A stretch of DNA of 63,701 nt, the filler included, from Octopus bimaculoides (lineage: Eukaryota), in assembly GCF_001194135.2 (NCBI RefSeq). It is 6 parts of 6 records of this genome, joined end to end, with 100 filler letters (N's around TTAATTAATTAA, not from the genome) between each part and the next. Parts side by side here need not be neighbours in the genome. Positions count along the whole stretch, not along the records: positions 13,026 to 23,845 come from NC_068985.1; positions 23,946 to 39,516 come from NC_068983.1; positions 39,617 to 56,391 come from NC_068996.1; 3 more parts are not named here. One strand, written 5' to 3'. Made by a program: the position numbers and the translations under genes. Under the pieces are notes generated by a model. It worked only from the letters and a program-made list of their open reading frames with translations. It was not told the origin of the DNA and did no database searches. This document shows, one piece after another, positions 1-63,701 of this stretch; within the stretch, counting starts at the first letter, position 1, and the number at the start of each line of letters is the position of its first letter.

Positions 1-40
<40 letters not shown>

Positions 41-89
41 CATAAAAACACACACACATACATACATATATAAATATATACACATATAC

Positions 90-121
<32 letters not shown>

Positions 122-398
122 GGCGCATTATATATGCAAATATACAGACGTGCATAAATACAGAAAGTGAAAGTGAAAGTGAGCAAGTGAAAAATAAAGA
201 GAGAGAGGGATTCAGAGAGAAGAAAGAGAGATAGAGGAAGGCAGAGAGGGAAGAAAGAAAGAGAAAGACAGACAAAGCGAGTTTGTGTGTAAAGTAAATC
301 TATTGTAGTCTATTTTGTTGATGACTAGTTCAGTATCTCGACCAAATTTGGCTGCCTACGCATTCGACTACACATATTAATTCGCTGATTATTCCAAA

Positions 399-1023
399 CT
401 AGCTGTATAGCCCGGCGTTTCCCGGGATTAAGTTAGGATTATTAAGTGATCAAGCGCTTTGTTTCAAACCAAAATAAGCTACGTTTTGCGGGGCCAGGAT
501 GGTTCTTTCACTGAGCAAATTGATGTCTGCATAGTTAATTTCCAGATTGGGGAACACTGTTTCAAAAAGATCGGAAGGGTTGTCCACGGTGTTGCACAGT
601 TCACAGATGGATATGTCGCCCCTATCATTCCTATAGACCTTGCCTTCTCCAAGGGCTAAAATGTCTTCAGCAAGTGCTGCAGACGTGCTATCACCAAGCA
701 AGTGCGCAAGCATCTTTGTGCTTAGGCTTAAGGTCTTAAGCTGGGGCCACAACGTGGATGACTTATGGCATGCGCGCGCTTCATCAACCCTGCTCCCTTT
801 AGGGATGACAGGAAGGTTTTGCCGGAAATCTCCTGAAAGCAATAGAGTTACACCTCCAATAGAAGTTGTAGAATCTCTGATATCTTTCAGTGACCGGTCC
901 AGTGCCTCAAGGGCACCCTTATTATCCATTGTGCATTCGTCCCATACAATGAGACGACACTGTCGAAGAACTTCAGCTTCCTCTGAAATTTTGCCGATGT
1001 TGCGAGTAGGAACTTCGGTCCTC
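399..1023 (-). mobile_element. Helitron 3' end with truncated PIF1-like helicase remnant
   Basis: The minus strand reads ...LRQCRLIVWDECTMDNKGALEALDRSLKDIRDSTTSIGGVTLLLSGDFRQNLPVIPKG (Walker B WDE and GDFRQ motif of PIF1/Helitron helicases). It ends in the hairpin cccgggaaacgccggg (411-426) followed by CTAG|T at 399-402. The 5' side runs into an N-gap. Confidence 0.9.
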
Positions 1024-2364
1024 ANNNNNNNNNNNNNNNNNNNNNNNNNNNNNNNNNNNNNNNNNNNNNNNNNNNNNNNNNNNNNNNNNNNNNNNNNNNN
1101 NNNNNNNNNNNNNNNNNNNNNNNNNNNNNNNNNNNNNNNNNNNNNNNNNNNNNNNNNNNNNNNNNNNNNNNNNNNNNNNNNNNNNNNNNNNNNNNNNNNN
1201 NNNNNNNNNNNNNNNNNNNNNNNNNNNNNNNNNNNNNNNNNNNNNNNNNNNNNNNNNNNNNNNNNNNNNNNNNNNNNNNNNNNNNNNNNNNNNNNNNNNN
1301 NNNNNNNNNNNNNNNNNNNNNNNNNNNNNNNNNNNNNNNNNNNNNNNNNNNNNNNNNNNNNNNNNNNNNNNNNNNNNNNNNNNNNNNNNNNNNNNNNNNN
1401 NNNNNNNNNNNNNNNNNNNNNNNNNNNNNNNNNNNNNNNNNNNNNNNNNNNNNNNNNNNNNNNNNNNNNNNNNNNNNNNNNNNNNNNNNNNNNNNNNNNN
1501 NNNNNNNNNNNNNNNNNNNNNNNNNNNNNNNNNNNNNNNNNNNNNNNNNNNNNNNNNNNNNNNNNNNNNNNNNNNNNNNNNNNNNNNNNNNNNNNNNATC
1601 AACTACTCTGACCTCCTAATATGCTACAAAACCCTTTTTGTGGGATGGGGTGGAGTGGAAGCTTCGAAAATTTCACCCCCACACCCACTGATCTTTTTAC
1701 CACCTATTTTTCAATGTACGTGGAAAAATACGGATATTAAGAATATGAAAACATTTTTTTTTAAATCTCAAATTTACCATGAAAAATTCCAGGTAAATTT
1801 TTAGATAACACTCGCACGATTTTCACTAAGAAAAAAAAATCGGCCTTTTAATATACTACAAAACCCTTATTATGGTCCAAAAAAACGAGGTGGGGTGTGG
1901 TGGAAGCCTCGGAAATTTAACACATTTACACTGACAAACTGTTACCTACCTCTTTGTTTCTTTGTTGTTAAACAAAAGGATTCTCAACAAAAGACTTTTT
2001 TCTTCAGCGTAAAATAAAAACAAAACTCTTTCGCGCCTAAAGTAATGTGTGTGCATGTGAGAGAGGGAGGCGGGAGAAAGATGAACGATTTAGAATAAAT
2101 AAATAAGTGATTTGAAATAAATATATTTCAATTGTTGTGTGAGAAAGTATATATAATCTGCTTTTAAAATATAGTGTCTTTCAAAACATCCTAAATTTGA
2201 AGACTATATCTCGTGCTGAAGAAAAAAAGATTTACATTTTTAATTTTAGTGAACGCTGTCACTTACTCGCTCTCCCTCACACACACACACACACATACAT
2301 CAATACACAACTTCTCTCTCTCCCTCACACACACACATACATGAACACACAACTTCTCTCTCTC

Positions 2365-2410
<46 letters not shown>

Positions 2411-2980
2411 TCACTNNNNNNNNNNNNNNNNNNNNNNNNNNNNNNNNNNNNNNNNNNNNNNNNNNNNNNNNNNNNNNNNNNNNNNNNNNNNNNNNNNNNN
2501 NNNNNNNNNNNNNNNNNNNNNNNNNNNNNNNNNNNNNNNNNNNNNNNNNNNNNNNNNNNNNNNNNNNNNNNNNNNNNNNNNNNNNNNNNNNNNNNNNNNN
2601 NNNNNNNNNNNNNNNNNNNNNNNNNNNNNNNNNNNNNNNNNNNNNNNNNNNNNNNNNNNNNNNNNNNNNNNNNNNNNNNNNNNNNCAAGATGTGAAATTG
2701 TGTGTTGAATCCGATATTGTATTTCGGGATGGTCATTTTATTAATTAATTAATTTATTTATTATTGCCAAATAAACACACACACACACTATATATATATA
2801 TATACATGTATGTATTCTTCACTCGTTTATTACTGTTTTTTATTGTCAGGAAATCTTTCGTCACACGTCTCTGACTTCTTCAGCGACACTCTTTCCTTTC
2901 CTTATGTGTTCCTGCTCCACTTGCACCATTCTGTTCTTCTAAGATGTGTATCTTTATGTGCGCATGCGTTTGTGTCCTTG

Positions 2981-3316
2981 TGTGCGAGTACCAAGACCAC
3001 ACTCAAGGGCCATATATTTAAGTTTAATAATAAGATGTACGCCCAAGAGGAAGGTGCAGCCATCGGTGTCAATACTGCTGGTGATGTGGCTAAGCTATTT
3101 ATGGTATGGTGGGATAGAAGACTTAGAGAGAAATTAGCATTGAACTCCATAGACCTAACCATGTACTCCCGCTACGTGGATGATATGAACATAGTAGCCA
3201 GAGCACTCCTACAAGACAATGTTGATGATGTAGAGGCTAAAACTATGGAGAGTATCCTGCAAATAGCTAACTCTATCCACCAGAGTTTAGAAATAACGAT
3301 AGATTATTCTAGGTAG
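2981..3316 (+). mobile_element. Penelope-like element reverse transcriptase fragment
   Basis: Translation KTTLKGHIFKFNNKMYAQEEGAAIGVNTAGDVAKLFM...YSRYVDDMNIVAR...ANSIHQSLEITIDYS contains RT motifs (Y-x-Q-x-x-G and RYVDD) in the Penelope-like style. Truncated by a stop at 3314-3316. Confidence 0.75.
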
Positions 3317-3430
3317 CACCCTAAATCTGCTTCGAGAATTCCCTGTTATTTCACGCTCTCTCCAAAGTTTGTAAGTCCCTACAACGTCAAAAATATCTAC
3401 AGAGACCTTGCGTATTTATACGATACAATT

Positions 3431-3481
3431 TGGACGAGAATGCAACGTAGCTCTTCGCTCCGACATTCGAAACTCCGAGTA
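3431..3481 (+). ncRNA. Degenerate hammerhead-like motif
   Basis: TGGACGA (core mismatched versus CTGANGA), stem II GAATG/CATTC, GAAA, stem III ACTC-c-GAGT, GTA triplet. It lies about 115 nt after the Penelope-like RT fragment. Confidence 0.45.
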
Positions 3482-3518
3482 CTATAATGACAACGTTTTA
3501 CTGTCTGTTCTAAATTAT

Positions 3519-3554
<36 letters not shown>

Positions 3555-5150
3555 NNNNNNNNNNNNNNNNNNNNNNNNNNNNNNNNNNNNNNNNNNNNNN
3601 NNNNNNNNNNNNNNNNNNNNNNNNNNNNNNNNNNNTATATATAGGTGTATATATAGGTATGTGTGTGTATGTGAACCTATATTCTCCAACTTAATTGCAG
3701 TGTTTTCGTGATGCAGTCGAGGTGTTTCATTTGAACAAGAAAATCCGTGGGGAAATTTCAAGTCACAAGTATATCTTACTTTGGGCAACAGATCTAACAA
3801 AGTAGCAGATTGGTTTATTGACAATGACTTGGAAGTTACTAATCTTCTTCAAGAAAAGCAAAAAATGTTCAGAATAAATCAAATAATCTGAATCAAGACA
3901 TCAGCTATATATCTCTTTAATTAAAAATATCATTGTAATCTTCAAAACATGAAAGAAAGGCACCAAAAAGCAAAATGCTATAGGCTGTAAGGATTTTAAC
4001 CCTAGTTAACATCTGTAGTTCTAGTGAGATGTGTTGATGGTTAACAATTCTTTACTGATATCACGTTCATGCAAACACGACGCGTATAACACTATTCCGA
4101 TTTTTGAATAGATGATCAAATGTATATGTGTGAATAATTGAAGAAATGGTAGACCTTTCTGTTGTCAAAGAAATGCTGAGAAAGAGAAGAAACAGCTAGC
4201 CGTAGAAAAGAAAGAAATACTCTCCAAAATCAAATTTGAAACCCCTTAAATTAAGGTACAAATGTTCTGAATTACTTGCAGCAGATACGAAAGCGTTGAG
4301 CGCTGCGATTTGAAACAGTGTTCAACATTTTGAGCTTGACTGAGTTCAGCATGCTGAAATGAGAAGAAAGTGTCATAATAATGATCGATTATCATTCCTT
4401 TTTTAAAATGTTATTTAGGTACAAAAGTATGCATACACCACACTTGTAGAGGATCACACTAGCGTGTCCATGTAAGTAGGGCATACGTAAGCTATTGATA
4501 TTTCATTCCGGATGACCAGTTTCGATGTAATGACTGTCAAAATGTCTACAAGTCATATGGGGAATTAAAGCGGCACTTGAACATTTATTATGAATAAGCG
4601 GAAATTGGAGCGAATTGGTGAAGAATATGCGATCAAACCTTCAAACACATTTCAGCACACAGAAGTCATGGAAGACCTCATGCTATGAAAGAGCTATTAT
4701 AGGTTCAAGAAGAGGTCGGGCCTTGCAAGGATCAGAGAGCAGCATCACCCCCTCCCCCCACACGTACGCACATACAAATATATGCATATACATATACATA
4801 CATACATACATACATATATGCATGATATGTATATATATATATATATATATAAATATATATATATNNNNNNNNNNNNNNNNNNNNNNNNNNNNNNNNNNNN
4901 NNNNNNNNNNNNNNNNNNNNNNNNNNNNNNNNNNNNNNNNNNNNNNNNNNNNNNNNNNNNNNNNNNNNNNNNNNNNNNNNNNNNNNNNNNNNNNNNNNNN
5001 NNNNNNNNNNNNNNNNNNNNNNNNNNNNNNNNNNNNNNNNNNNNNNNNNNNNNNNNNNNNNNNNNNNNNNNNNNNNNNNNNNNNNNNNNNNNNNNNNNNN
5101 NNNNNNNNNNNNNNNNNNNNNNNNNNNNNNNNNNNNNNNNNNNNNNNNNN

Positions 5151-5307
5151 ACCAACCACATCGTTCCGGGTTCAGTCCCACTGCGTGGCACCTTGGGAAA
5201 GCGTCTTCTACTATAAGCCTCGGGCCGACCAAAGCCTTGTGAGTGGATTTCGTAGACGGAAACCGAAAGAAGCCCGTCGTATATATGTATATATATAAAT
5301 GCATATG

Positions 5308-5338
<31 letters not shown>

Positions 5339-5536
5339 ATGTTTGTGTGCCTGTGTTTGTCCCCCCCAACATCGCTTGACAACCGATGCTGGTGTGTTTG
5401 GGTCCCCGTAACTTTGCGGTTCGATAGAATAAGTACTAGGCTTACAAAGAATAAATCCTGGGATCGATTGCTCGAATAAGGCGGTGCTCCAGCATGGCCG
5501 CAGTCAAATGACTGAAACAAGTAAAATAGTAAAAGA
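5151..5536 (+). mobile_element. tRNA-derived SINE, family A
   Basis: B-box-like ggttcagtccc, body ...ctatagcctcgggccgaccaaagccttgtgagtgg..., internal (TG)n and a gtaaaagag tail. The same sequence recurs many times in the window. Confidence 0.85.
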
Positions 5537-5557
5537 GTAAAAGACTATGCACGCACG

Positions 5558-5604
<47 letters not shown>

Positions 5605-5616
5605 ATACACACTGTA

Positions 5617-5649
<33 letters not shown>

Positions 5650-6481
5650 GTCTGTCTGTCCGTCCGTCCGCACGTCTGTCTGTATGTTTATCAATCAATC
5701 TATCTATCTATCTATCTATCCTCTCTCTCACTTATACACACACCAGTCAGTGTGTCATGTTTGCGTTTAGGGTAGCACCTCAATTCTCCAGTACATACGA
5801 AGAATGCTGGAGTTAAATTGACAAGTCCATGTCTCATTCACGGACGAATCATTCTCTCTCTTACGTCACATGTGCAGGGAGAAGTAGCCATTACATTCTG
5901 CAGAACACTGAACAACGTTAACAAGAAATGTTGTTTACCACAAATATTTTACTGACGAAAACACAATTTCTTTTAGAGTTCAAATTTAACGTTACATACC
6001 AATTCAGAATTTAAAAGAAGTATAAAAATTGAAAGATAAATATAGTATATTTTAGTCACAAAAGTAAAATTAGCACTAGACACAGTCTCAAAAATTTCGC
6101 ATATCTGAGAAACTTAAAAAAGAAATGCAACATTAAAGATGTATCTACATTTAAAAAAAAATGTATATGCAAATATAATTGCATGGAAGACCATAAAAAT
6201 CTTGCTTCAAGATACATCATTTTATGTTAACAATAAAAAGACACATACAAAACGAAGCCGAAGAAGGAACCTACTTCTATCTAAATATTCAGTTAACGGC
6301 GTCTGTGATAGCGTATGGGTATACTTGTGAATGTTTGCTTGCTTGTGTGTGTGTGTGTGTGTGAATGTGTATGTTCATATATACATGTACTTACGAATAT
6401 ACGCATATACATATGTCCACAGACACATAGACATGCTTGTATCTGTATTGGATTTTGTGTGTGTGTATATGTGCATATATA

Positions 6482-6532
<51 letters not shown>

Positions 6533-8021
6533 GTATGTGTGTGTGTGTGCGTGCGTGTGTGTGTGCATGTATGTATGTATGTATGTGTCTGTATTGACTT
6601 TTGTGTTCACATGTGTGCATATATACTTACACGTACACACACACACACCTATATATAACAACCAAAGGAATAACAATGGCGGTATCATATTTACTAATTT
6701 GTTACAACCCTTTCGATAACTAGTGGAATTGTGGCATCAGTTAACATACTGGGTCCTATACACGGAAATGATAGAAGATATATAAAGATTATCAAATCCA
6801 TGTATTATTGAAAGAAAATACCACCAATAACTTTGTATCTGTACATGTATAATTGCATACATATACATACAGAGATATGCAGAAACATATATATATATAT
6901 ACCGCCTCACATATACTCACATTTTGTAGGCGACTAACAACACTTACATGTGGTACGCTTGAACAATTGTGAAGATCTCTTCTCATGAAACCATTGGCAG
7001 CTGTGTTAACTCCCAAATAATGAATAGTTATCCACCAATGCGGTGTTAAGCACTCATCGTTACTTTTCGATACTAGCGTATTAGTCACTAATTTGGAAGT
7101 GTATAGCAGGGAACCGGGAAAGAAAAGGGATTCCTGACTAGTGTTCTTCAGAAAAAAAGGGAGACATGAAAGACTTCCACACAATTTATATATCTATATT
7201 CTCCTCTATGTTTAATAATTTATTTGAAGTTCCACTAAGGAACTAGCTGATTTCTAACACACACACACATACACACACGCGCACGCATGCACACGCACAC
7301 ACACACACACACACACACATTCCTGCTGTCTCAGTGCCAAGCAGTGATTAGGCATAAATGAAATTTAAGTCAGTTAATGTATGATATTCTTCAACTTCTA
7401 AAGGCAAATTCACTGCAGTTGCCGTGGAGAATATTTTTTACTCGGTAACTGCAATGAATTTGCCTTAGAAGTTAAAATATGTCACAAACATATTCTAACT
7501 AACCAAAGTTCGCATATATATATATATATATGTAATAATATGTACATTTTCAAAATGTAATCACATGTGAATCATTGGCGATTTTNNNNNNNNNNNNNNN
7601 NNNNNNNNNNNNNNNNNNNNNNNNNNNNNNNNNNNNNNNNNNNNNNNNNNNNNNNNNNNNNNNNNNNNNNNNNNNNNNNNNNNNNNNNNNNNNNNNNNNN
7701 NNNNNNNNNNNNNNNNNNNNNNNNNNNNNNNNNNNNNNNNNNNNNNNNNNNNNNNNNNNNNNNNNNNNNNNNNNNNNNNNNNNNNNNNNNNNNNNNNNNN
7801 NNNNNNNNNNNNNNNNNNNNNNNNNNNNNNNNNNNNNNNNNNNNNNNNNNNNNNNNNNNNNNNNNNNNNNNNNNNNNNNNNNNNNNNNNNNNNNNNNNNN
7901 NNNNNNNNNNNNNNNNNNNNNNNNNNNNNNNNNNNNNNNATATATATATATATACGCACACATATCTGTGCGTGTGTATATGCAATATCTTTCTCTGTGC
8001 TTTTGTGTCTATTTGTTTAAT

Positions 8022-8243
8022 CCCATCCCCGTTAATGCCTGACAACCGGTTTTGGCTTGTTTATGTCACCGTTTATGCCCCCAGTTCTGCAAAAGAGGTC
8101 GATTAAATGAGTAGCAGTCTTTAGAAAATCACAAAAACAAGAAGCATAAGTACTGGGCTGGTTCAACTAAGTCTCTGCAAGGTGGTGCTCCAGCATGGAC
8201 ACAGTCCAATGATTGAAATAAGTAAAAGATAAAAGATAAAAGA
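8022..8243 (+). mobile_element. SINE family A, 3' half
   Basis: Matches the 3' half of 5151-5536 (tgacaaccg...ggtgctccagcatgg...gtaaaagataaaag). Confidence 0.7.
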
Positions 8244-8529
8244 TGTCCGCCATAGATTGCCGATTTTAATCTTTAAACGAAGAAGTCGTTCGATCTCTTA
8301 GAAATAGGAACCAAATTACAGAAGATCATAACCGACTGTTTTAACTAGGGACAACGCTCATTAGATGGCGCAGTTACACACGTCCCTAAAATAAGGGGTA
8401 CATTCCCTGATGCCTTAGCTGGATTAAGGCAGTTGTCCGATAAGCAAAAAGCAGCAGCAGCAGCAGTAGAAGAAGAAGAAGAAGAAAAAACTTCAACAAC
8501 AACAACAACAATAACCATACTTGTGTACA

Positions 8530-9450
8530 GACAGACAATTTGATACGCACGGGTTACTAAAGAATATTACGGCCGAATGAAGAAAATTTGGTCCTCAGAA
8601 CTCTCTGCATTCAATAAAACAGTGGCCCACAATGTGTTTGCAGTGCTAGTACTCATACCAACATTTGGGCTGCTTGATTGGACGCTTGATGAGATCCGAG
8701 CCATTGATGCAAAAACGAAAACATGACGGCAGAGATTTAACATCAATCCAAAATGCCTTTGAATGTCGTATCATATCTTTTCAGCAACAAGTGTTAACCA
8801 CCAAATGTAGAAGTGTATCCCTTGACCAAGTTTGCATACATGAGGCTGATAACATCATAAAATTTGGAAAGCAGCTCCTTGAGCAGAATTCCTTGTCTAG
8901 TAACCTTGAATACATGCCCAAAGAAGTCGCACGACTCTACCGCAGTGTATCTACAGACAGAAGGATGAGCTTGTATCAGCAGAAGATCATACAAGGATAT
9001 GTTCGTAGAAAGCTCCGAGATGATAGTAACATTGATCACTAAAGCAGTCTATCATGGACCAACAACCGGATTACTACATCCCACTTTGAAGAGTATGCGT
9101 TTGCAATCCAGGTACAGAAAATATAAATCAAATACATGATGCACAAAAGGGATAGAGATGCAGGAAAAGCAGTAAAATGGTGGAAAGTCCCAGTGAAAAC
9201 CTCAATAAAACGTAAGCACAAGAGACCTGATATAATGATTTGGGATAGAGAAGAGAAACTCTGTACGGTTGTAGAAATCAGCTGCCCAGTGGATGTTTAC
9301 ATAAAGTATCTACGCTGAACTATTGAGAAAATTGCAGTTGCTCTATCCAGATTACAAGTTCAAGTTTATATCTGCAATTATTGAAAGACTGAGATATGTA
9401 ACACACTGAGAAATGAGGCTTCTCAAAACTAGAAAGGAGAAAGCTGATTC
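8530..9450 (+). mobile_element. R4/Dong-clade non-LTR retrotransposon remnant (RT thumb to restriction-like endonuclease)
   Basis: Frameshifted peptides KKIWSSELSAFNKTVAHNVFAV..., HFEEYAFAIQ... and KRPDIMIWDREEKLCTVVEISCP (PD...E-x-S motif of restriction-like endonucleases). Confidence 0.8.
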
Positions 9451-11815
9451 GAAGACTACAGATCTAAGCCATCACTAGAACTATAAAAATCTGAAAATGC
9501 TTCCATAAGCTTATCATTTAAGTATATATGGGCATGTCTACACATGCAAGTATATGCATGAGAAGACATACATAAAACAAAACGTTCATATCTACACATA
9601 TTCATATATACATACAAAATACCCAGTTGCTGTTGAAATTCCAATGAAGGAGCCTTGAATCTGGGTTAGAAACCGGCTCTTTATTTTTTGGCACGAAGTC
9701 TTGAAATAAAACTGAATAATGACATCCGTCCATTTACCCATCCATCCATCCATCCATCCATCCATCCATCCATCCATCCATCCATACATACATACATACA
9801 TATAGACACGCAAACCTTGATAAAGCCAGATAATAAAAAGAACAAAAGCAACACGACATCAATAGCAACGACATTGGACCAACAGCAACCTGCGTTCTAT
9901 AGAGAAACCTCAGTTTTGTGGAATAACATCAAACTTTGAACCGTGGGGTATAGATTGTTCGATTTAGTTTTATTCACTTGTACTACCAACGTTGTTTAAA
10001 ACCTGACTTAATTTTGAACACCCATTCCTTAATTCATTCACTGATTTCATTCACCCATTCCTTTATTCATTCGTTCGTTCATTCATTTATTCCGTTGAGG
10101 ATGGTATCAGTGATCACGTCATTTCTATTTCATCAGGAGTTGATTAACTGCAGTTACATTGTCTGCATTTACAGGCAGCACGAGAGTTTATTATGCCAGT
10201 CCGAATGATAAAAGAAGAAAGAAAACACTAAGAAAAGTGTTTAGCAGTACATAGTGATGCATACTGCATCAGTATTTCACATATTGACATTTTACCCTCG
10301 CAACTCGAAGATAAAAATACAAAAATAATGAACAAAAAAAAAAATAAGGCAAAAAAAAAAAAACTTGCTGTCCAAAGAATTAACGTTTACAATATAAAAA
10401 GGCCAAACATGCGTTAGAGAATATTCAACTCAAAATTATGGACAGAATAACACGAGAACGAGATAGAGAGAGGGAGGGCGAGAGAGAGAGAGAGAGAAGG
10501 AGAAAGAGAGAGAGGGGGAGGGCAGGAGAGAATGAAAGAGAAAGAGTTAAAGAGAGTTAGAGAAACGAAGAGAAAGGGGAGAGAGTAGCAAATGTAAGTG
10601 AGAGGATGTTAGCTGCCATTTAAACGTCAGCAAATATAGAGCTTACACCTCACAAGTGTTTTTATCACATGTGCAATACATACACCCTAGTCTTTATGAA
10701 TGCAACAGCACACACGCATACACACACACACACACACATGCATACACGCATGAATCTATATTTGTATATGTGCGTACAGATTCATGCACAGACATACACA
10801 TTCGACATACGGATAAATACTTCACTTGAACATGTCTTCAATCTGACATGTTTGAAGCAAAAGCTCTTACCGTACAGAGATATATGAATTTTTATACAAA
10901 GCACACACACACACACACACACGCACGTTCATATACGCACTGGCACATATACACACATACACACATACACACAGATTCATTACAACATATTTCTGTTCCC
11001 TTTAATTTAGCTTCATTTCCGCTTCTTGACGAACGAAATGTTCCAAAAAGCTTGTAGAATCTACGGATGCACGCACGCACACATACACACGCACACACAC
11101 ACACGCAGACAGACACACATTCTCATTTTTATATNNNNNNNNNNNNNNNNNNNNNNNNNNNNNNNNNNNNNNNNNNNNNNNNNNNNNNNNNNNNNNNNNN
11201 NNNNNNNNNNNNNNNNNNNNNNNNNNNNNNNNNNNNNNNNNNNNNNNNNNNNNNNNNNNNNNNNNNNNNNNNNNNNNNNNNNNNNNNNNNNNNNNNNNNN
11301 NNNNNNNNNNNNNNNNNNNNNNNNNNNNNNNNNNNNNNNNNNNNNNNNNNNNNNNNNNNNNNNNNNNNNNNNNNNNNNNNNNNNNNNNNNNNNNNNNNNN
11401 NNNNNNNNNNNNNNNNNNNNNNNNNNNNNNNNNNNNNNNNNNNNNNNNNNNNNNNNNNNNNNNNNNNNNNNNNNNNNNNNNNNNNNNNNNNNNNNNNNNN
11501 NNNNNNNNNNNNNNNNNNNNNNNNNNNNNNNNNNNNNNNNNNNNNNNNNNNNNNNNNNNNNNNNNNNNNNNNNNNNNNNNNNNNNNNNNNNNNNNNNNNN
11601 NNNNNNNNNNNNNNNNNNNNNNNNNNNNNNNNNNNNNNNNNNNNNNNNNNNNNNNNNNNNNNNNNNNNNNNNNNNNNNNNNNNNNNNNNNNNNNNNNNNN
11701 NNNNNNNNNNNNNNNNNNNNNNNNNNNNNNGAAACAAACTTCTCTGGTGAAATTATTCCACCTCCGTAGTTATATTATTTCAAAAGTTCTTTCCTTGGTA
11801 TGTTTTCTTAAATGA

Positions 11816-11855
<40 letters not shown>

Positions 11856-11924
11856 ATAAGTTTTTATTACTATCATTATCATTATTATGATCATCATTAT
11901 TTTCATCATTATCATCATCATCGA

Positions 11925-12319
11925 CTTTTTCAAGTTTCACTTGAAAGTGGAAGTGAGGCTGGAGTTGGAGGTGGTGTCTTCGAGTGAATTTATCAAAAGG
12001 TGGGTGAACGTTGCGAATATGGCAAGAGTGGAGGCTACCACTCTCAGTGTAGACCTGTGAGTCAGAGGAAAAGAGCTGGAGAAAGCACTTGTCCTTGGTT
12101 CTCAGGGTGAGCTTGGATGGTGGGGTTTCTCGGTCATCCCTAAAGGTCCCCCTGTATCAGGAAGATCCCGTCACTATTCCCTTTTATTTTCTTAGTGCTG
12201 TATATGTATATTTCCCTATAAAGAATTTTTTAATGTATACTGTGTATAGATTTTTTTCTTATCATTCCATTATATGTAAGACCCCAAACTCTTGTCTGTC
12301 TTTGTATTGTCCCCCTCAC

Positions 12320-12320
<1 letters not shown>
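11925..12320 (+). mobile_element. Tx1/L1-like LINE 3' end
   Basis: FKFHLKVEVRLELEVVSSSEFIKRWVNVANMARVEATTLSVDL* followed by a 3' UTR. Similar to the minus-strand C-terminus at 36230-36330. Confidence 0.6.
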
Positions 12321-12900
<580 letters not shown>

Positions 12901-12925
12901 TCAACTAAACACGTGAAAGCGTTAC

Positions 12926-13025
12926 NNNNNNNNNNNNNNNNNNNNNNNNNNNNNNNNNNNNNNNNNNNNTTAATTAATTAANNNNNNNNNNNNNNNNNNN
13001 NNNNNNNNNNNNNNNNNNNNNNNNN
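12926..13025. other. Artificial join spacer (44 N + TTAATTAATTAA + 44 N)
   Basis: Palindromic 12-mer at 12970-12981 giving stops in all six frames; the same layout occurs five times. Confidence 0.95.
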
Positions 13026-13065
<40 letters not shown>

Positions 13066-13071
13066 GTTTGT

Positions 13072-13119
<48 letters not shown>

Positions 13120-13642
13120 GTGCGTGTGTACGTGTGTACGTGCGTATGCTCTTGTCTGCTTGTTTGTATATTTGTTTGTGCATGTAAGGAGCGTTTAAAT
13201 GTGTGAAAATTAAAATCTGAAACCTATATCTGTGACTTCTTAATTAATTACTTGTCATCTTATCCGGTAGGTTTAATCAACTTTTATTTATAATATTTCT
13301 TAATTCAAAAGATCCTTTTTTCCCCCTGCAAGCTATCATTCAATAGAAATTTGAACATTTTCAACCACCTGAAATCAGAAGTTTTTATATATTCCCTTCT
13401 CAGACATGAAAGAAAGTCACACGCTTAACATTTGCACACATATCATTTTAAAGATATCTAGATTTACCAGATAAAGTGTGACAGTATAGTACTATGCTCG
13501 ATACAGAAGCGGCGGAACAAAGTTTGCGTTAAAACTATTGTGAGAATCGGCGAGGAAGATAAAAGGATTTAAAGCAGTTGTCCTTTAAGAACACACTTCG
13601 CTATCTGGTAGTTTTTATTTAAATGAAGTACTTTTACATTGA

Positions 13643-13830
13643 AGGCGGCGAGCTGACAGAATTGGTTGCACGTCAGATAAAATACTTAGCGACATTTCTC
13701 CCTATTCATCGCGTTCTACGTTCTAATTCCGCCATGATTAATTTTGCCTTTCATCCAATCAGCGTCAATAAAATACATTACTGGGGCTCGATGCAATCGA
13801 GATCTCTCAAAATTGTTGGGTTTGAACTCT
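13643..13830 (+). mobile_element. SINE family B
   Basis: aggcggcgagctgacagaa...ttctaattccgcc...tttgcctttcatcc...ggggctcgatgcaatcga. Confidence 0.75.
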
Positions 13831-15009
13831 TCAACTAACATGGGGAATGTTGCGTTCTCGGTCACTAATAGCAGGGTTACCCTAAATCATTTTCATTCCC
13901 CGGGTTTTCCTAGCATTTGGAGATCCTTGTTCGAGGTGTATTTTACCTTATAATTACAGCTGCTCCTTCTCTGGGCCTCGTTATAAATACGGATATACAT
14001 TTCCTTAGTTTAGCTATTGTTTTACGAATGTTTATTAGCAAGTTTTTGAGGATGATAGGAGAACGATTAAATATTTTATTAATGTAATTTATGATCTCTT
14101 TAAGTTTTCTATAAGATATGCAGGTTCCTAAACCCCAGCCTATTGAGTATAAATGTTTATACCAATATTGCTAGTTCCTTCCTAAAATAAAGCTATTGTG
14201 CTTAACATCCTTTCAATTTAAACAGATCCCAAACTAAATTTATAAAGTATATCACCCTTTCAGTTAAAACTTTAGAGCTAATATTCCCAGATTCTTCCCA
14301 CAATAAATCTGTATGACATGATCTAATTTTCAGTTCAGACGTTAGAACCAAATCGACCAGATACTTTTTGCACGAAATCTATTGTGTATAGCCACTCTTT
14401 AGTCTAATCGTTAGAACTGTTATTGTTAGATACTTTCTAAACTTAATCTACAAATTCTTCCGCAGCAACTATAAATTCCGCAAAGGTTTTAACATGTACA
14501 ATCCAAAAGGAAATTATAGCTGCACTGCCAATTTCACCTCATTGTCAGCTTGAATCAATACACAAAATAGCTAAACTTCCCTCTGAGAAGTTATTCCTCA
14601 CCTTATTGCAACTCTCTTAAAAAAGTACATGCCCAATAAACGTTAAATACCCCCAAAGAAATATAATTTACTGTACTAAACTCTCACCGAACAATAACAG
14701 CAACACCACAGAGCGCTACATAGGCCGCATTGTGAACACAATTGTATCTAGGTATATTTAACATACGCACACTTTCAAATATAAAAGCGAAATGTCTGTA
14801 ACAACTCTTTCAAAAGCGGCCTAATGGTTAGGTTTCTTAACTTGCGCATCATTACATCATGGTTTCAATTCCTGTATCATGCGGATTGTTGTGTTTTCGA
14901 GCAAGCTACTTCGTTTCATTTCGTCCCGATCCATTCAAATGAAATCATTACCAGTCGACTGCTATTTGGCATTAGGTGAATGGGTGAGTTTGATGCTGCT
15001 GCCCTCATC

Positions 15010-15210
15010 TGTGTTTCCTGCCGTTAGTTAGGCTCATCTGAAACCCTTGACAAGAGGTGAACCAGTTTTGTTTTGAAGACATCTACATCCACACCATGCA
15101 GGTCTCTCAGGCATTTTAGAAGGATATTGTAAAGCTGTGGGCCCTCGAACCCGAGTTGTTGCAATATCTGGTCCTGTATTTTGATGGTGATGCTGGGATC
15201 CTTGGCATAT
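15010..15210 (-). mobile_element. CR1/L2-like LINE ORF2 C-terminal remnant
   Basis: Minus-strand GPQLYNILLKCLRDLHGVDVDVFKTKLVHLLSRVSDEP resembles the typical CR1-group ending (L-F/Y-N-x-L-P...F-K-x-x-L-D). Confidence 0.65.
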
Positions 15211-15217
15211 ATGTATA

Positions 15218-15273
<56 letters not shown>

Positions 15274-16191
15274 CATGTACACATACACAACCTGACACAA
15301 ACACAGACACAGACACAGACACACACATCTGAAATATCAGTCTCTCCAAGGTGTGGAGATAGGTATTCTTTCTTTGATGAAAGTCTACCACAGTTTGAAT
15401 TTGATTAGAAAGATCTTATCTTTCAGTACACGAGAGTGATAAAAAAAAATCTGCTTTCTAACTACTTTGTTTACTTAATCACCGATGCTACAATTGTATG
15501 TCTATAGAAAAATTAAACCATATTTTCCATGCACACATATATGGTATATGCTTCGGTGTACACATACATACGTACGTAAATACATACATACATACAAACA
15601 TACGTACGTACATACATACATACATACATTCATGAAGATATATATTCAAATAGATCGCTGGGAAGTGTTTTTTTTTCACCAGTCGAGTTGCTTATTTTAA
15701 TGATTTGCCCAAAGGAAAACTTATTATTTTGTTTATTATTGCATTCATATATTTACTTGAAATTTCGTCTGACGTATAATCGATTCATCGCAAGATTTTT
15801 ATTTACATTGTACGAAACAACAGAGGCGACTAACTTTATCTCTAATGTTTATTTTTCTAAAGTTAGCTCGTTACTGTAGGACACATTCTGGTTTTGTACA
15901 CTATTGCTAAAGAACTGACAACTAAAGCTACATAGCGTAGAAAAAACACGGAATGAAATGAATTGGCATAAAAAAAAAGACATGTAGGAAACAATAAAAA
16001 ATGGTGTGTTATTCTCGTTAGTCGAAAACTTTCCTTCTATGTATCTAAATATTTATCCTCGTTACTTGTAATTTATCTACCTACTTAACTATCTATCTAT
16101 CTTTCTATATCTGTCTGTCTGTCTGTCTGTCCGTCCGTCCGTCCGTCCGTCCGTCCGTCTGTCTGTCTGTCTGCCTGTCTGTCTAACAACG

Positions 16192-16259
<68 letters not shown>

Positions 16260-16657
16260 GTCTGTCTGTCTGTCTGCTCGATCACACCTACACACACATA
16301 CACATATACATCTGTTCACTTGCGCCATCATCAAAACCATCCAATCGTATCGCTACACGCAATGCCTAAAACAACCAAATGACCATTAAACCACGACCTA
16401 ACATTTTAGGACAAAAAAAAAAAAACGCGTTGGTTTGGTTAACAGTTCTTTGTACAAAGCCATTCTCCCAATGTTCATGGGTTGACCTGAGGTGGGTGGG
16501 GAGGGGGTTTAAACAAACACCGAGCACTAGAAACCCCCNNNNNNNNNNNNNNNNNNNNNNNNNNNNNNNNNNNNNNNNNNNNNNNNNNNNNNNNNNNNNN
16601 NNNNNNNNNNNNNNNNCACCACCACCACCACCGGTTATTAGATGCCATTACATACTA

Positions 16658-17219
16658 TAGGGTGGGGCAGAGAGGACGGACATTTTTGAAAAATTGACAA
16701 AATCATTAACTTTAATTGCAAACAAATTTTATTGACATCAATGTGTTCGTATTGAATTACCACCTGTCAAAATTAAGTGTGGAAAACAACATGCATCATG
16801 TGCTGTCCGTTTTCATTGATGCATTTCTGAAGGCATTATTGGAAGTTGGTCTCCACTCTCCAGCATTGCTCTGTGCAAAGTCCCATGGCTTCAACTGTTG
16901 CCCAGTGAACAATTTTTACAGGTCTAAATGTAGGTCTTCATGCAAAATACGCTTTACTGATCGATTACCGATGCCAAGTTCAGTGGAATGTCTCGGAACA
17001 GAGCGATTCGAACTCCGTATCAAAGCTTGTTTGACGCGTAACTGTCGTAGACGAACACGCGATGCTCTATCGTCCACAGCGCCATGGCTTCACCTGAAAA
17101 GAAAAGTAAAGAAATGCTAAGACACCACGGACCGAATGGTACCTGTCGGACATATGTCTCTTTCCTTGGGGCTGAGTAATAGCCATTTCAAAAACGTCCC
17201 TCCTCTATGCCCCACCCTG
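16658..17219 (-). mobile_element. Internally deleted Tc1/mariner-superfamily element with TIRs
   Basis: Terminal inverted repeats agggtggggcagagaggacggacattttt / aaaaacgtccctcctctatgccccaccct. The minus strand carries an N-terminal MALWTIEHRVFVYDSY... (HTH DUF4817-like) and a C-terminal CINENGQHM-like remnant. Confidence 0.75.
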
Positions 17220-17769
17220 TTCTAAGAACTATCACTTCTGATACATATTACCTCTATTCACCTCACGTATCATGACTTCCAACCGGAAATAACTCCTGCT
17301 TCCCCTGCAGTAAACTTGACGGCCTTCTATCAAATACAAGAGAGTCAAAGTATTTTGTTATAGGAGAGTGGATCCTGCATAGATCAGACGGCACTAAAAT
17401 CATACTGGTATCTCGATACAAAGAAAAGCAATAATTAACGAGATAAAAGAACGTATTCGTTTTGGAATGCCTTCATCGTTGCTATCACCTAAGTTTTGTT
17501 TCTGTATTTCACGTTCCATTGGAAATATAATGCAATGTTCTCCTATATCATTAGGAAATGCTGTCAGAAAATACAAGCAATACAGTTCAATATTAAATTT
17601 GGGTGCACTGTGACCTGTCCACTGAGAACTTCTGCTGGATAAGATTATTGAATAGATTACAGAAGCATAACGAAAACATTTATACCTTCATGAAAATAAA
17701 AGATACTTACGATACGAAAATCTTACAACATCAATGGTTCATATTAAAAGTTGTCAGACTTTCTCAAGA

Positions 17770-17970
17770 GAGATATTTATTAATTTCAAAGAGGCTCAAA
17801 GCTGTAATCTTCTTCAAAGTAGAATCCTCTGACTTCATTTCGATTGTCATAGCACTCCAACCAGTTTGTGAAAGTCCCATGCAAGTCCTCCAAAGTGAAG
17901 ATGCCCAAGAACCTTGTCACGGCCTCTTCTATCTTCAAAACGGATGCCTCTGAGGTTCCCCTTCAGCTTG
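17770..17970 (-). mobile_element. Mariner transposase C-terminal remnant
   Basis: Minus-strand LRGIRFED...FTNWLECYDNRNEVRGFYFEED resembles the mariner C-terminus. Confidence 0.5.
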
Positions 17971-19831
17971 TGGAACGATTAAAAATAACAGGGAGTGAGC
18001 TGTAACGAAGGTTTTGATGCCCGTCTCTGTCAAGTTGTCCGTTACCAGGATGCCGATCACTGAGTACCCTGGGAACAAAATTTGCAAATGTTCAGATCTG
18101 GGTACAGTTGCCATATCAATTCCAAACTATACATTTATTGTCTAAAAAAGCCTACGAGGGCTTCACCCTGAAAATTGCGAATTTTCCTAATCAACTCTGA
18201 TGTTTTGACGTCTCTCTCCCCAACACCCTTCATCGTCTCTCAGCTCCTCTTTATTATTCTTGTTTCAGCAAAAGAGTTGATTTATAAGTAGTCTGGAGAA
18301 ATTCATGAATTCCTGTAGCGTTTTTGCCCAGTTTAACACAAAACTTTACTGCTTAGCAAATTCTAAACGTCCCGACTGCATTCGGCAAACTAGTTAGCTG
18401 TAACAAGCAGTGTTTAGCAGATTGTGTTCAAAGTGCTGTTACAGCCGTCTCTTTCAATCTATAATAACAAACGTTGGCAGGTTAGCTTATTAGATATATG
18501 GTAATGATATAATGAATTTACAATAAACACGGACACTTATAACTATGTAATTGATGCAAGCACTTTCTTTAACTTTCATAAACAGGCAAAATTGACCACT
18601 TCAGGATTAATAGTCAGAACGTAAAGGAAACAATAAAATTCCCAAGGTGTTTACCCGATTTCTGGAACTGTATTAATTCTGCCATAAATTATATTCCTGT
18701 AACAAAAGATAATAAAGTTCACAATATAAGTCAGTCCATGTGTGTAGTAGCGCCCAGTATGAGCAATAAATGAAATTTTATACAGCTTTTACCAAACTGA
18801 TATGCAATCTGTAAATGATCAAGTTTCCTCTAATGTTTGGTGGTGTAGGGTATCTAATATAATGATTGTCACTTCAACGTGTTGGCTAATGATAGACTGT
18901 AGTTGCAAGGATTGGATTGGAAGCATAAAATGAAGAGGCGTAAGTCGTAGCTGAAGTAGCATATACAATTTCTGAGAAGAAATTCACAGCCGGAAACGTT
19001 AGTCTCTCTCTTTCTCACTCCCTCACTCTTTTAGTTTACTTTATCTCTACTCCATCTCATAGTACAATAGTTTACATCATGTCATTTCAGTTTTTATTTC
19101 CTATATAACAAAAGGCTTATATAAACACTTTGAAATGTTAAGACTTTCTAGATGACAAAGGAAAACATACAGTAAAACCTTCAGAGAATCAAACTTCCAG
19201 TGAAGATTTATAAATATTTGCGAGAATTTTATATTTGATTCTCCTGCAAGGTAGATACACACACTTGATGAGTATATGCATTTATGCACTCGCACATCAA
19301 TATGATCTCAATTGTATAGAATCATTGAAAAATCAAATCAAAGGATTTTGTTACTTGTTAGCAATCGGATATCACCAAGAGCATCAAAGAAAAAATTAAA
19401 GAAATCTAAGAAGTCCAATAAATATATGTATATAATATTACTACACAGACACACACATGCATAGACATGTATGTATATAAGCTAACACAAATGCGTGCGC
19501 GCGGTGAACAGCGACCCATATACAGTCAAATACGCACGCATGAACGTAAGTAGGAGCAACTTGCAATAGTCGTACGCAGTAAACCAACTGAACAAGCATT
19601 TGGTTCTGAGTTAATATCGATGTTGTGATCCAAAATTTCATTACAAGTTCGCTGAGTTATTCTCCTACTTTAGAACTTTAAATGACAGCGTGGGTTCACT
19701 GAAATCATGTGTTGGTATATAAATATCGCTACACATGAAAACCACTTAAACAGTTGCTTTCGAATAAAATGGAAAATATATTAATAAAGAACAGAAAAAA
19801 AAAGAGAAACAATAATAAGAAATACAATATC

Positions 19832-19879
19832 ACCACCACCACCACCACCACCACCACCACCACCACCACCACCACCGCA

Positions 19880-19911
<32 letters not shown>

Positions 19912-19938
19912 AAACAACAACAACAACAACAACAACAA
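19832..19938. repeat. Compound trinucleotide microsatellite (CAC)n(TAC)n(AAC)n
   Basis: Directly visible; it produces the poly-T/poly-V ORFs in the track. Confidence 0.95.
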
Positions 19939-20086
19939 TAACGGCCATAATATATAAAACCACAGCAAGCTCAGCGCACATGCGAGACACCTGAATCTGT
20001 GCTAGATTATAACATGAAAGTACTTGGTGAATATGGCGACGACCTGTTGAAATACTAGAAATAAAATTCAATAGCAATATCGCCAG

Positions 20087-20128
<42 letters not shown>

Positions 20129-21059
20129 CATCAGAGGCAGCAGTAGTAGCAGTAGTAGAGCTAGTGGTGGTAGTGGTGGAGGTGATGGGGTTTTTTTTTT
20201 TCGGAAATGTAGTCTTGTGGTTAGGAACTACGTCAGATTTAATTCAGTGTCAATTCTGTCAAGTTATGCTTGATTCCAACATTTAGTGCCAAGACGACCG
20301 ACTGATGTGTTTGGTTAACGAGGATGTGATGGATTGTAACAGACAGTTAGCCGTTGAACCAAAAATATTTATAGTACAGTGAAAGAAAGATTTTTTTTTT
20401 CCCTATCATGATTTATTTTGAAATTCAAGTAGAAAGAAATTTAAATTACATATGTAAAGGGACGATTCTAAAGATATTTATAACAAAAATAAATATAATT
20501 TTAAAAAAATTAATTCTAGAATGCAAATTATTTTTACTGACGAAACGAATGCAAAAAAACTCCTCCCTTAGAACATAACATAACATATCACATATAACTG
20601 TCAAAAATTATTTTAAAATCAAGGGAGACAAACTGAACATTGATTGTTTTCTGTGAATATTAAAGCCATGTTGTGGATAATGACTACAGGCTTCTCTACC
20701 GCAAAGTGGTTTTCATGGCTGGGTGACAGCTAGCAAGCTGTTTTGGTTTATCGTTAGATCGGCTCTGATCAAACACATCTATGGTAATAAATGTTCCAGC
20801 AGTGACCGTCCAGTTAGCATCAGGGAACATATCGTGTTTGTGTGGTTAAGAAATTCGCTTCGAGCCCCACGGTTGCCTGTTTGATTCTACACAGCAAAGT
20901 TTTTTTTTGCTAAGCTTTGTGAGTGAAAATTGACAGAGGGTAACTGAGAAACTTTCCAGAAAAAAGCTAAAAGATCATCACTATCAGTCAGATAGTCTAT
21001 ATCCAAGGTTAAGCTGCCAAGATTCTCCAGTTACCTATGTCTTCCAGTTCTATATTTAA

Positions 21060-21173
21060 GAGATGAGGAATTATGTACATTAATTACATATGCCATATGT
21101 CCGGGCATGTGGTATAATGGTTAAGAGCGCGGGCTACTAACCCCAAGATTCCGAGTTCGATTCCAGGCAGTGA

Positions 21174-21212
<39 letters not shown>

Positions 21213-21375
21213 CAACAACAACAACAACGAAAAATACTTTAGGAATGAGAACCCATGTTCGAAATTTCCCCAAGACACCTGATGAAGGCTGAAGGGTATA
21301 ACAACCGAAACGTTGTGTTAATAACAAACAAGATGAAGACAAATATCCGTCGAATGTAAATAATGTATGTATTGG
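21060..21375 (+). mobile_element. Repeat with tRNA-like head, (AAT)n(AAC)n tract and hammerhead motif, bounded by short inverted repeats
   Basis: A-box-like tggtataatggtt and B-box gagttcgattcc lie in about 21105-21170. A hammerhead lies at 21274-21319. The ends agatgaggaattatgtacattaattacat and atgtaaataatgta are inverted. A related copy is at 37231-37395. Confidence 0.75.
21274..21319 (+). ncRNA. Minimal type-I hammerhead ribozyme (family 1)
   Basis: gacac-CTGATGA-a-ggctg(aagggtataa)caacc-GAAA-CGTT-gtgtt. Stem I is gacac/gtgtt, stem II has one mismatch, stem III is the palindrome ACGT, and the cleavage triplet is GUU. Confidence 0.75.
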
Positions 21376-22809
21376 TGTTGATTCGTTCGATTAAACCATG
21401 GACCATGGTGCTCCAGCTTGGCTGCAGTTCAATGACTAAAAGGCTAGAACAAATAAATAATAAATATGGCGATAATTTTCTTCAGGAATATGAAATATTT
21501 CCTAACATGGCGTTAAGCTATCATCAGCTTTTGCTTAATATTTACTCCCTCCGGCCCTTGTTTTCTCCCCAACTCTCTCTCTCTATCTATCTATCTATCT
21601 ATCTATCTGTCAACCTGCCTATCTTTCTGTTTATCCATCTCTCTATACCAAGGAAAAACTCTTACAAATCAGTTACATCTGCCAGGAATAGCAACCGAAT
21701 CTATTCCAAATAAAGTCCTACTGCCTTGACATATCAATTGCAGATTAAATAACTTACTCTAAGGCATATTTCGCCTGAAATAAAAAAGAAAAAAAAAGAA
21801 ATTGTCATATTCTCTATGTGTTTTGGTCATAGTCTTCTAAAATGGATTTAAAATAACAAAAGCGGCCAGAAAAAAAAACGTATAGAAACCTTGAGATTGA
21901 TCGATACGTATAATACAATAACACAAAAGGGTAACACTTAAAAAGGTGAAGGAAGAGGGTGAAATAGAATATATTTAAATGAAAGAAGACAAAATAAATT
22001 AAGAAGTAAAAAAAATGGAAAAAATATTAGAGCACAAAGAGGTATGAGAAAGTTTAGTTTTCCGGATAGATTTAGAGATATAAAAGTTTTAAAAGTTCAT
22101 GAATTCAAGAGATTAATGATGCATAAAATGTTTTTTGATATGGAAATAGATATAACAGTAGATGAGTAGATAAGTAAGTAAGTAGACAGAGAGAAGGGCA
22201 GATCGATAGCTAGCTGGTTAGATAGATAGATAGATCGATCGATCGATCGATAGATAGATAGATAGATAGATAGATAAAACGACAGATAGATAAATAAAAC
22301 GACGGACAGACAGACAGAACAACGCATTGTACTAACAACAATATCACTTCCAATGTTACAGAAATATATCAATGTCTTACCATGGTAAATTAATAATATA
22401 GAATAAATGGTTGGTTTTAATTAAATCAGTTTGAAATCTAATACGCCCGTTTCATATATGTCCTTGTTATGTATAATCATTGAATATCTGATGAGTAAAA
22501 TTAATCATCATTTAATTAAAATTTCTATTTATGAAGAACTTAGAATTTGAAGAATATAAAATTGATTGCTGCTCGTAATAGCACTGAACCGCTAATAAAC
22601 GAAGTAAACGGATGTTTCAGCTGTATCGTGTCTCCAATAAAAGTGTCTGAGGATATTCTTTACCACTTCAACATAATGAAGGTCGGGGTCAAAATAATTT
22701 GATCGCTTTAGTTGGTACAAATAACCACACAGAACACTAGTCTCACAAATAATGCTGGAAGATATCATTTAAGAGGATCTCTATGAAATATAATCGTTCC
22801 AAAATATTG

Positions 22810-23010
22810 CTTTCTCCTCTAGGCACAAGGCCTGAAATTTTTGGGGAGTAGGCCAGTCGATTAGGTCGACCTCAGTAAGTAACTGGTACTTAATTTATCG
22901 ATCCCGAAAGGATAAAAGGAAAAGTCAACTTCAACAGAATTTGAACTCAGTACGTAGCAACGGGTCACATACCGCTAATCACTTCGTCAGGCGTGCTAAT
23001 GGTTCTAATA
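22810..23010 (-). mobile_element. SINE family B
   Basis: Reverse complement of the family-B body (cccgaaaggataaaaggaaaagtcaac...tttgaactcag). Confidence 0.75.
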
Positions 23011-23163
23011 GTAATGATAATAATGACTGCAATATGTGTATCTCTTATTACGAATAGAAATAGTTAGGGAGAATCATTGTCATGTGGTGAGAGGACATTT
23101 TTGGGGTTTGAATAATTCACCTCAGGAAACAATGCAATGGCGGCCAAATCTAGGATTTGTATA

Positions 23164-23194
<31 letters not shown>

Positions 23195-23224
23195 TGTATG
23201 TATGCATGCATGCATGTGTGTGTG

Positions 23225-23440
23225 TGCGTATGTGTGTGTCTGTGTTTGTTCTCCACCAACGCTTGAGAACCGCTATTGGTGTGTTTACATCCTCTGTAGC
23301 GGCTCAGCAAAAAGAAGCCTATAGAATGAATATCAGGCTTTAAAACATGAGTATTGGGGCCGATTCATTCGACTAAAACCTCTTCATGCGGTGCCCCAGC
23401 ATGACCGCAGTCTAATTACTGAAACAAATAAAAAACAAAA
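23225..23440 (+). mobile_element. SINE family A, 3' half
   Basis: gtttgttctccaccaacgcttgag...ggtgccccagcatgaccgcagtc...actgaaacaaataaaa. Confidence 0.7.
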
Positions 23441-23845
23441 AGTACCACTTGAAACATTTGGACATTAAGACTGTTCTGACAGATCCATTATTATATAAGT
23501 ATAATAATGTTAATTAGATCCTATACGAACTAGAAAACCCAGACAGATAGAAAAGAACAGAAATGACGGCATTTATAATACACCGTGCAAAATTTGCGAT
23601 CGAAATATTAGATTTACTTGAAGGTAAAGATTATGCAACCAGAAATCTATTACAAAATACCTCCTGTAGGAGTACAAGTATATCTCGGAGATAATAAAAG
23701 AAAGTTGAAAAACTGAAAAAAATCCTTTCTGTCTTCTGGGAAGTTAAGGAACTCAAAGCAGGAGTGGAACTGATAGGTAATTATGAAAAAGAAAGAACAG
23801 AAGGTATGAAAAGCATAACAACTAAGCAAAAAAAAAAAAAAAAAA

Positions 23846-23945
23846 NNNNNNNNNNNNNNNNNNNNNNNNNNNNNNNNNNNNNNNNNNNNTTAATTAATTA
23901 ANNNNNNNNNNNNNNNNNNNNNNNNNNNNNNNNNNNNNNNNNNNN
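23846..23945. other. Artificial join spacer
   Basis: 44 N + TTAATTAATTAA (23890-23901) + 44 N. Confidence 0.95.
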
Positions 23946-24727
23946 GAGTAGAAAAGAATATCTGACTCACTAGCGTATCTAGGAGGGGGCGGTAGGGGCG
24001 GTCCGCCTCGGGCGGCACTTTTATAGAGGTGACATTTTTGGGTCTGCTGAAGGCAATAATGTAATTTTTGTGGGGTCCGGGGGCGGCAAACGGAAGGGTC
24101 ACCGCGGATGGGACATATTCTAGCTACGTTTGTAATCTGACTGCAGCGAGTTTGGAGACCACATTAGAGATTCCCGTACTTTTGTTTACTTGTATCTTTT
24201 TTTTTACCTGTTTCAGTCATTAGACTGCGGTCATGCTGGGGCACCACCTTGAAGAATTTTAGTCGAACGAACGATCCCAGTACTTATTATTTTTTGTAAA
24301 GCATGGTTCTTATTCCATCGATCACTTTCGTAGAACTGCTAAGTTATTGGAAGGTAAACACACCATCACCGGATGTGTGTGTCATTGTGTCTGTCCCTCA
24401 CCACCGCTTGACAATTGATGTTGGTTTGTTTACATCCCCATAACGTAGCAGTTCAGTAAAAGAGACCGATATAAAAAGAATTAGGCTTTAAAAAAAAAGT
24501 AGTGGGGTTGTTTCATTCAACTAAAAACAAAACTCGGCAAGACTTCCTTTTGCACCACCACCCCCAAACACGTTTTTAAAAAAAAATTTTTTTTCTACAC
24601 AAACCCCCGTTTTCGGCTACGGAGAATACGAATCTGCAAAAANNNNNNNNNNTTTTTTTTTGTTTTTTCAAAATATGCGGTAAAATATGGAGATTAAGAT
24701 TCTGCAAAAATTTCCAAAAATTTTTCT

Positions 24728-24786
24728 GGTTAGGGTTGGGGTTTTAGGGTTAGGGTGTTAGGGTTAAGGTTTTAGGGTTAGGGTTA
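24728..24786 (+). repeat. Degenerate interstitial (TTAGGG)n tract
   Basis: ggttagggttggggttttagggttagggtgttagggttaaggttttagggttagggtta. Confidence 0.85.
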
Positions 24787-25479
24787 CAGAAAAAAGTGAA
24801 AAATGAAGAAATCAGTGGGGGAGTAAGGTGGGGCTCAAAAAATTTCAAAATTCCGATTTTTGGCAATTTTCCGGAATCTCCGTATCCGAAAACATAGCAA
24901 AAAAATTTTTTAAAAACAATAATTTGCAAGAAAATGGGCAAGGGTGGGAGGAAGTTTTTCCCAAAACTCTTCAGCCTCAGTATAGCCTCAGGCTAATGAC
25001 CCTAACAAGAAAAATATATTTGTATACAACAGGCCTCTTTCAGTTTCTGTCTACTAAATCCATTCACGAGACTTTGGTCAGCCTGAGGCTATAGTAGAAG
25101 ACACGTAATGTGAATGTCATGCATTGGGACTGAACCCAGAACCATGTGGTTGGGAAGTAAATTTCTTTCCACACAGTCACGCCTGCTCTCTCTCTCTCTG
25201 TCTGGCTGTGGCAAAGCCTGGAGGGTGATGGACTCCATGTAGTTCTAAAAAATGTCCAGACACCCAAGCCAATACAGACTTCTACAGCTAAGCCAAAAGT
25301 GCCGCCCCCATAAAAATGTCACCCTGGGAAAACCTCCCTATTTGCTCCTCCCCTAGCTACAATACAGGTCATATATGATTTTATCAAGAGCTGAGGGCTC
25401 AAGGCAAGGATTTCTTAACCATTTGATATTAACTAAGTACATAGCTGTTATTGTTGTTGTTAATATTTATGTATAATTT

Positions 25480-26550
25480 CGTCTGTCTTCACGTTCTGAG
25501 TTCAAATTCCGCTGAGGTTGACTTTGCCTTTCATCCTTTCGGGGTCAATAAATTAAGTACCAGTTGTGTACTGGGGTCGATCTAATCGGCTGGCCCCCTC
25601 CCCCAAAATTTTGGGCCTTGTGCCTTGAGGTGAAAAGCATATTTATGCAAACAGGAGGCGGAGAGCTGGCAGAATTGTTAGCACACCAGGCAAAACGCTT
25701 AGCGGCATTTCATGTCTTTACATTCTGAGTTCAAATGCTGCTGAGGTTGATTTTTGCCATTCATCCTTTCGGGGTCGATAGATCAAGTACCATTTGAGCA
25801 TCGACCCCTCCCCCAGAATTGCTGGCATTGTGCCAAAATTCGAAACTAATATTTAAGCATGTTTGTTGTTTAACCAGCCTTGATTGAGTAGACCTATGAT
25901 CAACAGAATTCCAATCATGACCAATCCATTTGATCAGGAGTACTAGAGTGTGTGCCACATGGGGTACTCGCTGAGTTTCCCTTCCCCACCACTCCCTGAC
26001 CTTATACAAACTTACACAGCAGATCCAAAATTACTGCACCCCCACCCCCATAAAAGTGTTGTCCAGGGCGGACACCGCCCCGCGATTGCTCTTTCCACCT
26101 CAGCTACGCTACTGTCTACCCCCACTTTTCTTTTATAAACACAGTGGAGTGCTGTTTCAAGGAGATTTGTCTACTGTTTCTCACAGGTTGGAAAAAAGAA
26201 TTAGCGACAGGATAACTGTCTTGGGTTATTTAGTCATGGTCCTTTATGTTATGAGTTCAAATCCCGCCAGGATTGACTTTGCCTTTAATTGCTCTGGATT
26301 TTGCAAAATAAGCACCTGTCAAATATAGGTTTCAAATTTTGGCACAAGGCCAGCAATTTGGTGAGAGGGTTAAGGGTTAATTCAATTACATCAACCTCAG
26401 TATTCAACTGGTACTTATTTTGTCAACCTCGAAAGGATGAAAGGCAAAGTCGACCTTGAAGGTATCTGAACTCAGAACGGAAAGTTGGAAGAAATGCTGC
26501 TAAGCATTTTGTCCGGCATGAGAAAGATTCTGCCAGGCCAGCTCACCACC
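25480..26550. mobile_element. Cluster of family-B SINE copies
   Basis: Plus-strand copies at about 25480-25630, 25655-25840 and 26230-26330; a minus-strand copy at about 26335-26550. Confidence 0.75.
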
Positions 26551-26848
26551 CTAAATACCACCTCCCCTCATACACACACACACACCAAAATTTCTACCTT
26601 TGTGCCAATATAAGAAATCAGTTTTGCTGTTGTTTTCATGTTATGGTTATATATTGGATTGAGGAATAATTCATGAGTGTTTTTCTTTTTTCAAATTTAT
26701 TTTAAGCAAAAAAAACTACAACAAATTAATCAATAATATACTCTCCATTGTTGTTTACGATTTCTTCCCATTGTTCAATAAGATTGTCGATGCCTCAGCG
26801 ATAGAAATCTCCCAGTCTTGAATCAAGGAATTTGTCCAGCCAAGCCCT

Positions 26849-27844
26849 TGTAGCGTAGACTCTATATATATGTGCATTTGAATGTAGCAGGGACCAACTA
26901 GCCTTTGACCATTGTTTGTATCTTGTTGTGTCCACTACTCTGATTGGTTGGCATTGGCGCAATTTGTCTCCTACTCTGTTGTTCCAACTGACCACGGATA
27001 GCCAGTCAGAGGCTTTAGATAGCGTCATGTGAACAACCTTTTTCGAACCCCTTTCAAGCTTACTACACCCTATAAAAACCCAGCTTTTACCTCATTATAC
27101 GGCTTTGGTTCCTGACCTTTCAAGGTCAAGCCACTGACCACATAAACACAGCCAGTTCCAGTGACAACACCAGGCAACACGCTACTACAGTAGCTACATT
27201 GAGGCTTACCAACTTCATCCAACAGCATTTGGCAACCTCCATCTTCATCATCACTATCGTCTTAACATCAATGTCTCTATATACACAATGCAACAGGCAG
27301 CTCATTCAGGTTCCAACACTTCGCTGTTTGTGAATTACTTCACCATGGATCAACAGTAAATATACGACCTGCAAGAACTCCTGTACCAAGTGGCCCAGGC
27401 TGCAGCATCACAGCCATGACTTCACGTACGACATGTACCTGTAACCGGCTCAGCATCATGGCCACAACTTCTTGATACAGTATTTCAACTACCGTGTACA
27501 ATTGACTACGAACTGGTATTCTTATCCTTGTGTCTATGAACTTCTCACTTCGATGGCTATAGACTCTTTCACTGTCTTCTTCATTGCTATTCTATATGTT
27601 CTTAACACACACATACATACATTTGTTCTCATGACGGCCTATCAACTATTCTGTATACATGACGCACACACGGACACACATGTTAGCATATCAATAATTG
27701 TTCCCTTAATCATTCTATGCAGTTGTGTCTCTCTTTTCCCCTCTGGCACTTATTTGTACTGTCCAATTCCTCTGTTTTGTATCGGCCGTGTGATGTGGGG
27801 CTAAAGAGCTATTCTCATCACCTCGCAACACATGGTCTTTTACA
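26849..27844. mobile_element. Solo LTR (996 bp) inserted in the mariner transposase
   Basis: Begins TGTA and ends TACA, with a 4-bp target duplication CCCT (26845-26848 and 27845-27848). Removing it and one TSD copy rejoins the transposase (…ELR|AWLD…). Internal gattgg and tataaaa (27071) motifs. Confidence 0.85.
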
Positions 27845-28409
27845 CCCTCAATTCCACATCATTATTGAACAATACACTGCACAAAGCAGTCAAAAGAGAT
27901 GAAAATCTGATGGCGCCAAGTCTGGAGAGTATGGGGATGAGGCAACACTTCTCATTCGAGTTCTTGAATCACAGCTTTGGTCATATTGGTGATGTGAGAA
28001 TGGGCTTTTTTGTGTTGCAGAAAAACACATTTTACTCAATCGGTCTTTTTTGTTGAATTATTTCATTGAGTCAGTGCAGTTGTTGAATATAGAGTGCCGC
28101 AGTGAGTGTTTGGTTGCACTTAAGCAGTTTGTAATGAATTATGCCTTCCCAATGTCACATTACACACAAGGTAGATGGACAATTCATCAACAGACAGTTG
28201 GCTGACAGACAACTTAGGACAATTGTAAGGCATGGTATGGCACTGTTTGCAACCATGTGTTGAGTGATGTTGAACAAGCAAACTGATGGCGATTATAGAG
28301 CATTGATTTTTGCTGTTTACACTCAAAGTCTGTGACACCCAAGCACCAAGTATCTGAACTTTGTCCATTGAGTGAAGGGGGTTCACCACAGTTTTTTTTT
28401 TCCTCTATC

Positions 28410-28573
28410 GAGTGGCTGTGTGGTAAGTAGCTTGCTTACCAACCACATGGTTCCGGGTTCATTCCCACTGTGTGGCACCTTGGGAAAGTGTCTTCTACTA
28501 TAGCCTCGGGCTGACCAAAGCCTTGTGAGTGGATTTAGTAGACGGAAACTGAAAGAAGCCTGTTGTATATTTG

Positions 28574-28606
<33 letters not shown>

Positions 28607-28822
28607 ATATGTTTGTGTGTCTGTGTTTGTCCCCCCCTCAACATTGCTTGACAAGCGATGGTGGTGTGTTTACATCCCCGTAACTTAACGGTTCGGCAAA
28701 AGAGACCAATAGAATAAGTACGAGGCTTCCAAAGAATAAGTGCTGGGGTCAATTTGCTCAACTAAAGGCGGTGCTCCAACATGGCCACAGTCAAATGACT
28801 GAAACAAGTAAAAGAGAAAGAG
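28410..28822 (+). mobile_element. SINE family A (complete) nested in the mariner
   Basis: Complete copy from gagtggctgtgtggtaag to the gtaaaagagaaaagag tail. Confidence 0.85.
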
Positions 28823-29224
28823 AGGGAGAAAAAATCTATCAGTTCCACCACCTTTCTGGTCGCTTGACGTGGATTTTCGTGAAGAAATTGATTCAATAGC
28901 TCTTCATCAAACTCAGTCGATCAACCGGTGTGTGATCAATCCTTAAGATTGGAATTCCCATTTTTGAAGTGCGAAAAACAACAGCAGGTGGTACTTTGAG
29001 GTGTTGCTCCTTTTCCATACACAGCACAAATCTCTTGAGCAGTGTCGGCGGTCTTAGCACCTCGATTAAATGCAAAAAGCAAATGGTGTCAAAAATGCTC
29101 AGTTTTGTCCACTTGACATTCCATTTTAATGATCTGAAAATGCACAAGAATCAATAAAATTAAAAAATTTAAAAAAACATGCTATCTTGTAGAACAAAAA
29201 ATTCTCTTTTAAATAACAAAAGAT

Positions 29225-29530
29225 GTTACCAATGCGGTTGTGAGATCGTTGCCAGAGCCGCCGAACTGGCTCCTGTGTGGGTGGCACATAAAATACACCA
29301 TTTTGAGCATGGCCGTTGCCAGTACCGCCTGACTGGCCTTCGTGCCGGTGGCACGTAAAAGCACCCACTACACTATCAGAGTGGTTGGCGTTAGGAAGGG
29401 CATCCAGCTGTAGAAACTCTGCCAGATCAGATTAGAGCCTGGTGTAGCCATCTGGTTTCACCAGTCCTCAGTCAAATCGTCCAACCCATGCTAGCATGGA
29501 AAGTGGACATTAAACAACGATGATGATGAT
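29225..29530 (+). mobile_element. RTE-LINE 3' UTR fragment with (ATG)n tail
   Basis: aaaagcacccactacact...ggcgttaggaagggcatccagctgtag...gatgatgat. The same sequence lies downstream of RTE ORF2 at 33951-34724 and 43700-44880. Confidence 0.75.
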
Positions 29531-30497
29531 GTTTTATTTCTGCGTGCATTTTTAAATTTAAAAAATAAAAAAGCACTCATGAATTATTCCTGAGCCCAAT
29601 TTAAAAAAATAAACACAAAGTATACTTGGCATCTTATCTCCAGTTATGATCTTTGTGACAGCTGCTCAACCATAAATCTTTTATGCTCCAACGTATTTAC
29701 ATACGTTGTAAATATGTTTGTCATTGTGTGGTTGCATTTTCGTGATCGTTATTATCGTCATCATCATCGTTATTATTTAACGCCCATTTCCCACGTTAGT
29801 TAGGGTAACAAAAACTTGAAATTTGAAATGTGACATGCTGTTGCAAACCTCTGTATTCACTGATGTGTGTTTAGTTACAAAAGTAAAAAAGAGGGTAAAA
29901 ATAATGATTTACGTTGGGTTGCAGTGCTCAATTCTTATCACTGGAAATATGTATTTGCGACAGACCAGAATCCGAAACGGGGCATCTACATCAAGGCTCA
30001 GGGGTCAGTAACAAGTGGGCCATTAAGTGTGCACATGCGTTTGTGTGTATATACGCGTGCGCACCATAGGCAGGTGTAAAAGTTGTGGAGAACAGGTTTT
30101 TCTAGTTTCTGTTCTACTTGGTGGCTCTACCCCAGACTGTCTAAACAGTATTATAAGTTTCCATGCAAATCGATACTTTGGGGTTAGCATGTATTTATTG
30201 ACTGCAACTCACAGCATTATATAGACTCAGATTGGGCCTAGGTTGTCTAACTGTGGCAAAAATGGAGATGCATTGCACAGCTGTCTCAACATTCTGAAAT
30301 TACCACCGAAAGCAGCCTTTTATTAACTACAAGAAGAAAATTTTAGAAGATCGAATCATGCAATTTCTAATCACGTGAAATTCTTTTGGTTCAGTCATGA
30401 TATCTGACTGCATATCCAAGGATCTAGCTTCGAATCCTTGCAACAAGCTCTTCAGCATGAAGGACTGTTGCTTCAACCGCCATCACTGTTGTGACAA

Positions 30498-30597
30498 CAA
30501 GCTAAATACAGTCTATTATTGAAATGATTTTTATAGTACTATACGCTCCACTACTTATTCATGTAGGCATTCATATGCTTCTAAACATTCTCATACA
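30498..30597. repeat. Copy 1 of an exact 100-bp duplication
   Basis: Identical to 33196-33295 (caagctaaatacagtc...attctcataca). Confidence 0.9.
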
Positions 30598-30711
30598 TTT
30601 TGTCGAACCTGTTTGCAGCAATACTCGAGTTACTCATGACCCAATATTCATTATAAGCGTGATAAATACATATTTTCATATCTAAAGAAAAATATTTCTT
30701 TTTTCATTCAC

Positions 30712-30870
30712 AAGGAGTGGTTGGCATTAGGAAGGGCATCCAGCTGTAGAAACTCTGCCAAATTAGATTGGAGCCTGGTGTTGCCATCCGGTTTCACCAG
30801 TCCTCAGTCAAATCGTCCAACCCATGCTAGCATGGAAAGCGGACGTTAAACGATGATGATGATGATGATG
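30712..30870 (+). mobile_element. RTE-LINE 3' tip with (ATG)n tail
   Basis: ggagtggttggcattaggaagggcatccagc...cggacgttaaacgatgatgat. Confidence 0.75.
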
Positions 30871-30947
30871 AAGGAAATTCTAAACAATCCTTTATTACAC
30901 CACATTTTTTTGCTTTCACATTCGAATGAAATAAAACATCTATTCTA

Positions 30948-31070
30948 CAGGGTGTCCACAAGGTCTGGGTACATGGAGTAAATAAAATCATAACATAAAC
31001 AATTAAATATAAGAAATAATTTCTTAAAGTATGTGTTAATCCCATGTACCCAGACTTTGTGGACACCCTG
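30948..31070. mobile_element. 123-bp Tc1/mariner-type MITE
   Basis: 29-bp TIRs cagggtgtccacaaggtctgggtacatgg / ccatgtacccagactttgtggacaccctg (one mismatch), with TA on both sides. Confidence 0.9.
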
Positions 31071-31094
31071 TACAATGAAATTGTAAAAAGCACA

Positions 31095-31310
31095 GATGTG
31101 GCTGTGTGATAAGAAGTTTGCTTACCAGCCACATGGTCCTCAGTTCAGTCCCACTGCATGGCACCTTAGGCAGGTGTCTTCTACTATAGCCTCGGACTGA
31201 TCAAAGCCTTGTGAGTGGATTTAGTAGGCAGAAGCTGAAAGAACCCCATTGTGTGTGTTTGTGTCTGTTTGTTGCCCTACAACCGGTATTGGTGTGTTTA
31301 TGTGACTGCA
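31095..31310 (+). mobile_element. SINE family A, 5' part
   Basis: gtggctgtgtgataagaagtttgc...ctactatagcctcgg...gtgagtggattt. Confidence 0.75.
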
Positions 31311-31314
31311 ACTT

Positions 31315-31522
31315 AGGGAGGTCCTAGAGCCAGTAAAGGTCACCAGCATCGAAGCAACCTTGTTGAAATCACAGATATGCTAGGCAGGACACATCCCCAA
31401 AATTGAGGATCATCAATCTCCCAAATTTACACTGTATAGCTAACTCTCCTCTGGTCTCCGTGATAGAGGTGTACAAAAGAAGAGGAACAAGGACTCCCTG
31501 AGGAAATCCCTTGGTGCCTGTC
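31315..31522 (+). mobile_element. RTE (BovB-like) ORF2 C-terminal remnant
   Basis: GHIPKIEDHQSPKFTLYS*LSSGLRDRGVQKKRNKDSLRKSLGAC resembles the RTE ending GH...R-x-P-K...G-x-R-x-x-G...K-D. Confidence 0.65.
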
Positions 31523-31529
31523 AAATTCG

Positions 31530-31933
31530 CTAAAGTACTGTGACAGTTGCAAATGATGCAGAGTTTGAAGAAGTCATAAAGGAAGATGTGGTTGGGTCTT
31601 TAGTGCCCTTAAGAGAATGCTTATCTAACAAGGAGCTGATTTTGTTAGAACAAAAGAAAACTAAGAATACAAAAGGAAAAAGGGAAATTCTACCAACTCT
31701 ACCTAAATCAACTGCAATGTATATTGTTAAAAGGGTTGGCATTTATAGAACAAGGTCTGCATGTTTTTGCTGATAGCAGCCCTTATTGTGAGTTTAGCAT
31801 AAAAATTATAAGAGTTTACAATCACTTCAGTCTTTATGCTGCTCTATACAAAGAGTTGATGTACCATAAACACCAAAAAATTTTGGAGAAGTTCTTCACC
31901 ACTAAAATAAATATTGAAGTTGATGAACTATAA
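31530..31933 (+). mobile_element. pogo/Tigger transposase C-terminal remnant
   Basis: Frameshifted ...ECLSNKELILLEQ... and GLAFIEQGLHVFADSSPYCEFSIKI...YAALYKEL...QKILEKFF, resembling the Tigger C-terminus. Confidence 0.6.
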
Positions 31934-33195
31934 GATGGAAGTCAATGTCCCTTGGTCTCTCATTGCTTCCTCACCCAATAATCAACATCTTTGGTGATAA
32001 GAATGTATTCTATTGCGATATTACGATTCCCTGATGATTGTTCACTAGTCATGTGCCGAAAAAATTTGTCCCCCTCTGATATAGTGAATAGCCACCGAGT
32101 TGAATAAAAACTTGGTGTATGCAATTGAAAAGGCATTAAATTAAAATAACAAGTGGGACTTGTGAGTACATGTCATTCACAAGTCTTGCTGCTGCAGATC
32201 ACAACTAGTTTCCTTGTATTTATTTTTTCCATATGATACATCAATCAAATTCTGCACATCATCTTCTTTACTACGTCTAATCCCAAACGCCTCAACATAA
32301 ATTACTATCCACACCATGAAAAGGTATCTTATTTCTCCTCTACTCACTAATACCACATGGCATTACGATATTCCACTCTTTTTTTAAAGCAAAATATTTG
32401 CTTCTGCAGTCATTTTCACTTTCTTGGATGCTGTCTTCAGCTTAACCTTATTCTATTTGGCTTCAAACTAAATTGTCATCCATCTATGATGTCGCATCAC
32501 TCTACTGAAATCCTCCACATTCTCCATGTCTTTGCTTCTTCTTTAAAACAGCTTGTGCGAGCCACCATCCGTTATTTATGCACCAACTTTGACCACATGA
32601 CATGAGAGCAACTAGTTTAAATGGACAGTTTTCCTTCAACTCCTACCCTTCTCTTAATTCAATAATCCCTTTCTTATCCATCAACTTCCCTCTCACCTCA
32701 AAATTTCCTCTCAACCTCACTTACACCCTCACCCATTTCTCCTCTTTCATTTCTTTCTCTAGACCAGTTTCTCTCTCTTTCCAACTTCTTCCAGTCTAAG
32801 TATGAAATACACGTTATCATGTGTTCCCCATCAATTTCACACAGTTTCTCAAACATAGATGATGTAAAACTCTGCTGAGTTTCCTTATTTTCCTCCTGTC
32901 CACTTCACACTGAAAAAGTGGTCAACCCAGAATATTGAATTTTTCCTTCCCTATTGCAATTTCCCTGTACTCTTTCAGTCAATGTGTATGTGTGTGTTTA
33001 GCAGCAATATTTAACAATTTCCAAATACAGAAATCAAACCTGGATCACTATCTAATGAAAAAAAAGAATACCAAAAATTCAAGAATGTAATATTGATTCG
33101 CAAGAATATTACCAACATACAAAAAAAAAATCTTACCATTCAAGACTCAGATGGAACTGGATTCAACAACAATTTTTATCTTCAGCTCACTTTTC

Positions 33196-33295
33196 CAAGC
33201 TAAATACAGTCTATTATTGAAATGATTTTTATAGTACTATACGCTCCACTACTTATTCATGTAGGCATTCATATGCTTCTAAACATTCTCATACA
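33196..33295. repeat. Copy 2 of an exact 100-bp duplication
   Basis: Identical to 30498-30597. Confidence 0.9.
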
Positions 33296-33707
33296 CTATA
33301 TATTCCGTCCATGCAGACAGCAGAAACGGTAGTCAACAGACAATAGCAGAACCAGCAGCAGACCATAGCACTGTGACATCACCAAAACAATGGATGACGG
33401 TGATAGCAACACACAAGGGTCAGCTAATATCAAGAAACTCTCAACAGCGACTACTATCATGCCTATTCCAAGAACTATAAGTTTTGAAGTATCTCAGTGC
33501 TGGTCATTCATATTAGAAACTTTTTTTGTTGTTGTTTATGATAAAAATAAATATATTTCCTTTTTAATCTCCAACAGATTTTAGGGATCTTGATTGTAAA
33601 ACACACACACACGCACACATACACACACACGCACACATACACACACAAATACAAAAATAATCTAAATTATATTAAATTTCTATCTCCTGCAGGTCCTTTA
33701 ATGAAGC

Positions 33708-33788
33708 ATGTTTGAATCAAAGACATTCACGTATGATGTTTTACTGGGAAAAGGTGCCACAGCATGTGTATACAAAGGAATATCGAAA
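33708..33788 (+). CDS. TBK1: TBK1/IKK-epsilon-like Ser/Thr kinase, first coding exon (Gly-rich loop)
   Basis: Acceptor tctcctgcag| at 33692, in-frame stop before ATG 33708, peptide MFESKTFTYDVLLGKGATACVYKGISK, donor |gtatgt at 33789. LGxGATA is characteristic of TBK1/IKBKE. The symbol is a family-level call; it may be a paralog. Confidence 0.85.
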
Positions 33789-33950
33789 GTATGTTCTTTT
33801 ATTTACTATTTTATTATTCATTTGTATGATTATTTTGTTTTATAATGACTGTAAGAAAGATGAACAGGTGGAGTCTGCATATAGAGGAAATATGCATCAA
33901 TATATATATATATGTATGTATACTTACATATATAGCATGTTATGTATGTG

Positions 33951-34724
33951 TCATCATCATCATCATCATCGTTTAACGTCCGCTTTCCATGCTAGCATGG
34001 GTTGGACGATTTGACTGAGGACTGGTGAAACCGGATGGCAACACCAGGCTCCAGTCTGATTTGGCAGAGTTTCTACAGCTGGATGCCCTTCCTAACGCCA
34101 ACCACTCAGAGAGTGTAGTGGGTGCTTTTACGTGTCACCCGCACGAAAACGGCCACGCTCGAAATGGTGTCTTTTATNNNNNNNNNNNNNNNNNNNNNNN
34201 NNNNNNNNNNNNNNNNNNNNNNNNNNNNNNNNNNNNNNNNNNNNNNNNNNNNNNNNNNNNNNNNNNNNNNNNNNNNNNNNNNNNNNNNNNNNNNNNNNNN
34301 NNNNNNNNNNNNNNNNNNNNNNNNNNNNNNNNNNNNNNNNNNNNNNNNNNNNNNNNNNNNNNNNNNNNNNNNNNNNNNNNNNNNNNNNNNNNNNNNNNNN
34401 NNNNNNNNNNNNNNNNNNNNNNNNNNNNNNNNNNNNNNNCTTCTCACGCACAGCCCATTTCCAAAGGTCTCGGTCCGTAGTCATCGCCTCGGTGAGGCCC
34501 AATGTACGAAGGTCTTGCCTCACCACCTCAGCCCAGGTCTTCCTGGGCCTACCTCTTCCACGGGTTCCCTCAACTGTTAGGGTGTGGCACTTTTTCACGC
34601 AGCTATCCTCCTCCATTCTCACCACATGTCCATACCAGCGCAATCGTCTCTCTTGCACGCCACAACTGATGCTTCTAATGTTCAGCTTTTCTCTCAAGAT
34701 ACTTACACTCTGACGGGTATTCAC
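33951..34724 (-). mobile_element. RTE LINE 3' end (ORF2 tail + 3' UTR + (ATG)n), in kinase intron
   Basis: ERRLRWYGHVVRMEEDSCVKKCHTLTVEGTRGRGRPRKTWAEVVRQDL at 34440-34724; after an N-gap, the 3' UTR runs to the catcatcat tail. Confidence 0.9.
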
Positions 34725-34859
34725 ATTGACATGTGTATGAAAATACTAATATATAAATATATCGCAGTTAATTAATTCTAAAATACATTACTACAATGTA
34801 ACTGTTTCAAACAACAATATGTAATTCAAAAAGATTATCACGATCAAATTTTTTTAAAG

Positions 34860-35990
34860 TATATTATCAAGCTGAGTAAAAAGTAATCAATGTTTTGAAA
34901 CATGAGATTCATCGCAATATATTTCTACAATGCGGAAATTTTTATTCCTCAAAATAAGTACAATTACAATCAACACAATTTTGCCAACAAATTACAAGTT
35001 TTTTTATTCTGATAATATAAAAATTTGGAGTTCTGGAGCTGATGAGCGCTTTGAACGGACTTTCAGTATTGGTTTGATTTTTGAACTCCTTCTCTCGCAG
35101 GAAACCATCAAGATGCTTGGAAAAGTGATAGTCAGGAGAAAAGTCTGGGGAATGAGCTGGGTGGGGAAGAACTTCATAGCCATGTTCCCTCAATGTCTGG
35201 AGCGTCATTTGTGAAATGTGTGGTCAAGCATTGTCATGAAGAATGATTGGCTCTCTTCTGTTGACCAGTCTGGTATGGAGGAGAAGCAGTTTATCGTTCC
35301 TTTTGGCAATTTCATAGCAATATGTTTCTGCAGTAATAGTTTTTCCGGGTTTCAAAGTTATAGTGGATGAGTCCAGCAGTACACCACCAAACAGTCACCA
35401 TAACATTCCTTTTGAAGAGCTCGGGTTTGTGGAAGGTTTTCGGTGCTTCAGTTTGGTCCAACCACTGTGAAGAACGTTTTTTATTATTGTACAGAATCCA
35501 CTTTTCATTGCAAGTTGCAATACGGTCGAGAAATGGATTGATCTGTTTATGGAGAAGAAGTGATGAGCAAATTTCATATCTGCGCATTTTCTGATTTTCA
35601 TTCAAATTATGTGGTATCCATTTGTCAAGCTCTTTTTATTTTCCGATCGCATGCAAATGGTTGCAGGCAGTTTTCTGGCTAACTTGAAGTTCTTTTGCCA
35701 TTTCTCAAGTGGTTTTACGTGGATCTTTCTCAATGATGGTCTTTAATTGACCAACATCGATAATAGATGGGCGTCCACTACACTCACAATCTTCAAGGCT
35801 CAGGTTTCCACTGCGAAATCACCTAAACAATTTTCGAGCTGACCACTCACTGGTCATTTCCTCACCAAACATTTTGTTGATATCATGGAGCAGTTTCGCC
35901 TGCTTTTCATCCTTTTTTGAAGTTGACTAGCAAAATTGCTCGAATATCGCGCTTTGACAGTTTCCATTTCAGATGACTGTAACGATTTCT
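34860..35990 (-). mobile_element. Degenerate mariner transposase (second family), in kinase intron
   Basis: PFLDRIATCNEKWILYNNKKRSSQW... and LREHGYEVLPHPAHSPDFSPDYHF... (DDE-domain motifs), broken by frameshifts. Confidence 0.9.
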
Positions 35991-36229
35991 TTATTGCCCA
36001 CAGGGGGTGGGCAAACATAGAGGGACGGTACAAATGAGGGAGGGGGTCGATGGTACATATGGTTTTTACACAGAGGTGAAAAGTTAAAAATTTATATAGA
36101 TCGAATGATAAACAAATGAAAAGCAAAACAAATACACAAACAATGAAGTGGGGGATGGGTTTTGCTTCGACCCCGCAAGCCCTATGCTACCACTGTAACC
36201 TTTAGTATAGCCTTATGGATACACTATTT

Positions 36230-37050
36230 GGGTTCATTCATTCACAACAACCTCGCCACAGCCTTCCATTTTTTTCATATACATTAGGTGACAGGCACTT
36301 TCTCTCCACATTTATTTTTCTCTTAAGATGGTAGATGAGGTAATGGACCAGTCCAAAGCTGGAGATGAATGTGCCTGTCACGATTCCTTTCACACAGATC
36401 CTCCATACTGCTTCGTTTACTATAGCGACCACAGTGAGCAAACAAGCCTTGCCTTCTTTGTTAAAAGAGGAAGGAGGAACAATCCCTACAATTGACTCGG
36501 AAGACAGTTGTACTCTGCCCAGCCATGACAGCAGATGTCCAACATAAACCCACATCTCAGAGATTTAGGGGCATTGCACAGTTACATGCAGAATGGTTTC
36601 TCTGTCCTACTCCCATCTTGGGCACAAGGGGCACGATGCCTTGCAAGCTTATTGTGAACTGGTAAGGCTCCTCGGTAGCACTGTCAGGCCAGGAAGTTAT
36701 CCAAGGGTCCTGGCCTGAATGTCCTTCGGAACACACTGGTTAGTTGATCCTCATCGAAGCCTAGAGTCTCCCCCAATATACCGTCATACTGAACTTCTAC
36801 CAACCCTCTATAGAAAGATGAGGTGGAACCCCCACTGCTGGCGTTGCAGGTGTGACAGAGAAGCTTGAGTGCCTCACAACACTCTGCTTGACAAGCACCT
36901 AACTTTGGTCTACACTTGATCCAAGGTCCTAGTTCACTCAGACTAATAAGCTCAGGAAGTAACGACTGAACGAATGGAGACCACACCTGTTCACCATCCA
37001 GGTAGAGCCACAGACGCCTCAACCAAACATTTTGAACAACGCACAAGCAA
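36230..37050 (-). mobile_element. Tx1/L1-like LINE ORF2 3' remnant with zinc knuckle, in kinase intron
   Basis: Minus-strand ...FRPGPLDNF..QCYRGALPVHNKLARH...CPRWE*DRETILHVTVQC (zf-RVT-like CxxC...H...C)...YHLKRKINVERK. Confidence 0.75.
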
Positions 37051-37230
37051 CATTCATGAACAAGTCGGTCCAGATGATTGTAACAATGGTAAAAAATATC
37101 AATGTTAGTTTATTGATGCATTTGGGGAAGTCTATGTCTGTATTATCAGACAATTGCCCCAAAAAATGTTTAAAAAAATTCAAAACTCTGCAAAAATCCA
37201 GTACAAATTCTTCATTCAGTTCTATATCTA

Positions 37231-37395
37231 AGAGATGAGGAATTCTGGACATTATTTACATTCGACCCAGGTTCGAAATTTCCCCAAGATACCTGATGAA
37301 GGCTGGAGGGCATATCAGCCAAAACATTGTGTTAACAACAAACAAGATGAGGACAAATATCCGTCGAATGTTAATAATGTACAAAATTCTTCATG
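37231..37395 (+). mobile_element. Inverted-repeat-bounded copy of the 21060-21375 repeat with a decayed hammerhead
   Basis: CTGATGA-a-ggctg...cagcc-AAAA-CATT (GAAACG changed to AAAACA). The ends gagatgaggaattctggacattatttacattcga and tcgaatgttaataatgtacaaaattcttcat are inverted. The tRNA head is absent. Confidence 0.8.
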
Positions 37396-38287
37396 GTTTG
37401 AAACATTGCTTACTTTTTACTCAACCTACTATCATTCAACTCCAGTAGTAGTGAATAATATTCTTAAGGCCACAGTTTACTCACATGCAGCATCTTTCAG
37501 AGCTTGTTGCTAATTCAGTTCTTAACCAAATTGACAACTGTTAACATTTTTGAAGAGGACTGGTCCCTAGCTACATTTTGGCATGGAAAAATGTGATTTG
37601 GTCCAGTAGAAAAAAGTTTACATCAGAATTTGTAGCAATATTATAGGAAAATAAGTAACACCACCAATGAAGTTTAGATCTAAATAATTTTTTTTATTTT
37701 AAAAGTAAAACATTTATCTTAGCTTCATTGAAAGCATGGAGAATTTCATAGTTTTGTTCCCATGCAACAAAAATTTGTATCAAAAAAGTTGTGAGATAAA
37801 ATATCATGAAAAAAAATATAAGTAAGGCAAAAAATTGGATTTAAGTATAATTAATTTTTTTTCATTTCAAAAACAAGCTATATTTTAATTAAGCTTAAAT
37901 GATAGAGCTCAATTTGAGGAATTTCATGGTATTAATCTCATGCAATGAAGTTTTAAAAGAAAAAGTATGAGTGCTTGTTTCTCAAATGTGAGGGTGATAC
38001 TATAGTTCTATACTTTTTGACAATGGCACCGCTAATTGACACATTATTAATTAGCATAATAGCATAGCCTGCAAAAAACATGGATTACATGGAAAAATGC
38101 GAGCAAAAGAAATAATATTCTTAAGATTATAAATCTAGAAAAGAACAGGACAACTTTTTTACTTTTTACTTTTGCTACTTATTGTTTTAAGATTCTCTTC
38201 ATTTTAGGGTTACATTTTAATAAGGGTACATTTTGCTTAATTATAGGAAAGGCCTCAATATTCATAAGGTTATAGATTGGTAATTTT

Positions 38288-38772
38288 TCAATTTTGCATT
38301 TGGTTTAAAGGTTTCTTGATTTTAACACATTTTGTTGCATTTTGGGAGGGTCATTATGCCAACAATAAGCAGACACACACACACACTGGTTCTATTTCAC
38401 TTCTTTATTTTTTATTTGTCAAGTGGTTAACTACTAAACCAAATAACAAATTGATTGTTTTTTTAATCATTTGGTTTATTAATCAGTCAGTTGTGTCAAC
38501 GACATGACTTCTCTACAACTGGTTGGCTTCCTGGCCTGAAGCTCTCTGGAGCATGTCATTGAAAAGGTCACAAATGGAGCAAATCATTGAAGAGGTTACA
38601 AATGCCAATGAAAGAACTTTGGCAAACACAACTCATTACTTAGTTCATTAAATAGTTAATCAAATGACAAATAAAAAGAAGTGGACTAGAACCAGTGTGT
38701 GTGCTATTACTGAGATAATGACCCACCCAAAAAACAATCCCATCAAAAATCTTGCAATCCAAAAGCAAAAGT
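38288..38772. repeat. Fold-back element: long imperfect inverted repeat
   Basis: Left arm ttttgggagggtcattat...cacacactggttctatttcacttctt...ttatttgtc (about 38288-38440) pairs with right arm gacaaataaaaagaagtggactagaaccagtgtgtg...ataatgacccacccaaaa (about 38642-38772). Confidence 0.8.
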
Positions 38773-38879
38773 GATAAATTCTTTTTGATGTAAGAAGAAA
38801 TATCATTATTATTATATTCCTTAAATCATAAATAATAATTAGGATGATAGTAATTAAGATTTTCTTTTTCTATGATTAG

Positions 38880-39011
38880 ATTGATTCCCAATGTTATGCA
38901 CTCAAAGTCTTCAATTCCAACGGTCCCTATATGAGAAAATCTATTCAGAATGAAGTATCAATACTGAAGAAATTAAACCATGAAAACATTGTTAGATTCA
39001 TTGATGTTGAG
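38880..39011 (+). CDS. TBK1: TBK1/IKK-epsilon-like Ser/Thr kinase, second coding exon (subdomains II-IV)
   Basis: Acceptor tttctttttctatgattag|, 132 nt, phase 0/0, peptide IDSQCYALKVFNSNGPYMRKSIQNEVSILKKLNHENIVRFIDVE (catalytic Lys in ALK, alphaC Glu, HENIV), donor |gtaagt at 39012. It joins exon 1 in frame. Confidence 0.92.
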
Positions 39012-39361
39012 GTAAGTAGTCAGGTTATGCTATAGTTGTATTTTTTTAATTTATTGCAGATAATTCATGTTAATTGTGAAGCTGAGTATATTAACGAAAT
39101 ATGAAAAATACATTGGTGACAGCAGCAGTGCTACACACCTCCTCCTACTCTTCTTCTTCTTCTTCTTCTTTTTCTTCAGGTCTTCGCAAGCTGAGTTTAG
39201 TGTCCAATGAAGGAATGGTGGCATGATATATATATATATATGTGTGTATGTATATATATGTAAAAACATATGTGTGTATATATATCTATATATATATCTA
39301 ACCTCGTGGGCATCGGTACCATTTTCCTCTTTCTCCGTTCTTCCATTCTCCGAACTTTCCA

Positions 39362-39395
39362 TCTTTCCGACGAAGGGCTACGCCCGAAATGTCAT
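39362..39395 (+). ncRNA. Degenerate minimal hammerhead motif (family with 4-bp stem II)
   Basis: cttt-CCGACGA-a-gggc(tac)gccc-GAAA-TGTC. The core U4 is replaced by C and the ACGT palindrome has become ATGT. Confidence 0.5.
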
Positions 39396-39516
39396 ACACT
39401 CTCTCTTTCCTTTCCTGAGCGTCCAATAATACTATCCATATCACGTCCTCACTTTGTTGTTTTTTTGTTTTTTTGTTATTGTTTTTTTGAACTATATATA
39501 TATATATATATATATA

Positions 39517-39616
39517 NNNNNNNNNNNNNNNNNNNNNNNNNNNNNNNNNNNNNNNNNNNNTTAATTAATTAANNNNNNNNNNNNNNNNNNNNNNNNNNNN
39601 NNNNNNNNNNNNNNNN
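39517..39616. other. Artificial join spacer
   Basis: 44 N + TTAATTAATTAA (39561-39572) + 44 N; it truncates the kinase locus. Confidence 0.95.
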
Positions 39617-39920
39617 TCTTACATAAATAAAAGAAATTTTATTTAACAAACTGTGACACTAAGGACCGAGGTTACCGTGGTCTTTTCGTAGGTTTTTCTT
39701 TCCACGGATAACCTCCCCATTTATTGGGAATTTTCTGTATTATTTTGTATTTTTTGTAAATACCCCAAACGTTTTGCGATGTTTTTTTTTCATCGTTGTC
39801 CCCACTTTTGTTTTTTTTTCTGCTTTGTTTTCGCCCCCCCTCGAAAAGAAAAACTCTACATTTGTATTTTGTCCCCTCTGTGTTGAGCCCTGTGTGGCTA
39901 ATAAAGAAACCTATCTATCC

Positions 39921-39961
<41 letters not shown>

Positions 39962-40191
39962 CCTCTCTAATCTCTCTATCTACCTATCTTCCTCTCTAAT
40001 CTGTCTGTCCGTCCGTCCATTCATCCATCCATCCATTCATCCATCCATCCATCTATCTATCTATCTGATGGCAGGTAAGGCTATGTAAATGCTACAGAAG
40101 GACCATAGTTAGACTCCTGGTTCGGTAATAGCACTTTCCTTGGATAATGGAACTCCAACTGTAGCATCCAACATATATTTTTATTCTCTTA

Positions 40192-41879
40192 CTAGCAGTA
40201 TAACCCGGCGTTGTCCAGGTGTGACTTATTACGCCATCTACGATAAATCTTGCTAGGTGAAAATCAACTAAAAAAGAAAGCCTTACAATGATGTAAATAT
40301 GTTCATAATTCAAAAGACGATTAAATTAATAGGGAAAGTCTGAAGGCTGTTTTGCGTAACATTATTAAGTGTACGTAAATTTCATCCGTCTAATTGGCTA
40401 TAGAAATGCCTGTGAAAAACAACTTTTTGCACTGCCCTGATTATACATAGCAGGGTAATCCCTTTTCGCAGGAGCTAGGACGGCAATTTCTGATGAAGCA
40501 ATTGCTGGCAATCTGTTGCTACACAGTTCTGCCAGAATTCTATCAGATTGGGCAGTAGATGTTGATGCACCATTTTGCATTATGTTCAAAGTAGCTTCTG
40601 GAATGTGGTGAATTGCTGCAGTCTGTTGCTGTCATTTTAAATCGGTTGCTTTTTTTCCCCAGCAAACTCTCTTCTTTGGAGGCATAATCTATGTATATAT
40701 TAAACAGAACAACAAAAGTTATAATAGATGGCAGGGTAGGTAGTTTTCACATTTCTAAAGAAGTTCACTGATTTGCAATGTGTTGTCCTGTCTACATAAG
40801 TTCCGTAGTTTGTATATTTACAAAACATTGATGAACATGTAGTAAGGTAAGATCTAGTTATATTGTAGTGAATGCTTGCGTGTACGTGCGCATGTGTGCG
40901 TTTGAGAGAGCGAAAGAGAAGAGGGAGAGAGGGCGAGAAAGGAATAGAGAACAGGAGCAATGAAGAAAGAGAAAGAGAGGAAGGGAGAATGGAAGACAGT
41001 TATAAAATAGCAATGTGTACGCGTGTTTATATAAGAAACACACACAAACTAAATCTTATATCTATAATGTTGATGTGTGTATGTATTTATGTGTGTGTTG
41101 TTGTCACAGATCACATATGTGTGGTTGTGTGTGTTTTTACACTTCTATGTTATGAAAAACATGTAAAAAATACTAAGAGGAGACAAGGATGCTGAACATG
41201 CAGACAGACAATGTAACGAAAACATGAACGAATGAAACGGGGTATTCCTTATTCAGTCTAGTTACAAATTATCATTGCAACTTTGGCAAAAGGAAGCTAA
41301 GAGCCCCAGATTCCTTGGAAGAAAGAACAGTGATGCTGGCGTATGCAGGAAATGAGAAAGTGAACGAGGAAAAACAGATGTGCACAGACAATGGTTGAAG
41401 CAGAGAAATGGTGATAAGCCCCAAATGACCAGGTCACGTGGATAGTTAGAGGTAGAGGGATAGAAGAAAGCTATTAAATGGGAGAGAGGAAGAAGAACGA
41501 AGTAAGAGTGAAAAGGTAGATAGAAGGAAAGAATAGTCTTAAACCAAGTTAATCTATGAATTGTATGTATCGCTTTCTCTCCCTCTCCCTCTTTTACTCT
41601 TACTGTCTATATTATATGTTGAGCGTGTGATCGATGTGTAAGAACGCCGGTACAGATAGAATGGAAGAAATATAAAAGTTGCTAGAAACAACAGCCAAAT
41701 CTCCCTTAAATCACACAAAGTAAACGGAATTTAAAAAATCTAATTACTGCACTGGAAAGTTCACATCGAGAAAATTCCATTGATGTAAAAATTTTCACGG
41801 AAAAGTGGAAAATGTGGATTTCTATAAACTTTTAAAAAGGTTACACACAGACACACAACTTCAGCTTTATATATTAAGA
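40192..41879 (-). mobile_element. Probable non-autonomous Helitron
   Basis: Minus strand A|TCTTAATATATAAAG... (41879) to hairpin cctggacaacgccggg plus ttatactgCTAG|T (40192-40195). It contains a decayed MPPKKRVCWGKKATDLK*QQQ... ORF start at about 40400-40685. Confidence 0.55.
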
Positions 41880-41968
41880 TTTCCCTTTATACTTCCTATA
41901 TCCTCCCTTTCCAAAATAACTTCTTAAATTGAACTCTACTATTTTCCTCCATTTAACTCTCTCATATT

Positions 41969-42016
41969 GTCTCTGATGAAGGGATATCCCTCATATCCCA
42001 GAAACAGCTGTAAGAC
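41969..42016 (+). ncRNA. Minimal type-I hammerhead ribozyme (family 2)
   Basis: gtct-CTGATGA-a-gggatat(ccctc)atatccc-a-GAAA-CAGCTG-TA-agac. It has a 7-bp stem II, a perfect ACAGCTGT palindrome as stem III, a GUA triplet (42010-42012) and stem I gtct/agac. Confidence 0.8.
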
Positions 42017-42651
42017 TACCGTTCTCTTTATAAATGTCCAAGAAATTTCACACTGCCTTGACTTTGTTGTCTCATTTTATTTAACACATACACACACACA
42101 CACACACATATTTCTTTTTTGAACCTTGAACAAAATAAGAAAATGAAGATTTTAAGAGATAAACAGTGAGGTGTCTGTTCTGACGGAACCAATGATTCTA
42201 TCACGGTTCTGAACCAGTAAATCGGCAGAAGGTAGTTTTCTTGCATCAGCACTACTTTTATTCAAAATAATGGATTCGTAACTTTTGGAAACCAAACCTT
42301 GACCTAAAACCGAAGCCAGATATTCAAACATTGAGCTCTTGTGTGATATTCAAACATAAAGTTCTTGTATGAGTGCAAAAACAAAACAACAAAAAAACAA
42401 AATAACTGAATTCCATTGATAAGATCTGTACTGCCAAACCCTACCCACCAACAAAACAATTATTGTAGAATAATCACCAGACAAGGAAGAGAAATTCCAC
42501 TAACAGACACAATTGGTCACATGAAGTCATGGAGAACCAACAGTGTAGAAAAGAGGCGAACATTTGAGTATCGTTTTATGCTCTTCATCCCATATATGAA
42601 GAGGACAAACAAAGAATTTTAAAAAAATTGTTGATCTTTGCAGGTGCAGGA

Positions 42652-43270
42652 GTGACTGTGTGGTAGCTTGCTTCTCCACCACATGGTTCCAGGTTCAGTC
42701 CCACCGCATGGCACCTTGGGCAAATGTCTTCTACTATAGCCTCGGTCTGACCAAAGCCTTGTGAGTGGATTTGGTAGACAGAAACTGAAAGAAACAGAAG
42801 GTGGTGAGCTGGCAGAAACGTTAGTACGCCGGGCGAAATGCTTAGCAGTATTTCGTCTGCCGTTACGTTCTGAGTTCAAATTCCGCCGAGGTTGACTTTG
42901 CCTTTCATCCTTTCGGGGTCGATAAATTAAGTACCAGTTACGCACTGGGGTCGATGTAATCGAATTAATCCCTTTGTCTGTCCTTGTTTGTCCCTTCTAT
43001 GTTTAGCCCCTTGTGGGCAGTAAAGGAATAAGAAACTGAAAGAAGCCCATTGTGTGTGTGTGTGTGTGTGTGTATTTGTGTGTCTGTGTTTGTCACCCAT
43101 CCCACCCACCATCACTTGACAACCGATGGTGGTGTGTTTACGTCCCCGTAACTTAGCGGTTTGGCAAAAGATACCGATAGAATAAGTACTAGGCTTACAA
43201 AGAATAAGTCCTGGGATCGATTCGGTCGACTAAAGTAAGTGCTCCACATTCAAATGACTGGAACACGTAA
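42652..43270 (+). mobile_element. SINE family A with a nested family-B SINE (42794-43030)
   Basis: The insert is flanked by the 14-bp direct repeat agaaactgaaagaa (42780-42793 and 43031-43044). Confidence 0.88.
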
Positions 43271-43536
43271 AAGAATAAAAGAATTATAGGTCACTCTGCC
43301 ACAGATTCAGAATATCCAATCTGACTTTTTCTGCTACTGGAACAATTAGGATAAACTTTAGATAACAGATAATAGTAATAAAAGTGACCAGAATTGGTGC
43401 AGGCTTGCTTTCTAACCACATGGTTCTAGGTTCATTTCCACTGTGTAGCACCTTGAGCCAGTGTCTTCTACTATAGAGTCAATCCGACAAAATCCTTGTG
43501 AGTGGATTTGGCAGATGGAAACTGAAAGAAGCCCAT

Positions 43537-43597
<61 letters not shown>

Positions 43598-43699
43598 ATC
43601 CCCTACCACCACTTGATAACTGTTGTTGGCATGTTTATGTCCCTGCGACTTAACACTTCAGCAACAGGATGTGATAGAATAAATACTAGGTTTGATTTA

Positions 43700-44880
43700 T
43701 CATCATCATTATCATCATCATTTAATGTCTGCTTTCCATGCTGGCATGGGTTGGACGGTTTGACTGGAGACTGGCAAGCAAGGAAGCCACAACAGGCTCC
43801 AATCTGATGTGGCAAGGTTTCTACAGCTGGATGCCCTTCCTAATGCCAACCATTCCAAGAGTGTAGTGGGAGCTTTTTATGTGCCACTGGCACGAGAGCC
43901 AATCAGGTGGCACTGGTATCAACCACATTCAGATGGTGCTTTTCATGTGCCACCAGCACAGGGAGCCAGTCAGACGGCTCTGGCAGCGACCCATGCATGA
44001 ATGAATGGTGCTTATCATGTGCCATCAGCACTGGTAATGGCTACAATTTCCATTTGATTGTGATTTGATTTGATTTGATTTTGATTTACTTGACTCAGTA
44101 GGTCTCCTCAAGCACAGCATGTTGCCCAACAATCCAAAGGTACTTTTTAAATGGGCTGGTTATGCGACACTGGTGTAGGTTATAGCTGTGATCTCACTTT
44201 CCTTGCCAGTTCTTCTCAATCACAGCATACCACCAGAGGTCTTAGTCTTTCGTCATTGCCTCTGTGAAGCCCAACATTCGAAAGTCGTGCTTGACCACCT
44301 CATCCCATGTCTTTCCAGGTTTTCCTCTTCCACAGGTTCCTTCCACACAGTTCTCCTCATCCATATGCAGCACATTACCATACCAGTGCAGTCATCTCTC
44401 TTGCACACCACATCTGTTGCTTGTTATGGCCAACGTTTCTCTCAGGGCGCTTACACTCTGTCGTGTGTGCACACTGACATTACACATCCAGCAGATCATA
44501 CTAGCTTCATTTCTTTCAAGCCTACGCATGTCTTCAGCAGTCACGGCTCATGTTTCACTGCCATGAAGCATGGCAGTTCACACACATGCATCATACAATC
44601 TACCTTTCACTCTGAGTGAGAGGCCCTTTGTCACCAGTAGGAGTAGAAGCTTTCTGAACTTTGCCCAGGCTATTCTTATTCTAGTGGTAACACTCTCTGA
44701 GCATCCACCCCCACTACAGACTTGGTAACCTAGGTAGCAGAAGCTATCAGCTACTTCTAGTTTTTACAGATCAAGCAGGGTCATCTACCTGAAGGGGTTT
44801 ATGATGTGTTTACCTCCTACTTACTAGGACTTCAGTTTTTGCAACATTGACTCTAAGGCCCTTCGATTCTAAACCTTGCT
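43700..44880 (-). mobile_element. RTE LINE 3' portion (ORF2 remnant + 3' UTR)
   Basis: Minus-strand ...KGRLYDACV...HGSETWAVTAEDMRRLERNEAS...QERRLHWYG...GRGKPGKTWDEVVKHDF, then the 3' UTR to the (ATG)n tail. Confidence 0.88.
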
Positions 44881-44974
44881 TGCACACCTGAAATTTCTTC
44901 TCTAGTTCTGGTACATTCTGAGTTTAAATTCTACCAGGGTCGATAAAATAAATTACCTTCATTGGACACTAAAC

Positions 44975-45380
44975 TCGGCTTGCAAAGACCTGTTGGGGCA
45001 AGCGAAAGTGAAATCGTGATGGTACCTGAGCCCAGCGTTGCCTTCCTGGCACTTATGCCAGTGGCATGTGTAAAGACATTCGAGTGAGATCATTGCCAGT
45101 GCCGATGGACTGGCTCCTGTGCATGTGGCACGTAAAATACACCATTTTGAGCGTGGCTGTTGCCAATACTGCCTGACTGGCCTTCATGCCGGTGGCACGT
45201 AAAAGCACCCACTACACTCTCGGAGTGGTTGGCGTTAGGAAGGGCATCCAGCTGTAGAAACTCTGCCAAATCAGATTGCAGCCTGGTGTAACCATCTGGT
45301 TCACCAGTCCTCAGTCAAATTGTCCCACCCATGCTAGCATGGAAAGCGGACGTTAAACGATGATGATGATGATGATGATG
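44975..45380 (+). mobile_element. RTE-LINE 3' UTR with (ATG)n tail
   Basis: Same family as 29225-29530. Confidence 0.8.
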
Positions 45381-45700
45381 TAGTACTGGGAGTTAATGTA
45401 ATCAACTTCTTCCTCAACTCAGGTTTGTCTTGTTAAAAAATCAAAATCCTTGGTTCATGTTGTGGCAAGAGTCATTGGATACCCCTGGGAGATTGGAAGA
45501 ACGAACTAGCTGAACACTTATAAAGAGTAACATGTTGGTTGAGACAAGAGGTCAGCAGGAGTCATTGAGAGGGCATTTTGGAATCTCGTAAAGTACGTTG
45601 TGTGAACACATTGATTTTTACTTCTGTTTTGTTAATTATATATCCAATGTTTGTCAGGGATATAAAAGTTCCTCACCTAAGGCTGCTCCAGCTCAGCAAA

Positions 45701-45980
45701 TTTGACTGAAAAGATTTGACTGAAAAGATTTGANNNNNNNNNNTTTGACTGAAAAGATTTGACTGAAAAGATTTGACAGAAAAGATTTGACTGAAAAGAT
45801 TTGACTGAAAAGATTTAACTGGAAAGATTTGGCTGAAAAGATTTGACTGAAAAGATTTGACTGAAAAGATTTGACTGAAAAGATTTGACTGAAAAGATTT
45901 GACTGGAAAGATTTGACTGAAAAGATTTGACTGGAAATATTTGACTGAAAAGATTTAACTGAAAAGATTTGACTGAAAAG
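45701..45980. repeat. 14-bp minisatellite (TTTGACTGAAAAGA) x about 20
   Basis: Directly visible; includes a 10-N gap. Confidence 0.95.
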
Positions 45981-46105
45981 TGACATTTAACAACTCCAGC
46001 AACAAATAACAACCAGTAACCAAGATAAATTGTACTAATACCAGCATTATGCAGTGAGCATGGATTATAACACATGTCATAACTACCCTTTTTTACAGCA
46101 ACTAC

Positions 46106-46230
46106 CTGTTTATGGACAATCCTATTTCCTTGTACAATATCTCTACTAATTCAGCTCGGCTTCGGGCAAGTCTGGAGAACACCGACATCTTGAATGGTTT
46201 CACACATTCATTTGGCACTATATTAGAAGC
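46106..46230 (-). CDS. Candidate isolated internal exon of an unidentified gene
   Basis: Minus strand tgctttcaatttcag|ASNIVPNECVKPFKMSVFSRLARSRAELVEILYKEIGLSIN(R)|gtagtt; only one frame is open and the sequence is non-repetitive. No family was recognised, and a plus-strand acceptor also exists. Confidence 0.35.
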
Positions 46231-47129
46231 CTGAAATTGAAAGCAGATATTTTCTTTCCTTATTAGAGATACTACAATTACATAATAATTATGTATGTAT
46301 GTATGTATGTATGTATTTATGTATGTATGTATGTATGTATGTATGTGTGTGCATTTATGTGAGTGTATGTATTTGTGAATGTGTGTGTGTATGTATGCAT
46401 GCATGCATTTGTGAGTGTGTGTGTATATCTATGTATGTATCTGTGTGTGTATGTATGTATTCGTGTGTGTGCATGTATGTATATATTTGTGTGTGAGTGT
46501 GTGTATGTACGTATGTATTTGTATGTGAGTGTGTGTGTATGTATGTATGTGTGTATCTATGTATGTATGTGTGTATGTAAGTGTGTATTATGTGTGTATG
46601 TGTGTATGTGTGTATGTATGTGTTTATGTATGTGTGTATGTATGTATGTATGTATGCATTTGTGAGTAAGTGTGCAAATGTAGGGATAGATATATGGATA
46701 TACATATCTATATTAATAAAAGCAAAATTCCATCTGTCCATTTGGGACCCCTGCATCTCGATATACATTTGCTCTACATAGACATATACCTTTTTGGAAT
46801 CAGGATGATCCTTAGATCGAAAATTTGGCCTTCATTTGGTTCTTGAACATTCAGCATTGGGATCTGATTAAAGAAGCATTTGGGCTGCTATTTCTAGCAG
46901 GTAAAGCTTGGTGTGTCAGATGACGTCAGAGATCAAAGGGGAGATAAATGACATTCGCTTCGTTAATTTTACATCAACATAAGAACTTTGGGACAAATTG
47001 ACCAACAGTTTGAATTCAACTTGGGACTGGAACAATAGAATGATTTGCATTACAAAATTAATTCTCATCCACCCTTAACCTCTGACCAAACACCACCAGG
47101 TCATATAGTCATTATAGACAAGTGAGATT

Positions 47130-47735
47130 GTAACTGTGGCCTATGCCAGTGTTGCATGACCAGCCCATCTAAAAGAGCCCTTCAATTGTTGTGTAATATG
47201 CTGTGCTTGACAAGACCTGTTTAGTCAAGTGAAATCGTTATCATAGCCAATGCCAGTACCACCTGACTGGCACCCATGCCAGTGGCTTGTAAAAAGCACC
47301 ATTCAAGTGTGGTCGATGCCAGTGCTGCAGGAGTGGCTCCCATGCCAGTGGCATGTAAAAAGCACCATTCAAGTGTGGTCAATGTGAGTGCTGCAGGAGT
47401 GGCTCCTGTGCAGGTGGAATGTAAAAAGCACTATTTGAGTGTGGCTGATACCAGTGCCGCCTGACTGGCTTCCATGCTAGTAGCACGTAAAAAGCACCAT
47501 TCGAGTATGGTCGATGCCAGTAACACCTGACTGGCCCCTGTGCCAATGGCACATAAAAAAAGCACCCACTACACTCTTGGAGTGGTTGGCATTAGGAAGG
47601 GCATCCAGCTAAAGAAACCTTGCCAGATCAGATTGGAGCCTTGTGCAGCCTCCTGGCTTGCCAGTCCTCAGTCAAACCATCTAACCCATGCCAACATGGA
47701 AAGCAGATGTAAAACAATGATGATGATGATGACGA
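47130..47735 (+). mobile_element. RTE-LINE 3' UTR with about five internal 66-bp tandem units
   Basis: Repeating ...atgccagtggc-tgtaaaaagcaccattcaagtgtggtcgatgccagtg... (22-aa periodicity in ORF 47276-47464), then the standard tip and (ATG)n tail. Confidence 0.8.
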
Positions 47736-48200
47736 GCTATTTAGTTCTCTTTAATTTTGAGCTGCAGCCCCAATTAGCCCTTTGCAGGAGCTAGCTTAAA
47801 ATCTGAACAGAGTGCAGCTTTTAAGATAGTATATCTTATAACAGATATATAATTGTCATCCTCATTCTACGCTGCTGTGGGTTTGGCGATTCAACGTAAA
47901 CAGACAAGTCAGAAGACGGCATTTTGCCATGGCTTCACCAGCTGGATGCTGCCCTTCTTCACACCAACCCCTTTATGGAGGGCACAGTGCTTTTTCATGG
48001 CACCAGCACTAGTGATGTCACCAAGAAGCCACAAGACAAGACCCCCACTCAACTGAGTGATGTACGATAGTGAGGGATAAGAAAATAAGATAAAGCTGTC
48101 TTGCTAAGAAGTGAATGTAGAGAGAGAGAGAGGTGTGTATGTATGCATGTATGTATGTGTGTAAGTATGTATGTATATACTCAAACACACATTCATATAT

Positions 48201-48233
<33 letters not shown>

Positions 48234-48454
48234 CATATATATANNNNNNNNNNATATATATATATATATATTCCTCCATGTGATCGGCTAGAAAAATTGT
48301 TAGGATATTAAGATATTTTTCTTAACATGAAACCAATGCACAAGTAAAGAAATTTTATCCACCAATGCAATGTTGAGCACTCATTCTCATTGTTCAACAC
48401 ACACACATAGTTTTTTATTAAAGCTGCAAAAACATCAGAAAAATATCACAAAAA

Positions 48455-48495
48455 GCTGCTACTCAGAGTTTCACATTCCCTTTCATCAGGCAGGG
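48455..48495 (-). ncRNA. Hammerhead-like motif with collapsed stem II (family 3)
   Basis: Minus strand ctgc-CTGATGA-aagggaatgt-GAAA-CTCTGAG-TA-gcag. Stems I and III are intact and stem II is incomplete. The stem III type matches 3431-3481. Confidence 0.5.
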
Positions 48496-49267
48496 GTACA
48501 CACACATATATGTATGTATGTATGTGCGTGCATATGTGTGTATATACATATATATGTGTGTGTAAGTATGTGTGAAGGTGTATATAACAGGTATGTGCCA
48601 TATGTAAATACTAAAGTATTACTAATTAGGTCAGATGAGTAAAATCCCTGCCACTGATACCATGTAACCCAATACAACCGGTCCCATGATTAAGTGGTTG
48701 TTGACTAAACCAGCCACTCCCACTTGGCTCGCCAGGTGAGGAAGGTGTTGTGGACACTCAGCAGGATTAAAATCCAAACCTGTCAAAGGATGGATGAGCT
48801 CATCATGAGCTAATGGCCATCCACACGAGTTGTGTCTCATAAAAACACCCTGTTTGTAGGCTGGAAGATCATATGAAAGTAATGGGTTGACAAATGACAA
48901 TATCAGCCAAAAGGAAAGCAAACTGGCACTTCGTCAGTTTTTGTGACATAGGGAGATTGTACCGTGATGACATTTTTGGGCAGCTGCTAATTACAGGTGT
49001 GAAGTTTTCTACAGAAATTTGATATAATCTACATTTTTGGTTGCATCTAAGAACTCCAATGGCTTGAATGAAGAAAAGTTTCAAATCAAAGACCAGAGGG
49101 AACAGTAATCCAAAGAGAAATATATACAGGTTAAGAACAACTGCAGAGTAAATGGTTTTGTTCTACAGATTTCCATTAATTCAGAGCTCTCAGAAGCAAA
49201 AGTGGAGTTCCGTTGGCAAAGCAAACATTTCGCAATATAAGTATATGTATGAGTGTGTGTGTGTGTT

Positions 49268-49309
<42 letters not shown>

Positions 49310-49618
49310 TGTGTGTGTATGTATATATGTATGCATGTATGTATGCATGTATGTATGTATGCATGTATGTATGTATGTATGTGTGTGTGTGTATGTATGT
49401 ATGTATGTATGTATATATGTATGTATGTATGTATATGAAACAAACGTAAAACTTTTAAAATATGTATTTTTAAAGAAAATATTGCAAATATGCAAATTTT
49501 GTTTTTTCATACTTACTTTAATTTCTGGATACTGTGCAATTTCTAAAATAAATCTTTTGGCCTCTTCCCTTGTCCTCAATGCCTGGAAAGAAATATATAT
49601 ATTCTCATATATGCACAC

Positions 49619-49657
<39 letters not shown>

Positions 49658-49738
49658 NNNNNNNNNNAGAGAGAGAGAGACATGTGTGTATATATATATA
49701 TATATAGATATAGATAGATAGACAGATAAATAGACAAG

Positions 49739-49800
<62 letters not shown>

Positions 49801-49816
49801 GATAGATAGATAGATG

Positions 49817-49851
<35 letters not shown>

Positions 49852-50606
49852 GGATAGATAGATAGATAGACATGCATATATATTCAAGAAGGTGCTCAAA
49901 AGTTCCTGACTTTAAAGGCATCGCTAAAGGCCTGGTTGAACGCCCAACCTTGAGTTCTTTTACAAGGCTTAGAAAAAAGAGTGAACTAGCTAGTTCACTC
50001 TTTAGCCTATCGACTTCAAGATGGTATGATTTTAATATATTGAGCCTTCTGGCCTCATCTCGAGGCCCTGTTCTTTCCTCTTCCCTCTTCCCTTCATTTA
50101 TTCTATTTTATGTATTTGTATTCACTCTAATGAAGCTCCATGTACTAGATCGAATCTTCTATGAAGATGACAAATATTATTTTCGGAATTTCTTTCGTAA
50201 GCACCAACTAACATTGGAAGTGGTAACGGCCGTAAGAAATGTTATGTCATGTTTCGTACTAAAAAAATAATCAACCGATGTTGGTCAATTTGCTTGTTTG
50301 CTGATCAAAATTTTTCTCCGTTTTTTGATTATTTAAATTTGATTCCTGATAAACGTTTGTTTGTTCAGTTATTACCTGCATACTATGCCTGCATACCCAA
50401 GCCCACGGATAACATAGGTAATTGATATTAATAGTAAATACGGATACTATTATCTCTTAGATGGTTATTGCAACCATTAACTCTGCTTACCTATATATAT
50501 ATATATATATATATAGGGGGAGAATTCACAAAAAAAAAACAACAAAAGACGAAGACAGGTGGTGTAGACAACAAACAGATGTATTAGTATAACGCTTGAG
50601 AAGTGA

Positions 50607-50648
50607 AGAAGTCTTTAACATTTTGAGCCTACGCTCTTCCACAGAAAG
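50607..50648 (-). ncRNA. Decayed minimal hammerhead motif
   Basis: Minus strand cttt-CTGTGGA-a-gagc(gtag)gctc-AAAA-TGTT-aaag. Stems I and II pair, but the core is mutated. Confidence 0.4.
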
Positions 50649-50715
50649 GAACAGAGAAAGAAACAAGGAGAGAAAAAAAGAATGTGTAGTGGCTAGCGAT
50701 CTGTATATATAGTTA

Positions 50716-51484
50716 CAGGGGTTGGACAAAATAATGGAAACACCTAGCATCATAGCATCATAATTTTGAAATATCTATAAAACGATCAAAAGCTTGTTTA
50801 TTTTTGTTTTTTGATTTATTATTAGTGTTGCTTAATATGTTTTGCTAAAATTGCTTTTTCTTTTCAGATATCATCAGAAAAAGGTAATTAAAATTTCATG
50901 AAAATGACAGATCTATCGGACTTTCAAAGAGGTCAAATTGTTGGTGCTCGTATGGCAGGCACTAGCATAACAAAAACAGCCGAAATGTTTGGTGTACCAA
51001 GAAGTACTCTCTTGAAAGTAATGGCAGCCTTTGAGAAAGAGGGAAAAACCTCCTCGCCGAAACAAAACTCTGGAAGAAAACCAAAACTTTCAGATAGTGA
51101 CCATTGGACTCTTACGTGAATTGTTAGAAAGGTTCACAAAAGTACAGCTCCCAAAATTACTGCAGAGCTTAATGACCACCATGAGAACTCAGTTTCCACA
51201 AAAAACTATTCGCCGGGAGCTGCACAAAGCCAGATTTCACAGGAGAGCTGCAATCAGAGAACCACTACTTTCAAAAAAAAATGTTGCTAACTGTTTTGAG
51301 TGGAGTAAAAACCTATAGAATTGGTCCCTAGAGCAGTGGAAGAATGTTATTTTCTTGGACGAGTCATCCTTTACCTTATTTCAGACCGCCAGCCGATTAT
51401 ATGTGTGGAGACAGCCAAAAGAAGCATTTGACCCAGACTACCTTCTTCCAACTGTTAAACATGGAGGAGGATCTGTGATGATCG
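50716..51484 (+). mobile_element. Tc1-family transposon, left end and 5' part of transposase
   Basis: TA|CAGGGGTTGGACAAAATAATGGAAACACC terminus. MTDLSDFQRGQIVGARMAG... (HTH) through WKNVIFLDESSFTLF...PTVKHGGGSVMI (DDE start), with stops and frameshifts; it runs into an N-gap. Confidence 0.92.
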
Positions 51485-52634
51485 GNNNNNNNNNNNNNNN
51501 NNNNNNNNNNNNNNNNNNNNNNNNNNNNNNNNNNNNNNNNNNNNNNNNNNNNNNNNNNNNNNNNNNNNNNNNNNNNNNNNNNNNNNNNNNNNNNNNNNNN
51601 NNNNNNNNNNNNNNNNNNNNNNNNNNNNNNNNNNNNNNNNNNNNNNNNNNNNNNNNNNNNNNNNNNNNNNNNNNNNNNNNNNNNNNNNNNNNNNNNNNNN
51701 NNNNNNNNNNNNNNNNNNNNNNNNNNNNNNNNNNNNNNNNNNNNNNNNNNNNNNNNNNNNNNNNNNNNNNNNNNNNNNNNNNNNNNNNNNNNNNNNNNNN
51801 NNNNNNNNNNNNNNNNNNNNNNNNNNNNNNNNNNNNNNNNNNNNNNNNNNNNNNNNNNNNNNNNNNNNNNNNNNNNNNNNNNNNNNNNNNNNNNNNNNNN
51901 NNNNNNNNNNNNNNNNNNNNNNNNNNNNNNNNNNNNNNNNNNNNNNNNNNNNNNNNNNNNNNNNNNNNNNNNNNNNNNNNNNNNNNNNNNNNNNNNNNNN
52001 NNNNNNNNNNNNNNNNNNNNNNNNNNNNNNNNNNNNNNNNNNNNNNNNNNNNNNNNNNNNNNNNNNNNNNNNNNNNNNNNNNNNNNNNNNNNNNNNNNNN
52101 NNNNNNNNNNTATATATATATATATATATATATATGAGAAGATCTGTTGAGTCAAGTAAAACCAAAATCGTAGCTGTGGCCAGTGTCCCCTGACTGGCTC
52201 CTGCGCTGGTGTTACATAAAAATCACCATCTGAACATAGTCGAAGCCAGAACTGCCTAACTGGCTCCAATGCTGGTGGCACGTAAAAAGCACCATCCGAA
52301 CATCATCTCATTTCTTTGATAATGCTTTATCAAATAGCAGTTAGCCTCTAACTTTTGACCCCTATGATAAGGACCGTCCCATTAAGCTCACCCCACAATG
52401 TCTTTCCCTTGCTAGTTCCCCCAGTAAAATTGAAATACGACGTACCCCTCATAACCTGTGGAAATTACTCCTGAAAGTGACTTTCTTTACCATAAGATAT
52501 GATCCCATGGCTTATGGATATCACCTTGGAATTGATGTTTTTACCATTCCTTACTATTTCTATTATGTTATTATTTTATTTTATTTTATTATTTTGCCCT
52601 ACTTCTTCACATATTAGATTCCTAACATTTTAGT

Positions 52635-52778
52635 TTCTCTGATGAAGCTTAGGGTCTCAGTCATTGTCCAACCCCTGTCCAATGTTTGTTCAACCTTTGT
52701 AAAATTCCTGTATATTACTGGCGTGATGTGAAAAACTTGGCAGGTTGGACAACCCTATAGTAGAAACAGCTGTAAGAG
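52635..52778 (+). ncRNA. Type-I hammerhead motif (family 2) with greatly extended stem II
   Basis: ttct-CTGATGA (52639-52645), about 115 nt able to fold back (agggt/accct, tgtccaacc/ggttggaca, ctgtccaa/ttggcag), then GAAA-CAGCTG-TA-agag (52763-52778). Confidence 0.65.
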
Positions 52779-55700
52779 CTCAGTATTGGTTCACTCCTTT
52801 ACTCTTATTCATTTGTTTATTCTTATTTATTTATCTACTTACTTGTTTATTTGCTTATTTTATTTGTTTATTTTGATTACTTATACAAATGATTGTAATC
52901 AATTAATAAATAGATATAAATGAATGTCTACAGGATGATGTTTGTCGATTGATTAACCTCTCCATTTTCTTATTTGCCTTATATATATATATATATATNN
53001 NNNNNNNNNNNNNNNNNNNNNNNNNNNNNNNNNNNNNNNNNNNNNNNNNNNNNNNNNNNNNNNNNNNNNNNNNNNNNNNNNNNNNNNNNNNNNNNNNNNN
53101 NNNNNNNNNNNNNNNNNNNNNNNNNNNNNNNNNNNNNNNNNNNNNNNNNNNNNNNNNNNNNNNNNNNNNNNNNNNNNNNNNNNNNNNNNNNNNNNNNNNN
53201 NNNNNNNNNNNNNNNNNNNNNNNNNNNNNNNNNNNNNNNNNNNNNNNNNNNNNNNNNNNNNNNNNNNNNNNNNNNNNNNNNNNNNNNNNNNNNNNNNNNN
53301 NNNNNNNNNNNNNNNNNNNNNNNNNNNNNNNNNNNNNNNNNNNNNNNNNNNNNNNNNNNNNNNNNNNNNNNNNNNNNNNNNNNNNNNNNNNNNNNNNNNN
53401 NNNNNNNNNNNNNNNNNNNNNNNNNNNNNNNNNNNNNNNNNNNNNNNNNNNNNNNNNNNNNNNNNNNNNNNNNNNNNNNNNNNNNNNNNNNNNNNNNNNN
53501 NNNNNNNNNNNNNNNNNNNNNNNNNNNNNNNNNNNNNNNNNNNNNNNNNNNNNNNNNNNNNNNNNNNNNNNNNNNNNNNNNNNNNNNNNNNNNNNNNNNN
53601 NNNNNNNNNNNNNNNNNNNNNNNNNNNNNNNNNNNNNNNNNNNNNNNNNNNNNNNNNNNNNNNNNNNNNNNNNNNNNNNNNNNNNNNNNNNNNNNNNNNN
53701 NNNNNNNNNNNNNNNNNNNNNNNNNNNNNNNNNNNNNNNNNNNNNNNNNNNNNNNNNNNNNNNNNNNNNNNNNNNNNNNNNNNNNNNNNNNNNNNNNNNN
53801 NNNNNNNNNNNNNNNNNNNNNNNNNNNNNNNNNNNNNNNNNNNNNNNNNNNNNNNNNNNNNNNNNNNNNNNNNNNNNNNNNNNNNNNNNNNNNNNNNNNN
53901 NNNNNNNNNNNNNNNNNNNNNNNNNNNNNNNNNNNNNNNNNNNNNNNNNNNNNNNNNNNNNNNNNNNNNNNNNNNNNNNNNNATATATATATATATATAT
54001 ATACTTCGATAATAGGATGAATTCTTTTATAAGAATTTATCAAGTAGCGAGCGTGAAAAAAACCTCATAAGAGAAAAATCCATCATTTATTCCCCAAAAT
54101 ATATTTATTTATATAAGGGCATTACTATACATGAATGCCTCACGCTAAGAGGGACTCTAAGGTCAAACTACCATAGTAAACACATTTTATAGAGAGAGAG
54201 GCTGTGTAGTAAAATGTTTGCTTCCCAACCATATGGTCCTGGGTTCATTCACGTCGCTTCTACTATAGCCTCAGACCAACCAAAGACTTGTGAATCAATT
54301 TATATCTATATCTATGCCTGTCTTTGCATCTGTGTTTGTCCCTCACCATTACTTTAGCAGTCGAGAAAAAAGACACTGACAGAATAAGTAGCAGACTTTA
54401 AAAACAGTCTGATAAGAGAAACGAGTAAAAGAATAACAAATGGCCTACAAACAAACACATATATCTACACACACATGAACATATAAATATATGTAATGCA
54501 ATATACGTGTGTGTGTGTGTGGTTGTGTGTGTGTGCGCGTGTGTGTGTGTGTGTGCATGTGTATGCACATGAGCATGCATGCGTGCATGTGCATATTCAA
54601 GTTCAGAGAGGTTACAAAAACAACGAAAGACCGGATAATTGGATGTCACATAAGGTCAGAATAATCTACTTGTCACTTAAAACTATTTATGTCTGACAGA
54701 AAAACTGAAGGTTGATGTCACCATAAACCACATGTCATCTTGCACGGCTTCTAATATCTTGGAATTAAAATTACTGTGAATGAAAACATAGGAATGCATC
54801 TCTTTCATAATGCTGAAGGAATCAAGTGAGTTTTCAAACACAAGAAACTATAAGCCATAGAGTTATACATATATATGTATGTATATATACATATCATNNN
54901 NNNNNNNNNNNNNNNNNNNNNNNNNNNNNNNNNNNNNNNNNNNNNNNNNNNNNNNNNNNNNNNNNNNNNNNNNNNNNNNNNNNNNNNNNNNNNNNNNNNN
55001 NNNNNNNNNNNNNNNNNNNNNNNNNNNNNNNNNNNNNNNNNNNNNNNNNNNNNNNNNNNNNNNNNNNNNNNNNNNNNNNNNNNNNNNNNNNNNNNNNNNN
55101 NNNNNNNNNNNNNNNNNNNNNNNNNNNNNNNNNNNNNNNNNNNNNNNNNNNNNNNNNNNNNNNNNNNNNNNNNNNNNNNNNNNNNNNNNNNNNNNNNNNN
55201 NNNNNNNNNNNNNNNNNNNNNNNNNNNNNNNNNNNNNNNNNNNNNNNNNNNNNNNNNNNNNNNNNNNNNNNNNNNNNNNNNNNNNNNNNNNNNNNNNNNN
55301 NNNNNNNNNNNNNNNNNNNNNNNNNNNNNNNNNNNNNNNNNNNNNNNNNNNNNNNNNNNNNNNNNNNNNNNNNNNNNNNNNNNNNNNNNNNNNNNNNNNN
55401 NNNNNNNNNNNNNNNNNNNNNNNNNNNNNNNNNNNNNNNNNNNNNNNNNNNNNNNNNNNNNNNNNNNNNNNNNNNNNNNNNNNNNNNNNNNNNNNNNNNN
55501 NNNNNNNNNNNNNNNNNNNNNNNNNNNNNNNNNNNNNNNNNNNNNNNNNNNNNNNNNNNNNNNATATACACACATATATATACATATATATATACACACA
55601 TATATATATATACTTATATATATACATATATATATATAAATACATATATATGTACGTATATATATACTTCGTTTTTGGATTTGGTTTGCCAGATTCTTTA

Positions 55701-56090
55701 TGTGAGTTCATATGTTGAAGCATATTCTGTTGTATCTGGGGAGAGTCATTTTCTTTTTGAGCCTTATAATTTAATACACTCACTGGTAAAATTTCCACTT
55801 ATGCCTTATTTTTATTTTCCTAAAATTTTCGTTGCGTCCTGCAACCTTTTCAATAATCTTGACTCTGACCGTTATTTACACTGCATTCCTTTTTGTTTGT
55901 TTGTGCACATGTGTGTGGGTCAGTGTGTGTGTGTGTGTGCCTATACATGCATGCATGTAGGTATGTATGCATGTGTGTGTATGCATGTATGTGTGTGTGC
56001 ATATGTATCTATCTATGTGTATACATTTGTATGTATGTATTCTGCATATTCTTGTGTTTGCATGTCCATGTTTGTGTTTTTATGCATGTG

Positions 56091-56128
<38 letters not shown>

Positions 56129-56391
56129 CGTGTGTGTGTCTCACAACTATGTACCATGTTTGTATGGATGGATGTGCATCTCCATATGTGTGGACATGTG
56201 TCTCCATATGTGTCCTCAAGTGAAGTATAGTGTGTGTATATATATATGATCATGTGATTCAGTCTTCATTTGCGTATGTGTGCTTGTTTGTTCATATAAC
56301 CTATGTAACTATCTGTCTGTATGTCGATTTGTTTACTTTCATATCCATATGCTTACATACATGTGCATATACATATATATATATATATATA

Positions 56392-56491
56392 NNNNNNNNN
56401 NNNNNNNNNNNNNNNNNNNNNNNNNNNNNNNNNNNTTAATTAATTAANNNNNNNNNNNNNNNNNNNNNNNNNNNNNNNNNNNNNNNNNNNN
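56392..56491. other. Artificial join spacer
   Basis: 44 N + TTAATTAATTAA (56436-56447) + 44 N. Confidence 0.95.
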
Positions 56492-56714
56492 TTTACTTAG
56501 GCTGTAAGGGGAGGGCAAAAAGCCGCATAAAAACGATTTTTTCAAACTGATTGCAGCTTTTTATTCGCTCAATAACTTTTGCATTTAACATCCGATTCGC
56601 TTCAAATTTGATTTTCAGATAGATTAAGTGCTAATGAGTGTATGAGACGAAAAGTTTTTTTCCACAACCATTTCGTCGCCATGTATATATGTGTGTGTGT
56701 GTGTGCGCGCGCGC

Positions 56715-56925
56715 GCGCGTGTGTGTGTGTGTACTCCCACCATCGCTTGACAACCGATGCTGCTGTATTTACGTCCCCGTAACTTAGCCATTTGGAAAAA
56801 CATGCCGATAGAATAAGTACTAGGCTTACAAAGAATAAATCCTGGGGTCGATGTTTTCGACTAAAATCGGTGCTCCAGTATGGCCGCAGTCACATGACCC
56901 AAACAATTAAAAGAATAAAAAACTA
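56715..56925 (+). mobile_element. SINE family A, 3' half
   Basis: catcgcttgacaaccgatgc...cggtgctccagtatggccgcagtc...aaaagaataaaa. Confidence 0.8.
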
Positions 56926-57958
56926 TGCCATTTTTACTCCGAGCAGCACCGGGTATTTCTGCTAGTACATACATGTATAATGGAGTCTGTGTGTGTATGT
57001 GGGTGTATGTTCCTACTAAACCCAGATATATATTATTTTAAACAAATGCAGTAAATGTCAATAGAAGCATCAATAGAAACCGTGTATATTGACGATACAA
57101 ACTTCATATTTATTGAAGTAAGACTTCTAAAAAAAATGTCTAGAGAGACAATATTGGCGACAGCCATGGCCTAATTGTACCGACAATCAACGATGAAACG
57201 AGGAATATCAATGAAAATCTGCGTTGCATATAATAACGTAAGTTTCTTTCATCCATCGAAACTGGATATATGTCTTGAAATCTTTCTTAGCTGACCACGA
57301 CCGTGTGATGTTGAGCTAAACTGAGTTGATATAAGTTTTTTTTCTTCTACTATCTTTCTCATTAATCTAAATTCTTAGATAACTAGCATTGCAACTGTCT
57401 TTAATTCATTTACATATAGACATCGGCCTAGAGAGGCTGCTGTTTATATGGAAGTGAGTTATCGTCACAACTCTACCTCGCTCTACAAACACACTGGGTC
57501 TTCTGATCTACTTCTCTGGAGAACTAATTACTGTGACATTACGCAACGATCTCGAGTAACAATGATAAATGCCCAGAAGGTTTTCTTGAGACATATAATT
57601 GCCAGAAATGCGCCACAAGTAGATCTGAATAATCAAACTTCGTTTCAAATAATCCATATTAATTAAAATATGGAAAACTCTGCTAGCTGTCAATGCGTAT
57701 AGCTTTGTCACATGGAGAAAGTTAGAGCTCCTACGGATGGTTTAGAGCATGAGAAAGTGTGGAAGATATATGTAGAATTTGTTACAGAGGTATTGAGAGA
57801 GAGAGAGTGAGAAAGAAGAAGGAGAGAGAGAAAGAAAGAGAGCGAGAGAAAGAAAGAGAGAGAGAGAGTGGTGATGAAATATGTGTGCATGGGTGAGTTT
57901 GTGTAAATGTTACGAGTGAACTTTCTTAGTATAATATTAGTGCATTGTTGTGTTAGTG

Positions 57959-58016
57959 TGTCTGAGCGTGTTTGTGTGTCTGAGCGTGTTTGTGTGTCTG
58001 AGCGTGTTTGTGTGTC
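57959..58016. repeat. 18-bp tandem repeat (TGTCTGAGCGTGTTTGTG) x3
   Basis: Directly visible; it gives the DTQTRS repeat in ORF 57708-58217. Confidence 0.85.
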
Positions 58017-59442
58017 TGTGTCTTGTGCCATGTGTGTGAGTGTGTGTGCATATGTGAATGAAGTGGTAGGGTGATGTGGGAAGAGGGTGAAGCTAGTGAA
58101 CGGGTGGGTGTGTAGGATGTGTAGGTGGGTATAGTGAGTGACATTTAAAGGAACTTCAAAAACAGGGCAGGTGAAGTTACTTAAAAGAATAGTTATATGG
58201 TGTGATATTTTGAGCATAGTTTATCACTTCTGGGATCTACCCAGGTATATACAGTTGAAGTAGTCCTTACCTTTAAAGGAATGGTTACTGAGTATGATAT
58301 TAGATACAATAGAGATATATTATATGGAAGTGTGGATTATGTCACAGATGTACTCTGCATAACACATGAGTACATATGTTATACTATAAATCGGAGTTGA
58401 GGGGGAGTATAATGACATAACCAAGTCTTTTCTCATGGTTTTCTAACATCGTATATAACTCACAATTATTCGTTGATGTAGAAAGTAATGGAGCCACGCG
58501 ACATGTTCACTTCAATAGTTCAGACTTGGTTTGAATTCACAATAAGAGTAAAACTCTGCCACCATCATGGGATAAAAGAATTTGGATTTTGCCAAAGCGT
58601 CCATTACAAGCTCAAGCAACGTTTCTATCAATAATTATAAAAGTGCTAGGGAGCCTGTGTTGCAGTTATCAATTTACCTTATGTCAGCCTAGTCTAACAG
58701 GCTATGATCAAAGGTGTCTCAGTAACTACTAAACTAGCCCATCTTATTTTTCAGAGAGGGCATTTATTTGCTTTTAATACACAATATGTCTTTCTTTTTG
58801 AGGACAGCAGGTTGTGATTTGAGGCATATCTCGCGGCTAGTTTGCTATGTCTTCAGTTTTTCTTTAACCAGGAGTGCATGTGTAGTAAGAAGTTTGCTTC
58901 CCAGCCACATGGTTTCAGATTCAGCTCCACTGCGTGACACCTCGGGCAAGTGTTTTCGACATTAGCCTCATCCCGACTGAAGTCTTCTAAGCAGATTTTC
59001 TTTCGAAAACTGAAAGATGCCATATATATATATATATATATATNNNNNNNNNNNNNNNNNNNNNNNNNNNNNNNNNNNNNNNNNNNNNNNNNNNNNNNNN
59101 NNNNNNNNNNNNNNNNNNNNNNNNNNNNNNNNNNNNNNNNNNNNNNNNNNNNNNNNNNNNNNNNNNNNNNNNNNNNNNNNNNNNNNNNNNNNNNNNNNNN
59201 NNNNNNNNNNNNNNNNNNNNNNTAATAGTGGACAACAATGACGACACCGGTTTGACTTTGAATCTCTTTAACAATTCAAAATAATGAATTTAATTCCTTT
59301 TAATTCTACATCAGTTCATCTACTTATAAAAAAAGCCTTCATTTTCTTGATATTCAATGTGCATTTTCGCTATTTTTCTTCTTACTTTTCCCACATCTTT
59401 TCCACGTGTAGTTTCTATTTTCTTTTTGAAACATATTTCTAT

Positions 59443-59499
<57 letters not shown>

Positions 59500-60130
59500 A
59501 TATATATGTATGCATGCATGTATGTATGTTTGTATGTATGTATGTATGTATGTATGTGTGTGTGTGCTTGTGTATAGATATATAAAATTTTAAAAACGTG
59601 TAGTAAATAGATATACGAGCATATACTAAATACACAGACGAACGGAAAACACAGAGGGTCACCGACTTCTCTTCAGTTATCGGCCAGAGGGTCGAGCGCA
59701 ATTTCGGTCATTATCGATAATATTGCTTCCACTTTGGAGGCACCGGCAAGAAACTTGCCGAGAATGGGACCAAAACATAACAAAACGAGATGGGCTCGAG
59801 ACGAGACCGCTAGACGAGGGAAAAGACAATAAACAGAATAAAGGCTTAGGGCTACATATATATCCTTGCTATTATGTTAAACTGTCGTATGTCCAAATTT
59901 GGCCAAATGCATTTTTTTCAATATTTTATTTTTGCTTGCAGTAGTTGGTTCTTTTGGTCAAACCATTGCATCTCTAGCTGCTTCAGATGTCAAGATATCA
60001 CAATATATCAAAGTGTAGTACAACGGTTTTGCTATGGAATGGCGAAACCATCTTTTCATTTTCTGAAAAAGCAACGTTTTAGACTTACGACACTTTTGCA
60101 TAATAGCAACGATATATATATATATATATA

Positions 60131-60230
60131 NNNNNNNNNNNNNNNNNNNNNNNNNNNNNNNNNNNNNNNNNNNNTTAATTAATTAANNNNNNNNNNNNNN
60201 NNNNNNNNNNNNNNNNNNNNNNNNNNNNNN
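60131..60230. other. Artificial join spacer
   Basis: 44 N + TTAATTAATTAA (60175-60186) + 44 N. Confidence 0.95.
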
Positions 60231-61139
60231 TTTAGTGAAATCTTAGTAAAATATTCTGCGTAAACAGAGAGAAAAATTGAAAGAGAGAGAAAGTGCGGGG
60301 CGGGGGGAATAAAATTACTTTCAAAAATTCTTGCGTATGACATTGGAATTAGAATGGTTAGAAATGAAATAAAAGTTTTAGCTGCAAGCTACTTCGTCAC
60401 AAGTATTGAGAGAAATATGGTCTCTTTAAAAAGAAAGAACGAGGTTACTTTCCCGTAGATTGAATGTTACTGGGAAGAGCTTTGCTGAAGCCTAAACTTT
60501 AGATTCGCCCGTGCACCATTCTTGAAACACATTTTATTCGTTCACTGCAATACATTTTTTTTGTATTTTTAATTATATTTTGGAGATTCGCGAAGTAAAC
60601 CCGTTTTGTATGTGATTGAAAGGTGGGATTCTTTGTAACGGGAATCTAGTGAAGAAGTGATACACAAAACTTTATAAGCAACACACCCATTTACACAAGT
60701 GAGTGGAAGAGCTCGGTCGGCAAGAACATATTTTTGCTTTTTATATTATCATATGCTTTGATTAAGCCATTGCTTGGATTTGGTAATTTTCTGCGTAATT
60801 ATTTTGAGTTCCAGTGTAATAGTAGTAATGAATACTAAATCCAAAACATTGACAGTTCAAATCCATACAATTCCGACCTTGGCAATTATACAGAGGCCTA
60901 TTTTCAAATCCTTGTTGAACTCAACTTTGTCGTTTATATCTCCCATATTATGTCACAAAAGTGGAAAATAGTTAACACAGTTCGACACATCTTTTAAAAG
61001 ACGCAATGACCACAATACATTTGATCTTTGGACAATTCGACCAGGACTGTCCTGGAGATAAACGTCAACAACAAACAATACTGAAATGGATTCATAAGTG
61101 GTTCCAAATTTTGACACAAGTGTAAGCAATTTTAAAAGA

Positions 61140-61320
61140 AGGCGTAAGCCGATTACATCGGCCCCAATATTCGACTGGTACTTACTTTTTATGACCCTCC
61201 ACAAAAAAATCAAAGGCATAGTCGACCTGGACAGAATTAGAACCTAGAACGTAAACAGCCGAAGAAATTCCGATAAACCTTTTGTCCGACTCGCTAACGT
61301 GTTTACCAGCTTGCCGCCTT
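61140..61320 (-). mobile_element. SINE family B
   Basis: Reverse complement of the family-B body (gactggtacttac...aaaggcatagtcgacc...agcttgccgcctt). Confidence 0.7.
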
Positions 61321-62959
61321 GTATGGTTTCATATGAATGGGAAACAAAAGCTTATTTAATGACCCCAACAATAAACAAAGTATAAAGTAATAATGAAGTC
61401 TGAATATATAAAATATCACTGATATTCATATTAAATACGAGTTTGTCATTTTTTCCTATGCGTCCAGAGTTTAGAGCTACCCTGTATATTCAGGTTTATA
61501 GTAAAAGGAAAAGTAACGTTAGTCAATGACGGGCAGATTGATAACTTCGAGCTAACTTTAATGTAGGCAAAATTGAAAAGTCAGCTAGAAATATGTGGTG
61601 ACGTAGCTAAATATAAATAACTAATTATGCTAAATGTCAACAATGTAGGGAGGACGGAAAAGTTAACTGAAACTAAATATGGTATGGTTGTGTGGTTTAG
61701 GAGATCTCTTTGCAACCACGTCGTTTCAGGTTCAGTTCCACTATCAACCAATTTCTTGTGAGTGAATTGGGGTTCATGGAAACTGCGTGGAAACCCTTCG
61801 CGTATGTGTGTCTTTGTGTTTTCTCCTTCCCCGTTTGACGTGTTGATAACTTAGCAGTTCGGCAAAAGACTGAGAGAATAAGTACCAGACTTTAGAAGAT
61901 TGATTATTGGGGTCGATTCATCCAGCGACTGAAACAAATAAAAAGATATGAAGTAGCTAGATTTGCAAATACCTAGAGAAGCTAGTATTGAAAAATTTAA
62001 CGTGGAAAGCATGTATGAGGCAGCTCGATATCAGATAGCTAGTTAATATTTACCTATTTTATTTAGAGTGCATTAACAAATGCGTTAAACTAATAGAGAA
62101 CATTAAAGCGCTAACTTAAAACAATGCAGTGAAGCAGCTAGATATATATATATATCTAGTTACGTTAGTTTTAAGATATTTAATGCGGTGAGCATTAAAA
62201 CTTTAAGAGAAATAATTATGTGAGAAGACAGCTAGATATACACATAAATAGATAATGATAAAAAGAAGTGATTATGTAGAGAAGAAAAATGAGTTAATCA
62301 ATGACTAATAATATTAAAAATTTTTTTTTCCACTTGAGGAAACAATTCTTGGACATGGTCTGATCTCATCAGCGAAGCAGATATCTGTCATTTCCAGAGT
62401 TGTGACAATTAGAGAAAAATATTCACAAAGGAAATTAATTCTTTATTTTATTTGTTTTAGTAATGGAAGTTTTCGTCGAATTGGAGCAACGCCTTAGAAT
62501 GTTTACTTGAACAGATGGACCTCACTACTGTGTTTTTATAAAGTTTAGTACTTATTATATCGGTCTCTTTTATATTTTTTACCAAACCGTTACATTACTG
62601 GAAAATAAAGAAACGCTGGTTATCAAGCGGTGAGAAACAAGCACACACACACACACCACAAATGCATATATGCAACTGGTTTCTGACAACTACTCAAAGT
62701 GGTTGTCATTCACAATGCATCAATCGACCCTGGATTAATATAGCAGATACTTACTTGCCCAAAGTACCAAGCAACAGATCTGAACCCAAAACCAAGTAGT
62801 TGCAAAGTGAATTTCTTAACCACACGGCTTTACCTACGGCTAAAAGTTTGCACTTGTCCCCAGCAGATTAAAATTCAGGGAGCGCGTGATGTATAACATT
62901 CATATAACAAATAATATTTGGTTTTTAAAGATTAAAAAAAAAAAACAGATGCTTATTGT

Positions 62960-63262
62960 GCATAACTCACTGGCACTGTTGGCTACGGTGACGAATGTTC
63001 CAGTTGATCCGATCACTGGAACAGACTGCACGTGAAATTAACGTGCAAATGGTTGAGTACTCCACAGACACGTGTCAGCGTGACACAGTGTGACAAGACT
63101 GGCCCTTTGAAATACAGGTACCATTCACTTTCGCCAGCTGAGTGGACTGGAGCAACGTGAAATAAAGCGTCTTGCTCAAGGACACAACGCATTGCCGGAA
63201 ATTGAACTGACAACCAAACGATCGTGAGCTGGATACCCCAACCACTAAGCCACGCGCCTTAT
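62960..63262 (-). mobile_element. tRNA-derived SINE, family C
   Basis: Minus-strand head ggcgcgtggcttagtggttggggtatcc...cagttcaatttccgg (A/B boxes), followed by the body gtgtccttgagcaagacgctttatttcacgttgctccagtccac. Confidence 0.75.
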
Positions 63263-63522
63263 TGTACACAATAAACTATTATATACATAGACGAGGAAGC
63301 AAATATTAATCGGTGATTAAGGAGACGAGCTGGCACAAGCGATGGAACGCCGGGCGAAATGCTTCGCGGTATAACGGCTCTGTGAATTATTGTGAATACT
63401 GTTGTGTTACTTTGTGAAAACTGTCTCGGTGAATAATGGTGATTTTTGTGGAATTATTACGGTTGCATTTCAAGTGAGCTGCTGCATTTTTACCAGCTGT
63501 GGCAAGTGGTAGTGTCTCCAGT

Positions 63523-63701
63523 ATGGAGAGCTACGCCAAGGCCACTGCGGTGAGGAAGCCAGTGCCGCTGGAAACCAAGTTAATCAAGTTGGATATGGAG
63601 GAGGTGACCAGAAGCATGAATTTGATAGAAGTTGAGGGAGACTCGTACAAATTATGTCCCCCAAAAGAGACTAAAGAAAATAAAATTCTGAGGACAGTAG
63701 T
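63523..63701 (+). mobile_element. Probable LINE ORF1 start (open to the window end)
   Basis: MESYAKATAVRKPVPLETKLIKLDMEEVTRSMNLIEVEGDSYKLCPPKETKENKILRTV. An SYA-x-A start is common in LINE ORF1/gag-like proteins. It is preceded by a UTR-like stretch that interrupts a family-B SINE (about 63323-63380). Confidence 0.45.

What the first reader, a model, noticed from the sequence alone, without database searches (positions are those of the whole stretch)
21274..52778. At least three families of minimal type-I hammerhead ribozymes with palindromic stem III
Seen: CTGANGA...GAAA cores with pairing stems at 21274-21319 (stem III ACGT), 41969-42016 and 52635-52778 (ACAGCTGT), and 3431-3481 and 48455-48495 (ACTC-N-GAGT). 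Decayed copies lie at 37290-37335, 39362-39395 and 50607-50648. That is about eight in roughly 55 kb of called sequence. Established: minimal hammerheads with palindromic stem III occur in Penelope-like elements and are thought to cleave as dimers. Inference: this genome may hold a very large, diverse ribozyme load that standard repeat annotation does not label. Most copies have an extra A between the core and stem II, so activity is not guaranteed.
Basis: partly seen in the sequence, partly recalled or inferred. Interest (0 to 1): 0.75.

Follow-up and report, generated by a model that had tools for sequence, protein, structure and literature searches.

The report
Penelope transposon ends carrying hammerhead ribozymes
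The eight motifs belong to seven repeat families, five of them sitting at the end of Penelope-type jumping genes and two likely so, which is a known arrangement; most copies likely cannot cut, and one family has a tRNA-like segment that likely serves as its promoter.

Summary
All eight motifs are real. They belong to seven repeat families of a 2.34-Gb animal genome (likely an octopus). Five families lie downstream of Penelope-like (PLE) coding sequence: one Poseidon-type, two Neptune-type, two Hydra-type. The other two fit the Hydra type. Stems differ between families yet still pair. This is the known hammerhead of PLE terminal repeats (pLTRs), and the extra A is a published trait.

Corrections: 3431 is truncated; 48455 has a broken stem II; 39362 is not decayed but one change from a very young family with U4C and almost no stem I; the 50607 family never has A6. 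Close copies lie head-to-head, not in tandem, so few could cut as dimers.

The unusual part: the 21274 family (3,228 exact 31-nt core matches) has a tRNA-like segment with A and B boxes between its ORF end and its ribozyme. 36 of 46 copies that reach this segment begin there, so it is likely a Pol III promoter. The scan found this arrangement before in other genomes, and PLE hammerhead ends on other pieces of this genome. Cleavage and Pol III transcription are untested.

The parts
21045..21089 (-). Family A: inverted copy of the element's 3' tail, set in front of the main copy (PLE insertion signature)
21103..21178 (+). Family A: tRNA-like segment; A box 21110-21120, B box 21155-21164; lies about 30 nt after the ORF stop in long copies
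   Evidence: ARAGORN calls it only at lowered thresholds, Rfam not at all
21179..21367 (+). Family A: (AAT)n(AAC)n, ATG at 21245 opening a frame through the ribozyme, AC-rich 3' part
21274..21319 (+). Family A minimal hammerhead (helix III ACGT, extra A, predicted cut after U21314); one private mismatch in stem II
37217..37266 (-). Family A second insertion: inverted tail
37265..37394 (+). Family A second insertion: 5'-truncated copy with decayed hammerhead 37290-37335 (G12A)
41879..42092 (+). Family B end; hammerhead 41969-42016, helix III ACAGCTGT; family majority A10.1-U11.1, this copy A.A; likely Hydra clade
52310..52982 (+). Family B2 end; hammerhead 52635-52778 with a 117-nt extended stem II; likely Hydra clade
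3433..3532 (+). Family C end, 5'-truncated inside the core; family core U4C, helix III ACTC-C-GAGT; Hydra clade
48397..48493 (-). Family C2 end; hammerhead 48455-48493, 3-bp stem II with GGAA loop broken in this copy; Hydra clade
39296..39499 (+). Family D end (very young, followed by (TA)n); motif 39362-39395 with U4C and one stem I pair; Neptune type
50500..50702 (-). Family E end; motif 50607-50648 with family-wide U (rarely C) at position 6, this copy also G12A; Neptune type

Best explanation
The eight motifs are hammerhead-bearing ends of seven repeat families, five of them found downstream of Penelope-like coding sequence and two likely of the same kind, likely spread by the elements' own reverse transcriptase and endonuclease and mostly predicted not to cut. 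SHOWN: family membership, linkage to PLE RT or GIY-YIG sequence (A many loci, E many, C two, C2 one, D one across an assembly gap), 5' truncation, head-to-head inversions, stems that differ but pair. INFERRED: reverse transcription starts inside the RNA just 3' of the hammerhead, as measured for the anole element PAc, so every insertion carries the motif as a passenger. The motif would cut, weakly and with a partner copy or the element's protein, only in the parent RNA, and cutting is likely dispensable for jumping, since the youngest family has the worst motif. In family A (Poseidon type) a tRNA-like segment likely marks the transcription start of the terminal repeat (Pol III type, about 55%); RT running off that RNA 5' end would give the many copies that begin there.
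For: Family sizes (first-look candidates, not copy numbers): A 3,905, A' 2,019, B 2,016, B2 322, C 839, D 1,620, E 2,568. The 31-nt A core has 3,228 exact matches, reversed control 0. [quoted passage not shown] E: 16 of 30 loci picked by a Neptune-type EN hold the E end. D: Neptune-type EN 1.2 kb upstream in L167; D and E ends align. C and C2 lie downstream of Hydra-type RT in L417, L418, L435 (3 of 20 loci); their helix III and that of B/B2 match Hydra-clade rows of PMC8557442 File S2. Head-to-head inversions: A 27 of 70 sites, B 5 of 33, B2 4 of 31, C 7 of 27, C2 2 of 7, against 2 of 97, 0 of 81, 1 of 56, 0 of 37 for four control repeats. Across seven families stem I pairs at 24 of 28 cells (permuted 16.0, P 0.002) and stem II at 25 of 28 (permuted 15.5, P 0.0009). 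A 5' ends: of 92 usable copies picked only by the exact core, 46 reach the start of the tRNA-like segment, 36 of these end within -25..+13 and 10 run further; with a better reference 26 of 39 end at -7..+5. A and A' both keep A and B boxes. PMC11167929: ribozyme mutants of PAc insert normally in vitro, and cleavage needs the protein.
Against: No cleavage data. B was not found downstream of a PLE ORF; B2, C2 and D rest on one locus each. D (0 of 30) and E (0 of 60) show no head-to-head inversion. Within families I found no two-sided compensatory change; core positions are only 2-5 points more conserved than flanks, and not at all in C2. The stem II offsets were chosen to maximise pairing, which inflates that test, and the families are related. 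No pLTR-to-ORF junction or ORF start of family A was recovered. RNA reads from another species fall only about 25-45% from the tRNA-like segment into the ORF end on the L005 reference, a weaker step than the genomic sample suggests. One of the 36 clustered ends (L350) is an internal deletion, not a true end, and inversion junctions blur ends by about 10 nt. Clade names rest on motif likeness to supplement rows, not on a tree.
Confidence: 0.88

Rival explanations
1. The short family A copies are an independent tRNA-headed SINE that borrows the PLE machinery and re-amplifies from its own Pol III transcripts.
For: 5' ends cluster at the tRNA-like start; A and B boxes kept in two subfamilies; no run of four T in the majority sense strand of the 229-nt repeat; two head-to-tail junctions (L327, L399) resume at position -6.
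Against: The same segment is an integral part of long coding copies, so no separate element is needed; an ATG-opened frame runs through the ribozyme in 43 of 74 A copies against 0 and 4 in the other frames, as in the coding repeat of PAc. A separate short lineage was not tested.
Confidence: 0.25
2. The pile-up of 5' ends in family A comes from RNA processing or RT behaviour (RNase P-like cutting at the tRNA-like fold, or fold-back at a small palindrome there), not from a promoter.
For: A short palindrome overlaps positions -7..+5, and 52 of 92 copies have an inverted partner. The segment scores as tRNA only at lowered ARAGORN thresholds (1 of 25 at 90%).
Against: 16 of the 26 clustered ends lie at -7..-1, upstream of where tRNA 5' maturation would cut; the differences between A and A' keep both box patterns.
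Confidence: 0.3
3. The genome holds a large load of active ribozymes that cut host transcripts or make circular RNAs (retrozyme-like).
For: Canonical cores survive in 50 of 67 A, 25 of 35 B and 19 of 30 B2 copies (samples favour well-preserved copies); family A is present in RNA reads of a related species; the 8-nt palindrome of B/B2 gives a duplex of -11.1 kcal/mol.
Against: Among the first 100 exact A matches 11 pairs lie within 1 kb: 10 head-to-head, 1 tail-to-tail, none on the same strand within 10 kb (read); a head-to-head pair folds into one long hairpin that hides the motif. Tandem sites are 0-2 per family. Monomer helix III is impossible for ACGT and costs +2.1 to +2.4 kcal/mol for the others.
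Confidence: 0.1
4. The motifs are chance matches in repetitive DNA.
For: No Rfam hit; 6 of 200 shuffles reach the loose count; weak folding z-scores.
Against: Seven families keep core, paired stems and palindrome with different letters, at the place where PLEs carry hammerheads, and match published Hydra rows.
Confidence: 0.01

Closest known systems
Minimal hammerheads of metazoan PLE terminal repeats (Cervera and de la Pena 2014, PMC4209133)
   Same: Type I topology, palindromic 15.2-16.2, unpaired base before G10.1-C11.1, many heterogeneous families, mostly single truncated copies, some close pairs on opposite strands.
   Different: Family-wide U4C (C, D) and A6U (E), no stem I in D, 117-nt stem II in B2; the passages read report C3U-G8A as the core variant.
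Penelope/Poseidon element PAc of Anolis (PMC11167929)
   Same: Family A: RT then GIY-YIG, hammerhead in the repeat, a frame opened near the ribozyme, AC-rich 3' part, two 3' ends separated by a tail of about 40 nt.
   Different: Family A has a tRNA-like segment with A and B boxes and an (AAT/AAC)n run in the repeat; the passages read describe none for PAc.
Hydra-clade PLEs (PMC8557442, Files S1 and S2)
   Same: Helix III actc-N-gagt (C, C2) and acag-NN-ctgt (B, B2), mismatched or A-U base of stem II, RT motif MGSYDGA.
   Different: None of the window motifs equals the listed Hydra-1_oBim hammerhead; these are other families.
Neptune PLEs (PMC8557442 Fig. S2 legend and rows)
   Same: D and E: C-terminal EN preceded by a CX2-5CxxC linker; D ends are followed by (TA)n in 27 of 30.
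   Different: Core defects fixed in both families. The linker is shared with Nematis, so the clade name is by likeness.
TRIMs with Pol III promoters (Cassandra, Helenus, Ajax; PMC10886601) and Schistosoma Sm-alpha (as described in PMC6765202)
   Same: A small-RNA-derived promoter inside a terminal repeat, or ahead of a hammerhead.
   Different: Those are non-coding and LTR-type or tandem; here the segment sits in the repeat of a protein-coding PLE.
Metazoan non-LTR retrozymes (PMC7229834; bioRxiv 10.64898/2026.07.22.740005)
   Same: Type I hammerhead, PLE relatedness.
   Different: Not tandem arrays of units; linked to ORFs; helix III minimal or short.

Membership tests
PLE minimal/short-helix-III hammerhead | Core CUGANGA...GAAA | tested here: met
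   Majority canonical in A, A', B, B2; mixed in C2 (4 T, 4 C at position 4 of 9); not met in C, D (U4C) and E (A6U)
PLE minimal/short-helix-III hammerhead | Stems I and II with compensatory change between families | tested here: met
   24 of 28 and 25 of 28 cells pair; D fails stem I (1 pair of 4)
PLE minimal/short-helix-III hammerhead | Compensatory change within families | tested here: not met
   Read from alignments: only one-sided or mismatch variants
PLE minimal/short-helix-III hammerhead | Palindromic helix III | tested here: met
   ACGT, ACAGCTGT, ACTC-N-GAGT
PLE minimal/short-helix-III hammerhead | Self-cleavage as dimer or with protein | not testable with these tools
   No assay; RNA-seq libraries are fragmented
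Penelope/Poseidon PLE (family A) | RT followed by C-terminal GIY-YIG-like EN without linker zinc finger | tested here: met
   EN recognised by eye, Pfam gave no EN hit
Penelope/Poseidon PLE (family A) | 5' truncation, inverted 5' copies, tail at one end only | tested here: met
   27 of 70 sites inverted; tail upstream-inverted and at the 3' end together in 0 of 46 copies
Penelope/Poseidon PLE (family A) | Partial tandem: repeat upstream of a full ORF | tested here: inconclusive
   No junction recovered; open frame through the repeat is indirect support
Neptune PLE (D, E) | EN with CX2-5CxxC linker upstream of the end | tested here: met
   E; D one locus across a gap; no tree built
Hydra-clade PLE (C, C2) | Hydra-type RT upstream and Hydra-type helix III | tested here: met
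Hydra-clade PLE (B, B2) | Hydra-type ORF upstream | tested here: inconclusive
   B2: EN fragment 1.1 kb upstream in L100 only; B: none; helix III matches
tRNA-derived SINE (short A copies) | tRNA-derived head with A and B boxes at the 5' end | tested here: met
   tRNA origin only weakly scored; box patterns recalled
tRNA-derived SINE (short A copies) | Independent of a coding parent | tested here: not met
   Segment is part of long coding copies
tRNA-derived SINE (short A copies) | Pol III transcription | not testable with these tools
   Absence of T4 runs is compatible but not significant (P 0.11-0.15)
Non-LTR retrozyme | Tandem units each with a hammerhead | tested here: not met
   0-2 tandem sites per family; none among first 100 A matches

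The most novel reading that the evidence does not exclude
Family A is a protein-coding retrotransposon read by RNA polymerase III: a captured tRNA-like promoter at the head of its terminal repeat drives the whole 2.5-3 kb element, whose sense strand has no four-T terminator, and the hammerhead just downstream may allow cap-independent translation of the uncapped RNA; the same start site spawns thousands of SINE-like copies. Beside it, Neptune-type families keep the hammerhead shape without a working core, pointing to a non-catalytic role.
Probability: 0.28. Interest if true: 0.8.

Novelty: new variant of a known kind. Interest (0 to 1): 0.45.

Why it matters
The ribozyme load itself is ordinary PLE biology. 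Two points go further. (1) A coding Poseidon-type element with a tRNA-like promoter cassette inside its terminal repeat would be a ready intermediate between an autonomous retrotransposon and a SINE, and a possible Pol III-read coding gene. (2) The youngest family (D) spread with U4C and no stem I, and its relative E with A6U. Together with canonical families in the same genome, they are a natural series for the open question whether PLE hammerheads must cut at all.

Tried and rejected
Rfam: no hammerhead in the window, no tRNA or hammerhead in seven family A loci or at 21080-21400. ARAGORN: no tRNA in the window. My first reading of family A as a free-standing SINE was dropped when the coding region appeared upstream. 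I first labelled the B2/C-type proteins Nematis-like; the supplement of PMC8557442 showed Hydra motifs. The RT remnant at 2945-3313 is not the parent of the motif at 3433: the family C hits cover only the last 86 bases of the query. A second L005-like test, Pol III terminator depletion, was not significant, and Neptune-type ORFs are also poor in T runs. The tail-to-ORF junction was not found. Sequencing runs: no RNA holder listed. Two unstranded RNA-seq runs of another species showed no place where many molecules begin or end; fragmented libraries cannot show a cut, so this is no evidence either way. Lunse et al. 2017 on small PLE hammerhead variants is not held, so U4C and A6U may already be listed there. 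The protein Atlas gave no answer. Earlier notes by sequence and nearby: none. Repbase and Dfam could not be searched. bioRxiv supplements are closed and may bear on PLE repeat structures.
Full report
OBSERVATION. The window is a pack of six stretches of a 2.34-Gb animal genome, likely an octopus (inference from repeat content and from earlier notes; not tested). All eight motifs are present. Three have a canonical core and both stems (21274, 41969, 52635). 3431 is cut off inside the core, 48455 has a broken stem II, 37290 and 50607 carry G12A, and 39362 is one change from a near-identical young family. A strict descriptor gave 2 hits against 0 in 40 shuffles; a loose one 2 against a mean of 0.245, with 6 of 200 shuffles reaching 2. 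Rfam found none.

FAMILIES. Genome searches split the motifs into seven families (40 candidates scored per search, 30 loci fetched), plus a sister subfamily A'. Majority cores: A canonical in 50 of 67 copies; B in 25 of 35, stem II starting with A-U; B2 in 19 of 30, with a 117-nt stem II; C has U4C (26 of 31); C2 a 3-bp stem II with a GGAA loop; D has U4C in 30 of 30 and one stem I pair; E has U at position 6 in 44 of 46, C in 2, A in none. These samples favour copies similar to the query. PMC3088659 (passages) reports A6C and U4C as natural variants of low activity. Between families the stems pair at 24 of 28 and 25 of 28 cells (offsets chosen for best pairing, families related). Within families I saw no two-sided change.

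PARENTS. A lies directly behind an RT and GIY-YIG-like ORF whose motifs resemble the Poseidon rows seen in PMC8557442's supplement. E lies behind a Neptune-type EN in 16 of 30 EN-picked loci; D does so in one locus across a gap and aligns with E. C and C2 lie behind Hydra-type RT in 3 of 20 loci. B and B2 share helix III with Hydra rows of File S2; B2 has an EN fragment upstream in one locus, B none. Head-to-head inversions, a PLE trait (PMC8557442 passages), occur in A, B, B2, C, C2 and not in D or E; four control repeats show 3 of 271 (the A and A' queries cross-hit, so their counts overlap).

LOAD. The 31-nt A core has 3,228 exact matches; 3 of 20 copies picked by their ORF carry it exactly, which suggests about 20,000 copies with wide error. 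Bystander motifs in the fetched flanks number 29, about 33 per Mb summed over families, or very roughly 70,000 remnants; flanks of repeats may be enriched. PMC4209133 (parts 1-2 of 4 read) already reports thousands per animal genome, the extra base, and low activity of dimers.

CAN THEY CUT? ACGT cannot close a monomer helix III; the other palindromes cost over 2 kcal/mol as hairpins and give -7.8 to -11.1 as duplexes. A partner on the same RNA is needed, but of 11 close pairs among the first 100 A matches 10 are head-to-head and none is on the same strand, and such a pair folds as one long hairpin. PMC11167929 (passages and second part of the main section) found that the PAc hammerhead cuts only with protein and is not needed for insertion in vitro. 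That fits family D, which is the youngest and has the poorest motif. All of this is inference; nothing was assayed.

THE tRNA-LIKE SEGMENT. About 30 nt after the ORF stop, family A carries a 76-nt segment with A- and B-box patterns (patterns recalled), kept in A and A' despite other changes. ARAGORN calls it only at lowered thresholds (1 of 25 at 90%, 5 of 25 at 80%). I fetched 98 of the first 100 exact matches; 6 were dropped (5 at gaps, 1 misaligned). Of 92, 46 start downstream of +13, 36 within -25..+13, and 10 further upstream, up to beyond -1,284. With a cleaner reference 26 of 39 end at -7..+5. An ATG 35 nt before the ribozyme opens a frame of 45 codons in 43 of 74 A and 13 of 23 A' copies, other frames 0-4. 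By analogy with PAc this makes the repeat the 5' end of the transcript, and the segment its promoter; I took this whole-element reading from earlier notes and tested it in part. The majority sense strand has no T4 run in 2.38 kb, but P is only 0.11-0.15 and Neptune-type ORFs are similar. The repeat-ORF junction was not found. RNA depth drops only modestly at the segment. PMC13725137 (abstract and passages) shows that hammerhead cleavage can start cap-independent translation in viruses; its use here is speculation.

LITERATURE. Five searches for a tRNA-derived promoter in a PLE (listings only) gave no title or abstract start describing it. Passages of PMC4758252, PMC10886601, PMC6765202 and PMC7229834 describe octopus tRNA-SINEs, Pol III TRIMs, Schistosoma Sm-alpha and retrozymes, not this. 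Of bioRxiv 10.64898/2026.07.22.740005 I read part 1 of 5. Lunse 2017 was not available; Repbase was not searchable. Absence from print is therefore not established.

VERDICT. Real, mostly known: PLE ends with hammerheads (0.88). The Pol III-type promoter in family A is likely (about 0.55), a Pol III-read coding element possible (0.28). The scan noted both PLE hammerhead ends in this genome and the tRNA-like cassette in other genomes before; those notes are not independent support. Interest 0.45.

Noticed in passing
window 2945-3313 (+): Remnant of a PLE-like reverse transcriptase (YVDD motif; Pfam RVT_1 E 0.0032, below cut-off); looks Naiad-like from recall, not tested; the family C stump lies 120 bases after it.
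   Followed up: partly
window 38898-39011 and 39296-39499: A protein kinase exon (Pfam Pkinase E 5e-5, below cut-off); the young family D copy sits 285 bases downstream on the same strand, likely in the intron.
   Followed up: partly
L419, L426, L428, L431: Further Hydra-type hammerhead families not in the window, with ACTC-N-GAGT, different stems, and both U4 and C4 cores.
   Followed up: partly
window 5151-5537, 12345-12898, 29240-29531 and their other copies: Three or four abundant SINE-like repeats without hammerheads, used as controls.
   Followed up: partly
window 45700-45980 and 47250-47559: A 14-bp tandem array (20 copies) and a 66-bp tandem array (4.7 copies) related to a dispersed repeat.
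   Followed up: no
window 30933-31085: A long inverted repeat, MITE-like; Rfam WsnRNA46 match below the gathering score.
   Followed up: no
L105:400-1500 and other B2 loci: About 1.1-1.8 kb of T-rich sequence shared upstream of the B2 ribozyme with no clear ORF on either strand; unexplained.
   Followed up: partly
window 21040-21400: Family A words occur in runs under seven organism labels; only some rows were laid.
   Followed up: partly
L009:1-948: A large-subunit rRNA fragment lies beside a family A insertion.
   Followed up: no
L011, L249, L087: Mariner-like transposase remnants (label from recall) next to several insertions.
   Followed up: no
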